From assembly GCA_030065575.1 (NCBI GenBank), contig JASJDZ010000005.1, forward strand, positions 1,114 through 65,113: DNA of 64,000 bases, read 5' to 3'. This DNA comes from Acidimicrobiia bacterium (lineage in GTDB: Bacteria; Actinomycetota; Acidimicrobiia; Spongiisociales; UBA5794). The translations under genes were made by a program, and so were the position numbers. How positions within the stretch are numbered: position 1 is the stretch's first letter; each line of letters opens with the position of its first letter. The notes under the pieces are model-generated. The model was given only the letters and a program-made list of their open reading frames with translations. It was not told the DNA's origin and ran no database searches. Of the stretch, positions 1 through 64,000 are shown piece by piece.

Positions 1-1275
1 AGCCTGGGGGCCATTCCCGAGTACTTGCTGCCCGATACGGCCGCGGTGCGCGGCGATCGCCTGTCCATCGGCGGAGTCGACCTGATCGAACTGGCCGAGC
101 AGTACGGCACACCGCTGTTCGTCTACGACGAGGACCACCTTCGCAGCCGCTGTCGTGAAGCCGTATCCGCATTTCCCGATGGGGTTGCCTACGCCACCAA
201 GGCATTCCTGTCCCAGGCGATGGCGAGGTTGGCCTGGGAAGAGGGCATGGCCCTCGATGTTGCCACCGGGGGGGAGCTGCATGTCGCCCTCGCTGCCGGC
301 GTGCCGGCCGATCGACTGGTCATGCATGGGAACAACAAGTCGACTGCGGAACTAGAGATGGCCCTCGACGTCGGTGTCGGAAGGATCGTTCTAGATTCCT
401 TCGCGGAAGTGGATCGGATCGAGAGCCTGGTGGCTGCCGGCAAGACACCCCCGCAGGTACTGGTCCGACTCAATCCGGGAATCGATGTTCACACTCACGA
501 GTATCTGCAGACCGGAATCACCGATTCCAAGTTCGGATTTGGCGTCGTCAGCGGCGAGGCTCATCGGGCCATCGAGTTGGCTGCTGCGTCTCCGTCGATG
601 GACCTCATCGGTGTCCACGCCCACGTCGGAAGCCAGATCTTCGTCGCTGAATCATTCGCCAAGGCAATTGGAGCATTGGCCCCGTTTCTACGTGACCACG
701 ATCTCGAGGAGATTTCGATTGGGGGAGGGCTCGGTGTTGCGTACATCACCGGAGAATCGGCTCCATCGATCACCCAGTGGTCGGAGTCAGTCATGGACGC
801 ATGTCGGCGCCACGGGATAAACGCCCGCATCACTGCCGAGCCGGGTCGGTCGATCGTGGCAAAGGCGGCAGTCACCCTCTACACGGTGGGCACGATCAAA
901 GAGATCGATGGAGTCCGAACGTACGTGGCCGTTGACGGCGGCATGAGTGACAACCCGCGTCCGGTTCTGTACGGCAGCGGATACGAAGCGTTTCTGCCAC
1001 GAGCGGTCCTGGCCGAACGCGACAAGGCGGTACGGATCGTCGGCAAGCACTGCGAATCGGGCGACGTGATCGTCTCCAACGCTGCGGTCCCATCCGACAT
1101 CGCAGTTGGAGACATCCTCTGCACCCCGGTGACCGGCGCCTACGGGCACTCGATGGGATCGAACTACAACATGATTCTCCGTCCGGCCGTGGTCTTCGTT
1201 CGAAATGGTGAAGCCCGGTTGGTGGTGCGCCGAGAGAAATACTCTGACCTGACCACTCGCGACATACCGTCCTGA
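1..1275 (+). CDS. lysA: Diaminopimelate decarboxylase, probably 5-prime partial (frame is open from nt 1; only in-window start is TTG at 25)
   Basis: Translation shows group IV PLP decarboxylase motifs (GTPLFVYDE, YATKAF, HVGSQ, EPGRS, CESGD). No stop between nt 1 and 25. Lies in lysA-hom-thrC context. Confidence 0.9.
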   Translation, partial: SLGAIPEYLLPDTAAVRGDRLSIGGVDLIELAEQYGTPLFVYDEDHLRSRCREAVSAFPDGVAYATKAFLSQAMARLAWEEGMALDVATGGELHVALAAGVPADRLVMHGNNKSTAELEMALDVGVGRIVLDSFAEVDRIESLVAAGKTPPQVLVRLNPGIDVHTHEYLQTGITDSKFGFGVVSGEAHRAIELAAASPSMDLIGVHAHVGSQIFVAESFAKAIGALAPFLRDHDLEEISIGGGLGVAYITGESAPSITQWSESVMDACRRHGINARITAEPGRSIVAKAAVTLYTVGTIKEIDGVRTYVAVDGGMSDNPRPVLYGSGYEAFLPRAVLAERDKAVRIVGKHCESGDVIVSNAAVPSDIAVGDILCTPVTGAYGHSMGSNYNMILRPAVVFVRNGEARLVVRREKYSDLTTRDIPS

Positions 1276-1296
1276 CCTAACCCGGGGAAGTATCAC

Positions 1297-2931
1297 TTGC
1301 TCGATCAGATGCTGCGCTGGCTGACCGCTGAGCGAAGACCGGCCGTCCTATACCTGGTTGCCGGAGTCTTCGGTTTCGGGCTGGCCTGGTACCTGCTCGG
1401 CTGGGAGGGCATCCACGGCACCAGCCATTACTGGGAGACCACCCACAACGACAGCCTGCAGGGGATTGCGGCGCTGCGCTACTACCTAGCCGAGCCGTGG
1501 TCCTGGTCGATACTCGACGTCAGGTCTTATGGAGTACCGGACGGCACCAATCTGATCTTGTCCGACAGCATCCCGATCCTGGCGGTTGCGTTCAAGCTGA
1601 TCAGCGGAGTGTTGCCTGCTGGATTCCACTACTTCGGCTACTGGATCGCCCTCTGTTTCGTCATGCAGGTGGTGTCGGCTGTCGCGATACTCGTCGAACT
1701 CCGGTGGCGGAACGGCCTCGCCGTAGTGGCTGCCGCAGGCTTTGCCCTTACGCAGACGGTGCTGCTGGGGCGCTTCTTCCACGTAGCGCTAATGGCTCAA
1801 TTCCTGATCCTGCTCACGATTCTCTTCGGGATAAGGCTCGTCCGCGGTGAGAAGAAGGTGGGGGCCCTGTGGGCATTGCTGGGGCTATTGGCCGCAACCT
1901 TCTTCGTTCACCTCTACCTGTTTGCGATGACCGCTGTCCTGGCTGCAGCCTTTGTCGTCCAGGCTGGGTCTCTCGGCGAGGTGCCGTGGCGGAGAGTTGC
2001 AGTCTGGCTGGCAGCCGCAGTGATCGGCAGTGGCGTGTTTGTGGCGATGACGGGACTGGCGACCGCCGCTTCCGCAACCGCCGGCGGTCTGGGGTACTAC
2101 TCGATGAACGCCCTGGCGCCCGTCGCCGGCAACATCGATGCCACCGGTGGCCAGTATGAGGGATACAGCTACCTCGGGCTGGGAGCTTTGGTCGTCGTCC
2201 TCGTGGCGCTTGTCCTGGGTCGAGATCAGGTGGCGGCTGCGGCGCGTCGGTATTGGATGCCGATGGTGGTCGGATTGCTGATGGCTGTCTACGCGTTGTC
2301 GCCGGTGGTGTGGGTCGGCATGTCGTGGCAGTTTGATGTTCCGTGGTGGGGTCCTCTGGCCTGGCTGGGGGAGCGATTCCGCTCAACGGGCCGCTTTTCC
2401 TGGCCAATCGTGTACCTGGTCCTCATCGGCGCCCTCTATCTCGCATATAAGCGGCTCGGGACTAGATGGGCGGCCTACCTGCTGATCGGTGCTGCCGCCA
2501 TCCAGGTGGCCGATATGGCGCCGCTCGTGTCCGAAGTGCGCGAGATCTTCACGAATGGAGACGAGAGGTTGCTCGCTGCCGAACCGTGGACCGAAGCGAT
2601 TGCATCTCACGATCTCGTACGGATTCCTCCACAGGAGTGCCTCGTTGCACTGGGCGACCCTGCACTAGCCAATCGGGAGGTGCAGAGGATCACAGCACAA
2701 ACCGGCGTCCCGGTTACCGCCGCTGCCGTCGCTCGTCAACAAGCGAACTGCGACGATCCCGTCTTCGCCCAGGCCGTCGCGCCGGGTGAACTGCGGGTGG
2801 TGTGGACGGCGGTCGATCCCGGCTACAGCGTGGCCGGCGCTTTCTGCGTCGACTTCGACCTCGGTACCGCCTGTACCGCTGCAGCGACCGGTCCGTCGGC
2901 CGAGGCCGTGGCCCGCCTCGGTGCCGGTTGA
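1297..2931 (+). CDS. Polytopic integral membrane protein (about 12 predicted hydrophobic spans plus a soluble C-terminal tail); possibly GT-C-like, function unknown
   Basis: 544-aa ORF with many long hydrophobic segments and an early periplasmic-loop-like segment (YGVPDGTNLILSDSIPILA). TTG start at 1297, alternative ATG at 1309. Confidence 0.65.
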   Translation: MLDQMLRWLTAERRPAVLYLVAGVFGFGLAWYLLGWEGIHGTSHYWETTHNDSLQGIAALRYYLAEPWSWSILDVRSYGVPDGTNLILSDSIPILAVAFKLISGVLPAGFHYFGYWIALCFVMQVVSAVAILVELRWRNGLAVVAAAGFALTQTVLLGRFFHVALMAQFLILLTILFGIRLVRGEKKVGALWALLGLLAATFFVHLYLFAMTAVLAAAFVVQAGSLGEVPWRRVAVWLAAAVIGSGVFVAMTGLATAASATAGGLGYYSMNALAPVAGNIDATGGQYEGYSYLGLGALVVVLVALVLGRDQVAAAARRYWMPMVVGLLMAVYALSPVVWVGMSWQFDVPWWGPLAWLGERFRSTGRFSWPIVYLVLIGALYLAYKRLGTRWAAYLLIGAAAIQVADMAPLVSEVREIFTNGDERLLAAEPWTEAIASHDLVRIPPQECLVALGDPALANREVQRITAQTGVPVTAAAVARQQANCDDPVFAQAVAPGELRVVWTAVDPGYSVAGAFCVDFDLGTACTAAATGPSAEAVARLGAG

Positions 2932-2975
2932 CGTCCAGTCGTTCGCATCGCGCCGTCAGGGGCTATCGTCGCCCC

Positions 2976-4262
2976 ATGAATACGATCGGCATAGGCCTAC
3001 TTGGTGCCGGGACGGTCGGCGGCACGCTGATCCACCGGTTGGTGACAGAACACGCTGCGATTGCGGCAAAGACCGGGCTCGACCTGCAGATTCGCCGGGT
3101 TGCGGTCCGAGATCCGTCCAAGCCGCGGACATTTGACATTCCTGAGGGCTTACTCACAACCGAACCCGCCGAGATGATCACAGATCCAGAGGTTGACCTC
3201 GTGGTCGAGGTCATGGGTGGGCAAGATCCGGCCGGTGACCTCGTACTGCAAGCGCTCCAAGCAGGGAAACCCGTTGTAACCGCCAACAAGGAACTGATTG
3301 CCGCCCGCGGTGCACAGCTCATCGCCGCCGCCGAGGAGTCCGGCGTCGCCCTGCTCTTCGAGGCCGCGGTAGGCGGTGGTATTCCAATCATCCGGCCGCT
3401 GTCGGAGACACTGGCAGGCGAGCGCCTCACCCGGGTGATGGGGATCGTCAACGGGACCACGAACTACATCCTCACCCGAATGAGTGAGGAAGGCACCGCC
3501 TATGCCGATGCTCTCGCTCAGGCACAAGACCTCGGATACGCGGAGCCGGATCCGACCGCCGACGTCGAAGGCGCTGACGCTGCAGCCAAGGCGGCAATCC
3601 TGGCGAGCCTCGCTTTCGGAACCTGGGTCGGTCTCGATCATGTTCCGCACAGCGGAATCTCGGAGATCACGGCTGCCGACATCAGGTACGCCCGAGATCT
3701 CGGCTACGCCATCAAGCTGCTCGGAATCGCCGAAGACACTCCGGCCGGCGTATCGGCCCGGGTCCACCCTGTGCTGCTGCCGCTAGAACATCCGCTGAGC
3801 GCCATCCGTGGTGCCACCAACGCCATCTTCATCGAGGGACCCGCCATCGATACTCTGCTTTTCGCCGGTCCCGGCGCGGGCGGCGATCCCACCGCGACCG
3901 CAGTACTCGGCGATGTCATTGATGCGGCGCGCGAGATACTTGCCGGAGCGCAAGTTGCCCCTCGCATCAGGTTCTCCGAGGCAGCTCTGGCCGACTTCGG
4001 TGGTGTTCCGACCAAGTGGTACGTGCGACTCGAGGTCGACGACCGCCCCGGTGTTCTCGCACAGATAGCGGCCGCATTCGGTGAAGCCAATGTCAGTATC
4101 AAGTCGGTTTGGCAGGAGGGCACGGACGATGAAGCCACTCTGCTGATCGTTACGCACCGTGCTCCGGAAGACGCTCAGCAGGATGCCCTTGCCGCAGTGA
4201 AGCACCTCGACTGCGTCAACGCCGTTGCCGCCGCCATCCGAGTGGAGAGCGAGGAACTATGA
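2976..4262 (+). CDS. hom: Homoserine dehydrogenase
   Basis: ATG at 2976 gives [16 protein letters not shown] (NAD-binding GxGxxG). C-terminal ACT-like segment [21 protein letters not shown]. The upstream 58 codons of the ORF are Arg-rich junk overlapping the previous gene. Confidence 0.93.
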
Positions 4263-5281
4263 CCTGGGGCGGTGTCATCGAGCAGTATCGGGACCGGCTC
4301 TCAGTTACCGCCGAGACGCCGGTGGTCACGCTGCTCGAGGGCAATACTCCGCTCATCGAGGCAAAGCACATTTCGGCGCTCATCGACCGAGAGGTGTACC
4401 TCAAATACGACGGCGCCAACCCAACGGGATCATTCAAGGATCGCGGCATGACCATGGCCGTATCAAAGGCCCTCGAGTCGGGGGCACGAGCTGTTGCGTG
4501 CGCATCGACCGGCAACACGTCGGCATCGGCCGCTGCTTATGCAGCAAGAGCCGGGATGCGAGCGATCGTGATCCTGCCCGCGGGCAAGATTGCCCGGGGG
4601 AAGCTCGCTCAAGCGGTCAGCCACGGCGCTGAGATCGTCGCCATCGACGGCAACTTCGATGACGCGCTGTCGCTGGTGTTGGAACTCACGTCTACCCACG
4701 ACGTGGCTTTGGTCAACTCGATCAACCCGTTCCGAATCGAAGGCCAGCAATCCGCGGCATGGGAAATCGTCGAGGTGCTCGGCGACGCACCGGTCATCCA
4801 TGCGCTGCCGGTCGGGAACGCAGGCAACATCACTGCCTACTGGGCCGGCTACAAGCACCTAGCGAAGGCTCCTCATATGTGGGGCTTCCAGGCAGCGGGT
4901 GCAGCACCACTCGTCACCGGGGAGATGTTCGAGAGCCCCGAGACCTTTGCGACCGCCATACGTATCGGTAACCCGGCGTCCTGGGACGGCGCAATCGCCG
5001 CCCGCGACGAGTCACTGGGAAGGATCGAAGCGGTGACCGACGACGAGATCCGAGCCGCCTACCAGCTCGTGGCGGCGACCGAGGGCGTCTTCTGCGAACC
5101 GGCGTCGGCCGCGTCGGTCGCCGGCGTACTCAAGTACAAGGATGAACTGCCCCCCGGCTCGGTCGTTTGTACCCTCACCGGGCACGGGCTCAAGGACCCC
5201 GACACTGCTGCCGATGGGTTCCGTGATCTGCGAGCTGTACGGCCCAATCTCGACTCTGTACTCGAGGAACTGGGCTGGTAG
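4259..5281 (+). CDS. thrC: Threonine synthase
   Basis: PLP-lysine motif [18 protein letters not shown] start/stop overlap with hom. Confidence 0.93.
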
Positions 5282-5471
5282 AGCTCCCGGCGCTTGCGAA
5301 GCGAGCCAACGAAGGTAAACTACACCCCGGATCGATATCCGTTTCCACCTCCTCCCGTGCGCGGTTTGCTGCGCCGAAAGCGTGTTCTGACACCTTGCAG
5401 CAACGCTGATTTGGGATGGAGATATCACAGGCACCTCCGTGCCAGAACCTCGTGAAGGGAAACCACTGCCC

Positions 5472-6932
5472 ATGACGACTACCCGAGCCAGACTCCAGGA
5501 GCTGGGCCTAGACGCGCTGCGCGAAATGGCCGGTTCGATTGATGTGGAGCACGACGGGCTGCAAAAGACGAAGCTAATCACCGCGATCATCGGATCCGAC
5601 AAGTTCGACGAGAAGATGCTCCCGGAACCAAAGCCCGAGGACGAGGCCCCCGCCAAGACCGTTGAGGTGACTGAAAGCGGCGAGAAGGGCGCCGAAGACG
5701 CCAGCAACAACGGTGATGGGCGCCAGCAGGGTCAGCGCCAGGGCGGAGAAGGTGGCAACCGCAACCGTCGCCGCCGCAACAAGCGCCGTCAGCAGGAGCC
5801 GATCGATGAGTCCGAGCTCGAGGTTCGCACGGGCATACTCGACATCCTCCCTGAGGGCTACGGTTTCCTTCGCTGCGGCGGCTACCTCCCCAGCGATCAG
5901 GACGTTTACGTCCCGGCCAACCAGATCCGCAAGAACAAGCTGCGCAAGGGCGACATCTGCGAGGGGCCGATCCGTCCCGCCCGCGCCCAGGAGAAATTCC
6001 CGGCACTGGTTCGCCCGCTCAAGGTCAACGAGATGGAGCCGGAGCCGGCGCAGGCTCGGCCCAAGTTCGCCACGTTGACTCCGCTCTTCCCCGACGTTCG
6101 GCTTCGTCTCGAGGTCGAAGGGGACCACAAGAACATCCTGGCCAGGATTGTCGACATCATCGCCCCGATCGGGAAGGGCCAGCGTGGCCTGATCGTGTCG
6201 CCGCCCAAGGCGGGAAAGACGACAGTTCTCAAGGAACTGGCCAACTCGATCGCGGTCAACAACCCGGAGTGCCATCTCATGGTTGTGCTGGTCGACGAAC
6301 GGCCGGAAGAGGTCACAGACATGCAGCGCTCGGTGCGCGGCGAGGTCATCTTCTCGACCTTCGACCGTCCCGCCGAGGAGCACACTCAGGTATCCGAGCT
6401 CGCCATCGAGCGCGCCAAGCGCCTTGTGGAGATGGGGACCGACGTCGTTGTTCTGCTCGACTCGATCACTCGTCTCGCCCGAGCTCACAACCTGGCCACA
6501 CCGGCTTCGGGTCGGATCCTCTCCGGCGGTGTCGATTCGACGGCGCTGTATCCACCGAAGCGGTTCTTCGGTGCGGCTCGCAACATCGAGGAAGGCGGCA
6601 GCCTGACCATTCTCGGTACAGCGCTGGTCGAGACCGGATCCCGCATGGACGAGGTCATCTTCGAGGAGTTCAAGGGCACCGGCAATATGGAGCTGCGACT
6701 GGATCGGAAGCTCGCCGACAAGCGCATCTATCCGGCCATCGACATCGAGGCCTCGGGCACACGCCGCGAGGAGTTGCTGTTCCATCCTGATGAGCTAACC
6801 GAGGTTTGGAAGCTACGTCGTGTCCTCATGGCGCTCGAGTCGGGAGCAGCTCTAGAACTGCTCATCGACCGCCTGAAGAACACGAAGTCGAACGCAGCAT
6901 TCCTCGCCGAAGTCGCCAAGAGCGGCCAGTAG
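5472..6932 (+). CDS. rho: Transcription termination factor Rho with Arg/Gly/Asn/Gln-rich N-terminal insertion (alternative GTG start at 5439)
   Basis: Rho_N-like start [20 protein letters not shown], cold-shock-like RNA-binding segment (GYGFLR), Walker [14 protein letters not shown]-terminal ATPase region conserved throughout. Confidence 0.95.
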
Positions 6933-6968
6933 TAGAGTCCTTTGCTGCAGAGACCAGGAGCTAGAGCC

Positions 6969-7259
6969 TTGAAACCCGACCTTCATCCCGAATACCGACC
7001 GGTGGTGTATCAGGACACATCGTCCGACTTCGCCTTCCTGACCCGCTCGACCATTCAGACCAGCGAGACAATCGAGTGGACCGATGGGAAGACCTACCCG
7101 CTGGCCAAGCTCGAGATCTCGAGCGCAAGTCATCCGTTCTACACGGGCAAGCAGATTCTCGTCGACTCCGGTGGTCGCGTGGAGCGCTTCCGTCGCCGCT
7201 ACGCCAAGGTCGGTGTCGATACCGAGCGCAAGGCCAAGGACGCGGCCGACACCAAGTGA
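6969..7259 (+). CDS. rpmE: 50S ribosomal protein L31, cysteine-less (type B-like) form; TTG start
   Basis: (M/L)[15 protein letters not shown]...SHPFYTGKQ matches the L31 pattern, but the CxxC positions are replaced ([11 protein letters not shown]). No Cys anywhere. Confidence 0.85.
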
Positions 7260-8200
7260 GCCGCCCACCGGGAGCGAGCGTCGGCGGCCAGGCCGTCATG
7301 GAAGGCGTGATGATGCGTGCGCCCACCCAGTGGGCGGTAGCTTGCCGACGGCCTGACGGCAGCATCATCACCCAGCGCAACGAGCTACCCAACCTCAGCG
7401 GCAAGTCGCGATGGCGCAAGGTGCCGTTCGTGCGCGGCGTTCTGGTTCTCATTGAGTCGCTGTCGCTCGGCTTCAAGGCCCTTTCCTGGTCGGCCGTGCA
7501 ATCCGGAGCGGAAGAGGAGGACGAGCTCAGCAAAGCTCAGGTCTTCTGGACCATGGTCCTGGCGGTCGTCGTCGCTCTAGCCCTCTTCATCCTGGCGCCC
7601 GCGTTCGCCGCCGACTATCTGAAGACCTTCGTCGGGGATTCATCGATCGGATTTGTGGTGCTGGACGGGCTGATCCGTCTGGCCCTGATCGTCTTGTACA
7701 TATGGGCGATCTCCCGCTCGAAGGAGATTGCACGGGTCTTCCAGTACCACGGAGCCGAGCACAAGACGATCCATGCCTACGAGAACGGTGACCCGCTCTC
7801 CGTTGCGGAAATCCAGGCGTATAGCCCACGACATCCGCGATGCGGCACTTCGTTCATCATGATCGTCGGCATGGTCGCCTTCGTCGTCTTCCTGGCTCTG
7901 GCTCCTCTCCCCTTTGTGTGGCAGGTATTGGCTCGGGTGGTACTCATCCCGGTAATCGCCGGTCTCTCCTACGAAGTACTCAAGCTGGGTGCCAACCAGC
8001 GGTGGATGTACTGGGCGAACACCCCGGGGATGTGGCTGCAACGGATCACTACCAAGGAGCCGTCGGACGACATGGTCGAGGTGGCTGTGGCCAGCCTGCT
8101 GGCTGCCCTATCGGAGGAGGAGGCAGCTGCTGTCGCCGAACGTGGGCCCATTGTCGCTGCCGCCCTGGCTGCGGAGCGCGAGGTGCTCGCCGATGGATGA
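7256..8200 (+). CDS. DUF1385-family membrane protein (prfA/prmC-associated)
   Basis: GTG at 7256 overlaps the rpmE stop (GTGA). [12 protein letters not shown] and YHGAEHK motifs plus four hydrophobic spans, as I remember for DUF1385. The upstream 60 codons of the ORF overlap rpmE in another frame. Confidence 0.8.
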
Positions 8201-9272
8201 CAGCTTGCACCGCAAGCTCGAGGCGCTCGAGGCGCAGTATTCCGAGACTCTCGAAGAGATGGCCGACCCCAACGTTCTCTCCGATCAGGATCGCTACCGC
8301 GAAGTCTCGATTCGCCATGCCGAGCTCAAGCCGGTCATTGACGCTTTCCGCGAGTACCAATCTGCGTCCCTCGAGATGAGCGAGGCGGCGGAGATGGCGA
8401 CCGCTGAAGATGACCCCGAGATGCGGGCTTATCTCGAAGGAGTGGCCACCGAGCAGGGGGCGCGGCTCGAACCGCTGGAAGGCCGGCTCCGGGTGATGCT
8501 GGTGCCTAAGGATCCCGATGACGACAAGGACGTGATCGTAGAGATCCGTGCCGCCGCCGGCGGTGAGGAAGCTGCACTCTGGGGTGCCGACCTCTATCGC
8601 ATGTACGAACGTTTCGCCGAGCGTCACGGTTGGAAAAGCGAACCGATCAACACATCGGTGACCGGCGGGGGTGGGCTCAAGGACGCCACCTTCTCAGTCA
8701 AAGGTCGCGGCGCTTACTCCCGCCTGAAGTACGAGGCGGGGCCGCATCGCGTGCAGCGTGTTCCGAAGACCGAGTCACAAGGGCGAGTCCACACTTCGAT
8801 CGCCACCGTGGCCGTTCTCGCCGAGGCAGAGGAAGTCGAGATCGATATTCACGAGAACGATCTGCAGATAGACACCTTCCGCTCGACGGGCCCCGGTGGA
8901 CAGTCCGTCAACACAACCGACTCTGCGGTCCGCATCACCCACCTTCCCACCGGAGTGGTTGTCACCTGCCAGGATGAGAAGTCGCAGCTCCAGAACAAGC
9001 TGAAGGCACTGAGGGTGCTGCGCGCCCGCCTCTATCAGCAGCAGCTGGCGGAACGCCAGGGCGAGCAGGCCTCAGCCCGCCGATCGCAGGTGGGTACGGG
9101 GGAGCGGGCCGAGAAGATCCGTACCTACAACTTCAAGGAGAACCGGGTGACGGATCATCGGGTTGGGCTCACCCTGCACTCGCTGCCCGAGATTCTCGAT
9201 GGTGACCTCGAGGAGTTTCACACCGCGCTCATCGCTCACGACGCTGCCGAGAGCCTGGCAACAATCGACTGA
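8193..9272 (+). CDS. prfA: Peptide chain release factor 1
   Basis: ATG at 8193 (ATGGATGA overlap with the previous stop). GGQSVNTTDSAVRITHLPTG (GGQ motif) and RVQRVPKTESQGRVHTS (PxT motif). Confidence 0.95.
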   Translation: MDDSLHRKLEALEAQYSETLEEMADPNVLSDQDRYREVSIRHAELKPVIDAFREYQSASLEMSEAAEMATAEDDPEMRAYLEGVATEQGARLEPLEGRLRVMLVPKDPDDDKDVIVEIRAAAGGEEAALWGADLYRMYERFAERHGWKSEPINTSVTGGGGLKDATFSVKGRGAYSRLKYEAGPHRVQRVPKTESQGRVHTSIATVAVLAEAEEVEIDIHENDLQIDTFRSTGPGGQSVNTTDSAVRITHLPTGVVVTCQDEKSQLQNKLKALRVLRARLYQQQLAERQGEQASARRSQVGTGERAEKIRTYNFKENRVTDHRVGLTLHSLPEILDGDLEEFHTALIAHDAAESLATID

Positions 9273-9324
9273 GTTGACCCAGCGGAACCCCAGGAGCGCC
9301 GGCCGGGTCTATGTTGAGAGCGTC

Positions 9325-10158
9325 ATGGGTCACACGAGTTCAGAACTGCTGCAGGAGGCGAGGGATCTGCCCGAGCACGAGGCGTCCCGTTTGCTACTTG
9401 CTGCTGCATCCGCGGAGCGGTCCTGGCTGGTGGGTGATCCGGCAGTCACGGTCGATGTCGCCAATCGGTTTCGGGAGTACGCGGAGCGGCGGCGCACCGG
9501 CGAGCCACTGCAGTACATCGAGGGCACCGTTCAATTCGGGCCGATCGAAGTAGCGGTCGACCGGCGGGTGTTGATTCCCCGTCCGGAAACGGAGCAGCTC
9601 TACGAGGCGGCGGTCGAGAGATTGCGGGGAATCACCAGCCCGGTGGTGGTAGATCTTTGCTCGGGAAGCGGCAATCTTGCACTCGCCATCAAGCACGCTC
9701 TGCCGGCGGCTCGGGTCATTGCATCGGACCTCTCGCCCGATGCAGTTGCCGTTGCGGCGGAGAACGCGGCGCGGCTCGACCTCGACATCGAGCTAGTGAC
9801 GGGGGATCTCTTCTCCGCACTGCCGGCCGAAGTTGCCGGGTCTGTTGATCTCATCGTTACCAACCCGCCGTACGTGACGCGCGACGAATGCGCCCTGCTT
9901 CCTGAGGAGATCGCCGATTGGGAGCCGGCTCTCGCGCTGAACGGCGGGGCCGATGGGCTCGACTCTCTGCGCCGAGTCGCAGCGGAAGCAGCAGACTGGT
10001 TGCGACCGGGTGGCTGGTTGCTCTGCGAGATAGGAGAGAGGCACGGATCAGTTGCTGAGCGCCTGTTTGCGGCCTTTCGGCCGGAAATCACCCGCGATCT
10101 GGCCGGTCGCGACCGATTCTTGCTGGGAAGGGCGCCAATGCCGGATGAACTCCACTAA
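9325..10158 (+). CDS. prmC: Release factor glutamine N5-methyltransferase
   Basis: SAM motif VVDLCSGSGNLA and catalytic NPPY (IVTNPPYV). Sits directly downstream of prfA. Confidence 0.9.
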   Translation: MGHTSSELLQEARDLPEHEASRLLLAAASAERSWLVGDPAVTVDVANRFREYAERRRTGEPLQYIEGTVQFGPIEVAVDRRVLIPRPETEQLYEAAVERLRGITSPVVVDLCSGSGNLALAIKHALPAARVIASDLSPDAVAVAAENAARLDLDIELVTGDLFSALPAEVAGSVDLIVTNPPYVTRDECALLPEEIADWEPALALNGGADGLDSLRRVAAEAADWLRPGGWLLCEIGERHGSVAERLFAAFRPEITRDLAGRDRFLLGRAPMPDELH

Positions 10159-10187
10159 CTTGAGGCTGAGCGGTAAAGGGAGCAACA

Positions 10188-10751
10188 ATGTCGATTGAGC
10201 AGGCAGCTGCCGCGCTCCGGCGCGGCGAAATCGTGGGTGTGCCTACCGACACTCTCTACGGTATTGCGGCTGACCCCTTTCGGGAGGACGCGCTTGGTGC
10301 GATCTTCGAACTGAAAGGACGACCGACCAAGAAGCCTCTGGCGATCCTCGTGTCATCGTTGGAGCAGGGCATGACCATCGCCTCGCTATCCGATCGTGCG
10401 CTCGACCTGGCCGATTTGCACTGGCCCGGCGCCCTCACCCTTGTTCTCCCGCGCCTTCCTTCGGCGCCACCATGGCTCGGTCACGCCGGCAGGAGAACAG
10501 TTGGGCTGCGCTGTCCGGATCACCCGGTTGCCCTCGAGTTGCTGGAGGCCTACGGCCCGCTTGCGGTCACGTCGGCAAACCTGGCAGGCAATGAGTCGGT
10601 GCTCAACGATCTCGATGCCCGGGACCTCTTCGGCGACGCTGTGTCGGTTTACCTCGAGGGGAGGGCCAAGGGCGGCCAAGCCTCGACCATCATCGACCTC
10701 ACGGAGCCCTCGCCCCTCGTGCTGCGTGACGGCCCGGTTCGCGACGTATAG
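10188..10751 (+). CDS. tsaC: L-threonylcarbamoyladenylate synthase, short Sua5/YrdC/YwlC family
   Basis: GEIVGVPTDTLYGIAADP and SANLAG motifs. SD-like GGGAG upstream. Confidence 0.85.
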   Translation: MSIEQAAAALRRGEIVGVPTDTLYGIAADPFREDALGAIFELKGRPTKKPLAILVSSLEQGMTIASLSDRALDLADLHWPGALTLVLPRLPSAPPWLGHAGRRTVGLRCPDHPVALELLEAYGPLAVTSANLAGNESVLNDLDARDLFGDAVSVYLEGRAKGGQASTIIDLTEPSPLVLRDGPVRDV

Positions 10752-10841
10752 GCCGGCGCGGCGCAGCTTCCTCAGTCCGTTTCTTCGATTGTGGGCACTG
10801 CTACCCTCGCCGGAACGTGCGTAGGTCAAGGGTGATAGCTG

Positions 10842-12113
10842 ATGTCGGACATGAGGCCAATCGAACAAGTAGATCCTCTGCTTGCCGGGTTGATCCAGAA
10901 AGAGGTCGACCGGCAGCGGTCCCAGATCCACCTGATTGCCTCCGAGAATTACATCTCGATGGCAATGATGCAGGCATCGGGGTCGGTCCTCTCCAATAAG
11001 TACTCGGAGGGATACCCGGGGCGGCGCTATTACGAGGGCTGCGCCATCATCGACGAGGTCGAGGTTCTAGCGAGAGAACGAGCCAAGCGACTGTTCGGCG
11101 CTGAGCATGCCAACGTTCAGGTACACAGCGGGTCGCAGGCCAACCTGGCCGCGTACAACGCCGTTCTGGAGCCGGGCGACACCATCCTCGGGATGCGGCT
11201 CGACCAGGGGGGCCATCTCACCCATGGCTCGCCGGTGAACTTCAGTGGCAAGCTGTTTAACTTCGTTGCCTACGGAGTCGACGAGAAGACCGAGCAGATC
11301 GACCTCGATCAGGTTCGTGCGCTTGCGTTGGAGCACCGTCCGAAGATGATCGTGGCCGGATACAGCGCTTACTCACAGTTGATCGACTGGGCCGCTTTCC
11401 GCCGGATCGCCGACGAGGTCGATGCGATCTTCCTGGTCGATGCCGCCCACATCATCGGTCTCATTGCCGGTAGTGCCCACCCCAATCCAACTCCCCACGC
11501 CGATATTGTCACGGCGACGACCCACAAGGCACTGCGCGGGCCCCGTGGCGGCGTGATCCTGAGCAGGGAGAAGTTCGCCAAGCAGATCGACAAGGCAGTC
11601 TTTCCGTTTGCGCAGGGTGGCCCGCTCAACAACCAGATTGCCGCCAAGGCACTGTGCTTCGAGCTAGCCGGACGAGCCGACTTCAAGACCTACTCCAACC
11701 AGATCGTACGCAACGCCAAGGTGCTGGCAGGAGCGATGGACGATGAGGGGCTCCGGGTCATCAGCGGTGGCACCGAGAACCACATGTTCCTCGTCGACCT
11801 GCGGTCGCTCGATCCCGACCTCACCGGCAAGGAAGCCTCGCAGTTCCTGGACGATCACGGGGTGACGCTGAATCGAAACGCGATTCCGTTCGATCCCCGA
11901 TCGCCCTTTATTACCAGCGGTCTTCGTTTGGGGACACCTTCAGTGACCACGGCGGGGATGATGCAGGAGCAGATGGTGCTGCTCGGCAAGCTGATCGTGG
12001 AGATTCTCCGCAAGCGGATTGACCCATACTCCGTGACTCTCTATACCGATCAGATTCGGGAACTTGCCGACGCCTTCCCCGCTTACCCGGAGGACTTTGC
12101 CGGTCACGCGTGA
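10842..12113 (+). CDS. glyA: Serine hydroxymethyltransferase
   Basis: SENYIS, YSEGYPGRRYYEGC and PLP-lysine segment TTHKALRGPRGG. Confidence 0.95.
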   Translation: MSDMRPIEQVDPLLAGLIQKEVDRQRSQIHLIASENYISMAMMQASGSVLSNKYSEGYPGRRYYEGCAIIDEVEVLARERAKRLFGAEHANVQVHSGSQANLAAYNAVLEPGDTILGMRLDQGGHLTHGSPVNFSGKLFNFVAYGVDEKTEQIDLDQVRALALEHRPKMIVAGYSAYSQLIDWAAFRRIADEVDAIFLVDAAHIIGLIAGSAHPNPTPHADIVTATTHKALRGPRGGVILSREKFAKQIDKAVFPFAQGGPLNNQIAAKALCFELAGRADFKTYSNQIVRNAKVLAGAMDDEGLRVISGGTENHMFLVDLRSLDPDLTGKEASQFLDDHGVTLNRNAIPFDPRSPFITSGLRLGTPSVTTAGMMQEQMVLLGKLIVEILRKRIDPYSVTLYTDQIRELADAFPAYPEDFAGHA

Positions 12114-12236
12114 CAGCACCGGCATCGGCCGCCGGCGCCCACAGTTAAGGTTGGGGCGGAAGATGAGCGCGGGTAGTCTCGCTTGTGGGGGACCTACCAT
12201 CACGACCACGGTTGACCGGGATCCGGTGATAGCAAA

Positions 12237-12488
12237 ATGACAAACGACCGCAGTGGTCTCGTGCCCGACCGAAAGGCGGTAACCGGCGGGTTCTCGGCGA
12301 GCGTCGACTTCGCCTCGTCAGTTCTCGCAGGGTTGGTAATCGGCCTGGGGCTCGATTGGCTCTTTGGCACCCGCCCGGTGTTCATCGTCCTATTCGTTGT
12401 TGCCGGCTTCATTGCGGGCTTCTACAAGCTGTGGCGCACTTCAGCGGTGCTCGAGGAGATGGCTGAGGAGCGACGTCGTGGGCTCTGA
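12237..12488 (+). CDS. Small AtpZ/AtpI-like F0F1-ATPase-associated membrane protein
   Basis: 83 aa, two hydrophobic helices (GLVIGLGLDWLFGTRPVFIVLFVVAGFIAGFYKLWR). Position immediately upstream of the atp genes. Confidence 0.7.
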   Translation: MTNDRSGLVPDRKAVTGGFSASVDFASSVLAGLVIGLGLDWLFGTRPVFIVLFVVAGFIAGFYKLWRTSAVLEEMAEERRRGL

Positions 12489-12924
12489 GCGCAATGAGGT
12501 CCTAACCGGATATGAGACGGCGCCGGGCCCGCCCGATATCGAGGCCAAGATCGGCCTGTCCGCTGCCCGTCGTGTGCTCTGGGTCGCGCCACCTTTGATC
12601 CTCGCTCTTGGCTTGTTGCGGGGCGGTCCGGGGGCATTCGCCGCAGCGGTGGGAGTGGCGATTGTGGCCGGGAATTTCGTGCTTGCTGGGTTTGTGCTGT
12701 CAAAGGCTGCAGCCATTTCGCTGAAGCTCTATCATGCCGCCGCGCTGGGCGGGTTTATCCTGCGATTGGCCCTGATCATGCTGGTCATGTTTGTGATTGC
12801 ACAGCTGGCCGACGTGGATCGGTTGGCGATGGGAGTCTCAGCTGTTGTGAGCTATCTCGTTCTGCTCTCATGGGAGACTGTGTCGGTGGCGAGAGGTGAC
12901 AAGAAGGAGTTGGAGTGGAGTTGA
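12478..12924 (+). CDS. ATP synthase protein I-like membrane protein
   Basis: GTG at 12478 overlaps the preceding stop. About 148 aa with four hydrophobic spans. Position between atpZ-like and atpB. The start is uncertain. Confidence 0.55.
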   Translation: MGSERNEVLTGYETAPGPPDIEAKIGLSAARRVLWVAPPLILALGLLRGGPGAFAAAVGVAIVAGNFVLAGFVLSKAAAISLKLYHAAALGGFILRLALIMLVMFVIAQLADVDRLAMGVSAVVSYLVLLSWETVSVARGDKKELEWS

Positions 12925-13721
12925 TATTCGCAGCGTCAGCTTGCGATCCGGAGAGCCAGATCATTTGTACTCCGGACTCGGTCAACGAGTTGTTCGAGTT
13001 GCCCTTCGTATACGGGATCAACCGGACGATGATTCTCAACATCGTTGCCGCTCTGGTCGTCGTCTGGTTCTTCTGGGCTGCGTTCCGGAAGCGGTCGCTG
13101 ATTCCTGGGAAGTTTCAGACACTCGCCGAGTCCGTACTTGGATTTGTTCGCGATGAGATTGCTATTGGCATCATCGGCCCCAAGCACGGTCTCACCTACT
13201 TCCCGTACCTGGCTTCGATCTTCTTCTTCCTCCTCGTTGGGAACATGATGGAGGTCTTCCCGCTGACCCTGTTCCCGATCACATCTCGTATCGGTCTCCC
13301 GATAGCCCTGGCGCTATTCACGTGGTTCCTCTTCATCTTTGCCGGGGTCCGAGCGCAGGGCTTCGTTGGCTACTTCGGTCACCTCGTCTGGCCGCCAACC
13401 GTGCCGACTGCCCTCAAGCCGTTGGTCGGGCTGATCGAGCTTGTCTCGGTCATCCTGGTGCGACCGTTCTCTCTCGCCGTCCGGCTCTTTGCCAACCTGG
13501 CTGCCGGTCACGTGATGCTTGCCCTCATGCTCCTGTCGTCGTGGGTCTTCCTGTCGTCGCTACCGACGGGCAACATCGCCGGTCTCTGGGGCTTCCTCTG
13601 GGCCGGACTGGGTCTGTTCATTTTTGTGTTCGAGATCCTGGTGGCAACGCTCCAGGCTTACATATTCACTCTGCTTTCGGCGGTTTACATCCAGACCTCG
13701 GTCGAGGTCGAGGCTCACTGA
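12915..13721 (+). CDS. atpB: ATP synthase F0 subunit a
   Basis: GTG preceded by AAGGAG. Conserved C-terminal helices with the essential Arg context (FSLAVRLFANLAAGH). Confidence 0.92.
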   Translation: MELIFAASACDPESQIICTPDSVNELFELPFVYGINRTMILNIVAALVVVWFFWAAFRKRSLIPGKFQTLAESVLGFVRDEIAIGIIGPKHGLTYFPYLASIFFFLLVGNMMEVFPLTLFPITSRIGLPIALALFTWFLFIFAGVRAQGFVGYFGHLVWPPTVPTALKPLVGLIELVSVILVRPFSLAVRLFANLAAGHVMLALMLLSSWVFLSSLPTGNIAGLWGFLWAGLGLFIFVFEILVATLQAYIFTLLSAVYIQTSVEVEAH

Positions 13722-13762
13722 TGGTGCCGCCCGATAACGGCTCTCGCATCGATAGACACTAG

Positions 13763-14035
<273 letters not shown>

Positions 14036-14047
14036 GGGAGGACCACG

Positions 14048-14590
14048 ATGCTATTCGCAAGTCTCCTGCTTGCGGCCGAGGACGAGGCCAGCGGTGTAGA
14101 TCTGCTAATTCCAGATCTGCGTGAGCTGGCCGCCGGCGTTGTCGCCTTTGCCATCGTCTTCTTCTTCATCTGGAAGTACGCAATTCCCGCGTTCAACGAG
14201 ATGATTGAGGGCCGGCAGAAGCAGATACAGGCCAACCTCCAGGCTGCTGAAGCCGAGAAAGAACAGGCGGCCTCCCTCAAAGCCGATTATGAGTCCTCCA
14301 TTGCTGGAGCACGTGCCGAGGCGACCAAGATCGTTGAGGACGCTCGTCAGGTCGGCGAGTCGGCTCGAGCCGACATCGTGGCTCGCGCCGAGGCCGAGGC
14401 TGAAGATATCAAGTCCCGCGCCGGCCAGGAGATATCGGCCGAGCGGGAACGTGCCGTTGGCTCGATGCGTCGCGAGGTCGCCGGGTTGTCGCTGGACGTC
14501 GCTGAGAAGCTCGTCGGGAAGAATCTCGACCGCAAGGCGCAGCAGGCGCTCGTTGATCAGTTCATCGACGAGCTGGGCGACGAGGGCTGA
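14048..14590 (+). CDS. atpF: ATP synthase F0 subunit b
   Basis: One N-terminal TM helix then a long Ala/Glu/Arg-rich helix. GGGAGG SD upstream. Confidence 0.9.
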   Translation: MLFASLLLAAEDEASGVDLLIPDLRELAAGVVAFAIVFFFIWKYAIPAFNEMIEGRQKQIQANLQAAEAEKEQAASLKADYESSIAGARAEATKIVEDARQVGESARADIVARAEAEAEDIKSRAGQEISAERERAVGSMRREVAGLSLDVAEKLVGKNLDRKAQQALVDQFIDELGDEG

Positions 14591-14592
14591 TC

Positions 14593-15123
14593 ATGACTTC
14601 CAGCCACGTTGACGGATACGCCCGGGCGATGCTCGACGTCGTCGGAGCCGAAGGAAATGCTGAGCGCCTCACCGACGAGTTGGTTCTCGTCGCACAGGCG
14701 TTTGGCGAGTCCGAGGAACTGCAAGGCGCACTGAGTGATCCGCTGATCCCGTTCGAGAAGAAGCAGGCGATCGTTTCCGATCTCATCGGCAAGCGCGCGT
14801 CCGGGGTAACTGTTTCGCTCGTCAACATGCTGATCGGCGTGGGGCGGATCAAGGATCTTCCCGAGATCACCAAGCGGATGATGGAACTTGCCGCCGAAGC
14901 GGAGGGCGAGGTCGTCGCCGATGTCACCAGCGCGATTGAACTCGACGCGGCGACACAGGAGCGGCTGGCGGCCCGACTGTCCGAAGTCACCGGCAAGAGC
15001 GTCCGGCTTCATGTGACGGTTGATCCATCCGTGGTAGGCGGGCTGGTTGCCCAAGTTGAGGACACTTTGTTTGATGGGTCGGTTCGCAGCCGACTCCTGG
15101 AATTGCGAGAGGCATGGGCATAG
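14593..15123 (+). CDS. atpH: ATP synthase F1 subunit delta
   Basis: OSCP-like length and position. C-terminal GGLVAQVEDTLFDGSVRSRL motif. Confidence 0.9.
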   Translation: MTSSHVDGYARAMLDVVGAEGNAERLTDELVLVAQAFGESEELQGALSDPLIPFEKKQAIVSDLIGKRASGVTVSLVNMLIGVGRIKDLPEITKRMMELAAEAEGEVVADVTSAIELDAATQERLAARLSEVTGKSVRLHVTVDPSVVGGLVAQVEDTLFDGSVRSRLLELREAWA

Positions 15124-15126
15124 CGA

Positions 15127-16632
15127 ATGGCTGATCTAACCCTGACCCCCGAAGACATCACCGGGGCACTCCGGCGAAACCTCGAAGGCTGGTCACCATC
15201 CATTGAGGCCGAAACCGTCGGTTACGTAGATTCAGTCGGTGATGGTGTTGCCCGCGTGGTGGGCCTTCCCAACGTCATGACGTCCGAGCTCCTCGAGTTT
15301 CCCGGCGGGCTCACCGGTGTTGCGCTGAATCTCGATGAGGACTCAATTGGCTGCGTCATCATGGGCGACGCTTCGAAGATCGAAGAAGGCGCAGAAGTTC
15401 GCTCCACCGGCAGGGTCCTATCGGTGCCCGTCGGCGACGCCCTGCTGGGTCGGGTCATCGACCCGCTGGGCAATCCGGTCGACGGCAAAGGCCCGATCGA
15501 CACCACAGAGACCCGACTCCTCGAGACGCAGGCTCCCTCCGTGGTCGAGCGGCAGCCGGTCAAGGAGCCGCTGCAGACCGGAATCAAGGCCATCGACTCG
15601 ATGACGCCGATTGGTCGCGGCCAGCGCCAGCTGATCATTGGCGACCGCCAGACCGGGAAGACGGCGATCCTCGTCGATACGATCATCAATCAGAAGGGCC
15701 TCGGCGTTAAGTGCATCTATGTGGCCATCGGTCAGAAGGCGTCCACCGTCGCCGAGGTTGCCGATGCACTCGAAGCCGCCGGAGCTCTCGAATACACCGT
15801 CATCGTTGCCGCCCCGGCGTCGAGCGCCGCTGCGTTGCAGATGTACGCCCCGTATTCGGGCTCAGCCATCGGTCAGCACTGGATGTACAACGGCCAGCAT
15901 GCCTTGGTCATCTTCGATGATCTGTCGAAGCAGGCTGTCGCATATCGCGAGATCTCACTTCTACTGCGCCGCCCACCCGGCCGCGAGGCGTATCCGGGGG
16001 ACGTGTTCTATCTCCACAGCCGTCTGCTCGAGAGGTGCGCCAAGCTGAGTGACGAACTTGGCGGTGGTTCGATGACGGGTCTGCCCGTCATCGAGACCAA
16101 GGCCAACGACGTCTCGGCGTACATCCCCACCAACGTCATCTCAATCACCGATGGGCAGATCTTCCTCGAGTCCGACCTGTTCTACTCGGGTATTCGCCCG
16201 GCCATCAACGCCGGTATCTCGGTGTCCCGTGTTGGTGGCGCCGCCCAGGTCAAAGCGATGCGCAAAGTCGCAGGTCCGCTGCGCCTCAATCTGGCGCAGT
16301 TCCGCGAATTGGAAGCATTCGCCGAGTTCGGCTCGGAGCTCGACGCCGCCTCGCTCGCGCAGCTCGAGCGTGGCTCTCGTGTCGTCGAGGTCCTCAAGCA
16401 GGGTCAATACGCTCCGCTGCCGGTGCAAGAGCAGGTCGTGTCGATCTTTGCGGTGACCGAAGGGCACATGGACGATGTTCCGGTGGCCGAGGTCCGCGAC
16501 TACGAAGAGGGCCTGCTGGAGTTTGTGCGCGCCCGCTACTCGGGCCTACTCAACGAGATAAGGGACACCGGCGAGCTGCCTGAGGGTCTGGCAGAAGCCA
16601 TCGAGGACTACAAGGCTTCCAGGGAGGGGTAG
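15127..16632 (+). CDS. atpA: ATP synthase F1 subunit alpha
   Basis: Walker A GDRQTGKT and strongly conserved alpha-subunit sequence throughout. Confidence 0.97.
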
Positions 16633-16638
16633 AACCAA

Positions 16639-17517
16639 GTGGCTTCGGCTGAAGTAAGGCAAATTCGCCGGCGCATCAAGAGCGTCGAATCGACGATGAA
16701 GATCACGCGGGCAATGGAGCTCATTGCTACTTCGCGCATTGCCAAGGCCAGGGTGCGAGTTGCGGAGAGTCAGCCTTACACCGACAAGATGAACGAGGTG
16801 ATTCGCAATCTCGGCGCCGGTTCCAGTGGAGCGTCACACCCACTTCTGGAGAAGCGACCGGTCAGCACAGCGGGCATCGTCGTCGTCAGCTCCGACCGCG
16901 GTCTGGCCGGTGGCTACAACTCGAGCGTGATCCGGATGGCGGAGCACCACATCCACGATTTGCGCGAGGACGGCATCGTGGTGCGGCTCTACACGGTAGG
17001 GGAGAAGGCAAAGGCATACTTCGCCTACCGCAACTTCAAGATCGAACATGCATGGTTGGGCGTAACCGATACACCCGGCTACGGCGACGCTCGCATGATC
17101 GGGAACACCCTGCTCGAGGATTACGAAAGCGAGGAAGTGGATTCCTTCGAGGTGTTCACTACCCGATACGTGTCGGCGCTGACGCAGAAACCGGTGCAGT
17201 GGGAACTGCTCCCCATCGAGCCTCCCGAGTTCGCCGATGAGGACGAGCTGAGTGTGTCTTACACGTTCGAGCCGTCCGCCGAAGCCATTCTCGAAAGGCT
17301 GCTGCCGCGCTACCTCGAAGGCACCATTTTCGGCATGCTGCTCGAGGCATCCGCCTCAGAGCACGCAGCCCGGCGGCGGGCAATGAAGGCGGCAACGGAG
17401 AACGCTGAGGAACTCGTACGTCTCCTCACTCGAGAGGCCAACCAGGCCCGACAGGCCGAGATCACAACTGAGATATCTGAAATCGTCGGCGGCGCTGAAG
17501 CGCTTGCCGGTGGATAG
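16639..17517 (+). CDS. atpG: ATP synthase F1 subunit gamma
   Basis: N-terminal IRRRIKSVESTMKITRAMELIA and C-terminal helix ITTEISEIVGGAEA. Confidence 0.95.
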   Translation: MASAEVRQIRRRIKSVESTMKITRAMELIATSRIAKARVRVAESQPYTDKMNEVIRNLGAGSSGASHPLLEKRPVSTAGIVVVSSDRGLAGGYNSSVIRMAEHHIHDLREDGIVVRLYTVGEKAKAYFAYRNFKIEHAWLGVTDTPGYGDARMIGNTLLEDYESEEVDSFEVFTTRYVSALTQKPVQWELLPIEPPEFADEDELSVSYTFEPSAEAILERLLPRYLEGTIFGMLLEASASEHAARRRAMKAATENAEELVRLLTREANQARQAEITTEISEIVGGAEALAGG

Positions 17518-18959
<1,442 letters not shown>

Positions 18960-18960
<1 letters not shown>

Positions 18961-19316
18961 TGGCCGGCAAGCTCTTTCACCTCGACATAGTCACGCCCGA
19001 GGCCATTATCTGGTCCGGGGCGGCGCAGATGGTGTCGGCGCGGACTACCGAAGGTGACATCGGGATCCTGGCCGACCACGAAGCAACGATGGCCGCTCTG
19101 GCCACCGGCCCGGTCGAGATCAAGGATGCCGACGATCAGTTGACCACAATCGGTATCCACGGGGGCTTTCTCCAGATCTTTGCGAATACCGTGACTTTGC
19201 TCACCGACCGGGCCGAAACCACTGCAGGGGGACGCGAAGCGGCCCTGCGACTGGCGGAGGAGCTGAAGGAAGCGGCGATGAAGGCAGCTGCGGCCGCGGA
19301 AGCCGAGGAGACCTAG
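18960..19316 (+). CDS. atpC: ATP synthase F1 subunit epsilon
   Basis: GTG sharing one nt with the atpD stop. Beta-sandwich N-terminus (LDIVTPE...) and Ala/Glu-rich C-terminal helices. Confidence 0.9.
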
Positions 19317-19356
19317 CCCGGGCCCCGGTATCCGACCTGCGCTCTAAAGGGTTGCC

Positions 19357-21366
19357 TTGTGGTGCCGATTATTCCCCATGGCGCCCGCTCAGGCTGAGAG
19401 TTCCCAGTACTTCGAGAACCCGCGTTCGGGCACTCGCGCCTTCCAGGTGGTCGTCTCCCGATTGATTCTCCGGACCGTGACGGTCGGTGCGCTGGTTGCC
19501 GCCGCCCTCGTGGCCAGTGTCCACCTCTACTACCGGACAGGCTCGCTGAGAAACTGGCTCTTCATCGCGGCAGCTGCGGCACTTGCCTTGATCAGTTGGC
19601 GGGAGGCCCGCCGTCCGCTTCCCCGCACCCTTCTGCCGCTTATTGCCATGCTCGTGGTGATTGTCGCCCGCTTGATTACCGCAGACCTCTTCATCGCGAC
19701 ATCTCTTCTGATCCCCCTGTTCGCAGTGGGGACTATGGGCTCCTTCAGCCTTCCCGACAGTCAGCTGCGGGTCTTTTCAGCGGCATTCGCCGGGCTGACC
19801 GCAATCGGTGTTATCTCCTTCATCGTTCGGTTCGGTTCTGCCAGTGGTATCTGGCGAGGCATGGTTGCAATATCGGTCGGCGCCGCCCTCGGACTGGCGC
19901 TTGTAATACTGCTGAGGCATGAGACCACGCGCTTTGTTGCCAGGTTCGAGGTTCTCTATGACGGCGTTTCGATCGGTCTGATTCGTCTCTCCGCTGACGG
20001 CCGCGTGATCGCGGCAAACCGACGGCTCGCTCAGATGCTCGGCTATGAGACGCTCGATGACGTGGCCGGAGGCGGCTTCTTGATGCTGCTCGTTGATCGA
20101 ACTGAGGAAGAAGAGGTAGATCGCCTCCTCAACACCGGGGAAGCAGGCGAGGTCAGGCTGCGTCGCCGTGATGGGGGCCACATTTGGGCACGGGTGACGT
20201 TCAGTGTGGTCAGAGATGCAGAGGGCGGGATTCTGGGTTACGAAGGCCTGGTCGAGGACGTAACCGAGAACCGACTCGCCCGGGAGAGCGCAGCCCAGGC
20301 GGAAGCGCGCTTCGGCACCGTCTTCGAGTCGGCACCCATCGGTATGGCGCTGGTCACAACAAGCGGCGAGATCCTCAGGGCAAACCGGGCGTTCGGAGCT
20401 CTGGCCGGCTCGGCGGAGCCCATTCCAGAGGGAACCCAATGGAGCAGCCTCCTGGGAGGCCAGCTGGGGAGTGTGTCGCGCCTCGTCGAGTTGAACGGCA
20501 GCGGTGAGTCCGCGGAGATCGACATCGCCACAGCCTCGGGTGGGCGCAAATCGCTCAGACTGCACGTTCAGCGCCCACCGGGCCCCCGGCCCGGCACCGA
20601 CTTCGCCATTGTGCAGCTTCTCGACATGACTTCGCACATTGAGCTGGAGAAGCTGCTGCGCGAGCAGGTGCGGGCCAAGAACGACTTCATTGCCACTGTG
20701 TCGCACGAACTCCGTACCCCGTTGACCGCAGTTGTCGGGTTCCTTTCGGAGCTTCCCGGCTCTCTGGGTGACGTGGCGGAGGAACCGGCAGAGATGCTGG
20801 AGATCCTCGCATCGGAGGCAACCTCGCTGAGCAACATCGTCGAGGATCTCCTGGTTGCTGCCCGGGCCGATCTGGAGCAACTCTCGGTCAAGTCTGAGAC
20901 TGTCCCGATCGGGGAGTCGATCGCTCACGTGGTACGAGCTTCGTCCCGCGTGGCGCTGGATCATGGAGCAACCGTCGACACCTCCGCGGTGGTGGAGGCT
21001 ACGGCGCAGGCGGATCGGGGCCGGGTCGAGCAGATCCTATGGAACCTGATAGTCAATGCGGTACGCCATGGTGGCTCGACCGTGTCGATCGGTGTCGAGG
21101 AGCGCGGCAGCGGCGTCGTTGTCTGGGTACGGGACGATGGCCCCGGCATTCCGAGCGAGATCAGGGAGTCGCTATTCGAGCCGTTCCGGTCCTACGCCTC
21201 TGAGGAAGGGTTGACGACTTCGATGGGTCTCGGTCTTCACGTCGTCCACACTCTGGCTGAGCTGATGGGCGGATCGATTGAGGCGAACTCGCGCAATGGT
21301 TGTACCGAGTTCGTGCTCACCCTTCCGATAGCGAAAGCTGCCGTAGCGCAGGTTGGCCAGGGTTAA
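19357..21366 (+). CDS. Membrane-bound sensor histidine kinase with two PAS-like domains (TTG 19357; alternative ATG 19378)
   Basis: About 5-6 N-terminal hydrophobic spans, two PAS-like segments, H-box FIATVSHELRTPL, N/G boxes NLIVNAVRHGG, DDGPGIP, GLGLHVV. No response regulator gene adjacent. Confidence 0.85.
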   Translation: MWCRLFPMAPAQAESSQYFENPRSGTRAFQVVVSRLILRTVTVGALVAAALVASVHLYYRTGSLRNWLFIAAAAALALISWREARRPLPRTLLPLIAMLVVIVARLITADLFIATSLLIPLFAVGTMGSFSLPDSQLRVFSAAFAGLTAIGVISFIVRFGSASGIWRGMVAISVGAALGLALVILLRHETTRFVARFEVLYDGVSIGLIRLSADGRVIAANRRLAQMLGYETLDDVAGGGFLMLLVDRTEEEEVDRLLNTGEAGEVRLRRRDGGHIWARVTFSVVRDAEGGILGYEGLVEDVTENRLARESAAQAEARFGTVFESAPIGMALVTTSGEILRANRAFGALAGSAEPIPEGTQWSSLLGGQLGSVSRLVELNGSGESAEIDIATASGGRKSLRLHVQRPPGPRPGTDFAIVQLLDMTSHIELEKLLREQVRAKNDFIATVSHELRTPLTAVVGFLSELPGSLGDVAEEPAEMLEILASEATSLSNIVEDLLVAARADLEQLSVKSETVPIGESIAHVVRASSRVALDHGATVDTSAVVEATAQADRGRVEQILWNLIVNAVRHGGSTVSIGVEERGSGVVVWVRDDGPGIPSEIRESLFEPFRSYASEEGLTTSMGLGLHVVHTLAELMGGSIEANSRNGCTEFVLTLPIAKAAVAQVGQG

Positions 21367-21800
21367 CCCAGCGAACCGGCAAACCGCTCGACCTGGGCGG
21401 GCAGGCCTTTGGAGATCGCCTCACTGACTACCGGGAAGAACAGCGTGGATAGGGTTCCCCGCGATGTGACCCATAGAGTGACGGCCACCACGGTCGTCCC
21501 GTCTCCATTTGCCTCCAGCTTGGCTTCGAGGCTGCCGGCAACCTCACGAGCATCCAACTCCAGCAGCATGCGCGCCTCCGGCTCTGCCGAGGCCACTGTC
21601 GCAGTACCCGGGTAGCGGCGAGCGGCGACCGTGGTTGACCATTGGAAAGACGTCAGGTGACCCTCGTCGCTGTGCACTGCCCCCCAGACCTCCTCGACCG
21701 GCCCGATGTTCGCCCAGGTTGTAGCTTCCTGGAGGGTCTCCCAAACATCGGCTGTCGAGGCGCGGGCGGTTGACTGGTGAGTGAAGGTGGCTGATGGCAC
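21363..21800 (-). CDS. SRPBCC (START/polyketide cyclase-like) family protein
   Basis: 145-aa C-terminal part of ORF 21363..22313 with an SRPBCC-like pattern (ADVWETLQEATTWANIGP...). GTG at 21800 with TATTGT 6 nt upstream. The longer ORF would overlap the opposite-strand transferase gene. Confidence 0.65.
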   Translation of the reverse strand: MPSATFTHQSTARASTADVWETLQEATTWANIGPVEEVWGAVHSDEGHLTSFQWSTTVAARRYPGTATVASAEPEARMLLELDAREVAGSLEAKLEANGDGTTVVAVTLWVTSRGTLSTLFFPVVSEAISKGLPAQVERFAGSLG

Positions 21801-21806
21801 CCGGGG

Positions 21807-21812
21807 ACAATA
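21807..21812 (-). promoter_or_regulatory. -10-like hexamer TATTGT, 6 nt upstream of the GTG start at 21800 (leaderless geometry)
   Basis: Plus strand reads ACAATA. TANNNT class hexamer in a GC-rich 60-bp divergent intergenic region. Confidence 0.35.
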
Positions 21813-21846
21813 GCGGTCGCGGCGTAACTCGACATCGCGCTCCAGG

Positions 21847-21852
21847 TATTCT
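21847..21852 (+). promoter_or_regulatory. -10-like hexamer TATTCT, 8 nt upstream of ATG 21861
   Basis: Read directly: TATTCT-ctagggca-ATG. No SD-like purine run in between. Confidence 0.35.
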
Positions 21853-21860
21853 CTAGGGCA

Positions 21861-23141
21861 ATGCGCAGACGGTTCCTCTTCTCGGTCCTGGCTTCGGATC
21901 TCATTGCTCTCGTCGTCGCCGTGCTCCTGGGCTCGGTGATCACGTTTGGCGAGCCGATTCCGTGGCTTGCGACACGATCCGATCAGAACGTGTGGCCGAT
22001 GCTGGGCCTGCTCTTTGGCGGTGCCTTGCTCGGGTCTTACACCAGCCTTCGGATGTGGGTACAGGGCGCACCACGGCCTTCCTACGGACGGGCGCTGGCG
22101 ATCGTCTCGATCGCTGCTGCATTCACCGCTCTCGGTATTGCCTTCGGCCGCCCTTCTTATTGGTCGCGGGCATATCTGGCTACAACAATCGGCCTCTGGC
22201 TTGTCGGTGCTGTGGTCCACCGCTACCTCCGCCGCCGCCGACCGTGGGCCGAGGATCTCGTCATTGTCACGGGGGAGAAGGGCCTTGTTGAGGACCTGCG
22301 TGACGCTGAGCACACCAATGTCTTGGAGGTATACGATCCCGCCGGCGAGCCTCCGGTTGAAGTCGATGTGAACTCGACGCTGATCGTTGATCTCCGGCCG
22401 GTGATGTCAGATCGGATGGCTCAGTTTGTCTCGTCGTGGAATCTGGCGGGTTACCCGGTTCGGGCGCTATCGACGGTATACGAGGAATACACCGGCCGGC
22501 TACCGATGGTCCACCTGGCCGAGGGATGGGAGTTGTCGGCTCCGGTCAGTCGAAATGAGTACGCAGGCTTCAAGCGGGGGATCGATACCGTTCTGGTGCT
22601 CTTGACCTCTCCGTTGTGGATTCTGCTGGCGGCCTCGATATGGATTGCCGTCCGGCTCGACTCGAAGGGCCCGGCCATCTACCGGCAGGATCGGATGGGG
22701 CGTGATGGTGAGCAATTCACTCTCTACAAGTTCCGGACGATGGTGCTCGATGCTGAGGCCGACGGGCCCCAGTTCGCTACGCAGAACGACGCCCGGCTCA
22801 CCAACATGGGCCGGCTGCTTCGTCGATTTCGCATTGATGAGATTCCGCAGCTGCTCAACGTCCTGAAGGGTGATCTCAGCCTGGTCGGACCCCGACCCGA
22901 GCGTCCGGTGTTCGTCGACCAGTTCGAGCGCTCGATCCCCTTCTACAGCTACCGGCACCTGGTGCGACCGGGAGTCACCGGCTGGGCTCAGGTGAACTTC
23001 GGCTACGCCGACAACGAGCGAGAAACCGTTGAGAAGCTCACCTACGACCTCTACTACGTCAAGCACATGTCGCCCTGGCTGGATCTGTCGATCCTCGGCC
23101 GGTCGATGTGGACCGTGATGAGCGGATTTGGCGCCAAGTGA
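21861..23141 (+). CDS. Polyprenyl-phosphate sugar-1-phosphate transferase (WbaP/EpsL-type bacterial sugar transferase)
   Basis: Four N-terminal TM spans then the conserved C-terminal domain (KRGIDTVLVLL...PAIYRQDRMGRDGEQFTLYKFRTM...DEIPQLLNVLKGDLSLVGPRPERP). Confidence 0.88.
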   Translation: MRRRFLFSVLASDLIALVVAVLLGSVITFGEPIPWLATRSDQNVWPMLGLLFGGALLGSYTSLRMWVQGAPRPSYGRALAIVSIAAAFTALGIAFGRPSYWSRAYLATTIGLWLVGAVVHRYLRRRRPWAEDLVIVTGEKGLVEDLRDAEHTNVLEVYDPAGEPPVEVDVNSTLIVDLRPVMSDRMAQFVSSWNLAGYPVRALSTVYEEYTGRLPMVHLAEGWELSAPVSRNEYAGFKRGIDTVLVLLTSPLWILLAASIWIAVRLDSKGPAIYRQDRMGRDGEQFTLYKFRTMVLDAEADGPQFATQNDARLTNMGRLLRRFRIDEIPQLLNVLKGDLSLVGPRPERPVFVDQFERSIPFYSYRHLVRPGVTGWAQVNFGYADNERETVEKLTYDLYYVKHMSPWLDLSILGRSMWTVMSGFGAK

Positions 23142-23169
23142 GTTGGACCCGCCATCCGGCGGGCCCAAC
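23142..23169. terminator. Bidirectional GC-rich hairpin between convergent genes (12-bp stem with one mismatch, 4-nt loop; no U-tract)
   Basis: GTTGGACCCGCC-ATCC-GGCGGGCCCAAC starts 1 nt after the transferase stop and ends 24 nt before the stop of the opposite-strand S-layer-like gene. Confidence 0.45.
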
Positions 23170-23192
23170 TGCATCGTCGATCGATTATCCAG

Positions 23193-26156
23193 CTACGGTC
23201 GAAGGTCCGCGGCCCGTTGCAGGAAGGCGGCCATCTGGCCCCGGGTCACAAATGAGTTCGGGCAGAACTTGGTGTTGCCCTCTGCGGGGTTGCAGCCCTT
23301 GGTGATCCCGGCAGTCGCCAGCTTGTCGATGTCGTTCTCGAAGATCGAGGTGTCGTCATCGATGAAAAGGTTGCCTGCGCCCGCATCGGTCAGCTTGAGG
23401 GCTCTGACCAAGAACGCGGCCATCTGGCCCCGGGTCACGAATGAGTTCGGGCAGAACTTGGTGTTGCCCTCTGCGGGGTTGCAGCCCTTTGTGATCCCTG
23501 CCGTCGCCAGCTTGTCGATATCGAACCTGAAGATCGACGTGTCATCATCGATGAACAGGTCGCCGGCACCGCCGTCGGTGAGGCCCAGGAAACGGACCAG
23601 GAATGCCGCCATCTGTCCTCGCGTGACGTTGGCAAGCGGACAGAACGAGGTGCCATCCTGGGTGCATCCCTTCGTGACGCCTTCCTCCGCCAACCACAGG
23701 ATGTTGTCGACGAAGATGCTGCCTTCGATGTCGCCCATCACGGTGAAGTCGATGAAGAAGGCGATGCGATCGTTGCCCTGGTTGAGGTCATCACCAACAC
23801 GAGCCCAGATGATGTAGTTGCCACCTTCGGTGGGGGTGAACTCGAAGGTGTCCTCCGTGCCGAGAATCCCTGGGACCTCGACGAAGTCCTTCAACACCCG
23901 CCATTCGTAGGTGGGCTCACCAGAGCTGCTGTTAGTGATGGCCTCGAATGTCGCCGTGACTCCCGGGGCACCGAACGACGGCCCTTCGATGCTGACCTCG
24001 AGCTCGTCGGAGTCGGTGATGTTGACCACGACACTATCGACGGCAATGGGGCTGAAATTCGGATCTGTTGTCGTGACTGCGTGCGTGATCGAGACCGAGT
24101 GGATGTCCGGTTCCTCGATGTTGTCCTGTACTCCTGTTACCGAGAACTCCTGGAACACGTCCCAGGTGCCCGGGGTGAACGTGAGACTTGCCGGAGTGAC
24201 TGCGATCTGGTCAGAGTCGAACGAAACGGTGACGGTCACGTTGGCGGCAGGCTCAGCGTCGAGCACCACCCGGTATGTGTCGGCGATGCCGCCCTCGATA
24301 ACGTCAGTTGACCCAAGGGTCTCGGTGATCGTGACACCGGCCTCATCGTCATCCTCGATGGTGACTGTCACCGCCTGGTCGTCGGCGACGCCTCCGTAGC
24401 CGCCGCCGCTTGCCGAGTGGTTGATCGTTCCGGTTTGCTGCCCGTCGATGATGTCGTCGGGGTTGGCCGCGATCTCTACCGTCTGCACAACGTTGTAGTC
24501 CCCGGAGTCAAAGGTGAGCGGTGTGCTGGTGACGATGCTGAACTCTCCGCCTCCGGATGTGATCGAAAGCGTGACCGTGACTGTGCCGCTCGGCATGGTG
24601 GTGAGAACGACTCCGTAGGTGCCGTTCGTCCCGTCCTCGTTTGCAGTCGGGGCGCCGACGAGGCTGATCGCAGGTGTCTCGTTGTCGATGATCGTCACAT
24701 CCACATCGTCGATCGACAGAGACCCCGTGTAGTTGGGATCGCTTGGCGACGAGGCGGAATGCTCGATGGTCCCGCTAGTTGTGCCGTCGGCCACCAGGTC
24801 ATCGTCGGCCGAGACAGTGACCGTGATCGGGTTGTCCCAGTTCGTGTCGTCGAAGTCCAGAGTGGAGTCGTTGACGCTGAACTCGCCACCGTTCGTAAGC
24901 GACAGTGTGATCCGCACGTCGTCTACGGGCTCGCTGGTCAGTTCCACCTCATAGGTTGCGTTGCTGCCGTTCTCTGTGACCGAGACCGCAGTGGGAGTGA
25001 TCGTCACGCCGGCATCATCGTTGTCGGTAATGGTGATGCCGACATCTGCGAAGTCTCCGATTCCGTAGTTGCCGTCACCGGATGCCGCTGATAGTGAGAT
25101 GTTGCCGTTGGCTCCGTCGTCGTCGATGTCATCATCGACGGCCGTGACCGTGACACTCTGTGCGATGAACCAGTCAGCGTCGGTGAAGGTGAGCGTGCCA
25201 AGCCCTCCAATCGTGGAGGCGGCCGTTGCCTGCACGTTGTCTGAGCTGATTGTGATCACGACGTTGGCGGTCGGTTGGCTGGTGAGAACGACTGTGAAGT
25301 CGTCTGTTCCGCCCTCTGTCGCTGCGGTGGAACCATCCGACTCAACAACACTTATGCCCGCCGTGTCGTCGTCGGTGATGGTTGCGGTGCCGGTGGCTTT
25401 GCTGATGGTGGCGTTCGATGGGGAGGACAGGTCAACATCAAACGTCTCGACACCCTCGGCAATCTGGTCGTTGGTGAGGGTGATGACGATGGTGTCGGTG
25501 GTGGCTCCTGAACCGATTGAGATGGTGCCGGTGTCGGCGGTGTAATCGGCTGGTGAGGTTGCGGTTCCGTTGGAGGTGGCCCAGTTGGCGGTGACCGTTT
25601 GGGTTGTTGCTCCGGTGCGGGTCACGGTGAACGTTGCAGTTCCGTCGTTTTCGTCGACAGCTATGTCATTGATCGCAATCGACGGAGTATCACTCGCATC
25701 TGTGATTGTGACGGTGTGCGAAGCGTGTGTGCCGATCGTGGCACCACTTGGGGACGTCAGGGTGAGAATGATGGTCTCACCTGGATCGAAGGTGGAGTCA
25801 TCCACGAGAGAGATCACAACATCGTGTGTCGCGCCGCTGGCGGGCGATCCCGATGCAAGAAACTCAACGGCGGTTCCGGAGATTGTGTAGTCCCCGGGAT
25901 CATCCGCCGAACCGCTCACCGACACCGTGGCGGTCACATCACCTGAAAACGAGGTGTCGTAGGTCAGCGTGACGGGAACCGTATACGTCCCACCTCCGAC
26001 GTCCTCGGCGACGCTCGAGGAGTTGGTGGCGAAGAAGATGGACTCGTTAGCGGCCCCCGCTACAGGCGCGTTGAAGCTAACGGCGAGGAGGGAAGCGACT
26101 AGTGACATCACGGCCACCAGAACGATCCGACGGTTGGTGAGTGACAACTGATTCAT
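23193..26156 (-). CDS. Secreted S-layer-like protein: signal peptide, about 6-7 Calx-beta-like repeats, PKD-like domain, three C-terminal SLH-like domains
   Basis: MNQLSLTNRRIVLVAVMSLVASLLAVSFNAPVAGA signal. Repeated ...GTATSPADYT...DDxxxEGxETF-type units. Three repeats of DKLATAGITKGC...FCP...VTRGQMAAFL. GAGGAG SD 8 nt upstream of the ATG. Confidence 0.85.
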   Translation of the reverse strand: MNQLSLTNRRIVLVAVMSLVASLLAVSFNAPVAGAANESIFFATNSSSVAEDVGGGTYTVPVTLTYDTSFSGDVTATVSVSGSADDPGDYTISGTAVEFLASGSPASGATHDVVISLVDDSTFDPGETIILTLTSPSGATIGTHASHTVTITDASDTPSIAINDIAVDENDGTATFTVTRTGATTQTVTANWATSNGTATSPADYTADTGTISIGSGATTDTIVITLTNDQIAEGVETFDVDLSSPSNATISKATGTATITDDDTAGISVVESDGSTAATEGGTDDFTVVLTSQPTANVVITISSDNVQATAASTIGGLGTLTFTDADWFIAQSVTVTAVDDDIDDDGANGNISLSAASGDGNYGIGDFADVGITITDNDDAGVTITPTAVSVTENGSNATYEVELTSEPVDDVRITLSLTNGGEFSVNDSTLDFDDTNWDNPITVTVSADDDLVADGTTSGTIEHSASSPSDPNYTGSLSIDDVDVTIIDNETPAISLVGAPTANEDGTNGTYGVVLTTMPSGTVTVTLSITSGGGEFSIVTSTPLTFDSGDYNVVQTVEIAANPDDIIDGQQTGTINHSASGGGYGGVADDQAVTVTIEDDDEAGVTITETLGSTDVIEGGIADTYRVVLDAEPAANVTVTVSFDSDQIAVTPASLTFTPGTWDVFQEFSVTGVQDNIEEPDIHSVSITHAVTTTDPNFSPIAVDSVVVNITDSDELEVSIEGPSFGAPGVTATFEAITNSSSGEPTYEWRVLKDFVEVPGILGTEDTFEFTPTEGGNYIIWARVGDDLNQGNDRIAFFIDFTVMGDIEGSIFVDNILWLAEEGVTKGCTQDGTSFCPLANVTRGQMAAFLVRFLGLTDGGAGDLFIDDDTSIFRFDIDKLATAGITKGCNPAEGNTKFCPNSFVTRGQMAAFLVRALKLTDAGAGNLFIDDDTSIFENDIDKLATAGITKGCNPAEGNTKFCPNSFVTRGQMAAFLQRAADLRP
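23227..23519 (-). repeat. Intragenic tandem duplication: two 104-bp copies (23227..23330 and 23416..23519), 100/104 identical, period 189 bp, encoding SLH repeats 3 and 2
   Basis: Aligned by eye. Differences at only 4 positions. Confidence 0.85.
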
Positions 26157-26226
26157 CGCTACTTCTCCTCAGGAATATCCCTACCGCAGCTATCCAGTAA
26201 CAGGCTAGCGGGGACCCAGAAGTTGG

Positions 26227-27948
26227 TCACCCCGCTGCCCGATGCAAGAACGCGGCCATTTGCTCTCTTGTGACTAGCGAACGTGGACAAAACTCAGTGT
26301 TGGCGGGCGGATTGCACCCTTTGGTGATTCCGGCGGCGGCGAGTTTCGCAATGTCGTCCTCGAAGATCGATCCATCGTCGTCGATGAACTGGTTGCCACC
26401 GTTGTCGGTCAAGGCATACGCCCGCACCAGAAACGCCGCCATCTGCTCTCTGGTGACTTTGGCGTTGGGACAGAACTTGGTGTTGCCCTCGGCCGGATTG
26501 CACCCTTTGGTGATGCCGGCGGCGGCGAGTTTCGCAATGTCGTCCTCGAAGATCGATCCATCGTCGTCGATGAACATGTTGCCGCCACCGTCGTCGGTGA
26601 GCCCCAGCACCCGCACCAGAAAGGCTGCCATCTCCCCACGGGTCACTGTTGACTCCGGGCAGAACCTCGTGTTGTGGGGCGGATTGCACCCCTTGGTGAC
26701 GTCCTCGGCCTCCAACCACACGATGTCGGTGATGAAGGCACTGGCGGCAATGTCGATGAACGGCAGGGTGTTGCCCGGGTCGCCGATCGCCACTACAAAG
26801 CCGGAACCGCTTCTGCTGATCACCTCGACGGTGGTTCCATCGAGCGTGACGCTTTCGCCGACCTGGAGGACGTGGCCGACCCCGTTCGGGCTCGGCGGTG
26901 CCTGCGTCTGATCGCGGTAGATGCCGGGGCAGGGGTAGTTGAACGACGGGCAGCGATGGTCGACGAGGTAGACCTCCACTCCTTCCCACTCTCCGGGAAT
27001 CGGGTCATAAGTGCTACTGGTTCGGGCGCCCAGGGTGTAGAAGACGCCATCGGTGCCCGTCAAGACGGCGACCATCTGTGTACCAGCCCGATCAAATGGC
27101 TGAAGTTCAACTTCTTCGTATGCGGCGCCGGCAATGACCACATCGCCTGGATCTACCCAGCCCGATTGGTACCGGTTGAACGCCAACGTCCCGTAGGGGA
27201 GAGGTTCGGTCCAACCTCCCAGAGTCTCGTTGCCGCTCATTAGGTCGAGAGGATTGTCGTATTCCGACTGGCCGGAGTTGGAATGCGGCCAGTGCAGCGT
27301 ATGGCCCACTTCGTGTACGGCCACCGAAGGGAACCCAGACAGGGCGTTGGCCCCCACGATCGCATACCGCCCATTGTCCGGGAACGTGGCGCTGATCCAC
27401 TCGCAGTTGCCCTGGTCGAGGCAGATGATCCCCGGAGATGCATATCCACCGCCGGTAATCGAATCGATTATCAACAGCCCTTCCGGAGAACCGACCGTGG
27501 TGTATGCGGGACTCGACCCCTGGAACCCGCCCAGGCAATTGGGATCACCGAGCAGAGTGCCACCGGCCGAGAAGCTGATTTCGTAGCGACCGCCCGAGAT
27601 TGCCGAGTAGTAGTCGGCCATACCGTTCTCGAGATCGGCGATCGCCTCGTTCATGGTGTAGCCCGTATCGCCGCACAACCACACCTCGAAATGGTCAGTG
27701 TCGAGCGAATACCGCTGTACAAAGGGGAGCTTGGGGACGAGGCCGAGCGGGTCGGAGTCAAGGACGCCCTGGGTGCCTATTGCGTCGATAGTGCCGGGCG
27801 GAGCGACGATGGGTGCTTCCCAATCGAGGGGAGCAATATCAGGTTCCAGGTGTGCGCTCGATGCTGCCGCAGATGCGGGCGCGGACGTTGTCAGTCCAGC
27901 AGGAAGAACCAGCAGCAGTGCCGCGGCAAACCCAATCCATCGATGCAT
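26227..27948 (-). CDS. Secreted zincin (HEXXH) metalloprotease-like protein with three C-terminal SLH-like domains
   Basis: ATG at 27948 gives signal peptide MHRWIGFAAALLLVLPAGLTTSAPASA. VAVHEVGHTLHWPHS...DLMSG (resembles the M6/InhA-type arrangement from memory). Three SLH-like repeats (VTRGEMAAFL, VTREQMAAFL x2). Confidence 0.8.
   Translation of the reverse strand: MHRWIGFAAALLLVLPAGLTTSAPASAAASSAHLEPDIAPLDWEAPIVAPPGTIDAIGTQGVLDSDPLGLVPKLPFVQRYSLDTDHFEVWLCGDTGYTMNEAIADLENGMADYYSAISGGRYEISFSAGGTLLGDPNCLGGFQGSSPAYTTVGSPEGLLIIDSITGGGYASPGIICLDQGNCEWISATFPDNGRYAIVGANALSGFPSVAVHEVGHTLHWPHSNSGQSEYDNPLDLMSGNETLGGWTEPLPYGTLAFNRYQSGWVDPGDVVIAGAAYEEVELQPFDRAGTQMVAVLTGTDGVFYTLGARTSSTYDPIPGEWEGVEVYLVDHRCPSFNYPCPGIYRDQTQAPPSPNGVGHVLQVGESVTLDGTTVEVISRSGSGFVVAIGDPGNTLPFIDIAASAFITDIVWLEAEDVTKGCNPPHNTRFCPESTVTRGEMAAFLVRVLGLTDDGGGNMFIDDDGSIFEDDIAKLAAAGITKGCNPAEGNTKFCPNAKVTREQMAAFLVRAYALTDNGGNQFIDDDGSIFEDDIAKLAAAGITKGCNPPANTEFCPRSLVTREQMAAFLHRAAG
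26311..26575 (-). repeat. Intragenic tandem duplication: two 79-bp copies (26311..26389 and 26497..26575), 78/79 identical, period 186 bp, inside the SLH region
   Basis: Aligned by eye. Single T/G difference. Confidence 0.85.
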
Positions 27949-28047
27949 CAAACGACGCCCTTTCGTCCGGGGACGCCTTCCTAGCCCGATGCCCCCCCGA
28001 CGGTGTCGACAATAGTCACACTCGGCGGCTACCAATAGGGGCAATTC

Positions 28048-28053
28048 CTATAC
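28048..28053 (+). promoter_or_regulatory. -10-like hexamer TATACT, 7 nt upstream of GTG 28061
   Basis: TATACT-cgccggg-GTG. Partly overlaps a 5-bp inverted repeat ATAGG-N7-CCTAT (28034..28050). Confidence 0.35.
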
Positions 28054-28060
28054 TCGCCGG

Positions 28061-29020
28061 GTGTTTCTCACCAGGCCCCAACGGGTCTTTGCGATCCTGC
28101 TCAACTACCAGAATCCATCCGACACGCTGCGGTGTGTTTCGTCGCTGCGCCGCAGCACCATGAGGGGGATCTTCCCTGTTGTCATCGACAACGCCTCCGG
28201 CAATGGTGACAGCGAACAGTTGCAGGATGTCCTCGGCCCGGGCATCCCTGTGCTCGAAAGCCCGGAGAACCGTGGATACGCGGCGGGGAACAACATCGGG
28301 ATTCGCCACGCCCTCGATCGGGATGCGGACTACGTCTGGATCCTGAACCCGGACACGACCGTCGAAACCGACACCCTGCAGGGCCTGTTGACCACGATGG
28401 CGCTACATCCCGACGCGGGGTTCGTTGGTCCGGTGAATCTGATCGGAGATTCCGATCCGGCGTCCATCCAGTCGGCTGGAGGCAGAATCGACTGGGAGAG
28501 TGGGGCTGTCGCCGAGAGCTTCGATCGCGGCCGGGCCTACGCAGCTCGACCGAGGCGTGACCCATATGAGGTCGACTACGTGCAGGGCTCGAGCATGCTT
28601 GTCCGCCGGGCCGTATTCGAGGACATCGGCTTGTTGCCCGAGCACTACTTCCTGTACTTCGAAGAGACTGACCTGCAGGTGACGGCTTCTCGGCGTGGCT
28701 GGAAGAGCATCATCAACCCCCTGGCCAGGGCCTGGCACTTTCAAGGCTCAGCGACTCACCTGCCTGCGCCCTACTACACGTACTACTACATACGCGGCCG
28801 GATCCTGTTTGCCCGCAAGTTCACCGACTCCTCAGACGAGACGATTCGACGCGGGTTGAACGGCTTCATCAACGGATGGCGGTCACGCGTACGGGAACGA
28901 GCACCCGATTGGCTTGACGCACACAACACACTGGTCGAGTGGGCACTGGCCGACGGCTACGCAGGCGTCACCGGCGCTCGTGATGACGTCAACGCAATGC
29001 GAAGGCCGGGGATCCAGTGA
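28061..29020 (+). CDS. Family 2 glycosyltransferase (rhamnosyltransferase-like architecture)
   Basis: VFAILLNYQN...VIDNASGNGD...ENRGYAAGNNIG...WILNPDT pattern typical of GT2. Confidence 0.85.
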   Translation: MFLTRPQRVFAILLNYQNPSDTLRCVSSLRRSTMRGIFPVVIDNASGNGDSEQLQDVLGPGIPVLESPENRGYAAGNNIGIRHALDRDADYVWILNPDTTVETDTLQGLLTTMALHPDAGFVGPVNLIGDSDPASIQSAGGRIDWESGAVAESFDRGRAYAARPRRDPYEVDYVQGSSMLVRRAVFEDIGLLPEHYFLYFEETDLQVTASRRGWKSIINPLARAWHFQGSATHLPAPYYTYYYIRGRILFARKFTDSSDETIRRGLNGFINGWRSRVRERAPDWLDAHNTLVEWALADGYAGVTGARDDVNAMRRPGIQ

Positions 29021-32000
29021 CGTACGAGTACGACTTCGATCCGGCGGAACCGAACAACACCGCAGCCGCTGTTTACCGCCAGGCGCTCCGGGGAGGGAAC
29101 CGGGTGCTCGATCTGGGGAGTGGGCCGGGCATAGTTTCTGCCCGCCTGACAGCCAACGATGGCAGAGAGGTCGTGTGCGTTGATCGGTCGGCTGAAGCGC
29201 TCGAAGCCGCTCGCCGCCGCGGGATTGAATCAGTAGTCGAAGCCGACCTCGCCGACCCCGCCTGGGTCGATTCCGTACCCGGGGGTGAGTTCGACGTGAT
29301 CATCATGGCCGACGTCCTCGAGCACCTCGTGGACCCGGCCGCGCTCCTGCAGTGTATTGCGGACAGAAACCTGCTCACGGGAGACGGGAAGCTGGTCATT
29401 TCCATCCCGAACGCGGGCCACGAGGCAGTGCTGGCCGAGCTGATGAGAGGCCGGTTCACCTACGAGGAAACGGGACTGCTCGACTCGACGCATCTGCGCT
29501 TCTTCACCCTGGCCAGCCTTCGTGAGTTGCTCGAGCGTTCGGGGTTCTTCATAACGACGGTGGAGCGCACAAGACGGACAGCCGAGCAGACTTCCCTGGC
29601 AGTCCGCGACGTGACGTTGCCGGCGGACCTGCGCGATCGGGTCTTGGAGGCAGCGGCTGAGGCACAGACTTATCAATTCATCGTTAGCGCCCGCCATGCG
29701 GATGCGGCAGCCGAGCTTGCAGATGTGCGGGAGGACCTGAGGATCGTGAGAGCTCAGCTTGCGGAGCAAGATCGGGTCGCGGTTGCCAATGAGGAATCCG
29801 ATCTGAGGGCTGAACGTGACGCCGCGACCGCCCGGGCGGCGGCATCACAGCGCGAGCAAGAGAGACTGGAGCTGGAGAAGCGCCAGATCGAACATCGGCT
29901 GTCTGAGGTGGAGTCGGCCCTCGATCGGGAGCGCAAGCTCACAGCCGCGGAGAGAAAACGTTGCGAAGAGTTGCTGAAGAGTGCGAAACGACAAGCTGCA
30001 GCTGCACCGAGCACCGAGGCTAGCCGCACGATTGCCCGGTTGGAGAAGCAACTGGATGACATCTACGCGTCAAACACGTGGAGGGTGGGGCGTGCCGCCT
30101 GGACCGCCTTCCACGCGCCGGCTCGGCTGTTGAGGAAGTGGCGTCGCTCGCCGGAGACATCTTCTGCGGCTCCATCGGGGCCGGCCGCCGTGCAGAATCC
30201 TGCTGACTACCACCTCAGCGAAGACATAGCTGTGCGGCGGGAGTACGAGCGGGCCCTTGCCCGCACGGAGTTCTCCGGGACGAAGCGCAATGTTGCGTTT
30301 GCCGTCTACACGACCGATCTCGACGAGGGTCGCGGGGATCTGTTCACCGCGGTGGGCCTAGGACGGGAGTTGGAGCGAAACGGATTCGAGGTGGTCTACC
30401 TCCCACAGGAGCAGTGGTACGAGTTGCCTCCGTCTACCGAGATCGTCGTTGCGATGCTCGAAACGTTCGATTGCAGCAGGGCGCCGGCGGAGGTGACGAA
30501 GGTGGCGTGGATCCGCAATCAGACTGATGTGTGGATCCGGCAGGCGTGCCTGCCGCTGTTTGACATCGTGCTGGCGTCGTCGGAGGCGACGCGCCAGCGG
30601 GTGGCTTCGACTTACCCGGGACCGATGGCGGTTCTTCCGATCGGGGTCGATGTCGAGCTATTCCGCGGTGAGGCCGACCCTGAGGGCCGCCACGGGGTCG
30701 TCGCAACGGTGAATCAGTGGGGGCGGGAGCGCGAAGTACACGGCTTCCTCAAGGAGAGGAAACCGGATTTCGAGCTGGCTCTCTTCGGCCAGCAGCGAGG
30801 CATGGCAGCCGAGCTGCTTCCGTATGCCCAGGGCCCGGTGTCCTTCTTCAGTCTCCCGTCCCTCTACAGGCAAGCCAGCGTCGTACTCGATGATTTCAAC
30901 CACACCACGGCCCCATACGGAAATGTCAACTCGCGCCTCTTCGAGGCTGTCGCCAGCGGGGCGATCGTGCTGACCAACAGAGGAGCCGGGCTGTCGGTGC
31001 TGGGGCTAGAGGAAGTTGGTGTCTTCTCTACTGCGCGGGAGTTGTTCGAACTGATCGACCAGAACCTCGAGTCTGCAGACGCGTTTGCAGCTGTCGAGAC
31101 GCTGCAGCAAACGGTCCTCGAACGGCACAGCTACAAGCAGCGGGCAATCGAGTTCCAGCAGCATCTGGCCAGCATGGCTGATCACCCAGTCGATGACGCA
31201 GTCGTCATCAGCTACTACCCGGACTATCGAGACAATCCCTTCACGGAGATGCTGTGGTCCGACCTGCGTAGCCGTCGCAGCATTGCCATTCCCGTTGGGA
31301 ATGATCTCAGCTTCACGGCGACGGTTCGAGCCGGCGAGCATCGGCCGACTGTCTTTCATCTCAATTGGACTGCGCCGATTCTTGGCGGCGCAACGGACGA
31401 GCATGATCGGTTGGTGCGCCATCGTCGATTCCTCGAGGCTATCGACGAGATGCACGAGCGCGGTATCCCTTCGGTGTGGACCGTCCACAACGTATTGCCC
31501 CACGAGTGCGCCGATCCTGAGCTCGAAGCGCAGCTTCGACAGGAGATCGCCGACCGGGTCGACATCATTCACGTTATGTGTGAGCAGACGATTGCTGCCT
31601 GCGCTGACTGGTATCAGCTCCCCGATAGCAAGGTCCGGGTCATCCCGCACCCCGGCTACATCGACGTCTACCCGAATCTCTTCGACAGGAGCGCTGCCCG
31701 GCGTGAACTGGGGATCGGCGATGAGGAGTTCGTCTACCTCTGTTTCGGTCAGGTGCGACCGTACAAGGGGATCGATCGGCTGCTCGACGCGTTCGAGAAC
31801 GTTGCGCAGCTGGACACAACTGCGCGACTTCTGCTTGTTGGCAAGCCCGGGCGGTTTGAAGGGATCCGCCAAATCGTCGATCGAGCACGAGCCCATCCCC
31901 AGATAACCGGGTGCCTGAATCCGATTCCCGATAGCGACGTGCAGCTCTATCTGAATGCGGCGAATGCTGTTGTACTTCCGTACCAGACGGCACTGAATAG

Positions 32001-32256
32001 CGGGGCGCTGCTGCTGGCCTACTCATTTGCCCGCCCGGTTGTTGCGCCGAACGTCGGGTGTCTGCGTGGCCTGGTGGATGACAGCACCGGAGTTGTCTTC
32101 GACCGCAACGGTGGAACTATCGCTTTGCAGAACGCAATGCTGTCGGCTCGCCAGCTCGACGACGGCCACGGTGCAGCGGCTTACGAGCGAGCTGCCGATC
32201 TTCACTACCTCAGTATCAGCCGACGATTCAGCGAGATCATCGACGGTCTGTTCTAG
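29017..32256 (+). CDS. Giant fusion protein: class I SAM methyltransferase, ~125-aa coiled coil, CgeB-like GT-B module, GT4-like GT-B module
   Basis: VLDLGSGPGIVSARL SAM motif. Heptad-rich Glu/Arg/Ala/Leu segment at nt ~29695..30075. LFEAVASGAIVLTN (Glyco_trans_1_2-like). C-terminal LLLVGKPG...VVLPYQTALNSGALLLAYSFARPVVAPNVG. GTGA overlap with the preceding GT2. Confidence 0.85.
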   Translation: MTYEYDFDPAEPNNTAAAVYRQALRGGNRVLDLGSGPGIVSARLTANDGREVVCVDRSAEALEAARRRGIESVVEADLADPAWVDSVPGGEFDVIIMADVLEHLVDPAALLQCIADRNLLTGDGKLVISIPNAGHEAVLAELMRGRFTYEETGLLDSTHLRFFTLASLRELLERSGFFITTVERTRRTAEQTSLAVRDVTLPADLRDRVLEAAAEAQTYQFIVSARHADAAAELADVREDLRIVRAQLAEQDRVAVANEESDLRAERDAATARAAASQREQERLELEKRQIEHRLSEVESALDRERKLTAAERKRCEELLKSAKRQAAAAPSTEASRTIARLEKQLDDIYASNTWRVGRAAWTAFHAPARLLRKWRRSPETSSAAPSGPAAVQNPADYHLSEDIAVRREYERALARTEFSGTKRNVAFAVYTTDLDEGRGDLFTAVGLGRELERNGFEVVYLPQEQWYELPPSTEIVVAMLETFDCSRAPAEVTKVAWIRNQTDVWIRQACLPLFDIVLASSEATRQRVASTYPGPMAVLPIGVDVELFRGEADPEGRHGVVATVNQWGREREVHGFLKERKPDFELALFGQQRGMAAELLPYAQGPVSFFSLPSLYRQASVVLDDFNHTTAPYGNVNSRLFEAVASGAIVLTNRGAGLSVLGLEEVGVFSTARELFELIDQNLESADAFAAVETLQQTVLERHSYKQRAIEFQQHLASMADHPVDDAVVISYYPDYRDNPFTEMLWSDLRSRRSIAIPVGNDLSFTATVRAGEHRPTVFHLNWTAPILGGATDEHDRLVRHRRFLEAIDEMHERGIPSVWTVHNVLPHECADPELEAQLRQEIADRVDIIHVMCEQTIAACADWYQLPDSKVRVIPHPGYIDVYPNLFDRSAARRELGIGDEEFVYLCFGQVRPYKGIDRLLDAFENVAQLDTTARLLLVGKPGRFEGIRQIVDRARAHPQITGCLNPIPDSDVQLYLNAANAVVLPYQTALNSGALLLAYSFARPVVAPNVGCLRGLVDDSTGVVFDRNGGTIALQNAMLSARQLDDGHGAAAYERAADLHYLSISRRFSEIIDGLF

Positions 32257-32298
32257 CCAGTTCTCGTCCGGCAGGTGGTTCGGGCTCGAAGAACGGGT

Positions 32299-32745
32299 AT
32301 GCAGAGAGAGTCAGTCTGGGATTATCCACGGCCACCGGCCGTTGAGGGCACAGCCAAGCGAATTCGGGTTGTTCTCAACGATGTCGCAATCGTGGACACG
32401 ACCGATGCTTATCGCGTGCTCGAAACTAGCCACCCCCCGGTCTACTACCTACCGCGCAACGCGCTTGCCAACGTCGATCTCGTGCCCAACTCGCGGCGCA
32501 CCTTCTGCGAGTTCAAGGGAGTTGCTCACTACTGGGACATCAGGGTGGGAAACCGCTTCGTCCCTGCCGCCGCGTGGTCGTACCCGAGCCCTACCTCGGG
32601 CTACGAAGCCCTGGTGGATCGCCTGGCCTTCTATCCGAGCAAGATGGACGAGTGCTGGGTCGGCGACCAGTTGGCGACACCTCAGAAGAGCGACTTCTAC
32701 GGCGGATGGATTACGCCGGAGATCGACGGTCCGTTCAAGAGCTGA
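32299..32745 (+). CDS. DUF427 domain protein (alternative GTG start 32275)
   Basis: ESVWDYPRPP...ETSHPPVYYLP...FCEFKGVAHYWD...AWSYP pattern as I remember for DUF427. Confidence 0.75.
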   Translation: MQRESVWDYPRPPAVEGTAKRIRVVLNDVAIVDTTDAYRVLETSHPPVYYLPRNALANVDLVPNSRRTFCEFKGVAHYWDIRVGNRFVPAAAWSYPSPTSGYEALVDRLAFYPSKMDECWVGDQLATPQKSDFYGGWITPEIDGPFKS

Positions 32746-34090
32746 TTTCTATCACCCGGTAGTCGACGACACCGGCGAAGTACATAGTGCCGCCGGGGCC
32801 CACGTAGTAGGCAGCCCGCGGAGAATCGGCATTGAGCTTGGCGGTGACATCGTTGTACGCCACTTCGGCGGTCTCCTGACCGGCGGCCATCTCGACTACC
32901 ACGTACACCCCGTCAGCTGTGTCCAACTCGAGGCGTTCGCCGGTCTCCCGGGTGCCTTGCTCAGATGACTGGAAGCTGTCGGCGAATGCGGCAAGGAAAT
33001 CTGCAGCAAGGTCGCGACCCAGGACTATGTCGTGCACCGAGCGTTGCACCGAGACATGGATGATCGTTGTGGCAGCTTCGAGGTCATTCCACATGTGCCC
33101 GCCGGCGGGATTGGTTTCCGCAATGAAGGCTGCCTGCTCGAAGTACGGCGCAAGCATCGGGGTCAGGGCCCAGCCGTAGGAATCGTGCATCACCAGCGAA
33201 CGGCCGGTGACCACCGGGGCGGTTGCCGTGAAGTCCACCGCAACCACGCTGTCGTACTCCGTCCCGGCAGCTGTCAGTAATGGCCTTGTCGCCCGTGTGT
33301 GCTCCGAGCCCGGGATTACCACGTCTAGGTCGGTGCTCTCCTCCGTGGCAGGGAGGCCAAGTAGCACGGTCAGGTCGCCCTCGTGCTCGACGGTTGCCGT
33401 CTCCGTGATTACCTCATCGGACCAGCCCCCGGGAGTGAGCCTTTCGACAATCGCTTCGGCCATGATCCCGGCACCCTCGTTGGTCCAATGCGTGTCGAGC
33501 CGGAAGTAGATGGGCCGTTCGTTGGCTCGCGCCGTGCTCATCTCGTCCCACACTGTGATCAGATTGTCCGGACTATCGAGAGCCGCAAGCGCAAGGGCAT
33601 TCTCGTCGACGCACGTGTCGTCGTCGGGCAGGAAGTCGGGGATGATGGTGGCCTTGTCCGGAGCGACTGCGAAGACGAGGTCGCGTCCCGTTGCCGCAAC
33701 GATCGCCGTCGCCCGGCTGAGGCTATCGACGACCGTGTCCAACTCGGCACTCGTCAGACAGGGGCGGTCGAGAGACAACGTGTAGTAGAGCCACCCGTTG
33801 GTGCCGATGGTGACTTCGGGATTCGGGTTGTCGCCGATGGCAACATCGGTCCAGGCCTCGGCCGCCACTGCGGTCGGGGCGATGATCAGCGAGTCCTCCA
33901 GATACTGATCGAGCTGAGGGGTCAGCTCTCGGTCCAGGATTCCCTCAACGGTGATCTCAGGCAGGGGAGTCGGCGGCCGGTTCTGATTTGGCTCCGGGCG
34001 CATGCCGATGGCGAACACGATCACGGGGACCGTGATCAACGCGACGAAGATCAGAGCGATGATCTTGGCTTCGAACTTCTTCACATGCAC
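32735..34090 (-). CDS. AlgX/AlgJ-like (SGNH-like, DxHW motif) extracytoplasmic O-acetyltransferase partner, N-terminal membrane anchor
   Basis: One N-terminal TM helix. YFRLDTHWTNEG motif. GTG start 1 nt after the stop of the MBOAT gene. Confidence 0.75.
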   Translation of the reverse strand: MHVKKFEAKIIALIFVALITVPVIVFAIGMRPEPNQNRPPTPLPEITVEGILDRELTPQLDQYLEDSLIIAPTAVAAEAWTDVAIGDNPNPEVTIGTNGWLYYTLSLDRPCLTSAELDTVVDSLSRATAIVAATGRDLVFAVAPDKATIIPDFLPDDDTCVDENALALAALDSPDNLITVWDEMSTARANERPIYFRLDTHWTNEGAGIMAEAIVERLTPGGWSDEVITETATVEHEGDLTVLLGLPATEESTDLDVVIPGSEHTRATRPLLTAAGTEYDSVVAVDFTATAPVVTGRSLVMHDSYGWALTPMLAPYFEQAAFIAETNPAGGHMWNDLEAATTIIHVSVQRSVHDIVLGRDLAADFLAAFADSFQSSEQGTRETGERLELDTADGVYVVVEMAAGQETAEVAYNDVTAKLNADSPRAAYYVGPGGTMYFAGVVDYRVIEISS

Positions 34091-34091
34091 C

Positions 34092-35510
34092 TCAGAACTG
34101 GTAATACAAGAAAGGGCTGAATGATCCGCTGGCGACGACGATCATCACGTACGGGAGGGCAACGGCCACTTCGGCAATACGGACGGCGGCACCGCGAACT
34201 CCCCGCCAACCGGTGACCAGCAAGCCGCCGACCAGGTTCCCCGGGAGGAAAACTGAGGCAACGCCGAGACCCATGGCAACGATGGCGCGCGTATCGATGG
34301 CAGCCGTCACGGCTTCGGGCGTGATACCTCCTAGTGTGAACATCGCTCCGAGATACTCCCAGGCGAAGGTTGCATTCGGGCTCCGGAACACGACCCACCC
34401 GACCATCACCGCCAGCAGGGTGATTGCCCGGCGTAGCGGGGCCCACCTGACCTCTCCGTCGACCGACCGCTGCCCGGTGAGCCTCTCGGCCACGAGCCAT
34501 CCACCGTGATAGACGCCCCACAGGAGGAAGGTCCAGTTGGCGCCGTGCCAGATGCCGGCGAGCACAAAGACGGTCCAGAGGTTGGCCATCGTCCTCACCG
34601 AACTCCCTCGCGATCCCCCCAGCGGGATGTACACGTAGTCGCGGAACCAGTTGGAGAGCGTGATGTGCCAGCGGCGCCAGAAGTCGGTAATGGAAACGGC
34701 CGAATAGGGACGGCGGAAGTTCTCCGGGAAGTCGAAACCCAGCATGGTGCCGAGGCCGATTGCCATGTCGGAATACCCCGAGAAGTCGAAGTAGATCTGG
34801 ACGGTGTAGGCGGCAACGCCAAGCCACGCTCCGGCGGGCCCGAGCCCGGCAGCTTCAGCGGCGAACGCGGCATCGGCGATCGGGGCAACCGCGTCGGCGA
34901 TCAGGACCTTCTTGGCAAGACCGTGCGCAAACCTCGCCGCCCCGGAGGCGAATCGCTCGATGGAGAGGACACGGTCCTGGAGCTGGTCGGAGATCTCGTG
35001 GAAACGGACAATCGGACCGGCCACCAGCTGGGGGAACAAGGTCACGTAGAGCCCGAAATCCAGGATATTGCGGAGGTGCTCAACCCTTCCCCGCGACACA
35101 TCGATCGTGTAAGACATCGACTGGAACGTGAAGAACGAAATCCCGATCGGTAGCACCACCGATGTCCAGGCGATGTCGCCGAAGCCGAGCGAGTTCAGTT
35201 GCTCAACGAAGAAGTTGGCGTACTTGAAATACGACAGAAGCCCGAGGTTGACCAGCACGGATCCGGCCACGCCGAAGCGAACCAGAGTGCGTCTGTTGGT
35301 GCGTACTCCCGTGCCGACGATCCAACCCATGGCAAAGTCGACAACCGTCGAAATCACCAGCAGCAAGACGAGGGCGCCGCCTCCCCAGGTGTAGAAAACC
35401 AGAGATGAGAGCAGCAGCCAGCCATTCCTGAGACGTCGGCCGATCAGGTAATAGCCGCCCAAGCAGATGGGGAGGAAGAAGAACAGGAAAGTGACTGACG
35501 AGAAGACCAT
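34092..35510 (-). CDS. MBOAT family membrane O-acyltransferase (AlgI/DltB/PatA type)
   Basis: 472 aa, about 10 hydrophobic spans, conserved FWRRWHITLSNWFRDYVYIPLGGSR histidine region. Confidence 0.9.
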   Translation of the reverse strand: MVFSSVTFLFFFLPICLGGYYLIGRRLRNGWLLLSSLVFYTWGGGALVLLLVISTVVDFAMGWIVGTGVRTNRRTLVRFGVAGSVLVNLGLLSYFKYANFFVEQLNSLGFGDIAWTSVVLPIGISFFTFQSMSYTIDVSRGRVEHLRNILDFGLYVTLFPQLVAGPIVRFHEISDQLQDRVLSIERFASGAARFAHGLAKKVLIADAVAPIADAAFAAEAAGLGPAGAWLGVAAYTVQIYFDFSGYSDMAIGLGTMLGFDFPENFRRPYSAVSITDFWRRWHITLSNWFRDYVYIPLGGSRGSSVRTMANLWTVFVLAGIWHGANWTFLLWGVYHGGWLVAERLTGQRSVDGEVRWAPLRRAITLLAVMVGWVVFRSPNATFAWEYLGAMFTLGGITPEAVTAAIDTRAIVAMGLGVASVFLPGNLVGGLLVTGWRGVRGAAVRIAEVAVALPYVMIVVASGSFSPFLYYQF

Positions 35511-35520
35511 TGGCTATGTG

Positions 35521-35526
35521 AGACTA
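35521..35526 (-). promoter_or_regulatory. -10-like hexamer TAGTCT, 10 nt upstream of the MBOAT ATG (35510)
   Basis: Plus strand AGACTA. Spacing slightly long for a strictly leaderless transcript. Confidence 0.25.
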
Positions 35527-35629
35527 CGCGTTGACTAGTGCGTCCCTGAGGATTGCCTTCGGTCGGCAGGCCGCTCCGCCTTACCGATTCACATTTGTGC
35601 CGAACTCAGCTTCATTACGGCCTCCTGAT

Positions 35630-35671
35630 ATCAACTGCGCCGAAGATCACCGGCGGTAGTAGATCAACTGC
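35630..35671 (+). repeat. Direct repeat ATCAACTGC x2 (35630..35638 and 35663..35671), 33 bp apart, upstream of cysD
   Basis: Read directly. The second copy sits where a -35 element for TAATCT (35687..35692) would lie (TCAACT, 17-bp spacer). Confidence 0.5.
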
Positions 35672-35686
35672 CTCCCCACCAGCCAC

Positions 35687-35692
35687 TAATCT
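35687..35692 (+). promoter_or_regulatory. -10-like hexamer TAATCT, 10 nt upstream of cysD ATG
   Basis: TAATCT-ccggacggct-ATG. Confidence 0.25.
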
Positions 35693-35702
35693 CCGGACGG
35701 CT

Positions 35703-36611
35703 ATGTCGTCCTACCGCCTTTCGCACCTCAGTGCGCTCGAAGCCGAAAGCGTCCATATCATCAGGGAAGCCGTTGCCGAAGGGGAACGTCCCGTCCTGCT
35801 GTTCTCCGGCGGCAAGGACTCGGCGGTCCTGCTGTGGCTGGCCATGAAAGCGTTTCATCCTGCCCGGTTGCCCTTCCCCGTCATGCACGTGGACACAGGG
35901 CACAATTTCCCCGAGGTGCTGGATTTCCGGGATCGAGTTGTCGCCGGGCTGGGAGCCGAATTGGTCGTTGCCTCCGTGCAGGAGGCGATCGACGAGGGAC
36001 GCGTGGTCGAGGAAACCGGTCCCCGCGCCAGCCGCAACCGGCTGCAGACCGAGCCCCTCCTGAAGGCAATCACCGACAACAGATTCGACGTTGTCTTCGG
36101 TGGCGGCCGACGCGACGAGGAGAAGGCAAGAGCCAAGGAGCGAGTCTTCTCGTTCCGCGACGAGTTTGGGCAGTGGGATCCGAAGAATCAGCGGCCTGAA
36201 CTGTGGAGCCTCTACAACGGTCGGCATCGTGTCGGTGAGCACCTGCGGGTCTTCCCCATCTCCAACTGGACCGAGGCCGACATCTGGCAGTACATCGAGC
36301 GGGAGAACATCGAGTTGCCATCCGTCTATTTCTCGCATCGGAGAATGGTGTTTGAGCGCGACGGCATGCTCATGGCCGACTCGGATCACATCGAGCGGTT
36401 CGATCATGAGCAGGTGTTCGAGGCTGTTGTGCGCTTCCGTACCGTGGGGGACATGTCGTGCACCGGCGGGTTTGCGTCGACAGCGGCGACCGTCGCCGAG
36501 ATCATTGCCGAGGTCTCGGCCTCGAGAATCACCGAGCGGGGAGCGAGCCGCGCCGACGATCTGACTGCCGAGGCTGCCATGGAGGACCGCAAGCGGGAGG
36601 GTTATTTCTGA
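35703..36611 (+). CDS. cysD: Sulfate adenylyltransferase subunit 2
   Basis: ATG at 35703. LLFSGGKDS PP-loop and conserved C-terminal RADDL...MEDRKREGYF. Confidence 0.93.
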   Translation: MSSYRLSHLSALEAESVHIIREAVAEGERPVLLFSGGKDSAVLLWLAMKAFHPARLPFPVMHVDTGHNFPEVLDFRDRVVAGLGAELVVASVQEAIDEGRVVEETGPRASRNRLQTEPLLKAITDNRFDVVFGGGRRDEEKARAKERVFSFRDEFGQWDPKNQRPELWSLYNGRHRVGEHLRVFPISNWTEADIWQYIERENIELPSVYFSHRRMVFERDGMLMADSDHIERFDHEQVFEAVVRFRTVGDMSCTGGFASTAATVAEIIAEVSASRITERGASRADDLTAEAAMEDRKREGYF

Positions 36612-37873
36612 TGTCGGTAGAACTCGTCCGCCTCGCCACGACCGGTTCTGTCGATGACGGCAAGAGCACCCTGATTGGACGGATGCTCTACGACACCAAG
36701 CAGATCTTCCAGGATCAGATGGAGGCCATCGAACTGGCCAGCAAGAACCGGGGCACGGACTACGTCGACCTCGCCCTGCTGACCGATGGATTGCGGGCCG
36801 AGCGGGAGCAGGGAATCACCATCGATGTCGCCTACAGGTACTTCGCCACCCCGAAGCGCAAGTTTGTACTGGCGGATACCCCCGGTCACATCCAGTACAC
36901 CCGCAACATGGTGACTGGAGCATCGACCGCCGATATCGCTCTCGTGCTGGTCGACGCCCGGGCGGGCATCCTCGAGCAGACGAGGCGCCATGCCTTCATC
37001 GCCTCGTTGCTGCGGGTGCCGCACCTGGTTTTGTGCGTCAACAAGATGGACCTCGTCGACTACTCCGAGGAGCGCTACAACGAGATAGTCGAGGAGTTCA
37101 CCGAGTTCGCCACTCGCCTCGACATCCACGACCTGAGGTTTGTGCCGGTTTCTGCACTTCATGGCGACAATGTTGTCGATGAGTCGGAGCGGACACCGTG
37201 GTACGCCGGGCCTTCGGTGCTGCATCTCCTGGAGAACATCTATGTGGCATCAGACCGCAATCTGATCGACGTGCGTTTCCCGGTCCAGTATGTGGTTCGC
37301 CCGCATCGAATGGAGTATCAGGACTACCGCGGCTATGCCGGCACGGTGGTCGGCGGTGTTCTCAAGCCCGGGGACGATGTGCGCGTTCTCCCGTCCGGGT
37401 TCGAAGGCAAGATCAAAGGCATCGACACCTACGACGGCCCGGTAGATGAAGCGGTACCTCCGATGTCGGTGACGATCCGGTTGGAGAACGACCTCGACAT
37501 TTCGCGCGGGGACATGATCTGCCGACCGCACAACCAGCCAGAGGTCGGGCAGGACATCGACGCAATGGTGTGCTGGCTGACCGACGCCTCGTCGCTGCGA
37601 CGCGGTGCCAAGTACGCCATCAAGCACACAACACGATGGGCCCGGGCCCTGGTGGGTGACCTTCGCTACCGATTGGACATCAACACCCTGCACCGTGACG
37701 AGGAAGCCGACCTTCTTTCGCTCAACGAGATCGGTCGCATCCGGTTACGTACCACCCAACCGCTCTTCTACGACGAGTACCGGCGCAACCGTGAGACCGG
37801 GTCATTCATCCTTGTGGACGAGAGCACGAATGCGACCGTGGCTGCGGGCATGATTCTCGGGGCTGCGCAGTGA
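36611..37873 (+). CDS. cysN: Sulfate adenylyltransferase subunit 1 (GTPase), without a fused APS kinase
   Basis: TGATG junction with cysD. G1 GSVDDGKST, G3 DTPGH, G4 NKMD. Confidence 0.93.
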   Translation: MSVELVRLATTGSVDDGKSTLIGRMLYDTKQIFQDQMEAIELASKNRGTDYVDLALLTDGLRAEREQGITIDVAYRYFATPKRKFVLADTPGHIQYTRNMVTGASTADIALVLVDARAGILEQTRRHAFIASLLRVPHLVLCVNKMDLVDYSEERYNEIVEEFTEFATRLDIHDLRFVPVSALHGDNVVDESERTPWYAGPSVLHLLENIYVASDRNLIDVRFPVQYVVRPHRMEYQDYRGYAGTVVGGVLKPGDDVRVLPSGFEGKIKGIDTYDGPVDEAVPPMSVTIRLENDLDISRGDMICRPHNQPEVGQDIDAMVCWLTDASSLRRGAKYAIKHTTRWARALVGDLRYRLDINTLHRDEEADLLSLNEIGRIRLRTTQPLFYDEYRRNRETGSFILVDESTNATVAAGMILGAAQ

Positions 37874-38472
37874 GCGAGAATCTGACGTGGCACGATGGTG
37901 CGGTTAGCCGCGAGCAACGGGAGCGCATCACCGGAGGCCCGGGCGTGACGATCTGGTTGACCGGACTACCCGGCAGCGGGAAGTCGTCAGTGGCGGATGG
38001 AGCCGCTGCCGTCATGGCAGATCGGGGTCGTGCCGCCTACACGCTCGATGGGGACAACATCCGGCACGGGCTCAATGCTGGGCTCGGATTCTCAGTTGCC
38101 GATCGTGCCGAGAATGTGCGCCGGATCGGCGAGGTCGCCCGCCTCATGGCCGATGCCGGCCTCGTCGTCCTGGTACCGGTGATCAGCCCGTATCGCCGCG
38201 ATCGGGCTGCGGTGCGGCAGGCCCACGGAGCAGCGGGGCTTCCTTTCGGCGAGGTGCACGTGGCTACGCCTCTCGCCGAGTGTGAGCGGCGCGACCCGAA
38301 AGGGCTGTATGTCCGCGCCCGTCGTGGTGAGCTGCCCGGGCTTACCGGAGTCGACGATCCCTACGAAGATCCGGTCGAACCAGAGTGCATCATCGGCCGC
38401 GGGGAGACGATCGCAGAGTCGGTCGAGATGGTTGTTGCGCTGATCGATCGCCTTTCCGACGCCGGGCAATAG
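37870..38472 (+). CDS. cysC: Adenylylsulfate (APS) kinase
   Basis: GTGA overlap with cysN. P-loop GLPGSGKSS and LDGDNIRHGLN motif. Confidence 0.92.
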   Translation: MSENLTWHDGAVSREQRERITGGPGVTIWLTGLPGSGKSSVADGAAAVMADRGRAAYTLDGDNIRHGLNAGLGFSVADRAENVRRIGEVARLMADAGLVVLVPVISPYRRDRAAVRQAHGAAGLPFGEVHVATPLAECERRDPKGLYVRARRGELPGLTGVDDPYEDPVEPECIIGRGETIAESVEMVVALIDRLSDAGQ

Positions 38473-38510
38473 GGGACGTCCGCGCTCTGCTCTTGCACCG
38501 AACTCAGGTC

Positions 38511-38837
38511 ATGACAGCTATTCGCATTCTGGCGTGGTTCGTCGTTGCCGCCATGGTGGCTGCTATCGGCTACGCATTCGCAACCGGGAGTTTCTCCGAA
38601 GAGGGATCAACGATCATCGGCCTCGCCTGGGGCAAGGTCACCCTCATTGACCTGTACCTCGGATTCGTCATGTTCGGCGCCTGGATCGCATTCAGGGAGA
38701 AGAGCATCCCGGTAATCGCCGGATGGTGGGTCGCCCTGGCAGTGCTCGGCAACCTGACTGCGGGCATCTACCTGGCGGTTGCAGCGAGCCGGGCGAATAG
38801 CGTCGAAGAGGTCTTGCTGGGAGCCAAGCGGGCTTGA
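38511..38837 (+). CDS. Small membrane protein, DUF1475-like
   Basis: 108 aa from ATG 38511 with three or four hydrophobic helices (LIDLYLGFVMFGAWIAFRE...). Family assignment is from memory only. Confidence 0.6.
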   Translation: MTAIRILAWFVVAAMVAAIGYAFATGSFSEEGSTIIGLAWGKVTLIDLYLGFVMFGAWIAFREKSIPVIAGWWVALAVLGNLTAGIYLAVAASRANSVEEVLLGAKRA

Positions 38838-38838
38838 A

Positions 38839-39636
38839 TCAGGAGGCGCGAGGCTGACAGGTCTCGCACCACCAGAGCGTCCTGTTGGCCATTTCTCCCG
38901 ATGAAATCGGTCCGCCGCACACCCAGCACGGGTAGCGGTCGCGCTTGTACACGTAGAGACGGTCTACCGCGTTCCTTCGCTTTGCTCGTCGCGGCACCGT
39001 GGTGATCTTCCCCTCTTTCACTCCCTTACGGAGCAAGCGCACGCTGGTCGTCCAGATCTCTGTCGCCTGGTCGCCGGTGATTTTGTTGGCGGGGATCGCC
39101 GGGTGGATGCCGGTTAGGAAGAGGGCCTCGGCACGGTAGATGTTGCCCAGGCCGGCCACAACTGCCTGGTCGATGATGGCAGCCCCGACCGGGATCGAAC
39201 GGCGGGCAAGCTTGTCGATGAAGACGGAGGCGTTGTGGCCCCGTCTTCCGGCCTGCAGCGGGTCGGGGCCGAGGCGGGAGCGGATGGCCTCTTCGCCGGA
39301 TGGTTCGACCAGTTCGCAGACGGTGGGGCCGGCCAGGTGGATGGTTGTCTCCTCGGTGCTCAGGGTCAGCCGCGTGTTGGGTGTCGGCGCTCCGGGAGTG
39401 CCGCGAAAGACCCGGTACTTCCCGTAGAGCCCGAGGTGGATGTGCAGGGTTTCCGCCCGCTCCCACTTGTAGAAGAGGTGCTTGCCGTGCGCTTGGACAT
39501 CCAACAGTCGTCGCCCGCTGAGCCGGGCGGCACCGCGGGCGAACCGTCCCTGCGGAGACGCAGCCGCAACAATCTGCCCGGCGAGTAGCTCCCGGTGCCG
39601 ATTGGCGTGGCGGAGAATGGAATGTCCTTCAGGCAT
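38839..39636 (-). CDS. nei: Fpg/Nei family DNA glycosylase (endonuclease VIII-like)
   Basis: N-terminal MPEGH (Pro2/Glu3), H2TH region (GLGNIYRAEALF), C-terminal zinc finger CWVCGG...CETCQ. Confidence 0.85.
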   Translation of the reverse strand: MPEGHSILRHANRHRELLAGQIVAAASPQGRFARGAARLSGRRLLDVQAHGKHLFYKWERAETLHIHLGLYGKYRVFRGTPGAPTPNTRLTLSTEETTIHLAGPTVCELVEPSGEEAIRSRLGPDPLQAGRRGHNASVFIDKLARRSIPVGAAIIDQAVVAGLGNIYRAEALFLTGIHPAIPANKITGDQATEIWTTSVRLLRKGVKEGKITTVPRRAKRRNAVDRLYVYKRDRYPCWVCGGPISSGEMANRTLWWCETCQPRAS

Positions 39637-39659
39637 GAGAGAAGAGTTGGGAAGAGGGT

Positions 39660-39678
39660 GGCAACGAAGATAGTTGCC
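39660..39678. promoter_or_regulatory. Inverted repeat GGCAAC-N7-GTTGCC whose spacer carries a minus-strand TATCTT -10-like hexamer (upstream of nei, in the nei/wzm divergent region)
   Basis: Read directly. Same 6-N7-6 geometry and CAAC/GTTG core as the repeat at 52385..52403. Confidence 0.3.
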
Positions 39679-39714
39679 GCGACGCCCAAGAAACCCGAAG
39701 GACGGCCTTGCACC

Positions 39715-39720
39715 TATAAT
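39715..39720 (+). promoter_or_regulatory. Perfect TATAAT hexamer, 9 nt upstream of the ATG of the ABC permease gene
   Basis: TATAAT-cccgcacct-ATG with no SD-like sequence. Conspicuous in a GC-rich context. Confidence 0.45.
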
Positions 39721-39729
39721 CCCGCACCT

Positions 39730-40599
39730 ATGCCCCCAACCTCAGTCGCTTCTGGTCGCGCAGTCAGGGCAGCTCGCAACTACCTCTTGGATCTATGGAG
39801 TAGGCGCGAGTTCGCCTGGTATCTCGCCATGGGCAACCTCAAGGCGCGCAACGCTTCAACCACACTCGGGCTCTTCTGGTGGGTCCTCAACCCGCTGCTG
39901 CTCGGCAGCGTCTACTGGCTTGTCTTCGGCCTCATCTTCGATCGCGGCACGCTGGATGTGACCAGCCGGGCGCTCGCTCCCGGCGAGGAGTTGCCCTTCC
40001 TGGCCTACTTGCTCTCGGGGATGTTCCCGTTCTACTTCACCCAGACCTCGATGACCGGGGGAGTCAACAGCATCGTGTCGAACGCCCGGCTGATGGCCAA
40101 TCTCAGCTTCCCCCGCTTGATTCTCCCGATCGCTGCCCTCATCGAGAGCGCAGTTGGCTTCCTGACCTCGGTTGGGGTGTTCTTCGTGGTCGTTGGCCTG
40201 GTCAACGGAATCTGGCCGGGACCGTGGACGCTCTGGTTGCTGCCCACGATCATGATCCACGTCCTCTTCAACTTCGGCTTGTCGACGATCGTTGCGCGCA
40301 TTGCCGTGCCCTTCCGCGATCTCAATAACCTCGTTCCCTACTTCACCCGGCTGTGGCTCTATCTCTCACCGATCCTCTATCAAGCGTCGTTCCTCGAAGG
40401 GAAGGGCGAGTTCGTGGAAACCGCCTTCCGGCTCAATCCGCTCTTCCCGATCCTCGAGCTGTATCGATACTCGTTCGCCGGCATCGAAATTGATCTGGGG
40501 AGCACTCTCCTGATCGCGATCGCCTGGGCGGTCGGCCTCGCCGTTATCGGCGCAACATCGTTCATCAAATACGAGGGCAAGATGGCGAGGTACCTATGA
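39730..40599 (+). CDS. ABC-2 type polysaccharide/teichoic-acid export permease (Wzm/TagG-like)
   Basis: ATG 39730. REFAWYLAMGNLKARN N-terminal motif typical of ABC-2 permeases and six hydrophobic spans. Confidence 0.85.
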   Translation: MPPTSVASGRAVRAARNYLLDLWSRREFAWYLAMGNLKARNASTTLGLFWWVLNPLLLGSVYWLVFGLIFDRGTLDVTSRALAPGEELPFLAYLLSGMFPFYFTQTSMTGGVNSIVSNARLMANLSFPRLILPIAALIESAVGFLTSVGVFFVVVGLVNGIWPGPWTLWLLPTIMIHVLFNFGLSTIVARIAVPFRDLNNLVPYFTRLWLYLSPILYQASFLEGKGEFVETAFRLNPLFPILELYRYSFAGIEIDLGSTLLIAIAWAVGLAVIGATSFIKYEGKMARYL

Positions 40600-41342
40600 G
40601 CACTCCGGCCATCGTTGGGGAGGGCATCACCGTACGGTTCCGTCCGATGGTCGATCGCAAGCCGACACTGCGGCGCTCTCTGGGGAGGATGCAGCACCGT
40701 GAGACTAAGGAACTCGTCGCCCTGGACAACGTCGATCTGAGCATCAAGAAGGGCGAGGCGTTCGGCATCGTTGGCCGGAACGGTGCGGGAAAGAGCACAC
40801 TGCTCAAGGTTGTGGCCAAGACCCTTCGGCCCGATGAAGGCACGATCAACGTCTTTGGCAAGACGTCGACGTTGTTGCAGCTCGGGGTTGGCTTCAATCC
40901 GCATCTATCCGGCCGTCGCAACGTGTATCTGGGCGGATTGGCTGCGGGGCTGCGCAAGAAGGAGATCGACGAACGCTTCGATGACATCATCGAGTACGCC
41001 GAGCTGTGGGATGCGGTTGATCGTCCGGTTCGCACCTACTCATCCGGCATGTTCTCCCGACTTGCGTTTTCGGTCGGAATGGCGATGGAGCCAAACATCC
41101 TGCTCCTCGACGAGGTTCTCGCAGTCGGCGACGAAGCCTTCCGCGAGAAGAGCATGAAGGCCATGCGAGACCTTCTCGACCGGGCCGGCACGATTGTGTT
41201 CGTGAGTCACGCGCTGCCCAATGTCGCCGAGTTCTGCGATCGGGCTATGTGGCTCGCCGATGGCAAGGTCAGGTCGATCGGGCCTAGTGCCGACGTGGTT
41301 GACGCCTACAAGACTGCCGTCCATAGAGGCAAGAACAAGTAG
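40596..41342 (+). CDS. ABC exporter ATP-binding protein (Wzt/TagH-like), nucleotide-binding domain only
   Basis: ATGA overlap with the permease. Walker A GRNGAGKST, signature YSSGM, Walker B ILLLDE. 248 aa, no C-terminal extension. Confidence 0.9.
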   Translation: MSTPAIVGEGITVRFRPMVDRKPTLRRSLGRMQHRETKELVALDNVDLSIKKGEAFGIVGRNGAGKSTLLKVVAKTLRPDEGTINVFGKTSTLLQLGVGFNPHLSGRRNVYLGGLAAGLRKKEIDERFDDIIEYAELWDAVDRPVRTYSSGMFSRLAFSVGMAMEPNILLLDEVLAVGDEAFREKSMKAMRDLLDRAGTIVFVSHALPNVAEFCDRAMWLADGKVRSIGPSADVVDAYKTAVHRGKNK

Positions 41343-41348
41343 GCGGGC

Positions 41349-43076
41349 GTGGAGGCACCCTCTCGCGCATCGGTAGCGAAGCAAGAACCGGCCGGCCGGT
41401 TGACCAGGTACTGGACTGTGCTCGAGCGAATTCCAGTCGCGGCCCTTGTTCTTCTCGCTGTCAAGTACAGGGGCCTCGATAACACGATCGTGCGCCAGCA
41501 CGACAACCTCGATCAAATGCCGGGGCTTCTCGACCAGTTGTCATTTGGTGACTTATTCGCCGCACCGGGCGCAACGATCCCGTACCTGCTTGGCGGGCTT
41601 CCCCGCGGTCTGTTCGGGAGCGAGTTCTACCTCTCCAACATCATCGGTGTGGGCCTGCCCCTCTACTGGAGCCTGCTCGTAACCGAGCTCATTGTCAGAG
41701 TGCTCGCCTTCTACGGTATGCGCTCCTTGCTCCGAACCGCGGGACTCGGTGAGCGCCGATTAATCGTGTACGGGGTAGCGACGATCTACTCACTGTTGCC
41801 ATTCTTCATGCCTGCGTTTGGGGCCATTGCCGCAGCCCCGTTCCTGGTCGCCGCAGTGATCCGAGCGCTCGAGACAGGGCGACTCGACAGAGGGGCGTAC
41901 TTCGTTTTCGCCCTGTTTCCGCTCATCGCGCCGTCATACGCAACGATTCCCTACACCTTTCTGTTGGCGCTGGTCGCAATCCTCCTGTATCCCATTCTGC
42001 GCAGCCGGGCTGTGCCACTGCTACGCGGCGCAGCCGTTATGGGTCTGTCGGTGCTCATTGTCGATTGGCGGCTCATCTGGGAGAACATTGCCGGTGAACC
42101 GACCCATCGTGCCGAGATCGGGCGTGAGTACGAACTCGGATTGTCTCGCCTTGCCGACGTGCCGGGGATGCTCAGCACCGAACTTTCGCACGTTTGGATG
42201 GGAAAGTCGCTCGTGCTGGCGCTCGTGTTTGCGATTGCGATCATTCTGCTGATCCGTGGGTGGAGACGGATCGACCGACAGCTCTTGGTTATTGCCGGTG
42301 CTCTTGTCGGCGTTCTCGTCATCGGCGCGCTATTCGAGATCGTCTGGTACCCCTTCGAGGTCGAGGTCATCGGCCGCTTGCTGGACGATTGGGGCCGCTT
42401 TCAGCTGGAACGTATCCGCTGGATAGAGCCGGCCATCATCTATCTGCTCGTCGCCATTGCCCTCAGCATCATCACCGATCTGCTCGCCGGAGAAGGAATC
42501 CGCCGGCAGTTGGTTACCGCGTTCATTGTCTTGTCCATTGCCGTTCAGTCCATCGTTGTTGTGTCTGCTCAGCGGTTTCTCGACGCTCCAACGTCCCTGA
42601 CGATCGGCGAGTTCTACGCCTTCGAGACTATGTCGGAGATCAGCGATGCCATCGACGCCGACAATGGGATCTACTCGGTGTCCATCGGGATACATCCGGC
42701 AGTAGCTATCGCCAGCGGCATCGAATCGGCAGACGGCTACTGGAGCACGTACCCGCTCGAATACAAGCGCCGATTCAGGTCACTGATCGCGCCTGCGCTG
42801 GACCAGATGACCGACGAGGACCGGATCTACTTCGATCGCTGGGGCTCGCGAGCCTACGTCTTTCAACCTGATCTGAAGCGTCCCAGCGCCTCGTACGCAC
42901 CCAAAGACGGGGAGTTGGAGCTGCTCGTGGACCCGGCGGCCTACGATGACCTGGGGATCACCCACGTGATCTCCAGCGTGCTTGTGGTCAATGCCGACGC
43001 CGTCGGGCTCGAGCTGATGCTCGAGATCGACAACCCGAGCGAACTGGGCACCATCCGGCTGTACCGAATCACGTAG
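41349..43076 (+). CDS. Large polytopic membrane protein with C-terminal extracytoplasmic-like domain; candidate GT-C/YfhO-like glycan-modifying enzyme (function unproven)
   Basis: 575 aa, about 10-12 hydrophobic spans, then a ~150-aa hydrophilic C-terminus. 6 nt downstream of the ABC ATPase gene. Confidence 0.7.
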   Translation: MEAPSRASVAKQEPAGRLTRYWTVLERIPVAALVLLAVKYRGLDNTIVRQHDNLDQMPGLLDQLSFGDLFAAPGATIPYLLGGLPRGLFGSEFYLSNIIGVGLPLYWSLLVTELIVRVLAFYGMRSLLRTAGLGERRLIVYGVATIYSLLPFFMPAFGAIAAAPFLVAAVIRALETGRLDRGAYFVFALFPLIAPSYATIPYTFLLALVAILLYPILRSRAVPLLRGAAVMGLSVLIVDWRLIWENIAGEPTHRAEIGREYELGLSRLADVPGMLSTELSHVWMGKSLVLALVFAIAIILLIRGWRRIDRQLLVIAGALVGVLVIGALFEIVWYPFEVEVIGRLLDDWGRFQLERIRWIEPAIIYLLVAIALSIITDLLAGEGIRRQLVTAFIVLSIAVQSIVVVSAQRFLDAPTSLTIGEFYAFETMSEISDAIDADNGIYSVSIGIHPAVAIASGIESADGYWSTYPLEYKRRFRSLIAPALDQMTDEDRIYFDRWGSRAYVFQPDLKRPSASYAPKDGELELLVDPAAYDDLGITHVISSVLVVNADAVGLELMLEIDNPSELGTIRLYRIT

Positions 43077-44121
43077 GCGGCGGGTGGGGGGAAGGCCCCT
43101 CTTCCGGTAACTGTTCGGGACCGATGAGCCGGGTGGTGAGGATCGAGCTCTTGTGCATCAGCGCCGTGGATTCCGCGTCGACTTCGGAGCTTCGTTCGAT
43201 CACGACCACCGGCGAGCGTTTCGACTGGCGTAGTAGCCGGCCCACGTAGGAGCCGATAATCCCGAGGAAGAGCGCGTTGAGCGAGATACCGATCAACTGG
43301 ATCAATGCCAAGGTGGCGAAGCCGGGAGGCCAGTCCTGGCCGAAATACAAGCGTCCCACGGTGTAGCCGACAACGCCGATCGCGGCTAGGACGCTGACAA
43401 TCACCGCCGCTGCGGTGGCAAGCTGGAGTGGTTTCACCGAGTGGTTCATCACACCATCGGCAGCCAGGCCGAATAGCGAACGCCAGTTGAATTTCGTCTT
43501 GCCGCGCGTGCGCGTGTCACGGGAGTACTCGAAACCAACCTGGGTGAACCCCATTGCCGCAATCGTGCCCCGCAGGTAGGGCGTTGCGTCGTAGCTATGT
43601 CGCAGGACCTCGATGACGGCCCGGTCGATGAGCCGGAAATCTCCTGCGTCGCGGGGGAGTGGGTCCTCACTCAGGAAATCGATCATCCGATAGAAGGTCC
43701 GGCGGATCGCCGACATAAACGCCGACTCGCCTTTGCGCTTCACACGGACACCAAACACCACGTTCGCCCCGGCCCGCCAGTGCTCGAGCATCTGGGGAAT
43801 CAGCTCCGGGGGATCTTGCAGGTCGGCGTCCAGCTGGATTGCCGCTGCTCCTGTCGAGAGCAGATAGCCGGCGTAGATCGACCGCTGGAAGCCGTAGTTG
43901 CGTGAGAACCGGAAGACCTTGACGCGGGGATCAGATCGGGCCAGTTGCTCACAGATCTCGTAGGTGTCGTCGCTCGAATGATTGTCGGTGATAACGAGCT
44001 CGAAGTCATAGTCCGCCAGCTTCGAGAAGACCTTGGCGACCCGTGAGTACAGCTCGGGCACATTCTCCGCCTCGTTCATTGCCGGCACGACTATCGATAT
44101 CAGCGTTGGCTCATTGCTCAT
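43069..44121 (-). CDS. GtrB/ArnC/Dpm1-like GT2 polyprenyl-phosphate glycosyltransferase with two C-terminal TM helices
   Basis: ISIVVPAMNEAENV, DNHSSDDT, DADLQDPPE signature, C-terminal hydrophobic pair. Confidence 0.85.
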   Translation of the reverse strand: MSNEPTLISIVVPAMNEAENVPELYSRVAKVFSKLADYDFELVITDNHSSDDTYEICEQLARSDPRVKVFRFSRNYGFQRSIYAGYLLSTGAAAIQLDADLQDPPELIPQMLEHWRAGANVVFGVRVKRKGESAFMSAIRRTFYRMIDFLSEDPLPRDAGDFRLIDRAVIEVLRHSYDATPYLRGTIAAMGFTQVGFEYSRDTRTRGKTKFNWRSLFGLAADGVMNHSVKPLQLATAAAVIVSVLAAIGVVGYTVGRLYFGQDWPPGFATLALIQLIGISLNALFLGIIGSYVGRLLRQSKRSPVVVIERSSEVDAESTALMHKSSILTTRLIGPEQLPEEGPSPHPPPT

Positions 44122-45035
44122 ATGTCACCCAGCAGTTCTCGGAATCCGTCGGCAAGCTCGATCAGCGGAGACCAACCCGGCAAAGTCTCGCCCGCGTGTG
44201 GCCGCATCGCTTCCGTTCGTCGGTACGGTCGTGCTCCCCATTCGATTGTCACCTCGGCGTCGACGTCGGCGATCAGGCGTTCGATAGTCGACCGCAGCGG
44301 GGCGAGCTCACCGCCTCGCACCGAGTAGGTCTTGCAACGGTCCGGTGCTCCCTCGACCAGCCGGCAGCTGTGAAGGAGGGCGTCGATGACATCCTCGACA
44401 TGAACGAAGCTGACCAGTTGCTCTCCGGCGGTTGCTCGAAGCGGCTTGCCGGTCCGCACCGCATCCGCCAGCAGATTGAGGAATCGAGGTCGTGGATCCC
44501 GGGGCCCATAGACATCGAACAGGCGCAGCTGGATTGCTGGGAGAGACTCATTGCTGCGGTAGTGCTCGGCGATGTCGTCGAAAGCCTGCTTGGTGGCCGC
44601 ATAGAGAGAGTTGGGCCGATACTCCGGCGCAGGCTCTGCAGCCTGCGAGTAGGTACCCGTGCCGACAACCGGCACTAGCTCAGAGGTGATCTCCTGCTGG
44701 CGATGGGCCGTTTCGAGGAGAGCGGTGCCGAGGGTGACGTTGGCATCGAGTATGTCCTGGATGTCGGTCGTGTTGTGGTCCGCTCCACCGGCTGCCGCGA
44801 CATGGAAGATGTGCGTAGGGGCGAAGGCAGTGGCGCTTGCGACAAGGTCGGCGACGTTGCCGGCCCAGCCGATCTCGGTGGCGCCGCCGATCGGCGAGGA
44901 CCGACCGGGTCTGACGACAAGAGCGGTGCTCGCTCCGTATCCGGCGAGACGCTCGTGGAGTCGCGAGCCAAGGAAGCCCGTTCCCCCCGAGATGAGGACC
45001 CTGCTTTCCGCCCATGAGGATGGTTCGTTTGCCAT
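44118..45035 (-). CDS. NAD-dependent epimerase/dehydratase family SDR (candidate CDP-4-keto-6-deoxyhexose reductase/epimerase)
   Basis: GGTGFLGS Rossmann motif, YAATK catalytic YxxxK. Overlaps both neighbours (operon with rfbG and rfbF). Confidence 0.8.
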   Translation of the reverse strand: MANEPSSWAESRVLISGGTGFLGSRLHERLAGYGASTALVVRPGRSSPIGGATEIGWAGNVADLVASATAFAPTHIFHVAAAGGADHNTTDIQDILDANVTLGTALLETAHRQQEITSELVPVVGTGTYSQAAEPAPEYRPNSLYAATKQAFDDIAEHYRSNESLPAIQLRLFDVYGPRDPRPRFLNLLADAVRTGKPLRATAGEQLVSFVHVEDVIDALLHSCRLVEGAPDRCKTYSVRGGELAPLRSTIERLIADVDAEVTIEWGARPYRRTEAMRPHAGETLPGWSPLIELADGFRELLGDI

Positions 45036-46144
45036 CAGCGGGTCTTACTCGGAGTGGTGGCCGCAGCCTCATAGGAGCGGAGTTGGTCCAAGGAGGTCTG
45101 GTGCAGTGCATCGGCACCCTCGGCCCGAAGTGCGTACCACTCGAACGTCATCCTCACGCGGTCATCGTTGGTGAAGACCGGAAACCACCCGAGTTGGCTG
45201 GTGGCCTTGGTGATGTCGAGCGACAGAGTCGTCGCTTCGTAGGGTTGGGGATCGGTCTGGTACACGATCGGCGGCAGGCTCGACCCGAGGGTTTGCTCGG
45301 CGATGGCCAGTACGTCGACAACGGTTGCGACGTCTCCCGGGCGAGGCCCGAAGTTCCAACCCCCGGAGGCTGTCCGATCGCCGCTCAGAATGCGACTTCC
45401 CAGCTCGAGATATCCGGCAAGCGGCTCCAGCACGTGTTGCCACGGGCGTACCGCCAGCGGCGACCGGATTTTCACCTGGGTCCCGGCATCCATTGCCCGA
45501 ATGACATCCGGGATCAGACGGTCGGGGGCGAGATCTCCTCCGCCGATGACATTGCCCGATCGCGCCGTAGCGACGATCGGATCCTGCTCGGCTGAGAAGA
45601 ACGATCGGGCGTAGCTCGCCGTGATGATCTCCGCTGCGCCCTTCGACGCCGAATAGGGATCGTGGCCTCCCATTGCATCGTTCTCGGCGAAGGGACGGCC
45701 CTGTTCGTGGTTTTCGTAGCACTTGTCGGTGGTGACGATCACAGCCCCGGAGACGCCCTTCGCCGTTCTCAGTCCCTCCAACACGTGAGCGGTTCCCAGG
45801 GTGTTGGTTGCAAAGGTGTCAACGGGGGCGTCATAGGAGGCACGGACAAGAGGCTGTGCAGCTAGATGAAAGACCAGATCGGGCTCGTATTCCCTTATCG
45901 CGGCCTGAAATGCTGTTCCATCGCGGATGTCGTCGAGCCTCTCGTAGTCCAGAGCCCCGCTTCCTCCCAGTGCTTCGAACAAGGGCTGCTGATACTGGGT
46001 GGCCGGCAAGGCCAAACCACCGACCGAAGCTCCAAGGCGCCGCAACCACAGAGTGAGCCAGCTTCCCTTGAACCCCGTGTGGCCCGTGACCAGTACTCGC
46101 TTGCCGCTGTAGATGCTTCCCCAGGTGGCGATATCCATGGTCAT
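45035..46144 (-). CDS. rfbG: CDP-glucose 4,6-dehydratase
   Basis: GKRVLVTGHTGFKGSWL, YSASK, typical ~360-aa length. Adjacent to the cytidylyltransferase. Confidence 0.88.
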   Translation of the reverse strand: MTMDIATWGSIYSGKRVLVTGHTGFKGSWLTLWLRRLGASVGGLALPATQYQQPLFEALGGSGALDYERLDDIRDGTAFQAAIREYEPDLVFHLAAQPLVRASYDAPVDTFATNTLGTAHVLEGLRTAKGVSGAVIVTTDKCYENHEQGRPFAENDAMGGHDPYSASKGAAEIITASYARSFFSAEQDPIVATARSGNVIGGGDLAPDRLIPDVIRAMDAGTQVKIRSPLAVRPWQHVLEPLAGYLELGSRILSGDRTASGGWNFGPRPGDVATVVDVLAIAEQTLGSSLPPIVYQTDPQPYEATTLSLDITKATSQLGWFPVFTNDDRVRMTFEWYALRAEGADALHQTSLDQLRSYEAAATTPSKTR

Positions 46145-46920
46145 GTCGACGCTTGCGGGAGCCAGGGCACCTCACCGGATGCCCAGATGTCCTCCAACTC
46201 GATCCGATCCCGCAGGGTGTCCATCGGCTTCCAGAAGCCGTCGTGGTGACGGGCGTTGAGTTGGCCCTCTGTAGCCAGCCGTTCCAGCGGCGCCCTCTCA
46301 AATGAAGTTGCGTCACCGTCGATGTAGTCGAGAACCGGTGGCTCGAGCACGAAGAAGCCTCCGTTGATACGTGCCTCGGATGCGGCGATCTTCTCTTCGA
46401 ACCGCACAACCTGACCCTTATCGTTTATGACGAGTGAGCCGAAGCGGGCCGGGGGGCGTACCGCAGTGACCGTGGCGAGCCGGCCTGATGCTGCGTGTGC
46501 CTCTACGAGTGCATTGACGTCTACATCAGAGAGGGCATCCCCGTAGGTCATCATGAATGTCTCGTCCCCGAGCAGGTCGCGGAGCCGCCGTAGCCGGCCG
46601 CCGGTCATCGTTTCGAGGCCTGTGTCGACGAGGGTGACCGTCCACTCTGCCGGGGGATTGCCGAGCAGCCTGGTCTGCCCGGTTGCAAGATCAACCGTGA
46701 AGTCCGTGTTCTGCAGGTGGAATCGGCTGAAGTAGTCCTTGATGATGTGGCCCAGATAGCCGCACGCGATGACGAACTCGGTGTGGCCGAACGCGGCGTA
46801 CCACCGCATCAGGTGCACAAGCAGGGGGACACCGCCGATCTCCACCATCGGCTTCGGCCGGACCGTTGTTTCTTCTGCCAGCCGGGTTCCACGGCCTCCC
46901 GCAAGCAGCACAACCTTCAT
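46141..46920 (-). CDS. rfbF: Glucose-1-phosphate cytidylyltransferase
   Basis: ATG at 46920 gives MKVVLLAGGRGTRLAEETTVRPKPMVEIGG. ~259 aa. Confidence 0.9.
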   Translation of the reverse strand: MKVVLLAGGRGTRLAEETTVRPKPMVEIGGVPLLVHLMRWYAAFGHTEFVIACGYLGHIIKDYFSRFHLQNTDFTVDLATGQTRLLGNPPAEWTVTLVDTGLETMTGGRLRRLRDLLGDETFMMTYGDALSDVDVNALVEAHAASGRLATVTAVRPPARFGSLVINDKGQVVRFEEKIAASEARINGGFFVLEPPVLDYIDGDATSFERAPLERLATEGQLNARHHDGFWKPMDTLRDRIELEDIWASGEVPWLPQAST

Positions 46921-46989
46921 TTGGCGTCCTCCGTCATCGACCGGATCCGGTCTGGGCCGCATGGTAATCCCGGACAAGCCGAGGCTCGG

Positions 46990-47005
46990 GCCTGCTCGGG
47001 CAGGC
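46990..47005 (-). terminator. Short GC hairpin GCCTGC-N4-GCAGGC 11 nt downstream of the acyltransferase stop
   Basis: 6-bp stem read directly. No U-tract. Weak call. Confidence 0.25.
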
Positions 47006-47016
47006 GACACGTGAGG

Positions 47017-48093
47017 TCAGACAAGCGCAGGAGACGCGGTTCGCTCCGGATCCGGCTGACGAAGGCGGTCCTTCCACCTGAGGAAAGGCCGTTCGATGTA
47101 TCGGTACGAGAGCGCAGCGACGATGAGCGACAGTGAGATCTGAAGCAGCGGCTTGTACGGGTACACAGTCACGTTCTTCTTGACCACGAAGTACACGGTG
47201 TAGTGCCACAGGTAGAGGCCGTACGAGATCTTGCCGAGGTAGAGCAGGGGCGAGAGGGTCATCACGCGATTGATCCATGTTGGCGATCGGCTCAGGGCCA
47301 GATGACCAATCACCAGCCCGGAACCGACCACGGCGATGAGAAGCCACGTCATGTAGAAGCTGGTGCTCTTCTCGCCCAGCGAGGAGGCCAGAATCACCGC
47401 CATGCCGGCTACCCAGGCGGCCGGGTGCGCAAGCGGCGCGGCCCGGTCGCTGATCCAGACGGCAAGAAGACACCCGAGAAGCAGTACTGCTGCCGCAAGA
47501 TCGGGGCCGTTGTGGAGGCGAAGCAGCGACGCACCGGACATGCCGAGCGCAAACCGGGCCACGAGGGAAACGGCGATCCCGCCAATCGCGATCCGCGCCG
47601 CGATGCTCTTCGCCCCGGCCAGGCTCGCCGCACCGAACACCACCACGATGAGCACCGGCCAGATGAGGTAGAACTGCTCTTCCATTGCCAGGGACCAGGT
47701 GTGTGGCATGAGCGGCATGGAGTTGCCGCCGGCGCGAACCAGGTTCGAGACGTACAGCCCCGCATAGAGGATCTGGTTCAGTGGCTCGCGGAAGATGTAG
47801 CCGACGACCGCCGTAACCGCCAGATACACGTACATCGCCGGGAAGATGCGCAATACCCGCCTCATGTAGAACTGGCGCAGCGAGATCGAGCCGTGCTTCT
47901 CCTTCTCCTCGATCAGGAGTCGGGTGATCAGGAAGCCGGAGAGGACGAAGAACACATTCACCCCGACGGTCCCGGCGGTGCCCGTGAACGGCAAGCCGGT
48001 GTGATTCATCAGAACCAGGGCAACAGCAATCCCGCGCAGGCCGTCGAGGGCGGGCACGTAGCCCAGGCGCCAGGGTCGTGAAGTTGCGTCCAA
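47017..48093 (-). CDS. Acyltransferase family 3 (AT3/OatA-like) membrane O-acyltransferase
   Basis: LDGLRGIAVALVLMNH N-terminal motif, about 10 hydrophobic spans. TTG start with GAAGGA SD. Confidence 0.85.
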   Translation of the reverse strand: MDATSRPWRLGYVPALDGLRGIAVALVLMNHTGLPFTGTAGTVGVNVFFVLSGFLITRLLIEEKEKHGSISLRQFYMRRVLRIFPAMYVYLAVTAVVGYIFREPLNQILYAGLYVSNLVRAGGNSMPLMPHTWSLAMEEQFYLIWPVLIVVVFGAASLAGAKSIAARIAIGGIAVSLVARFALGMSGASLLRLHNGPDLAAAVLLLGCLLAVWISDRAAPLAHPAAWVAGMAVILASSLGEKSTSFYMTWLLIAVVGSGLVIGHLALSRSPTWINRVMTLSPLLYLGKISYGLYLWHYTVYFVVKKNVTVYPYKPLLQISLSLIVAALSYRYIERPFLRWKDRLRQPDPERTASPALV

Positions 48094-48154
48094 CGGAGTC
48101 CTTCGCGGAAGGGGTGGATAGCTATGCTAAACCGGGCTGCGACGAACCCTCCAG

Positions 48155-51100
48155 GTGAGCCGCGGCGCGACCAGCTTGAGAAATCCAGGAGCAGAATTGG
48201 CAAGCGAGAGACCGAGTCCAGCTGTCCGCCGGCTTCGCCGATTGGCAGGACGATCCGCCCGGAAGCTGGGCCTGCTCCCTCCCGCCGGTCCGAAGCCACC
48301 CGCATCGCAGCTACCTCGCAAGCAGAAGCTGGACCGTGAGTGGGTCAATCTCACGGCGTCTTGGGCCCGCATGCCTATGGCTGATGGCAACTGGGCCGAG
48401 GCCATTAGACGTTGGGAACAGCTTCTCGACCGCTTTGGCCCCTCTTCGTCGTGGAGCGCTTATCGAGGCTTGATCGTCTCCTACACCGAGCTAGGGCGGC
48501 TGGGGACTGCAGGGGCAATTGCCGCCCGGGGTCGCGAGATGTTCCCGGAATCGGTTGAGTTGGCGTCGCTCTGGGCGGGACTGCCCATGTTCGACGAAGA
48601 GTGGGCGGCTTCAGTCGAGCGATGGGTGGAGGTGCTCGAGCAATATGGGCCGACTGCATCGTGGAAGCCGTACCGGGGCCTGGCCAACTGCTACGAGCAG
48701 ATAGGCGATATCCCGGCTTCGGTGGAAGCCGCGGAGCTGGGCTATCAACACTTCCCCGACATTGTCGAGATGGCAACCACATGGGCGCAGATGTCGATGA
48801 TCGAAGAGGATTGGCCCGAAGCCGTCAATCGCTTCCAGCACGTGCTCGATAGATTTGGCTCACAGGTCCAGTGGAAAGCCCATCTGCGTCTCGCTCTGGC
48901 TCACGGTCGTCAGGGCGATCTGGAAGCAGCGGGAAAGACACTCGCAATTGGGCTGGAGCGCTACTCCTACGAGCTCACCCTGGTCGGGCACGCTGCCGAG
49001 TTAGCGATGGCGCGCCGCGATTGGCCGGAGGCCGTTTCGATTTGGAATGACATCCTGGAGGCTCGGATCCGTCTGTCCAATGGTCAGGTGAACAAGACGG
49101 TGTTCCCCCGTCGCGGATCGGAATGGCCGTGGTACGAGGAGGCTTGGGAGGCGCTGATCAGCGACTGGCCCTCAATCGAACAGGAGCTTTCGTTCCAACC
49201 GAGCCCGATGCTGTACCGGTCGCTTGGGGCATCGTTCGAGAGTGCCGACCTGCCCGAGGCCGCGCTGGAGATCCTGCGTCACGGGGCGAAGGCCCATCCG
49301 GATGATCACTCGATAGCGTTCGATCTGGCCGCTGCTTACCTCGATCTCCGCCACGACGAAGGCAAGCCGGCGATCGCTTCCGAGCTCGGCGTCGACCTCG
49401 AGGGGCATCCGCTGATGTCGCGGATCTGTGTGGGTGGATCCGGGCTTGCCAACGATCCGATCTCGGCTCTGTGCGCCCGCAACGAGGAGACCCTCGACGG
49501 TTTCCGCCCGGCTCGCTCGGAGCTGTCCACCGAGCTCGGCAGCGTGCACATCCTCCGGGTTCCCTATGACTCCTCAATCGAACTCCAAATCAAGGCCGGC
49601 CGCTATCTGACGCCGAAGGGCATCGAGAAGAGGGTTCGGCAGATCAGCGAGCGGGATGCCTGGGATGAGATGACAGCCCCGGAGAACCTCGTGCTGAAGA
49701 GGGCCCGCGAGGTCTCGGCGGAATACGCCCGTCGGTTTGCGGACCGGCCACTGCTCGAGGCCGACGCCCTCGGCGAGGCAGTGCTCTTCTTCGTATTTCA
49801 CGAGCTGTGCCTCTACGAGCCGATGAAGCGGCTGGCCGAAGACATCGCCGCCCAGGATGACTCGAGCCCGGTCTTCATTGAGGGTCCAACGGACACGTAC
49901 CGCTACATCGACGGCTACTCATTCAGTGACTTCGATGTTCTCTATCTCTACTTCGAGCTGCGGCGCCGCGGGGTGAACGCGTTCCTCTGCCGCTACCACC
50001 ACGGTGACCCCCCATCGAAGCCCAAGCTGAGGTTCGTTCCCGGCGTGCGCTCACTCCTACCGCGCGGCGAGGTCCAGAGAACAAGCGATTCCACCAACCC
50101 GCGGGTATTGGTTCCCGCCGGTATCCGCTCGGTGCGTCGAGTTGTCGGCGCCCTGGGGCAGACCCTCGTCTATTCGTCTGGATCTGTCGTCAAGGAGTTC
50201 GCGTACGACCGGTCGCTGCGCCAGCAGTTCCCGATTGAGCCTCAAGCCTCGTTCCATCCCAGCCTGACTCAGCTCCCGGAGTTTCGGTTCGATCTGTGGC
50301 CGGCTGCGGTCTTGCACGGGGTGCCTCTTCATCCGGCAGACGGACTGGAGCCGACTGCACGTATCGAGGTGTCCGCAGAGCTTGGCGGGGACTGGCTGAC
50401 CTGGCTCGACCGGGCGCTCCATGACTACCTCTCCGGGCTCTCTGCCCGTGCCTTCGCACAGGTGGCTGCTCGTGAGATCGAGGAAGTACACGTGTGCGAC
50501 CACCTCTTCACAGACGCGGTCCTGTTTGCCAACGCAGTCAAGGCGAATGGCGGCCGGGTGGTGCTCTGGCCGCACTCGGCAAACCCGGTACACGTGAACG
50601 AGCGGCGGGCCGAGTCGTTCGACGAGGTCCATGCGGTCACGCAGGCTGGCTGCGAGCAGTGGAGGAAGCGGTTCCCCGAGATGAAGGTGACGCACTCACC
50701 ATCTGTGATGCTCGACCCTCCGACCCGCAACACCCGGGTCGATGAGTCTCTGCCGCTCTCCGTGGTGATAATCGGTGGCCGGTCGGTGCTGCGGCACATG
50801 CCGATCCTCGATCGTGATCTCCACGAGAAGTCGTATCGCGATCTGTTTGCAGGTCTGGAGAAGTTGAAGAAGAAGCACTCGTTGAACGTGTTCTTCAAGC
50901 CGCGCGGCCACACCGGTGAGCACGAGATGTGGCTGGCGCAGTTGATTGGATCTTCGGATCAGTGGGAGCGAGTTCTGGAGCATCCTTTGCGAATGGATCT
51001 TCCCAACATGCTCTTTGTCTCGGTTTCGATGGGATCCTCTGCCCTTCTCGAAGGCCTGAGTCGAGGGATCCCCGGGCTTGTTGTGCGCGACTTCCCCGTG

Positions 51101-51262
51101 CGGGACTACACGACACTCGACGCCGACACCTTCCCAACCGGACGGGTCGGGGAGATGCTCGACACTATCGCCGCCTGCTGCCGGCCGGGTGGCTACGAGG
51201 CACTGCTCGAGCACGAGCTGAAGTACTACGCCACTGAGCTCGAGGTCGGCGAGGCCCTCTAG
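48155..51262 (+). CDS. TPR-repeat protein with basic N-terminus and an uncharacterised ~600-aa C-terminal domain (possible GT-B-like)
   Basis: Four 70-aa periodic units (W at residues 70/140/210 and 80/150/220/290). The GTG start is favoured because the first repeat unit begins upstream of the first ATG. I recognised no known catalytic motif in the C-terminal part. Confidence 0.75.
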   Translation: MSRGATSLRNPGAELASERPSPAVRRLRRLAGRSARKLGLLPPAGPKPPASQLPRKQKLDREWVNLTASWARMPMADGNWAEAIRRWEQLLDRFGPSSSWSAYRGLIVSYTELGRLGTAGAIAARGREMFPESVELASLWAGLPMFDEEWAASVERWVEVLEQYGPTASWKPYRGLANCYEQIGDIPASVEAAELGYQHFPDIVEMATTWAQMSMIEEDWPEAVNRFQHVLDRFGSQVQWKAHLRLALAHGRQGDLEAAGKTLAIGLERYSYELTLVGHAAELAMARRDWPEAVSIWNDILEARIRLSNGQVNKTVFPRRGSEWPWYEEAWEALISDWPSIEQELSFQPSPMLYRSLGASFESADLPEAALEILRHGAKAHPDDHSIAFDLAAAYLDLRHDEGKPAIASELGVDLEGHPLMSRICVGGSGLANDPISALCARNEETLDGFRPARSELSTELGSVHILRVPYDSSIELQIKAGRYLTPKGIEKRVRQISERDAWDEMTAPENLVLKRAREVSAEYARRFADRPLLEADALGEAVLFFVFHELCLYEPMKRLAEDIAAQDDSSPVFIEGPTDTYRYIDGYSFSDFDVLYLYFELRRRGVNAFLCRYHHGDPPSKPKLRFVPGVRSLLPRGEVQRTSDSTNPRVLVPAGIRSVRRVVGALGQTLVYSSGSVVKEFAYDRSLRQQFPIEPQASFHPSLTQLPEFRFDLWPAAVLHGVPLHPADGLEPTARIEVSAELGGDWLTWLDRALHDYLSGLSARAFAQVAAREIEEVHVCDHLFTDAVLFANAVKANGGRVVLWPHSANPVHVNERRAESFDEVHAVTQAGCEQWRKRFPEMKVTHSPSVMLDPPTRNTRVDESLPLSVVIIGGRSVLRHMPILDRDLHEKSYRDLFAGLEKLKKKHSLNVFFKPRGHTGEHEMWLAQLIGSSDQWERVLEHPLRMDLPNMLFVSVSMGSSALLEGLSRGIPGLVVRDFPVRDYTTLDADTFPTGRVGEMLDTIAACCRPGGYEALLEHELKYYATELEVGEAL

Positions 51263-51271
51263 AGCCAGCGG

Positions 51272-52324
51272 CTATTCGCCCTCGAGCAGGTCCCAGGTGA
51301 CCGGAGTGCCGCGCGGTACGTCCCCGCCGACCCTTCGACCCAGCAAACTGGAGTAGTGCTTCGGCGGCAGTCCGAGCCCGGGGCGGATGCTGCGCATGTT
51401 GTCGGCACTCAGCTCGGCGCCGGCCTCGAGATCCTCCGTTATGTAGAGCGAGCGTCGCCGGCTCCTGGTCGCTTCGCTGGCGGATGTGTGGTACTCGGCC
51501 GAACCAAGGGCGCGGCGGGCCCGGCTGCCTTCGATTACCAGCGAGGCAAACTCGTCGGGCTCGAGAGAGAAGGCTGCATCGACGCCGCCGCCCGATCGAT
51601 CGAGCGTGATGTGCTTCTCGATGACCGTTGCCCCGAGCACGATCGCTGCGACCGGTACGCCGATGCCCAGGGTGTGGTCCGATAGGCCAACCTGACAGCC
51701 GTACCGATCTCTGAGATCGCCCATCGACCTGAGGTGCGCATCGTCGGGCTCAGTGGGATAGCTGCTCGTGCATTTCAGCAGGATCAGGTCCTGGCATCCT
51801 GCTGTGCGGGCAGCGTTGACCGCATCATCGATCTCCTCGAGTGTCGCAATGCCGGTCGAGATGATCACCGGTCGCCCGGTCGCAGCCACGCGCTCGATGA
51901 GCGGGATGTCGGTTATCTCGAGCGAGGCGATCTTGTAGGCCGGCACGTCGAGGCTTTCGAGGAAATCGACTGCCGATGCGTCGAACGGGGAGCTGAAGCA
52001 GTCGATGCCATGGCTCTTCGCCCGATCCATGATCGGCTTATGCCATTCCCATGGCGTGTGCGCTTCCTCGTAGAGGTCATAAAGGGTTCGCCCATGCCAG
52101 AGGGAATCCGGATTGCTGATCAGGAACTCCTCGCGGTCGACATCGAGCGTCATGGTGTCGGCCGTGTAGGTCTGCAGCTTCACCGCCTGAACACCGGCGG
52201 CTGCGGCAGCATCGACGATCGCCAGGGCACGATCCAGCGAGCCATCATGGTTGCCGGACAACTCCGCAATCACGTATGGATCGTGATCGGGCCCTACCGC
52301 GGTCTTGCCGATCCGGATGGTCAT
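51272..52324 (-). CDS. pseI: Pseudaminic acid / N-acetylneuraminate synthase family (NeuB/PseI) with C-terminal SAF domain
   Basis: ATG 52324 with GGGAG SD. YVIAELSGNHDGSLDRA motif. C-terminal IRPGLGLPPKHY...RGTPVTWDLL. Confidence 0.88.
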   Translation of the reverse strand: MTIRIGKTAVGPDHDPYVIAELSGNHDGSLDRALAIVDAAAAAGVQAVKLQTYTADTMTLDVDREEFLISNPDSLWHGRTLYDLYEEAHTPWEWHKPIMDRAKSHGIDCFSSPFDASAVDFLESLDVPAYKIASLEITDIPLIERVAATGRPVIISTGIATLEEIDDAVNAARTAGCQDLILLKCTSSYPTEPDDAHLRSMGDLRDRYGCQVGLSDHTLGIGVPVAAIVLGATVIEKHITLDRSGGGVDAAFSLEPDEFASLVIEGSRARRALGSAEYHTSASEATRSRRRSLYITEDLEAGAELSADNMRSIRPGLGLPPKHYSSLLGRRVGGDVPRGTPVTWDLLEGE

Positions 52325-52384
52325 CGCTCTCAACTCCCATGATCGTGGCCCTAACCGGGACCCGCAGGCGACAGATGCCTGAGA

Positions 52385-52403
52385 CACAACAATCCTAGTT
52401 GTG
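52385..52403. promoter_or_regulatory. Inverted repeat CACAAC-N7-GTTGTG whose spacer carries a minus-strand TAGGAT -10-like hexamer, in the 104-bp gap upstream of pseI
   Basis: Read directly. Locally AT-rich. Confidence 0.3.
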
Positions 52404-52428
52404 CAGCCGGTTTCTGGCCCCGGCGTCG

Positions 52429-53313
52429 CTAGCCGGTCGCAGCCAGGTATCGCTTGATCGAATCCACGAGCGATCCGGCCGGTGACCAACCGAGCTGTTC
52501 GGATGCAAGCTCACAATTCAGGCTGTAGTGCGAGGTGTCCTCGTCCGCTACCGGGGTGTACTGGATCGCAGCTTCGTCCATACCGACCGCCTGGGTTGCG
52601 GCAATAGCCAGCTCACGTATCGAATGCCCGCCGCCACCGATGTTGATCGCCGGAGCGGTTGTGTCGGTCTCCAGGGCAAGCCGGAAAGCTGTCACAACAT
52701 CGTCAACGTAGACGAAGTCGCGAACCGCCTTCCCCTCTCCGGCGACGGTGGGTGGTCTGCCGTTGCGAGCATCGTCGACAAACCGCGGCAACACTCCGCG
52801 ACCCTGGTCGCCACGGCCGTACACCTGACCGATGCGCAGCGCCAGCCCGGAGAGAGTGCCATCGGTGGTGTGGAGGCGGACCAGGTTCTCTGCGATAACT
52901 TTGCTGAGGCCGTAGAACCCGTCGGGATCTCCGGCCTGATCCTCGGTGGCGGGGGAGTTGATGCGCGACGGGTAGACCAGTCTGGATGAGGCGGCAACGA
53001 ACCGCAGCACGCCGGCATCCCTTGCCGCGCGGAGTAGAGCTTCCGTGAGTAGGACGTTTGGCTGGAGATAGTCGGCGAGGGGCGTTGTCGGGCTGTCCTG
53101 TTGCCTGGCGGCCAGGTGGACAACGGCGTCGACGCCATGCAGGAGATCGCGGAGATCAGCCCCTATCGCCGTTTCGTTGGTGGCGCCCATCGGGGCCATG
53201 GTGATCCCGTCCGCCGCTCTGCCCAGTCCGACAACCGTGTGCCCATGGGACCGAAGGTGCGCAGTGAGATGTGAGCCTATGAATCCGCTGGCTCCGGTGA
53301 CTGCGACCTTCAT
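52429..53313 (-). CDS. NAD-dependent epimerase/dehydratase family SDR
   Basis: VTGASGFIGSHL Rossmann motif, YGLSK catalytic motif. Confidence 0.8.
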   Translation of the reverse strand: MKVAVTGASGFIGSHLTAHLRSHGHTVVGLGRAADGITMAPMGATNETAIGADLRDLLHGVDAVVHLAARQQDSPTTPLADYLQPNVLLTEALLRAARDAGVLRFVAASSRLVYPSRINSPATEDQAGDPDGFYGLSKVIAENLVRLHTTDGTLSGLALRIGQVYGRGDQGRGVLPRFVDDARNGRPPTVAGEGKAVRDFVYVDDVVTAFRLALETDTTAPAINIGGGGHSIRELAIAATQAVGMDEAAIQYTPVADEDTSHYSLNCELASEQLGWSPAGSLVDSIKRYLAATG

Positions 53314-54431
53314 TGCAGCTCGGTCTTCATGTAGTAGCCCATCCGGCAGACGACACCATTTGCGTCTCGGGGCAGCGCGCCCTCGTCGACCTGGATCTCG
53401 CTGAAGGTGACGTTTCCTGACGTCGGGTAGTCGGCCGCATGGAACGCTCGTCCCGGGGGGCCGAGATGGAAGAAGAGCGAGTCGGTCGTTGTGTCATCAA
53501 ACGGCTCAGGATCGCGCCAGGGCTCACCGGTCAGGAGATCAAATGCGGCCTCCATCAAATTGAACCCGGTGTGCTGGAGAATCAGTCGCCAGAGATGGCA
53601 ACCATCAAATCGTGATGCCACCTCGATGATCCGTGGACCGCGTGGCGTCAGTTTCATCTGGAAATAGAGCGGCCCGGTCACAACGGCGAAGGCGGAAACG
53701 AAACTCTCGACGATGTTGCGCACCTCAGGTTCTGTCGCAGGATCCAGGGTGTGTGCCGGCAGCACGTGGCCTGCCGCAACGCCGATCAGGTCCCCTTCCC
53801 AGACGAGACGATCCGAAGGCAGGAAGAACCTGACCGCACCGTCGACGACAAATGCGTGAACCGAGATCTCGGGCCCATCGAGCCATTCCTCGATGATTGC
53901 GGTCCCGGAGGACGACTGGCCCAAAGCAGCGATGACGGCCTCACCTGCCGCGGCGGGCGATTCCACAACCGTGATGCCACGCTGCCCCTGGCTATCGGAC
54001 GGCTTCACAATCGCCGGGAAGGTGGCAAAGCCTTCGAGGTCATCGATCGAAGACAGGCTCCTGTGGGCGACCGGGCTGAGGTCGGCAGCGGCGAGGCGGC
54101 GGCGAAGCAGGTCCTTCCGTTGCAGAGTGTCGGTTAGCTCCACGCTGTGGAAGCCGGGGAGACCGAGTTGTTGGCTCACCCGAGCGACCGTCGGCATGGC
54201 GATGTCGGATCCGACCGAATAGACGACGTCCACCTCGAGATCGGCGGCGAGCTCGGCGACAGCGTCCACATCGAGAATGTCGACCAGATGGAAGCCGTCG
54301 GCGGCGGTGACGCCAGGCCCTTCGCGCCGATGACCGCACGTGTGCACAACCCATCCCTTGTCGTGAAGGAGGTCGACGGCATCGACCTGGCCGGCGAGCG
54401 TGCCGAGGATCAAGGCGCTTTTCTGGGACAT
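53310..54431 (-). CDS. ATP-grasp domain ligase
   Basis: FPAIVKPSDSQGQRGI and IIEEWLDGPEISV segments typical of the ATP-grasp fold. ATGA overlap with the downstream SDR. Confidence 0.8.
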   Translation of the reverse strand: MSQKSALILGTLAGQVDAVDLLHDKGWVVHTCGHRREGPGVTAADGFHLVDILDVDAVAELAADLEVDVVYSVGSDIAMPTVARVSQQLGLPGFHSVELTDTLQRKDLLRRRLAAADLSPVAHRSLSSIDDLEGFATFPAIVKPSDSQGQRGITVVESPAAAGEAVIAALGQSSSGTAIIEEWLDGPEISVHAFVVDGAVRFFLPSDRLVWEGDLIGVAAGHVLPAHTLDPATEPEVRNIVESFVSAFAVVTGPLYFQMKLTPRGPRIIEVASRFDGCHLWRLILQHTGFNLMEAAFDLLTGEPWRDPEPFDDTTTDSLFFHLGPPGRAFHAADYPTSGNVTFSEIQVDEGALPRDANGVVCRMGYYMKTELQ

Positions 54432-54492
54432 GAGGTCTCGATTGTTGTTGGGGGTAGCTCGGTGCCGTTAGGAATCGCTGCAGGGTGCCGGT

Positions 54493-56010
54493 TCACGACC
54501 CTGGCTCGGTTGGAGCGATGGTACCAGCGGGTATCTCGAACGAGGCGTAGAGAGAGGCGCCGCGATCAGGGAGTTGGTGTGGCGGCGCAGCAGCAACGAA
54601 CCACAGATGGTTGCCGTCGATTCTCCAGGCCCCGGGTCCGAGCCGTGCTTCGATATCGGCCGCCAGGCGCATTGCAGACGCATGGTCATCGAGTGAGTAG
54701 GCGACCCGTACGCTCTCATCCTTCAGGTCGGCCCGAGCGCGGCCGACCGGGGTACCGTCGACTTCGACGACCAGCAAAGCCGTCGCGGTGTCGTCGAGAC
54801 CACGCCAGAAGCGAGATCGCTCGGCTGCCCAGACTTCAGGGCCATCTAGCTGCCGGCCTTCTCCGGGTGGGCCGGAAGGATCGGAGCCGATGAACTGGGG
54901 GACGTCGAGCGAGGTCGCCGGTCGAAGCGTCAGCTTGCCTGCCAGGTCGGCTGTGAGGGCAAGAGCGATCCGTTCCGCCCCGCGGCCATCAACGAGAGGA
55001 GGCGATGGTGGCGGAGGCTTCGCCATGTAGTCCAGCAGCAGCTCCCGATAGTCGTCTCCGGAGACCTCTCCGCTTATGCCGGCCCAGACCGTGATACCAG
55101 CAGAGGCGAGCGCAGAAGTAACCCCCGAGTGTGCAGCCGAGGTGGTGGTCACGATCGCAGGCACATCGAGGCAGAGTCGCTCCCAGGTTCCCGAGCCGCT
55201 GGCGCCAATGACGAGATCGGCGTCCAGAAGCAGGTTCGCCATCGTCGGCAGCCCAACATGAAGCTCGGTGTTGGGTCGGCGTCGGATCGCCTCTGCCGAT
55301 CGGTCGGTGAGGGCGCTCCTGGCGCCGACTACGACATCGACTGCAATGTCGCGGAACTCGTCCGTCGATAGCCCGGCAAGAACTCGCTCAGTCTCGTTCT
55401 TGGGGTCGGAGCCGCCGAAGGAAACAACGATTCGATGCGGAGGGTGGTGTCGTTCCGGGAGGTGACGACGTGCCGCCGCGTAGGCGGATTGGAGCAGCGC
55501 GTAGCGGGGCCCCAGCAACTGCAAGGTCTCCTCGTCAACCAGCCCGTGGTAGCGCGACATCGTTTCGCCGCCGTACCAATTCTGGTCAACGATGATGTCG
55601 ACGTCATGGCGGCGATTGGCGAGATCATCAATGGCAAGGACACGTGAGGTATGGCGTTTGACGCCATTCTCCCAGTGCGCGTCGAGCCCGTAGTGGTCAA
55701 CGACGACGGCATCGAATGGCCCGGATGCCAACTCCAGGACGAGGCTCAGATCGAGCTCTTGAAGCTCGTGTGGCCAAGGACCGGAGAGCAGCGAATGCGG
55801 CAGCGGCTGGTCCGGCATGCGGCGGACCGCGTGACCGGCCTGCACAATCCTCTCGACGAAGCCACCGGTATCGTCACGTAGGGCAAACGTCACGTCGGCG
55901 CCGCGTCGCCGCAGCGAGTCGGCAAGCGTGATGCATCGGATTACGTGACCACCACCGACTTCCCGACCACCGTCGGCACGTACCAGCACTCGTGGGCTGC
56001 TACTCGTCAC
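54493..56010 (-). CDS. pseG: PseG-like UDP-sugar hydrolase (GT-B fold) with a ~150-aa C-terminal GNAT-like extension (possible PseH function, uncertain)
   Basis: VRADGGREVGGGHVIRCITLA start typical of PseG. The C-terminal LTLRPATSLD...ALLVVEVDGTPVGRARAD resembles GNAT beta strands, but I cannot find a clean Q/RxxGxG/A motif. Confidence 0.75.
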   Translation of the reverse strand: MTSSSPRVLVRADGGREVGGGHVIRCITLADSLRRRGADVTFALRDDTGGFVERIVQAGHAVRRMPDQPLPHSLLSGPWPHELQELDLSLVLELASGPFDAVVVDHYGLDAHWENGVKRHTSRVLAIDDLANRRHDVDIIVDQNWYGGETMSRYHGLVDEETLQLLGPRYALLQSAYAAARRHLPERHHPPHRIVVSFGGSDPKNETERVLAGLSTDEFRDIAVDVVVGARSALTDRSAEAIRRRPNTELHVGLPTMANLLLDADLVIGASGSGTWERLCLDVPAIVTTTSAAHSGVTSALASAGITVWAGISGEVSGDDYRELLLDYMAKPPPPSPPLVDGRGAERIALALTADLAGKLTLRPATSLDVPQFIGSDPSGPPGEGRQLDGPEVWAAERSRFWRGLDDTATALLVVEVDGTPVGRARADLKDESVRVAYSLDDHASAMRLAADIEARLGPGAWRIDGNHLWFVAAAPPHQLPDRGASLYASFEIPAGTIAPTEPGS

Positions 56011-56716
56011 TCAACATCCTGTGGATGAGCTCCGCCCGGTGCCAGTCCTCTTCGGTGTCGATGTCCTGGACTCGCCATCGCGGGAGGATGTGGAGTAGTG
56101 ACCGGGACTGGAAGACCGGCCGGCCTGCAAGCCAGGAATCGCGATGGCCCCAGTAGAACTGGCCGGCGTCGTGATAAGCCTCCTCGAGGTCTTGTGATCG
56201 GGTCAATGTGTGCTCGGGCCACATCAGCTCGCAGATCCCGTCGGATCGAACTCGAAGAGCCCGCTGAATTGGGGAATCGAACCCGGCGGCGGAGAACACG
56301 AAGTCGACGCGCTGGGAGCGAAGCTGCTCGAAGCTCTCTTCCAGATCGCGAGGCTCGATGAACACCGCAGTGGGGTAGACGATGCAGACAGAGCCCAGCT
56401 GCGTTCCGCTCTGCGATTCCAGAGTCTCGATCGCATGGATGATCACGGGTCTGGCGCCTGTGTGGTCATCGGCAAGCTCGGCGGGGCGCAGGAACGGAGC
56501 TTCGGCTCCGGCGGCAGTTGCCAGTTCGGCAATCTCGGTGTCGTCGGTCGAGACCACGACCCGATCAAATACGCTCGTTTGGCGAAGAAGGTTGATGGTA
56601 CGGACCAGTAGGGGAGTGCCGCGGAACGGGCGGATGTTCTTGCGGGGAATGCGCTTGCTGCCGCCCCGAGCGGGGACTACGGCGACCGTGGCTCCGTTGC
56701 TGGTTCCCGTCACCAT
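56000..56716 (-). CDS. pseF: CMP-nonulosonic acid synthetase (acylneuraminate cytidylyltransferase family; PseF-like)
   Basis: VAVVPARGGSKRIPRKN motif. 238 aa. Confidence 0.85.
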   Translation of the reverse strand: MVTGTSNGATVAVVPARGGSKRIPRKNIRPFRGTPLLVRTINLLRQTSVFDRVVVSTDDTEIAELATAAGAEAPFLRPAELADDHTGARPVIIHAIETLESQSGTQLGSVCIVYPTAVFIEPRDLEESFEQLRSQRVDFVFSAAGFDSPIQRALRVRSDGICELMWPEHTLTRSQDLEEAYHDAGQFYWGHRDSWLAGRPVFQSRSLLHILPRWRVQDIDTEEDWHRAELIHRMLSDE

Positions 56717-56719
56717 GAT

Positions 56720-57865
56720 CTAGGCGCCAACCGCGGCACCGACCATCTCCACAACCCGGTCTTGTTCCTCATCGGTCAGGCCGGGCCACATCGGAAGGGA
56801 CAGAAGCCCTGCATAGGCCGTCTCGGCAACGGGGCACAAGCCCGGCTCGTAGCCAAGATTGCGGTAGTAGGAGTGGAGGTAGACGGGAAGGTAGTGAACG
56901 TTGACGCCGATTCCAGCAGCCCGCATGTTCTCGAAGGCCGAAGCCCGGATGGCAGCACTGTCGGGGCCCTCGAAGATGACCGGGAAGAGGTGCCAGGAGG
57001 CGGTACGGTCCTCCGGCTCGGTGAGGGTCCGAAGTCCGTCGAAATCGGCAAACGCTGTGTTGTAGCGGGCCGCGATCCGGCGCCTGGCCTCTACCCAATC
57101 GGGGAGCTTGGCGAGCTGCGAAATCCCGAGCGCACAGTTCAGATCAGGGAGCCGGTAGTTGAACCCCAGCGCAGCCATGTCGTACGCCCAGGTTCCCTGC
57201 TCCTCACGCTGGCGGAAGTCGGTCTTGATCCCGTGATTGCGGTATTGCCTCATCCGCTCGGCTAGCTCGGGGCTGTCGGTTGTGACCATGCCGCCTTCGG
57301 CCGTAGTGAGATGCTTGACCGGATGGAAGCTGAAGATGGAGAGGTCGGCGATACTGCCGATCGGTCGCCCGCGGTAGGTCCCACCCGGTGCGTGGCACGC
57401 ATCCTCGATGAGCAGCAGATCATGCTGCTCGCATAGCGACCGGAGCTCGTCGAGGTCGCACGGCACTCCCGCAAAGTCAACGGCAACAATGGCCCTGGTG
57501 CGGTCGGTGATGAGCGAGGCAACGTGATTTGGGTCGATCGTCAGGGTGTCGCTGCGCACATCGGCGAATACAACGTCGGCACCTACGTAGCGAGCCATGT
57601 TGGCGCTCGCAGCAAAGGTCATCGCGGCAACGATCACCTCGTCTCCGGGCCCGAAACCAGCAGCCAGAGCAGCGACGTGGAGGGCCGCCGTGCCGTTGGA
57701 AACCGCAACACCGTATTGGGCACCAACGAAGTCGGAGAACGCCTCCTCGAACTGTGCCACCGCCGGCCCGGTTGTGAGCCAGTCGCCGCGCATCACCGCA
57801 GCTACGGCCTCGATGTCCGCTTCGTCGATGATCTGTCGTCCGTAGGGGACGAAGCGCTTGGTCAT
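56720..57865 (-). CDS. pseC: DegT/DnrJ/EryC1 family aminotransferase (PseC-like)
   Basis: ATG 57865 (ATGA overlap with pseB stop). FSFHPVKHLTTAEGG PLP-lysine segment. Confidence 0.9.
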   Translation of the reverse strand: MTKRFVPYGRQIIDEADIEAVAAVMRGDWLTTGPAVAQFEEAFSDFVGAQYGVAVSNGTAALHVAALAAGFGPGDEVIVAAMTFAASANMARYVGADVVFADVRSDTLTIDPNHVASLITDRTRAIVAVDFAGVPCDLDELRSLCEQHDLLLIEDACHAPGGTYRGRPIGSIADLSIFSFHPVKHLTTAEGGMVTTDSPELAERMRQYRNHGIKTDFRQREEQGTWAYDMAALGFNYRLPDLNCALGISQLAKLPDWVEARRRIAARYNTAFADFDGLRTLTEPEDRTASWHLFPVIFEGPDSAAIRASAFENMRAAGIGVNVHYLPVYLHSYYRNLGYEPGLCPVAETAYAGLLSLPMWPGLTDEEQDRVVEMVGAAVGA

Positions 57866-58866
57866 CCGATCTCCGTCGCGATGAGGTCCCGGAGTTGCTC
57901 GACAGTCAGAAACACCTTGTTGGCGTCGCTGCTGTAGTGGAATCCCGGCTCCGTCGGTGTGCCGGGCGAGGTACTGCTCGTCAGCCGGAACTCCTCTTCG
58001 TCCCACTGTCGATACGAGGGCTTGATGACGTAGTAGTCGTCGAACTCAACGGTCGACAGTGAGTCCGTTCGCGTGATGAGGTCCTCGTGAACCTTCTCGC
58101 CGGGCCGGATGCCCACGATCTCGATCCTGGCGTCGGGATCTACGGCTTCGGCGACGTCGAGGATCCGGTAGGAAGGGATCTTGGGGACGAACAACTCGCC
58201 GCCCCACATACGCTCGAGACAGTCAATGACAAAGTCGACGCCCTGTTGCAGGGTGATGTTGAAACGGGTCATCTCGGGGTCGGTGATGGGGAGGACACCG
58301 GTCTTGGCCTTCTCGATGAAGAATGGGATCACCGAACCACGGCTGCCCATCACGTTGCCGTAGCGCACGGCGGCAAACCGGATGTCACGATTGCCGCGGT
58401 GGTTATTGGCGGCGATGAAGAGCTTGTCCGACGCCAGCTTGGTCGTCCCGTATAGGTTGATCGGTGCGGCCGCCTTGTCGGTGCTGAGGGCGATGACTCG
58501 CTGGACGCCGTTGTCCATCGACGCGTTGATGACGTTCTCGGCACCGAGGATGTTTGTCTTGACGGCCTCGAAAGGGTTGTACTCGGCAGCAGGCACCTGC
58601 TTCATCGCAGCGGCATGCACTACTACGTCGACTCCCTCCAGGGCCTTGCGCAGCCTCTTCTCGTCGCGAACGTCGCCGATGAACCAGCGCAGCGTCGAAT
58701 CGTGAGACGAGAACGGTTCGAGGTGTTGCATCTCGAACTGCTTGAGTTCATCGCGGCTGTAGATGATCACCTTGCTGGGGGAAAACCGGGTCAGCGCGGT
58801 AGCGGCAAACCGCTTTCCGAACGAGCCGGTGCCGCCGGTGATCAGGATATTCTTACCGTTGAGCAT
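57862..58866 (-). CDS. pseB: UDP-N-acetylglucosamine 4,6-dehydratase (inverting), PseB-like (alternative ATG at 58890)
   Basis: MLNGKNILITGGTGSFGKRF, YGTTK catalytic motif. TATAGT 9 nt upstream of ATG 58866. Confidence 0.9.
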   Translation of the reverse strand: MLNGKNILITGGTGSFGKRFAATALTRFSPSKVIIYSRDELKQFEMQHLEPFSSHDSTLRWFIGDVRDEKRLRKALEGVDVVVHAAAMKQVPAAEYNPFEAVKTNILGAENVINASMDNGVQRVIALSTDKAAAPINLYGTTKLASDKLFIAANNHRGNRDIRFAAVRYGNVMGSRGSVIPFFIEKAKTGVLPITDPEMTRFNITLQQGVDFVIDCLERMWGGELFVPKIPSYRILDVAEAVDPDARIEIVGIRPGEKVHEDLITRTDSLSTVEFDDYYVIKPSYRQWDEEEFRLTSSTSPGTPTEPGFHYSSDANKVFLTVEQLRDLIATEIG

Positions 58867-58875
58867 GATTTGCCC

Positions 58876-58881
58876 ACTATA
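58876..58881 (-). promoter_or_regulatory. -10-like hexamer TATAGT, 9 nt upstream of pseB ATG 58866
   Basis: Plus strand ACTATA. Same geometry as TATAAT upstream of the ABC permease gene. Confidence 0.4.
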
Positions 58882-58916
58882 CGCCACCATCGGAGACCAG
58901 CCGGCTCGGTGCCCCC

Positions 58917-60848
58917 TCAGAAACGATCGCGCAGCCGGCGGACTCCTCGCACCAGCGGCTCGGCGGCGCGGCTGAGCGTCAGCGCAGCGCGCACAGACCG
59001 ACGATTGCGAAGTCGGTCGTATCGCTCTCGCTCCTGGGTTCTGACCTCATCCCGGGTGTCGGTGACCCGCTTCTGGGTGGCATAGAGAGCATCTCGCGTA
59101 TCGAAGTACTGCTTCATCCAGCCGGCAGCGGCCATGGCCGTTGCCCTATTGCGGGACCAGACCGGTTCCGGGCAGGAGTCCAGCCGGGGCAAGTCCAGTC
59201 GCGGATCTGTCCAGAGGGACAGGAACCGTTCCCGGTTCTTCCGCCAGAGCCCCTTCCAATCGTCGAGCTTGGTTCCGGCGGTTCCCTTGGAAACGTGGGT
59301 GACCAGCACTCGTTCGTCGATGACGACGTCCAGGTCATTCACCCACACGCGAAAAGCGAGATCGACATCCTCGCCGCTCGCCACCTCGTAGTACTCGGGG
59401 AAGCCGCCAAGAGCGCGCGCCGTGTCCGTCTTCATCACCCACACCACCGCTCCCGGGGGCGCCGAGAAGGGAGGAATCGCATAGGTTCGGGTTCCCGGCT
59501 CGGTGAGCACGTTGATCGGATTTGAAGCGGCTGTGACTGCCGGCGCGACGATTCCAGCCTTCGGGTGCCGGGCAAGGGTCTCGAGTACCTGACTCGCCCA
59601 GTTGGCCCGGAAGACAGTGTCGTTGTTGATGAAGGCAACGTATTCCCCGGTCGCGGCCGCCAGCCCCTGGTTCATGCCTACGGCGAAGCCCAGGTTGGTC
59701 TCATTGAGAATCGCCGTGTCGGCGGCTTGTTCGGCGTAGGAGCGGGCCACCGGCTGTGAGCCGTTATCGACGATCACGAGCTCGTACTCAACGTCGGTAT
59801 GGAGGCGGAGGCTGGTGACGCACTTCTCGGTGAGTAGCTTCTGATCCCACGGGAGTACTACCAAGGACAGAGTCGGATTGGCGGGCGGGGTGCGAAGCAG
59901 TGGGCCGGTATGGCGGCGGTGGTCGATCTCGCCTCTGCCGGCTGCTTCGAGGATTCGCTCGAGGTCGGCGGCGCTCTTCGACCACGAGAAGCGTTCCCGA
60001 ACTATGTCCAAGCCCCCTTGGCGCAGTCGCTCCCGAAGTGCCGGATCACGACGGATTCTGGCTATGGCATCGGCCATGGCTCGAGGATCGCGGGGCGGCA
60101 CCACCAGTGCTGTCTCGCCGTCGATCGCGTAGTCCCGGCATCCGCCGTTGTCCGTGGTTACCAGGGGGGTCCCACAGGCGAGGGACTCGATTCCCGGTTG
60201 TCCGAATCCCTCGAAGTCGCTGCCAACAACGAACACCTCGGCTTTGCCGTATTCCTCTGCCATCGCGCTCTGGGGAAGATCCTTGCCTGCGTACTTCTCG
60301 ACCGGCAGGTCCAGGATTCGGGCCGCTTCGAGGATCACGTCGTGGCCTTTCCACGGGCGAGTGTCGCCCATGGTCAGGATGGGGTACTCCTTGGGCACAT
60401 CGACACTGTGGAAGTGGTCGGGGTTGATGCCTCCCGAGAAGGTCTCTGGGCGTATCCCGGTCTCCCGCTCGAGCATGTCTGCGGTCCATGTGCTGTTGGC
60501 CAGGAAGAGATCCACATCCTTGTGCAGGCTTTCCCAGCTGCCCTCCTTGTCGTACAGGCGGGCGTAGTGCAAAGCGAAGTAGACCGTCCGTCCGGCATTG
60601 GGGAACGTGTCGAGGTAATGCCAGTCCGGCTCGTTGTTGTAGATGACGAAGTCAAGGGTGTCCTCGTTGACCTCCTCGAGGTGCTTCACAGCACCGGCAC
60701 AGGGCATCCAGTCACAGCTGGCGGGGACGTTGGGCGGAACGAAGTAGGTGATCTCGTGGCCGCGATCGACAAGGTGGTTTCCGAGTTCAACAACTCGCCG
60801 AATACCGCCAAAACGTCCCATATGAGGCTCGATGAAGCCGATTCGCAT
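58917..60848 (-). CDS. Two-module glycosyltransferase: N-terminal GT4 (EX7E) plus GT2 module, C-terminal coiled/basic tail
   Basis: GGIRRVVELGNHLVDRGHEITYF and EGFGQPGIE (EX7E). LSLVVLPWDQ...ELVIVDNGS...FAVGMNQG GT2 motifs. Tail RNRRSVRAALTLSRAAEPLVRGVRRLRDRF. Confidence 0.85.
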   Translation of the reverse strand: MRIGFIEPHMGRFGGIRRVVELGNHLVDRGHEITYFVPPNVPASCDWMPCAGAVKHLEEVNEDTLDFVIYNNEPDWHYLDTFPNAGRTVYFALHYARLYDKEGSWESLHKDVDLFLANSTWTADMLERETGIRPETFSGGINPDHFHSVDVPKEYPILTMGDTRPWKGHDVILEAARILDLPVEKYAGKDLPQSAMAEEYGKAEVFVVGSDFEGFGQPGIESLACGTPLVTTDNGGCRDYAIDGETALVVPPRDPRAMADAIARIRRDPALRERLRQGGLDIVRERFSWSKSAADLERILEAAGRGEIDHRRHTGPLLRTPPANPTLSLVVLPWDQKLLTEKCVTSLRLHTDVEYELVIVDNGSQPVARSYAEQAADTAILNETNLGFAVGMNQGLAAATGEYVAFINNDTVFRANWASQVLETLARHPKAGIVAPAVTAASNPINVLTEPGTRTYAIPPFSAPPGAVVWVMKTDTARALGGFPEYYEVASGEDVDLAFRVWVNDLDVVIDERVLVTHVSKGTAGTKLDDWKGLWRKNRERFLSLWTDPRLDLPRLDSCPEPVWSRNRATAMAAAGWMKQYFDTRDALYATQKRVTDTRDEVRTQERERYDRLRNRRSVRAALTLSRAAEPLVRGVRRLRDRF

Positions 60849-60879
60849 CGCTCTCCGTTCGGTGCTGCTGGCGCAGTCT

Positions 60880-60908
60880 CGCAGGTTGCATCAGTGATGC
60901 AATCTGCG
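60880..60908. other. 29-bp near-perfect palindrome CGCAG-g-TTGCATCA-g-TGATGCAA-t-CTGCG abutting the stop codon of the upstream GT gene (hairpin or operator)
   Basis: Read directly. 13 of 14 arm positions pair. Lies in the 60-bp gap between two giant GT genes. Confidence 0.5.
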
Positions 60909-63899
60909 TCACATCGGCTGCCGCGGCTCAATCTCTTCGATCAACTCCATAATGCGCCGGGCCCTGGCGGCGAAGGTGTGGTCCTGCAACACGATGTCCT
61001 GTGCCCGTTGCATTCTCACGGCGAATCCGTCCCGATCATCGTGGAGGCGGTCCAGCAGATCCTGAAGTTGCTCGGCTGAGTCGAACGTCGGGATCAGGTC
61101 GCCGAATACTGTCTCGAGTCCCGCCACCGGGTCGGTGAAGACGATCCCTCCGGCCGCAACGATGTCAAAGACCCGGTTCGAGATGAAGCCCAACCGCGCC
61201 ATGTCCGGCCAGTGGTCGTTGAGATTGACACCGGCCGAGGCGTAGAGAGCGCCGAGACGCTCGTTGGGGAAGTGCTCGCCTGCCCAGTAGCTCTCGGGGA
61301 GGATGCCGTCCCAACCCTGCCCGTAGACGCGCAGGGGCGCATTGATCGCCAGTGCATGCTCGATTGCCCGGCGCGGCCGCCCCCTTGTGTTGCCGACGAA
61401 TAGCACCTCGGTAACGATCTCGGCGTCAGGCTCGGGCGGGGACGGGTCGGGTCGGGCTGCCTGGTGCATCACTTCGACCGGCACCGCAACGCGGGAGCGC
61501 AGTTCATCCGCATACGGTTCTGACGCAACCAACACCAGGTCGTATGCCTCGCACTCCGTTTCCGATACCTGTTCGGGATGGGAGATGATCCAGAGGATGT
61601 TCTTGTGGGCCGGCTTGGGGACGTACGTTCCCAAACCGCGGATGTGAATGACTACGTCGACGCTGTGCGACCCGGGCAACTCCCAGTCGGACTGGTATTG
61701 GATAGCGGGGTTGGCTCCTTCGCCGGCGAGGCTGGCGGCGAGGGCCTCGGCGAAGTAGGTGTCACCCCAGAACCGGGATGCGAGACGCCCCGGGGTACCG
61801 ATCTTGAGTGCGATTCGTGGCCGGGACAGCGCGGTGAGGGCTGCTTTGCGAATGTCGCCTACCCGCCGAGTGTAGGTGTGGCGATCCAGCACGGTGCGCC
61901 GGAGCTTCTGGACCGTCTGCAGGCGCAGCGCTTCGTCCTTCAGGTACTGATCGAGCAGTTCCCTCTGGTGTTTTTCGTGCTCATAGACCGGCAACTCTCC
62001 GGCGAAGATCTCCTCTGACCCCGCTGCATTGTCGGTCAAGACCAGCGCTCCTGTCGCCGTCGCGTCGAAGATGGGTGCGCTCAGCACTCCCTCGGTGTTC
62101 GCCGAATTAGTGGCAGCGTCGATGATGACCTTGCTCGAGGCGTACACATCGGGAAGATCCTCATATCGGACGGGCCCCCGGCTGTACCGGTTCAGTTTGG
62201 GGACGGCTGCCCATCCTCGTCCGTAGATGCTGAACCTCTCGTGGGCGTGCACGATTGCCTTCTCTAGCCCGTAGCGAGGGCTGCCGTGATGGTTCGCCGT
62301 CGCGGCGAAGTCGTTCTCAAATGCAGGGTCGGCCGGATGGGGGAAGAAGCGCTGCTCGTTGGTGGCCAGGGGGAGCGGTTCTGTCGCGGCGATCCCAGCA
62401 GCAACGAGTAGGGCGGCCGATGCCTGGCTTCCCGGCACATACACGTTGTAGTGCCGGAACCATGGTTGCACCATCCAGTCGCTCGTAGCACCGTGGATCC
62501 ACGCAAGCTTGAGAGCTCCCGACGGAGCCTTGCGGACGTCGTAGTCGGCGTGGAGGCTGATCACTATCGATACGTCGTCCCCGATCTCGTACCAGCCATC
62601 GTTGTGTGCCTCCGCCAGAACGACCTCATATCCATCGGCCTCGAGTGCGTTGCCGAGTTCGTGAGCAACCTCCCAGTCACTCGATCCGCCCGCGGGATCC
62701 TTGCGTGTGGTCGTTATTGCGACGGTGGTGGGGACCTGATCCCCGGTGTCCTCGGGAACCAATTGTGCGGCAAGCAGGGAGCGAGAGAGCAGTGGATCCC
62801 ACTTCTCCGCAAATCGCCGGGTGTTGGCGCTGTGTGCGGCGGGCTGAGCCGATTTCTCTCCCAGTGCGGCCCTTCTGTAGCGGAATAGAGCCGCTTGGCC
62901 GACTACGGCGACTTCGTACCCTCGTTGTCCCATGGCGAGGGTCAGGTCAACACCTTCTAGCCCATTGACGAAACCCTCGTCGATAGCGCCCAGTTCCCGC
63001 ACCAGTGCCGTGCCGCTCAGGATGCAGCCGAGGGGCAACGCCGGGACTGGTTGGGAGTCGACGAAGTCTTCCGGGGAAGGTGCTGCGGTGGTTCCGATGG
63101 AGGATGTCACCGGGGCCGGTCTCGTGTCTGCTGTTGGCCGTCTGAGGTGGAATGCGGCCCCCTTCTCATAGCCGGCGACGACAGCCGCGTCGATAGGTTG
63201 TTCCGGATCTGGGGAGAGGTCGACGAGCACGGGGGCAACGGCGGCCCGTTTCGGGTTGGCCTGCAGGTCAGCGACGAGTGCGCCGAGCCATCCCGCACTG
63301 ATCGGGGCGAGATCGCCGCGCATCAGAAGGACAAACTCACCAGTTGCTTCCGCCACGCACAGGTTGACCGCTCGGGCGTATGACATGGCGGCATTGCCTG
63401 CTACCACCCGGATTGGGAAGCCCCAGTCCTCCGTCATCGGCTCGGCCGCCTCGTTTGGATAGCAGTCGGCCAGCACCACCTCAAAGGATCTGTATGCGGT
63501 TGAGTTGCGCAGTCCCGATAGGAACCTGTCCCTGCTGTGCCCGCCATCGCGATCGACCATGACGATCGAGACCAGCGGCCCAGATGTCGGCCCGCTGGTG
63601 GGCAAGATGCCGCTCAGTCGGGATGCCAGATCTCCCGCAGTGGTGGCGGTCGAATCCTGACCCCGAGGTTGTCTGCGGGCGAGGCGGACCACCGGCTTGA
63701 CGAGCTCGGCAAGGCGTAGCGCCATGCGGACGGATCGACGATTGCTCAGGTCGGCCGTTCTGCGCTGCTGCTTGGCCAGTTCGGCTTCCAGATTTGCCGC
63801 ACGATCCTCGAGTTCGGCACGCTTTTGCCGTTCCCGGCGCAGTGCGGCCCGGAGCGCCTTTTCGCTCTCGGCCCCGGATCCAGATTCGGCTTCGGTCAT
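60909..63899 (-). CDS. Three-module glycosyltransferase: N-terminal coiled coil and basic motif, GT2 module, two CgeB-like (DUF3880/Glyco_trans_1_2-like) GT-B modules
   Basis: N-terminal heptad-rich EKALRAALRRERQKRAELEDRAANLEAELAKQQ. LVSIVMVDRDG...FEVVLADC GT2-like. PIFDATATGALVLTD and RVFDIVAAGGIVFTD paralogous motifs. Confidence 0.85.
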   Translation of the reverse strand: MTEAESGSGAESEKALRAALRRERQKRAELEDRAANLEAELAKQQRRTADLSNRRSVRMALRLAELVKPVVRLARRQPRGQDSTATTAGDLASRLSGILPTSGPTSGPLVSIVMVDRDGGHSRDRFLSGLRNSTAYRSFEVVLADCYPNEAAEPMTEDWGFPIRVVAGNAAMSYARAVNLCVAEATGEFVLLMRGDLAPISAGWLGALVADLQANPKRAAVAPVLVDLSPDPEQPIDAAVVAGYEKGAAFHLRRPTADTRPAPVTSSIGTTAAPSPEDFVDSQPVPALPLGCILSGTALVRELGAIDEGFVNGLEGVDLTLAMGQRGYEVAVVGQAALFRYRRAALGEKSAQPAAHSANTRRFAEKWDPLLSRSLLAAQLVPEDTGDQVPTTVAITTTRKDPAGGSSDWEVAHELGNALEADGYEVVLAEAHNDGWYEIGDDVSIVISLHADYDVRKAPSGALKLAWIHGATSDWMVQPWFRHYNVYVPGSQASAALLVAAGIAATEPLPLATNEQRFFPHPADPAFENDFAATANHHGSPRYGLEKAIVHAHERFSIYGRGWAAVPKLNRYSRGPVRYEDLPDVYASSKVIIDAATNSANTEGVLSAPIFDATATGALVLTDNAAGSEEIFAGELPVYEHEKHQRELLDQYLKDEALRLQTVQKLRRTVLDRHTYTRRVGDIRKAALTALSRPRIALKIGTPGRLASRFWGDTYFAEALAASLAGEGANPAIQYQSDWELPGSHSVDVVIHIRGLGTYVPKPAHKNILWIISHPEQVSETECEAYDLVLVASEPYADELRSRVAVPVEVMHQAARPDPSPPEPDAEIVTEVLFVGNTRGRPRRAIEHALAINAPLRVYGQGWDGILPESYWAGEHFPNERLGALYASAGVNLNDHWPDMARLGFISNRVFDIVAAGGIVFTDPVAGLETVFGDLIPTFDSAEQLQDLLDRLHDDRDGFAVRMQRAQDIVLQDHTFAARARRIMELIEEIEPRQPM

Positions 63900-63901
63900 C
63901 G

Positions 63902-64000
63902 TTAGATCTCGGGCTCGACTTCGGGTCGTTCGTTTTGGTGCGTGGCAGCTACCGCATCGGGCTTCCCCCGAGGTTCGTAGTATGCCGCAATTCCGACCAG
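63902..64000 (-). CDS. 3-prime end of a further minus-strand gene running out of the window (32 codons + TAA)
   Basis: Reverse translation LVGIAAYYEPRGKPDAVAATHQNERPEVEPEI-stop. The stop lies 2 nt upstream of the next ATG. Too short for assignment. Confidence 0.4.
   Translation of the reverse strand: MVGIAAYYEPRGKPDAVAATHQNERPEVEPEI

Follow-up and report, generated by a model that had tools for sequence, protein, structure and literature searches.

A large multi-operon envelope-glycan locus in an uncultured Acidimicrobiia actinobacterium, a probable variant of ABC-transporter-dependent wall or S-layer glycan pathways

Results

Organisation and composition of the locus

The window, i.e., the whole 64,000-nt stretch of DNA that was analysed, carries a very large multi-operon envelope-glycan cluster of an uncultured Acidimicrobiia actinobacterium (Table 1). 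Searches against Pfam, NCBIfam and PDB bore out, in position, nearly every function named by the first-pass annotation. The initiating transferase, two secreted SLH proteins, Wzm/Wzt, a GtrB homologue with a polytopic DUF6044 protein, and a protein that fuses a methyltransferase, a coiled coil and two GTs are all present. So are two systems for O-acylation, CysDNC, a branch leading to a CDP-6-deoxyhexose, and PseB/C/F/G/I. By these searches, the locus is densely packed with envelope-glycan genes: it encodes an ABC transporter for export, several branches of nucleotide-sugar synthesis, and systems for modifying the glycan after export. HMM searches also recovered the cytoplasmic glycosyltransferase (GT) modules, nine in number ("about eight" in the first-pass annotation), which are housed in GT2a, MT-GT1079, GT643, GT996 and the TPR-GT-B protein. 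One initiating transferase and one exporter are available to all of them. The block had been placed directly after the atp operon; in fact, a PAS histidine kinase gene (19357-21366) intervenes between atpC and the PGT gene.

Table 1. Features of the envelope-glycan locus (positions in the window).
Feature	Position	Strand	Match or remark
PGT, large, WbaP/WsaP-like, predicted initiating enzyme	21861..23141	+	Bac_transf E 1.9e-61
SLH987, secreted, candidate S-layer or adhesin protein	23193..26156	-	Calx-beta E 3e-24, SLH E 6.5e-11
SLH605, secreted, three C-terminal SLH repeats	26227..27948	-	SLH E 8e-10; signal peptide
GT2a glycosyltransferase	28061..29020	+	Glycos_transf_2 E 2.7e-15
MT-GT1079, 1079 aa, predicted to elongate the chain and act as its terminator or ruler	29017..32256	+	Methyltransf_23 E 9e-23, Glyco_trans_1_2 E 1.6e-14, Glyco_trans_1_4 E 2.7e-13
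DUF427 protein, no evident glycan-synthesis role	32275..32745	+	PF04248 E 2e-30
AlgX-like SGNH protein, predicted extracytoplasmic O-acetyltransferase partner	32735..34090	-	ALGX E 6e-19
MBOAT (DltB/PatA/AlgI-like) acyl translocase	34092..35510	-	MBOAT E 1e-34
cysD, cysN, cysC, sulfate adenylyltransferase and APS kinase (PAPS synthesis)	35703..38472	+	CysD 454 bits, CysN 562 bits, above cut-offs; APS_kinase E 7e-60
Small membrane ORF, 109 aa, 3 TM segments	38508..38837	+	DUF1475 similarity, weak (E 1.3e-3)
Fpg/Nei DNA glycosylase, unrelated housekeeping	38839..39636	-	H2TH E 1.9e-20, Fapy_DNA_glyco E 5e-11
wzm-wzt ABC exporter	39595..41342	+	ABC2_membrane, ABC_tran
DUF6044 polytopic protein, ~12 TM, candidate GT-C-type transferase using polyprenyl-P-sugar	41349..43076	+	PF19510 E 6e-82
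GT2b, GtrB/ArnC-type polyprenyl-phosphate glycosyltransferase	43069..44121	-	PDB 5EKP (Synechocystis GtrB) E 1.5e-53, residues 2-308
CDP-6-deoxyhexose branch	44118..47010	-	
Glc-1-P cytidylyltransferase	46141-46920	-	TIGR02623 337 bits, above equivalog cut-off
CDP-Glc 4,6-dehydratase	45035-46144	-	TIGR02622 427 bits, above equivalog cut-off
SDR1	44118-45035	-	
AT3 (Acyl_transf_3) membrane O-acyltransferase	47017..48093	-	PF01757 E 4e-28
TPR-GT-B protein, candidate Pse transferase	48377..51262	+	TPR matches in N-terminal part only
Pse operon	51272..58890	-	transcribed as PseB, PseC, PseF, extended PseG, ATP-grasp, SDR2, PseI
PseI	51272-52324	-	480 bits (cut-off 340)
SDR2	52429-53313	-	
ATP-grasp	53310-54431	-	
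PseG, C-terminally extended	54493-55989	-	238 bits (cut-off 154)
PseF	56000-56716	-	297 bits (cut-off 206)
PseC	56720-57865	-	457 bits (cut-off 423.5)
PseB	57862-58890	-	501 bits (cut-off 408)
GT643, GT4 + GT2 two-module, 643 aa	58917..60848	-	Glycos_transf_1 E 8e-23, Glycos_transf_2 E 4e-17
GT996, N-terminal coiled coil + GT2 + 2x GT1_2, 996 aa	60909..63899	-	Glyco_trans_1_2 E 2.4e-42 in two stretches, Glycos_transf_2 E 3e-5
Start of divergent region toward rmlC-rmlB-rmlA-rmlD and 532-aa GT2	63900..64000	+	

Start/stop overlaps of 1–11 nt are frequent (e.g., 29017/29020, 37870/37873, 40596/40599, 44118/44121, 45035, 46141/46144, 53310/53313, 57862/57865), and the GT2a/MT-GT1079 and wzm/wzt pairs overlap by 4 nt each. 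The block is not one operon; it comprises at least ten transcription units on alternating strands. The GT996 gene heads a 12.6-kb GT/Pse operon and the AT3 gene heads the CDP-sugar/GT2b operon. Three non-glycan genes (DUF427, Fpg/Nei and the small membrane ORF) lie inside the block; the DUF427 gene is kept in one related contig (L090) and absent from three others (L092, L094, L095).

Third-position GC of the block (0.756) is close to that of the core genes (0.750), tetranucleotide correlations are 0.91–0.97, and no tRNA genes or Rfam matches were found. This native composition leaves a recently acquired "island" unsupported; the locus is chromosomal and vertically inherited. In the same genome, the cluster extends past base 64,000 of the window with rmlC, rmlB, rmlA and rmlD (250, 430, 415 and 271 bits, above the NCBIfam equivalog cut-offs), followed by the gene for a 532-aa GT2. 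These genes are found on contigs L086 (1-5329) and L087 (1784-6909), both 100% identical to the window DNA across the overlap. Gene starts in the Pse operon follow the calls on L086.

Initiation, glycosyltransferases and export

The PGT exceeds the TIGR03025 cut-off (311.5 against 295.6 bits) and falls under those of the WbaP and WcaJ models. Its orthologue in L107 (63% identity) stands behind the atp operon, adjoining Wzm/Wzt. GT2a shows weak rhamnosyltransferase similarity (TIGR01556 E 2.9e-10, under cut-off). MT-GT1079 consists of a SAM methyltransferase (residues 1-190, matching PDB 3cc8), a coiled coil (~220-350), a GT1_2 module (~420-715) and a GT4 module (~725-1079), and GT643 ends in a coiled coil and a basic helix. 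An orthologue of GT996 (39% identity) lies between rml and wzm in L089. The donors proposed for all GTs are predictions. The exporter subunits match the Wzm/RfbD (E 8e-13) and Wzt/TagH (E 5.6e-57) models, both under the equivalog cut-offs, and the 248-aa Wzt consists solely of the nucleotide-binding domain and lacks a carbohydrate-binding extension.

Pseudaminic acid operon and TPR-GT-B protein

The pseudaminic-acid-type branch had been described as full. HMM searches, however, detected no PseH/GNAT in it, and its place is occupied by the ATP-grasp and SDR pair and the extended PseG. An ATP-grasp ligase and an SDR in place of the N-acetyltransferase PseH would predict a non-acetyl acyl group at N7.

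The TPR-GT-B protein (about 960–1035 aa) has no TM segment or signal peptide. Its C-terminal 535 aa gave no Pfam match and no PDB sequence match. The AF2 model of this domain (pLDDT 95.3, pTM 0.93) retrieved GT-B proteins in Foldseek at low TM-scores (0.3–0.56), the best matches being UDP-GlcNAc 2-epimerases, which have the GT-B fold but are not transferases. The domain is thus confidently modelled with a GT-B fold and belongs to an undescribed family. The family is rare (160 representative clusters); all organism-named matches are from Actinomycetota, and most matches are nameless. Ten short members of ~600 aa have no informative name (one is a 'hypothetical protein') and no accession, nine of them occurring only in metagenome or read-archive assemblies and one coming from NCBI. 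Pse genes adjoin family members in six of nine loci (the window, L088, L089, L102, L106 and L107), and this protein is the best candidate among the GT modules for adding Pse. Loci of the family beside Pse genes include that of the cultured Brevibacterium antiquum.

Decoration systems

The DUF6044 protein has an invariant motif, R49-x-H51-D52-x-L54-D55, just after its first hydrophobic segment. No PDB relative was found by sequence and no mention of the family in the literature searched. A GtrB-like gene lies within 10 kb of DUF6044 in 38 of 85 loci, or in 25 of the 48 loci flanked by 5 kb or more on each side, and in 11 loci it is 22–129 bp away on the same strand; in the window, the two genes are convergent. 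This pairing points to a sugar-transferase role rather than that of an oligosaccharyltransferase. GT2b also matches ArnC (E 1.7e-28). Like its counterparts in the GtrA/GtrB/GtrC, CsbB/YfhO and ArnC/ArnT systems, it carries two TM helices at its C-terminus (segments at 229-294), and its homology to GtrB/ArnC covers the full length. Its partner is likewise large and polytopic, has a conserved acidic motif after the first hydrophobic segment and recurs in this pairing across many phyla. Unlike in those systems, the partner belongs to the uncharacterised DUF6044 family, no GtrA-type flippase was found in the locus and the donor is probably a CDP-derived 6-deoxyhexose instead of UDP-Glc or UDP-GlcNAc. 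No RfbH/E1 gene accompanies the CDP branch, so its product should not be a 3,6-dideoxy sugar.

The AlgX-like protein has a predicted N-terminal TM anchor, and its gene is 1 nt from that of the MBOAT protein, which scores under the DltB cut-off. Genes cysD/cysN adjoin the MBOAT gene in L092 also. No sulfotransferase was detected in the 64-kb window (Pfam, tblastn, motif scan) or in the next 6.8 kb (precomputed Pfam matches, NCBIfam scan); sulfotransferase-like genes occur in the L107 and L005 versions of the locus. CysDNC could serve sulfur assimilation instead.

SLH proteins

SLH987 is composed of a signal peptide, Calx-beta repeats and three C-terminal SLH repeats with TRGQ motifs at the TRAE position, and contains 14% Thr and 10.5% Asp. 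Orthologues occupy the same position in L091, L094, L090 and L095. SLH605, for which twelve related loci were found, contains an HEVGH motif of the HExxH zincin type and so may be a metalloprotease; matches to M6/M10 are weak and non-significant (E 0.07–0.1). In its SLH repeats, the motifs are TRGE/TREQ/TREQ and the loops GITKG.

[quoted passage not shown] All six repeats retain SLH-Arg43 (TRGQ/TRGE/TREQ) and the Gly29 loop (GITKG), whereas Lys takes the place of Trp13 in the second and third repeats and each repeat has a Cys pair. The canonical SLH ligand requires pyruvylation by CsaB (PMC6030368); in contrast, no csaB, tagA or mnaA gene is present in the 64-kb window, and the polymer is predicted to be acidic via Pse, not pyruvate. 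In B. anthracis, the wall polymer to which SLH proteins are anchored is acetylated by MBOAT-SGNH pairs (PMC7759979). Here too, an MBOAT and a predicted extracytoplasmic acetyltransferase are paired near SLH genes, an arrangement resembling PatA/PatB, whose target is the SLH-binding polymer (PMC6081394, PMC7759979). The two SLH proteins are wall-anchored exoproteins; since their genes have kept their place next to the MT-GT and MBOAT/AlgX operons, they may dock on the neighbouring polymer.

Conservation in relatives

Two sub-blocks keep their order in relatives; the synteny of the whole is not seen, as the two never occurred together on one relative's contig (flanks up to 10 kb). The left unit (MBOAT-AlgX, MT-GT1079/GT2a, SLH605-SLH987) is conserved in 4–5 related metagenome contigs at 62–89% protein identity, with its order kept in L090, L092, L094 and L095. 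L088, L089 and L107 each carry the right unit, which consists of Wzm/Wzt, the TPR protein and the Pse operon. The order in L107 is atp - PGT - Wzm - Wzt - GT - sulfotransferase-like - TPR-GT-B - PseB/C/F/G/I, adding the PGT behind the atp operon and gathering PGT, exporter, TPR protein and Pse genes into 22 kb. In L089, the unit is joined by rml and a GT996-like gene (rmlDABC - GT985 - wzm - wzt - TPR-GT-B - PseF - TPR-GT-B - PseG - GNAT - PseI - PseC - PseB). As these compact versions show, the genes for the PGT, the exporter, the TPR protein, Pse and rhamnose synthesis and the GT996-type enzyme travel together. In L091, CDP-sugar genes directly follow the SLH987 orthologue.

Discussion

The analysis establishes directly which domains are encoded, how the genes are arranged, how far relatives conserve them and what fold the C-terminal domain of the TPR protein has. 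Together with the rml genes just beyond the window, the block probably directs the synthesis of one decorated cell-wall glycopolymer by an ABC-transporter-dependent route (a probability of roughly 55%), most likely containing rhamnose and pseudaminic acid. From these data, we infer every substrate, the order of the steps and the involvement of the SLH proteins. The precursors would be dTDP-L-rhamnose (RmlABCD), a CDP-6-deoxyhexose (RfbF/RfbG-type enzymes and SDR1), PAPS (CysDNC) and a CMP-pseudaminic-acid derivative made by PseB, PseC, PseG, PseI and PseF, with the ATP-grasp ligase and SDR acting instead of PseH. The large PGT would initiate on undecaprenyl phosphate, and the nine cytoplasmic GT modules would build a rhamnose-containing chain, with Pse added by the TPR-GT-B protein. 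The N-terminal methyltransferase of MT-GT1079, held ~130 coiled-coil residues from the GT modules, may cap the chain as in WsaE, WbdD and WbbB. The lipid-linked polymer would then leave via Wzm/Wzt, the Wzt having no cap-binding domain. For decoration outside the membrane, GT2b would load polyprenyl phosphate with a sugar, probably the 6-deoxyhexose made via CDP in the operon to which GT2b belongs, and the DUF6044 protein may move this sugar onto the polymer, which MBOAT/AlgX-like and AT3 would O-acylate. Attachment to peptidoglycan or protein would depend on a ligase encoded elsewhere: no LCP or Wzy_C ligase was detected in the 64-kb window (Pfam) or the next 6.8 kb (precomputed Pfam matches, NCBIfam). 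With no ligase, sulfotransferase or canonical PseH encoded, the system is not "self-contained" as proposed by the first-pass annotation.

Among known systems, the slg cluster of G. stearothermophilus NRS 2004/3a (sgsE, wsaA-F, wsaP, wzm, wzt, rmlABCD; PMC2943079) is similar in many respects. Both systems place a surface-protein gene beside the glycan genes, combine a WbaP-type PGT with a Wzm/Wzt exporter, an unusual pairing, and have a complete rml set and tight packing with overlapping stops and starts (PMC2943079). The large, soluble WsaE, which elongates and caps the chain, has an N-terminal O-methyltransferase and two GT domains, the architecture of MT-GT1079 (PMC2943079). The present locus differs from slg in the lack of a Wzy_C oligosaccharyl:protein transferase, in three extra donor branches (CMP-Pse derivative, CDP-6-deoxyhexose, PAPS), in a Gtr-type post-export decoration pair with two O-acylation systems, in its native G+C, where a lowered G+C is reported for slg clusters, and in its Acidimicrobiia actinobacterium host, whose surface proteins have their three SLH repeats C-terminally. 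The O-antigen systems of E. coli O8/O9a and Klebsiella O12 likewise rely on multidomain GTs that work processively in the cytoplasm and on export by Wzm/Wzt, and there a coiled-coil molecular ruler in WbdD and WbbB keeps the terminating modification domain from the polymerising modules, as here. In contrast to these O-antigens, initiation here involves a PGT and not WecA, the methyltransferase is fused to the GTs themselves, and the host is monoderm, hence no WaaL or Lpt step; unlike in O9a, Wzt lacks a cap-recognising carbohydrate-binding domain.

A tenable, though rather unlikely, alternative is that two or more independent envelope systems lie side by side: a methyl-capped rhamnan from GT2a/MT-GT1079 acetylated by MBOAT/AlgX, a separate Pse polymer from TPR-GT-B and GT996/GT643 exported by Wzm/Wzt, and GT2b/DUF6044 with the CDP sugar as a Gtr-type decoration of another glycan, CysDNC serving ordinary sulfur assimilation. 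The many transcription units with interspersed DUF427, Fpg/Nei and small ORF genes agree with this, as do the separate contigs of the left and right sub-blocks, the Pse/TPR module standing alone in B. antiquum and a Nocardioides-like genome, and the spread of DUF6044 over many phyla without Pse genes (PseI nearby in 12 of 85 loci). However, a single exporter and a single initiating transferase are encoded for all GT modules, L107 joins the PGT, Wzm/Wzt, TPR and Pse genes and L089 the rml, GT996-like, Wzm/Wzt and Pse genes, CDP-sugar genes follow the SLH987 orthologue in L091, cysDN is found beside MBOAT in L092 also, and L107 and L005 have sulfotransferase-like genes.

Transfer of the polymer to Ser/Thr/Tyr of SLH987 and/or SLH605 instead of peptidoglycan, as in the S-layer glycoproteins of Geobacillus/Paenibacillus slg systems, is distinctly unlikely. 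The parallel with slg (S-layer gene, WsaP, Wzm/Wzt, trifunctional WsaE, rmlABCD; PMC2943079), the Thr content of SLH987 and the SLH genes adjoining GT2a/MT-GT1079 in 4–5 relatives speak for it, but no Wzy_C-type WsaB/WsfB equivalent was detected in the 64-kb window (Pfam) or the following 6.8 kb (precomputed Pfam matches, NCBIfam), the DUF6044-GtrB pairing points to a sugar-transferase, and the core system has no SLH gene in the surrounding 20 kb of L107 and B. antiquum.

C. crescentus FlmG (TPR 1-313, GT-B 309-596) suffices for flagellin pseudaminylation (PMC7591256). It resembles the TPR-GT-B protein in its architecture of N-terminal TPR and C-terminal GT-B and in its genetic link to Pse biosynthesis, but it has 596 aa and a flagellar context, whereas the protein described here has about 960–1035 aa and accompanies a polysaccharide exporter. 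Brevibacterium is a non-motile genus. O-pseudaminylation of a cytoplasmic protein such as flagellin, with TPR binding the substrate, GT-B transferring Pse and the Pse module separate from the polysaccharide, is very improbable, since, despite this two-part architecture (PMC7591256) and the lack of a TM segment or signal peptide, flagellar genes occur in none of the loci examined, the Brevibacterium member lies in a wall-polymer context with PNPT, Epimerase_2 and GT4, the gene is located between wzm/wzt and Pse genes in L089 and L107, no named proteobacterial FlmG is found among 79 named-database matches and ten short family members of ~600 aa have no informative name or accession.

Pse-containing wall polymers have been described in Actinomycetes. 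The claim that no characterised actinobacterial polymer has the combination predicted here may hold for the full combination. The overall design closely parallels slg (PMC2943079). The single decorated glycopolymer favoured here makes the locus a variant form of wall or S-layer glycan synthesis that depends on an ABC transporter; its overall design is already known, its closest analogue is the Geobacillus slg cluster, and it carries two uncharacterised enzyme families.

Gene content and borders of the block

The window has a G+C content of about 62%. Its first 21 kb carry lysA, a gene for a DUF6311 membrane protein, hom, rho, prfA, prmC, glyA and the atp operon, followed by a PAS histidine kinase gene. 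The order lysA/hom/rho/prfA/prmC/glyA/atp is typical of Actinomycetota. The envelope-glycan block extends from position 21861 to the window end. The first-pass annotation had placed it directly after the atp operon, but the histidine kinase gene lies between the two. All sizeable ORFs of the block were searched against Pfam and most of them also against NCBIfam, and these scans upheld the earlier gene inventory. The main features are listed in the table. Genes for a DUF427 protein, an Fpg/Nei DNA glycosylase and a small membrane ORF are the non-glycan genes inside the block.

Features of the window and of the envelope-glycan block (empty cells, no value given)
Feature	Coordinates	Strand	Description
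DUF6311 protein	1297-2931	+	544 aa, between lysA and hom; PF19830, E 7.6e-18; uncharacterised family
ORF overlapping PGT	21363-22313	-	316 aa; overlap with PGT gene ~450 nt; sub-threshold SRPBCC match only
PGT			Large polyprenyl-phosphate glycosylphosphotransferase; TIGR03025 above cut-off, WbaP-specific model below
SLH987			Secreted, three C-terminal SLH repeats; Calx-beta repeats, 14% Thr
SLH605	26227-27948	-	Secreted, three C-terminal SLH repeats; HEVGH (HExxH zincin-type) motif
MT-GT1079			SAM methyltransferase, coiled coil of ~130 residues, GT1_2 module, GT4 module
GT2a			Separate glycosyltransferase gene
MBOAT and AlgX-like SGNH			Genes 1 nt apart; SGNH protein membrane-anchored; MBOAT E 1e-34, ALGX E 6e-19
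CysD, CysN, CysC			All three genes in the block
Small membrane ORF	38508-38837		Weak DUF1475 hint
CDP-sugar operon			AT3 (Acyl_transf_3 protein), Glc-1-P cytidylyltransferase, CDP-Glc 4,6-dehydratase, an SDR, GT2b (last gene)
DUF6044 protein			~12 TM segments; convergent with GT2b
GT/Pse operon			12.6 kb, nine genes: GT996, GT643, PseB, PseC, PseF, PseG, ATP-grasp, SDR, PseI
ATP-grasp and SDR pair with long PseG	52429-55989
Basic stretch of GT643	~58929-59015		C-terminus, residues 612-640
Basic stretch of GT996	~63666-63752		N-terminus, residues 50-78
Related stretch of MT-GT1079			Residues 352-378, following the coiled coil

Two further ORFs deserve comment. That the DUF6311 protein is envelope-related is a guess. 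Given this overlap and its sub-threshold match, the ORF overlapping the PGT gene is unlikely to be genuine throughout its length.

The block continues beyond the window. Two public contigs, 100% identical to it in the overlap, carry rmlC, rmlB, rmlA and rmlD, all exceeding the NCBIfam equivalog cut-offs, and then a gene for a 532-aa GT2. The rml genes add dTDP-L-rhamnose as a fourth sugar branch, which lay out of the earlier reader's sight.

Two glycosyltransferases of the GT/Pse operon, GT996 and GT643, carry a basic amphipathic stretch (…NRRSVR[AM]AL.L…R…R) after a coiled coil, and a related stretch, SNTWRVGRAAW…, occurs in MT-GT1079. All three stretches may represent one type of helix for docking to the membrane or to a partner.

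Composition and origin

The term island, in the sense of horizontally acquired DNA, had to be dropped. The block is native in composition, with a GC3 of 0.756 (0.750 for the core genes) and tetranucleotide r of 0.91-0.97. Its borders are free of tRNA genes and mobile elements: scans of the window for tRNA genes and Rfam families were empty, and the block gave zero integrase or transposase matches. On these checks a horizontal-transfer island was rejected. The nearest genomes are uncultured Acidimicrobiaceae/Acidimicrobiia MAGs; homologues of the block proteins are scarce and mostly metagenomic, and the lineage is thinly sampled. Acidimicrobiia are plentiful in waters, soils and sediments and seldom cultured, and to our knowledge their cell envelope is essentially uncharacterised.

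Conservation in relatives

The linkage of the genes in the window is partly retained in relatives. Two conserved units each keep their genes together, but within 10-kb flanks both units were never found on one relative's contig.

The first unit is seen at three loci. L088 carries Wzm-Wzt and, further on, the TPR protein, PseI, SDR, ATP-grasp, PseG and PseF. L089 has the order rmlDABC, GT996-like, wzm, wzt, TPR protein, PseF, second TPR protein, PseG, GNAT, PseI, PseC, PseB. The compact locus L107 (~22 kb) contains atpG-atpD, PGT (63% identical), Wzm, Wzt, a GT, a sulfotransferase-like gene, the TPR protein and PseB/C/F/G/I; here the location downstream of the atp operon is seen again. From these gene orders, PGT, the exporter, the TPR protein, the pseudaminic acid (Pse) and rhamnose genes and a GT996-type enzyme travel together.

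The SLH, MT-GT and MBOAT genes form the second conserved unit. A metagenome scan with SLH605 as the seed returned 12 loci with 10-kb flanks. L090, L092, L094 and L095 share the order MBOAT-AlgX / MT-GT1079-GT2a / SLH605-SLH987-like, with protein identities of 62-89%, and in L092 cysD/cysN still adjoin MBOAT. L091 retains GT2a, SLH605 and the SLH987-like gene, with CDP-sugar genes immediately after.

Two further features of relatives' loci were recorded. In L088 (18017-18226), PseF and PseB are separated by an APS-kinase fragment of 69 aa, which is an artefact of assembly or frameshift or else a remnant tying the genes for PAPS to the Pse operon. ATP-grasp genes of the TupA-like (teichuronopeptide) type are found alongside the TPR-GT-B/Pse module in L088 (5651-8382) and L102 (12692-13777), but the window has none.

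A candidate pseudaminic acid transferase

The 1035-aa TPR protein combines TPR Pfam matches with a C-terminal region of 535 residues that belongs to no Pfam family and gave no useful sequence match in the PDB, profile search included. Among 1.84 billion representative proteins searched exhaustively, no more than 160 relatives turned up. The AlphaFold2 model of the 535 residues, computed from a 100-sequence alignment, has a pLDDT of 95.3 and a pTM of 0.93; a model of the full-length protein from 10 sequences gave pLDDT 30-70 in the catalytic half and was set aside. A Foldseek search with the domain model retrieved GT-B proteins (E 7e-8 to 1e-4, TM-scores 0.3-0.56), including UDP-GlcNAc 2-epimerases, NeuC, polysialyltransferase, MurG, SdgB and WaaA. 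The histidine of the LWPHS motif is invariant in the 100 aligned family sequences.

Brevibacterium antiquum and Nocardioides have named members of the family, and all organism-named members are Actinomycetota. In B. antiquum the TPR-GT-B gene ends a same-strand run of PseB-PseC-PseF-PseG-ATPgrasp-SDR-PseI, with PNPT, Epimerase_2 and further GT genes nearby. The gene lies beside Pse genes in six of the nine loci examined; the other three are two Nocardioides-type loci without Pse neighbours and one distant short form in another glycan context. A presence/absence polymorphism of the Pse genes was observed between two Nocardioides-type loci, L103 (10001-13872), which is one of those without Pse neighbours, and L106 (10001-21450). 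These loci share the same flanks (Peptidase_M1, NRPS-like, ABC importer, Trypsin/PDZ, DUF5302), and PseI, AT3, SDR, ATP-grasp, PseG and PseF are inserted after the TPR-GT-B gene only in L106.

Very few Pse transferases are known (Maf, FlmG and also KpsS1). The proven flagellin pseudaminyltransferase FlmG consists of TPR and GT-B parts (PMC7591256). The window protein has the same architecture, an N-terminal TPR region (Pfam) and a C-terminal GT-B domain (AF2/Foldseek), but its context differs, being that of a polysaccharide exporter, with flagellar genes found in none of the loci examined. Architecture and context together lead us to propose the TPR-GT-B protein as the candidate Pse transferase of the polymer, with the caveat that proteins other than transferases can have a GT-B fold too. 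The family matches included no named FlmG. Ten GT-B relatives of ~600 aa (from Logan, ENA and JGI assemblies, and one from NCBI) were all without an accession, and the only name returned for them was one 'hypothetical protein' (JGI). A literature search for Pse in the Brevibacterium wall found nothing.

A predicted variant of the pseudaminic acid pathway

What had been described as a full pseudaminic-acid-type branch is complete as regards PseB, PseC, PseF, PseG and PseI, all five of which exceed the NCBIfam equivalog cut-offs, but PseH/GNAT gave no match in the block. The C-terminal extension of PseG (150-200 residues), considered as the place of a hidden PseH, drew no match in Pfam or the PDB and showed no BLAST similarity to the GNAT of L089. 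Among eight Pse loci, five (the window, L002, L088, L102, L106) carry the ATP-grasp/SDR pair and a long PseG of 438-498 aa; in the other three (L001, L089, L107) a GNAT/PseH gene accompanies a shorter PseG of 338-414 aa. The pair and the GNAT are mutually exclusive in 8/8 loci, which suggests a PseH-independent variant with a predicted non-acetyl N7 substituent.

DUF6044 and its putative GtrB-like partner

GT2b is a GtrB/ArnC homologue that matches PDB entry 5EKP over its full length, including the TM hairpin (E 1.5e-53). In the DUF6044 protein the first hydrophobic segment is followed by an invariant RxHDxLD motif; the DUF6044 profile found nothing useful among PDB sequences, and a literature search found no mention of the family. 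DUF6044 is spread over many phyla and is common in Bacillaceae, Lachnospiraceae, Bacteroidales, Planctomycetota and Thorarchaeota. A GtrB-like gene occurs at most 10 kb from DUF6044 in 38/85 loci; among the 48 loci with flanks of at least 5 kb on both sides, 25 have one. At 11 loci, including those of Priestia megaterium and Geobacillus species, the two genes are 22-129 bp apart on the same strand. In cultured Bacillaceae (L011-L013, L016-L019, L022, L024, L043; Priestia megaterium, Geobacillus spp., Bacillus sp.) the same-strand gap between DUF6044 and the GtrB-like GT2 is 22-54 bp.

The ~12 TM segments, the motif and the GtrB neighbourhood fit a putative GT-C-type enzyme that would use the polyprenyl-P-sugar made by GT2b. 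Since GT2b closes the AT3/CDP-6-deoxyhexose operon, a CDP-derived sugar would be the likeliest cargo. No GtrA-like flippase was matched in the block, where the ORF at 38508-38837 is the sole small membrane ORF.

O-acylation genes and the search for a sulfotransferase

The MBOAT/AlgX-like pair is conserved in L090, L092, L094 and L095. Despite the presence of CysDNC, a concealed sulfotransferase in the window was rejected, Pfam, tblastn (L107 and L005 queries) and a 5'-PSB motif scan all being negative. In relatives' versions of the cluster, a sulfotransferase-like gene (L107 12934-13824; Sulfotransfer_3 25.7 bits, HRSGTS loop) adjoins the TPR-GT-B gene, and another (L005 2814-3950; E 6e-16) shares its contig with DUF6044, ~6 kb upstream of it.

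SLH proteins and anchoring

The SLH domains of both secreted proteins are above the Pfam gathering cut-off. At the TRAE position, SLH987 has TRGQ in all three repeats and SLH605 has TRGE, TREQ and TREQ; the loops read GITKG or VTKG. The ligand-contacting Arg43 (TRAE position) and the Gly29 (GIIxG) loop were defined structurally in P. alvei SpaA (PMC6081394). All six repeats retain both and probably function in binding an anionic epitope. For SLH domains the canonical epitope is pyruvyl-ManNAc, made by CsaB (PMC6030368); according to Pfam, CsaB, TagA and MnaA are not encoded in the 64-kb window. In B. anthracis, acetyltransferases of the PatA/PatB group, a pair of the MBOAT-SGNH type, modify the polymer to which SLH proteins bind and influence the retention of these proteins (PMC7759979), and by analogy the conserved SLH/MBOAT/AlgX neighbourhood is suggestive. 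The SLH proteins of the window may bind the polymer of this block or a different one, or may themselves be glycosylated with it. A literature search for SLH in Acidimicrobiia found nothing.

The similarity of SLH605 to M6/M10 proteases is weak and non-significant (E 0.07-0.1). If SLH605 is a wall-anchored metalloprotease, it would be a member of a poorly described family. Its gene stays beside the large SLH protein gene in relatives.

Export pathway and comparison with slg clusters

Wzm and Wzt are encoded by genes overlapping by 4 nt and match ABC2_membrane, ABC_tran and the Wzm/RfbD and Wzt/TagH families. Wzt (248 aa) consists of the nucleotide-binding domain alone and lacks the C-terminal carbohydrate-binding domain of the O9a type. 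ORF products between 21.8 and 64 kb have no Polysacc_synt, MOP or Wzy match for a Wzx flippase or Wzy polymerase. There are nine GT modules overall, and the predicted role of MT-GT1079, with its methyltransferase, coiled coil and two GT modules, is chain termination. No LCP gene was found in the block by Pfam. Wzy_C was absent from the window (Pfam scan) and from the next 6.8 kb (precomputed Pfam and NCBIfam).

By analogy, the closest described system is the slg cluster of Geobacillus stearothermophilus (PMC2943079), where a surface-protein gene occurs with genes for the PGT WsaP, for Wzm/Wzt and for WsaE, a trifunctional protein with an MT and two GTs, and with rmlABCD. Both combine PGT, Wzm/Wzt, a WsaE-like MT-GT-GT protein (compared by published description, PMC2943079, not by alignment) and rmlABCD beside a surface-protein gene. 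However, the oligosaccharyl:protein transferase (Wzy_C type, WsaB/WsfB) that belongs to slg is missing from this block, and because this enzyme defines slg clusters, the locus was not classed as one.

In the proposed mechanism, PGT would initiate synthesis on the cytoplasmic face, giving a rhamnose- and Pse-containing, methyl-capped chain. Wzm/Wzt would export the capped chain, which outside the membrane would be glycosylated and O-acylated. Attachment would be carried out by a ligase encoded elsewhere in the genome.

Overall interpretation

The observation of gene content made in the first-pass annotation is upheld with corrections, and its interpretation is partly supported. The joint reading has several parts. 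The TPR and GT-B protein would represent a new Pse-transferase family that builds a wall polymer rich in Pse and containing rhamnose, whose acidity would come from Pse carboxylates and not from pyruvate ketals. The Cys-paired SLH variant of these Acidimicrobiia would have this polymer as its natural ligand (CsaB-independent anchoring). In the same reading DUF6044 would stand for a new family of GT-C enzymes, and ATP-grasp/SDR for a PseH-independent route to N7-acylated Pse. That all of this holds together is unlikely, and we put its probability at roughly 15%.

Within envelope glycobiology the claim for the whole cluster is ordinary, and the locus offers a list of parts, open to testing, for an Acidimicrobiia wall polymer. 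Of more value are three leads that reach beyond this organism: the TPR-GT-B family, the DUF6044-GtrB pairing and the ATP-grasp Pse variant. DUF6044 gains a specific hypothesis, that of a GT-C partner of GtrB-like enzymes, for which the Bacillaceae loci are a tractable test site. The TPR-GT-B proteins form a rare GT-B family that lacks a Pfam entry and has a genetic link to Pse synthesis; its candidate role is testable now in cultured B. antiquum.

What the first reader, a model, noticed from the sequence alone, without database searches (positions are those of the whole stretch)
29017..32256. Methyltransferase - coiled coil - GT - GT fusion resembling a terminator/ruler/polymerase in one chain
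In ABC-transporter-dependent O-antigen systems, chain length is set by a terminating enzyme held on a coiled coil. In E. coli O9a this is the WbdD kinase/methyltransferase. In Klebsiella O12, WbbB joins a terminator, a coiled coil and polymerase GT modules in one protein. This 1079-aa protein has the same logic: an N-terminal SAM methyltransferase, a ~125-aa heptad-rich segment (nt ~29695..30075), then two GT-B modules. It is co-located with wzm/wzt. This would be a Gram-positive/actinobacterial example in which methylation is the cap.
Basis: partly seen in the sequence, partly recalled or inferred. Interest (0 to 1): 0.65.

Follow-up and report, generated by a model that had tools for sequence, protein, structure and literature searches.

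The report
Methyl-capping, ruler and polymerase fusion
One 1079-residue protein of an uncultured actinobacterium (class Acidimicrobiia) joins a methyltransferase, a very long helix and two sugar-adding enzymes, a layout already known from other bacteria for building a surface sugar chain and stopping it at a set length; the unusual point is that its export pump lacks the usual cap-reading domain.

Summary
The ORF is real: 29017-32256 (+), 1079 aa, GTG start overlapping the stop of an upstream GT2 gene. It has a class I SAM methyltransferase (aa 1-227, SAM motifs invariant in 32 homologs), a ~120-residue helix (aa 229-350), a conserved basic amphipathic segment, a disordered linker and two GT-B glycosyltransferase modules.

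Two details are weaker than stated. Heptad periodicity is not significant in this protein (p~0.2-0.3), though it is in 19 of 32 homologs. wzm/wzt lie 7.3 kb away behind six other genes, though they directly follow the ortholog in one related genome.

Comparative data favour the terminator/ruler/polymerase reading. The helix is the only part that varies in length (77-170 aa). The MT-helix-amphipathic unit also exists as stand-alone, WbdD-like proteins. In the wider MT family the nearby Wzt usually carries the cap-binding Wzt_C domain.

The design is not new. WsaE (Geobacillus, Gram-positive), Klebsiella O7 ORF6 and WbbB are precedents, and similar MT-helix-GT fusions occur in Bacillota and Proteobacteria. 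The departure is that this actinobacterial subfamily pairs with short, CBM-less Wzt. GT-B2 also lacks the GT4 EX7E motif. Terminal methylation and ruler function remain untested.

The parts
29017..32256 (+). Whole ORF, 1079 aa: MT - long helix - amphipathic segment - linker - GT-B1 - GT-B2
   Evidence: ORF list and translation. Pfam. AF2 model, mean pLDDT 84.3. 43 database clusters with the full architecture at 39-75% identity. 18 full-length representatives at the 50%-identity level in 1.84 billion proteins.
29017..29697 (+). Class I SAM-dependent methyltransferase domain, aa 1-227 (proposed capping enzyme)
   Evidence: Methyltransf_23 E 8.9e-23. Closest solved structure is 3cc8 (B. cereus BCE_1332): profile E 4.5e-51, TM 0.76. 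SAM-motif residues invariant.
29104..29130 (+). SAM-binding motif I, VLDLGSGPG (aa 30-38)
   Evidence: D32, G34 and G36 invariant in 32 full-length homologs. G34 invariant and D32 nearly invariant in the 27-sequence alignment that includes stand-alone homologs.
29461..29508 (+). Family signature loop Y-x-E-T-G-L-L-D-x-T-H-L-R-F-F-T (aa 149-164); inferred acceptor-binding or catalytic lid
   Evidence: Y149, G153, L154, L155, D156, T158, H159 and R161 invariant in fused plus stand-alone members. Shared with 3cc8. Low pLDDT at aa 150-159 despite the conservation. The functional role is inferred.
29701..30066 (+). Long helix, aa 229-350 (101-residue helix, 3-residue break at 330-332, 18-residue helix); proposed coiled-coil spacer or ruler, up to ~18 nm if straight
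   Evidence: AF2. One P/G in aa 224-351. Composition of aa 229-350: 43% charged, 20% Ala, 19% large hydrophobic. Length 77-170 aa and 25% identity among homologs. Heptad periodicity significant in 19 of 32 homologs but not in this protein.
30070..30147 (+). Conserved S-N-T-W-R-V-G-R motif plus basic amphipathic helices (aa 352-377); inferred membrane-interface anchor or docking element
   Evidence: Second-highest hydrophobic moment in the protein (muH 0.69, net +4). Basic in all 30 homologs where the motif was found (net +4 to +11). Stand-alone MT-helix proteins end with the same element. The protein has no TM segment.
30148..30225 (+). Disordered Pro/Ser/Ala-rich linker (aa 378-403)
   Evidence: pLDDT <50 at aa 366-392. 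19% identity and 24-41 aa among homologs.
30226..31176 (+). GT-B module 1, aa 404-720, CgeB-like (Glyco_trans_1_2)
   Evidence: Pfam 1.6e-14. Two Rossmann halves in AF2. Invariant G438-R-G-D441, W498, R500, D625, N638, R640, E643. Paralogous to both GT-B domains of the 996-aa protein at 60909-63899 (E 4e-35 and 6e-15). No solved relative by sequence.
31204..32256 (+). GT-B module 2, aa 730-1079, GT4-type by Pfam but without the EX7E motif
   Evidence: Glyco_trans_1_4 2.7e-13, Glycos_transf_1 2.9e-11, Glyco_transf_4 2.6e-10. MshA and PimB' are the best solved relatives. K917 aligns with MshA K236. MshA E316 and E324 align with A992 and the invariant L1000.
28061..29020 (+). GT2 glycosyltransferase (319 aa), translationally coupled to the target; inferred adaptor or co-polymerising transferase
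   Evidence: Pfam Glycos_transf_2 2.7e-15. Weak rhamnosyltransferase and GlfT1 similarity, below cut-off. Precedes the target in 14 of 15 related loci (frameshifted in L004), and also precedes the MT-less GT-GT forms.
21861..23141 (+). Polyprenyl-phosphate glycosylphosphotransferase (Bac_transf); initiating enzyme
   Evidence: Pfam 1.9e-61. TIGR03025 at 311.5 bits, above cut-off. Directly upstream of GT2-target in L008 and L014.
39595..41342 (+). wzm (334 aa) and wzt (248 aa), an ABC-2 glycan exporter; Wzt has no carbohydrate-binding module
   Evidence: ABC2_membrane and ABC_tran. Galactan and teichoic-acid Wzm/Wzt-type NCBIfam hits. No Wzt_C. Orthologs directly follow the target in L003 and lie 6 kb downstream in L007.
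32735..35510 (-). AlgX-like SGNH protein (451 aa) and MBOAT (472 aa); inferred O-acylation of the exported glycan
   Evidence: Pfam ALGX 6.2e-19 and MBOAT 1.1e-34. The pair is conserved next to the target's orthologs in L003, L004, L006, L007, L011, L012, L015 and L021.
60909..63899 (-). 996-aa protein: short N-terminal coiled-coil-like and basic amphipathic segment, GT2, two CgeB-like GT-B domains; probable partner in the same pathway
   Evidence: Pfam. N-terminal composition. Paralogy to GT-B1. Its ortholog directly follows wzt in L003.

Best explanation
The protein is a soluble, membrane-peripheral assembly enzyme for an ABC-transporter-dependent cell-envelope glycan of an uncultured Acidimicrobiia bacterium.

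Proposed sequence of events. Step (i) rests on confident domain assignments and conserved synteny, which are shown; the roles assigned to each enzyme are inferred, and steps (ii)-(iv) are inferred throughout.
(i) The Bac_transf enzyme primes a polyprenyl phosphate. The translationally coupled GT2 and the two GT-B modules of this protein extend the chain at the cytoplasmic face.
(ii) The conserved basic amphipathic segment (aa 352-377) holds the GT end of the protein at the membrane or docks it to partners. The ~120-residue helix, probably an oligomeric coiled coil, projects the N-terminal methyltransferase up to ~18 nm away.
(iii) Only chains long enough to reach the methyltransferase are O-methylated at the non-reducing end. 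That blocks the acceptor hydroxyl and stops growth, so helix length biases chain length.
(iv) The finished chain is exported by a CBM-less Wzm/Wzt. The exporter therefore does not read the cap. The chain is then probably O-acylated by the MBOAT/AlgX pair and attached to the envelope.
For: Architecture and fold. SAM pocket invariant in 32 homologs.

Pathway context. GT2->target coupling in 14 of 15 related loci. A contiguous Bac_transf->GT2->target operon in L008 and L014. wzm-wzt directly after the target in L003 and in the same neighbourhood in L007/L012 and the window.

Spacer signature. Helix 77-170 aa at 25% identity, against fixed-length catalytic domains at 46-54%. Heptad periodicity significant in 19 of 32 homologs.

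Modularity, as in WbdD/WbdA versus WbbB. Stand-alone MT-helix-basic-tail proteins. Forms with helix remnant plus tail plus GT-GT, and forms with GT-GT only.

Link of this MT family to capping. Of 35 loci with a Wzt near a family member, 29 have a long Wzt, and 9 of 9 tested carry Wzt_C. Four of these are Acidimicrobiia loci in which the MT-helix-tail gene abuts wzt.

Published principle: the terminator sits at the distal end of a coiled coil, with an amphipathic helix and the polymerase at the membrane end (PMC11231755, PMC3482155). Methyl cap added by an MT-GT-GT enzyme in a Gram-positive: PMC2943079.
Against: No glycan structure is known, so terminal methylation is unproven.

The helix of this particular protein shows no significant heptad periodicity (p 0.19-0.28). 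Its oligomeric state is unknown.

Wzt lacks the CBM that accompanies every characterised terminated system (PMC11231755). The quality-control half of the classical mechanism is therefore missing.

Related clusters carry additional methyltransferases (L005, L008, L009), so methylation need not be terminal only.

For WsaE, in vitro methylation was independent of chain length (PMC2943079).

wzm/wzt are absent within 10 kb in the two Micromonosporaceae isolate loci examined there, L001 and L002.

GT-B2 lacks EX7E, so its donor and mechanism are unknown.
Confidence: 0.55

Rival explanations
1. Decorating enzyme rather than terminator. The methyltransferase methylates internal residues, once per repeat or at random, as the chain is made. 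The helix serves only to oligomerise or scaffold the enzyme. Chain length is set by coupling of synthesis to export, as in CBM-less systems such as Klebsiella O2a.
For: Wzt has no CBM here or in related fused loci. Klebsiella O2a, with a CBM-less transporter, couples extension to export without a terminator (PMC11231755). Extra MT genes in related clusters suggest heavily methylated glycans. No significant heptad signal in this protein. [quoted passage not shown]
Against: A decorating MT has no evident need to be held ~120 helical residues away from the GT sites. The helix is the one element whose length varies freely. The same MT family is mostly found beside cap-reading Wzt_C exporters. The MT-helix-tail unit exists on its own in the WbdD layout.
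Confidence: 0.25
2. Docking helix rather than ruler. The helix and basic tail mainly mediate homo- or hetero-oligomerisation with other proteins that carry the same element, such as the 996-aa GT at 60909-63899. This assembles a multi-enzyme complex at the membrane, and distance plays no measuring role.
For: The 996-aa multi-GT protein of the same window begins with a short coiled-coil-like stretch plus a basic amphipathic segment. Many relatives are helix remnant plus tail plus GT-GT without an MT (16 representatives start at profile positions 259-375). The C-terminal region of WbdD recruits the polymerase WbdA (PMC3482155, PMC11231755).
Against: Docking needs only a short coil, yet the fused forms keep 77-170 residues. 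Docking and ruler roles are not exclusive; in WbdD both hold.
Confidence: 0.15
3. S-layer glycoprotein glycan, as for WsaE. The product is transferred to the adjacent SLH-domain surface proteins rather than to peptidoglycan or a lipid. This rival concerns the destination of the glycan, not the enzyme's mechanism.
For: Two SLH proteins are encoded immediately upstream (23193-28044), also in close relatives L004, L006, L011 and L021. A large TPR protein lies in the region (48155-51262), and the Geobacillus slg cluster also has a TPR protein, WsaA (PMC2943079).
Against: The SLH genes sit on the opposite strand between Bac_transf and GT2, which are adjacent in L008 and L014. They look like a lineage-specific insertion. 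Micromonosporaceae and other homolog loci have no SLH genes but have LCP ligases nearby (L002, L005). No O-oligosaccharyltransferase (Wzy_C type) was found among the window ORFs scanned.
Confidence: 0.15

Closest known systems
WbbB (Klebsiella pneumoniae O12 / Raoultella terrigena)
   Same: One chain with an N-terminal terminator, a coiled coil and two C-terminal polymerising GT modules. ABC-transporter-dependent (PMC11231755).
   Different: The WbbB terminator is a beta-Kdo glycosyltransferase, not a methyltransferase, and its Wzt carries a CBM that reads the cap. Here the terminator candidate is a SAM-MT and Wzt has no CBM. No sequence relationship was seen among solved structures.
ORF6 of Klebsiella pneumoniae O7
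   Same: N-terminal methyltransferase, central coiled coil and two C-terminal GT modules in one protein, with a further GT as a separate protein. Shown to be terminator plus polymerase (PMC11231755).
   Different: ORF6-O7 (GT modules at residues 766-1140 and 1141-1414) adds a kinase and an Ig-like CBM. It caps with methyl-phosphate and uses GT2 (GT-A) modules. The target has no kinase or CBM, would methylate a sugar hydroxyl directly, and uses two GT-B modules.
WbdD + WbdA (E. coli O8/O9a, Klebsiella O3/O5)
   Same: [quoted passage not shown] The O8/O5 form is MT-only with a methyl cap. WbdA is a multi-GT-B (GT4) polymerase (PMC3482155, PMC11231755). The stand-alone MT-helix-basic-tail relatives of the target reproduce the WbdD layout.
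   Different: Here terminator and polymerase are fused, so the amphipathic element is internal. The MT is not a detectable WbdD relative: absent from 32 PDB profile hits at E<=1e-6 and from the top 50 fold matches. The exporter has no Wzt_C.
WsaE (Geobacillus stearothermophilus NRS 2004/3a S-layer glycan)
   Same: Gram-positive. An N-terminal O-methyltransferase that makes the terminal 2-O-methyl cap, plus two GT domains in one soluble protein. The pathway has a Bac_transf-type initiating enzyme (WsaP), adaptor GTs and Wzm/Wzt (PMC2943079, PMC3898925). A Bacillota protein with the same MT family and an MT-coil-GT2-GT2 layout is in L054.
   Different: WsaE makes alpha-1,2 and alpha-1,3 rhamnosyl linkages and sits in a cluster with rmlABCD.
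BCE_1332 of Bacillus cereus (PDB 3cc8), a methyltransferase of unknown function
   Same: A true family member of the MT domain (profile E 4.5e-51, 28-30% identity, TM 0.76). It shares the SIPN...H and GLLD-x-TH-x-RFFT motifs.
   Different: A 230-aa single domain without helix or GT modules. Its substrate is unknown.

Membership tests
Coiled-coil terminator-polymerase proteins of ABC-transporter-dependent glycan assembly (WbbB / KpO7 ORF6 type) | A chain-terminating enzyme domain at the end of the protein distal to the GT modules | tested here: inconclusive
   An intact, conserved SAM-MT occupies that position. Its family is associated with cap-reading exporters. Terminating activity itself cannot be shown from sequence.
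Coiled-coil terminator-polymerase proteins of ABC-transporter-dependent glycan assembly (WbbB / KpO7 ORF6 type) | An extended coiled coil between the terminator and polymerase modules | tested here: inconclusive
   A ~120-residue helix in two AF2 models. Heptad periodicity is not significant in this protein (p 0.19-0.28) but is significant in 19 of 32 homologs. It is not an ER/K single alpha-helix. Oligomeric state not testable here.
Coiled-coil terminator-polymerase proteins of ABC-transporter-dependent glycan assembly (WbbB / KpO7 ORF6 type) | Polymerising GT modules in the same polypeptide | tested here: met
   Two GT-B modules, aa 404-720 and 730-1079. That they polymerise is inferred.
Coiled-coil terminator-polymerase proteins of ABC-transporter-dependent glycan assembly (WbbB / KpO7 ORF6 type) | Wzm/Wzt ABC transporter encoded with the biosynthesis genes | tested here: met
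   wzm/wzt at 39595-41342, 7.3 kb downstream. Directly adjacent to the ortholog in L003 and nearby in L007/L012. Not within 10 kb in the two Micromonosporaceae isolate loci examined there (L001, L002).
Coiled-coil terminator-polymerase proteins of ABC-transporter-dependent glycan assembly (WbbB / KpO7 ORF6 type) | A carbohydrate-binding module (Wzt_C) on the Wzt nucleotide-binding protein that recognises the cap | tested here: not met
   Wzt is 248 aa with an ABC_tran domain only. A custom Wzt_C HMM found nothing in the window or in 15 related loci, while positive controls scored 176-216 bits.
Coiled-coil terminator-polymerase proteins of ABC-transporter-dependent glycan assembly (WbbB / KpO7 ORF6 type) | The glycan carries a non-reducing terminal modification, and chain length depends on coil length | not testable with these tools
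   Needs glycan chemistry and mutagenesis.
WbdD family (E. coli O8/O9a terminator) | Sequence or fold homology of the MT domain to the WbdD MT | tested here: not met
   WbdD is absent from the 60 best PDB sequence hits at E<=10, from all 32 profile hits at E<=1e-6, and from the top 50 Foldseek matches of the MT-helix model.
WbdD family (E. coli O8/O9a terminator) | N-terminal catalytic domain(s), then a coiled coil, then a membrane-associated amphipathic helix | tested here: met
   MT, helix, then a basic amphipathic segment (muH 0.69, net +4). Stand-alone relatives end there. Membrane binding is inferred.
WsaE-type MT-GT-GT enzymes (S-layer glycan, Bacillota) | An N-terminal O-methyltransferase and two GT domains in one soluble protein of a Wzm/Wzt pathway | tested here: met
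   (no TM segment). Layout as described in PMC2943079.
WsaE-type MT-GT-GT enzymes (S-layer glycan, Bacillota) | dTDP-rhamnose-dependent, with rml genes in the cluster | tested here: not met
   No rmlA, rmlC or rmlD orthologs in the 64-kb window. rml-type genes do lie beside orthologs in L004, L005, L006 and L008, and beside a stand-alone MT in L009. The donor sugar is therefore open.
WsaE-type MT-GT-GT enzymes (S-layer glycan, Bacillota) | Sequence homology to WsaE | not tested
   The WsaE sequence is not in any collection I could query by name.
Class I SAM-dependent methyltransferases (Pfam Methyltransf_23) | Rossmann-like fold with a Gly-rich motif I and an acidic residue at the end of strand 2 | tested here: met
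   Score 81.2 bits against a cut-off of 27. VLDLGSGPG and D56 invariant. Fold match to 3cc8.
CAZy GT4-type retaining GT-B glycosyltransferases (for GT-B2) | EX7E motif in the C-terminal Rossmann domain | tested here: not met
   In the alignment to MshA, E316 and E324 correspond to A992 and the family-invariant L1000. EX7E is reported in all GT4 structures (PMC3898925). The Pfam GT4-type models are nevertheless passed, and the pyrophosphate Lys is kept (K917 = MshA K236).

The most novel reading that the evidence does not exclude
A self-contained chain-length device that works without a cap-reading exporter. In this actinobacterial subfamily the methyl cap would act purely as a chemical stop, placed by an intramolecular ruler. 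A generic, CBM-less Wzm/Wzt would export whatever is finished. Termination and export quality control, obligatorily linked in every characterised system, would then be separable. The same helix-plus-basic-tail element on MT-less GT proteins, such as the 996-aa GT of this window, would let one terminator serve several polymerases through mixed coiled coils. The product could be the envelope glycan that goes with the adjacent SLH surface proteins of Acidimicrobiia, whose envelope chemistry is essentially unknown.
Probability: 0.3. Interest if true: 0.6.

Novelty: new variant of a known kind. Interest (0 to 1): 0.4.

Why it matters
Control of chain length by a terminator held on a coiled coil has been worked out almost entirely in Enterobacteriaceae O-antigens, where it is tied to a cap-binding module on the exporter. 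This locus and its relatives show the same modular kit in Actinomycetota: an MT-helix-amphipathic unit, free or fused to GT modules. One subfamily pairs with a CBM-less exporter. If confirmed, that would show that termination and export proof-reading can be uncoupled. It would also give a compact one-protein system for making glycans of defined length, and a first handle on envelope glycan synthesis in Acidimicrobiia, a widespread uncultured soil and water group. If the MT only decorates the chain, the finding is an ordinary multidomain glycosyltransferase.

Tried and rejected
(1) Heptad tests on the window protein: Fourier power at 3.5, a band maximum over 3.3-3.8, a sliding 28-aa a/d score, and a clade-averaged profile. 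None beats composition-matched shuffles, so the coiled-coil call rests on homologs and on AF2.

(2) Single-alpha-helix (ER/K) alternative. Rejected: only 43% charged residues, and no enrichment of i/i+3 or i/i+4 salt pairs (24 against 21.6 +/- 3.9).

(3) Homology of the MT to WbdD. Not found by sequence, profile or fold.

(4) A separate Wzt_C/CBM protein in the window or in 15 related loci. None.

(5) Sulfotransferase, LCP ligase, rmlA/C/D and YfhO orthologs in the window, searched with seeds taken from related loci. None; only generic SDR hits.

(6) Promoter and terminator scan of 21.5-33 kb. No promoter-like sites, and terminator-like sites at the chance level.

(7) In one search my GT-B2 query was cut out of frame (31200 instead of 31201). 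The T_GTB2 rows of that table are meaningless and were not used.

(8) A full-model Foldseek search was dominated by GT4 and MT single-domain hits. No multi-domain template such as WbbB or WbdD appeared in the top 50.

(9) The 2015 WbdD ruler paper (doi 10.1038/nsmb.2935) is not held, so I give no numerical comparison of coil lengths.

Full report
WHAT IS THERE. The ORF is exactly as reported: 29017..32256 on the + strand, 1079 codons. Its GTG start overlaps the TGA stop of an upstream GT2 gene (28061..29020) in the sequence GTGA, so the two genes are translationally coupled. Pfam places a class I SAM methyltransferase at aa 24-180 (Methyltransf_23, 8.9e-23). A CgeB-like GT-B domain lies at aa 573-713 (Glyco_trans_1_2, 1.6e-14), and a GT4-type GT-B at aa 813-1042 (Glyco_transf_4, Glycos_transf_1, Glyco_trans_1_4). 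Nothing is assigned between aa 181 and 572.

An AlphaFold2 model built on 32 homologs (mean pLDDT 84.3) resolves the gap:
- MT fold to aa 227.
- One continuous helix, aa 229-329, a three-residue break, then a helix at aa 333-350.
- Two short helices, aa 353-374.
- A disordered stretch to about aa 395.
- Two complete GT-B modules, aa 404-720 and 730-1078.
A second model of aa 1-380, built with stand-alone homologs, gives the same helix at pLDDT 92-98. The protein has no transmembrane segment. The window's ATP synthase beta subunit is 85-91% identical to proteins named as Acidimicrobiia MAGs, so the organism is an uncultured member of that class of Actinomycetota.

TWO POINTS OF THE OBSERVATION ARE WEAKER THAN WRITTEN. 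First, the segment is helical and almost free of Pro and Gly, but in this protein its hydrophobic periodicity near 3.5 residues does not exceed composition-matched shuffles (p 0.19-0.28; only aa 333-350 reaches p 0.005). In the window's own clade the spectrum peaks at 3.60. The periodicity is significant in 19 of 32 family members, mostly at 3.46-3.56. The segment is not an ER/K single alpha-helix either: 43% charged, 20% Ala, 19% large hydrophobics, and no excess of i/i+4 salt pairs. 'Coiled coil' is therefore a family-level inference. Second, wzm (39595-40599) and wzt (40596-41342) exist, but they are 7.3 kb away, behind an AlgX-like/MBOAT pair on the other strand, cysD, cysN, cysC and an fpg-like gene.

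CONTEXT IN RELATIVES. The full architecture recurs in 43 database clusters at 39-75% identity, from Acidimicrobiia MAGs, Ca. Microthrix and Micromonosporaceae isolates (Solwaraspora, Micromonospora). It corresponds to 18 full-length representatives at the 50%-identity level among 1.84 billion proteins.
- GT2 coupling. The GT2 gene precedes the target in 14 of 15 related loci and is frameshifted in the fifteenth.
- Initiating enzyme. In L008 and L014 the order is Bac_transf, GT2, target, with no gap, just after the ATP synthase operon. In the window the two SLH-protein genes (23193-28044, minus strand) therefore look like an insertion between Bac_transf (21861-23141) and GT2.
- Exporter. In L003 the order is GT2, target, wzm, wzt, a 990-aa GT2 + CgeB-like protein, GT4, GT2, Bac_transf, with AlgX/MBOAT just upstream. 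The genes that are spread over 40 kb in the window form one cluster there.
- Other neighbours. L007/L012 keep wzm-wzt 6 kb downstream. rml-type genes lie next to the ortholog in L004, L005, L006 and L008. LCP ligases lie nearby in L002 and L005.
- What the window lacks. It has no rmlA/C/D, LCP or YfhO orthologs.

EVIDENCE ON MECHANISM.
(1) The SAM pocket is intact. Motif I (D32, G34, G36), D56, D93, D99 and E102-H103 are invariant or nearly so. The most conserved feature after the SAM motifs is the loop Y-x-E-T-G-L-L-D-x-T-H-L-R-F-F-T (aa 149-164). It is shared with stand-alone homologs and with PDB 3cc8, and I take it to be the acceptor site (inference).
(2) Domain-wise conservation shows a spacer. 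MT, GT-B1 and GT-B2 have 54, 49 and 46% mean pairwise identity, with length sd <=2 aa. The helix has 25% identity and spans 77-170 aa.
(3) In every homolog where the motif was found (30 of 32), the helix is followed by S-x-T-[WYF]-[RK]-x-G and a strongly basic amphipathic stretch (net +4 to +11). In the window protein this stretch has the second-highest hydrophobic moment in the protein.
(4) The MT-helix-tail unit is an autonomous module. A large set of 280-385 aa proteins, 46-60% identical to the MT domain, end right after the same tail. This is the layout published for WbdD: catalytic head, coiled coil, membrane-associated amphipathic helix (PMC11231755, PMC3482155). Conversely, relatives of the GT part exist as helix remnant + tail + GT-GT (16 representatives) and as GT-GT only. 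The GT-GT-only forms examined (L018, L019, L020, L022) are still preceded by the same GT2.
(5) The wider MT family is tied to cap-reading exporters. Among 67 more distant loci (MT 32-43% identical; Proteobacteria, Cyanobacteria, Bacillota, other Actinomycetota), 35 have a Wzt in the fetched flank. Of these, 29 are >=380 aa. All nine tested carry Pfam Wzt_C, including four Acidimicrobiia loci where the MT-helix-tail gene abuts wzt. Together these points make a capping role for this MT family likely.

THE DEPARTURE. The window's Wzt is 248 aa with no Wzt_C. The Wzt of the fused-subfamily loci L003 and L007/L012 are 264 and 246 aa. A custom Wzt_C HMM finds nothing in the window or in 15 related loci, while positive controls score 176-216 bits. 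The 2024 Klebsiella study states that in all terminated O-polysaccharide examples a CBM is attached to the transporter's nucleotide-binding domain (PMC11231755). So either the cap is a purely chemical stop that the exporter does not read, or the MT in this subfamily decorates rather than terminates. A further difference concerns GT-B2. In the alignment to MshA the pyrophosphate lysine is kept (K917 = K236). The EX7E glutamates, however, correspond to A992 and the invariant L1000, although EX7E is reported in all GT4 structures (PMC3898925). Donor sugar and stereochemistry therefore should not be read from the 'GT4' label.

COMPARISON WITH WHAT IS KNOWN.
- WsaE of Geobacillus stearothermophilus is a Gram-positive, soluble MT + two-rhamnosyltransferase protein whose MT makes the terminal 2-O-methyl cap of an S-layer glycan. 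It sits in a Wzm/Wzt pathway started by a Bac_transf-type enzyme (PMC2943079, PMC3898925).
- ORF6 of Klebsiella O7 is MT-kinase-CBM-coiled coil-GT2-GT2, and has been shown to terminate and polymerise (PMC11231755).
- Fusions of the same MT family with a charged helical segment and GT2 and/or GT4 modules occur in Bacillota (L054, L058) and Proteobacteria (L063, L071, L075, L082, L085).
- The MT itself is not a detectable relative of the WbdD MT. Its closest solved relative is the uncharacterised BCE_1332 (3cc8), and sugar O-methyltransferases such as AtmM and RebM are among its fold neighbours.
The resemblance to WbdD and WbbB is therefore one of design, not of descent.

VERDICT. This is a new, uncharacterised actinobacterial variant of a known kind of enzyme. 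Its features are two GT-B modules, an MT-only head, an internal amphipathic element and a CBM-less exporter. Shown: the domain architecture, the intact SAM site, the conserved GT2/Bac_transf/Wzm-Wzt context, the modularity, the length-variable helix and the absence of a CBM. Inferred: terminal methylation, the ruler function, membrane anchoring by the amphipathic segment, oligomerisation, and the nature and destination of the glycan. I put about 0.55 on the capping-ruler-polymerase mechanism and 0.25 on a decorating MT with an export-coupled chain length.

Noticed in passing
window 60909-63899 (-): A 996-aa protein with a short N-terminal coiled-coil-like stretch and a basic amphipathic segment (aa ~8-77), then GT2 and two CgeB-like GT-B domains paralogous to the target's GT-B1 (E 4e-35 and 6e-15). 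It has no MT. Its ortholog directly follows wzt in L003, so it probably works in the same pathway.
   Followed up: partly
window 35553-38472 (+): cysD, cysN and cysC (sulfate activation to PAPS) sit inside the glycan region next to MBOAT. cysD/cysN lie beside MBOAT/AlgX in L004, L007, L015 and L021, with cysC also detected in the last three. L007 also has a sulfotransferase, a sulfate permease and CysQ. This hints at a sulfated glycan, but no homolog of that sulfotransferase is in the window.
   Followed up: partly
window 32735-35510 (-): An AlgX-like SGNH protein plus an MBOAT, conserved beside the target's orthologs in eight related loci. This is probably an extracytoplasmic O-acylation system for the exported polymer.
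   Followed up: partly
window 23193-28044 (-): Two secreted SLH-domain proteins (987 aa with Calx-beta domains; 605 aa), wedged on the opposite strand between Bac_transf and GT2. Those two genes are adjacent in L008 and L014. SLH surface proteins in Acidimicrobiia suggest an S-layer or an SCWP-anchored envelope. No pyruvyltransferase was seen among the ORFs scanned.
   Followed up: partly
window 41349-43076 (+): A DUF6044 protein (575 aa, about nine hydrophobic segments) starts 7 nt after wzt. In L007 the gene after wzt is a YfhO-like membrane protein. It may be a GT-C-like extracytoplasmic glycosyltransferase or ligase coupled to the exporter.
   Followed up: no
window 51272-58890 (-): A complete pseudaminic-acid-type nonulosonic acid pathway: NeuB/PseI-like, an epimerase, an ATP-grasp protein, PseG (TIGR03590, 2e-70), a CMP-sugar synthetase, a DegT aminotransferase and a PseB-like dehydratase. 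It is followed by a GT4+GT2 fusion at 58917-60848.
   Followed up: no
window 44118-47010 (-): A CDP-hexose pathway: glucose-1-phosphate cytidylyltransferase (TIGR02623, 5e-101), CDP-glucose 4,6-dehydratase (TIGR02622, 5e-128) and an epimerase/reductase. It is flanked by a GT2 (43069-44121) and an Acyl_transf_3 (47017-48093). It supplies a CDP-6-deoxyhexose for one of the glycans made here.
   Followed up: no
window 48155-51262 (+): A 1035-aa TPR-repeat protein inside the glycan region. The Geobacillus S-layer glycosylation cluster also contains a TPR protein, WsaA (PMC2943079).
   Followed up: no
L058:10001-12781 (Thermincola ferriacetica MAG) and L031, L041: After the coiled coil, many MT-helix proteins carry an S-x-S-W-R-x-T-A-P-x-R-type motif, for example SHSWRVTAPVRW and SRSWRLTAPLRA. 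The actinobacterial S-x-T-W-R-x-G-R looks like a variant of it. This seems to be a widespread, unnamed signature that marks the membrane-proximal end of these coils.
   Followed up: partly
window 28044-28061: The mechanically called starts of the divergent SLH gene (26227-28044, minus) and GT2 (28061, plus) are only 16 nt apart. At least one start is probably over-extended: the SLH protein's hydrophobic signal-like segment is at aa 36-55, and the GT2 Pfam match starts at aa 14.
   Followed up: no
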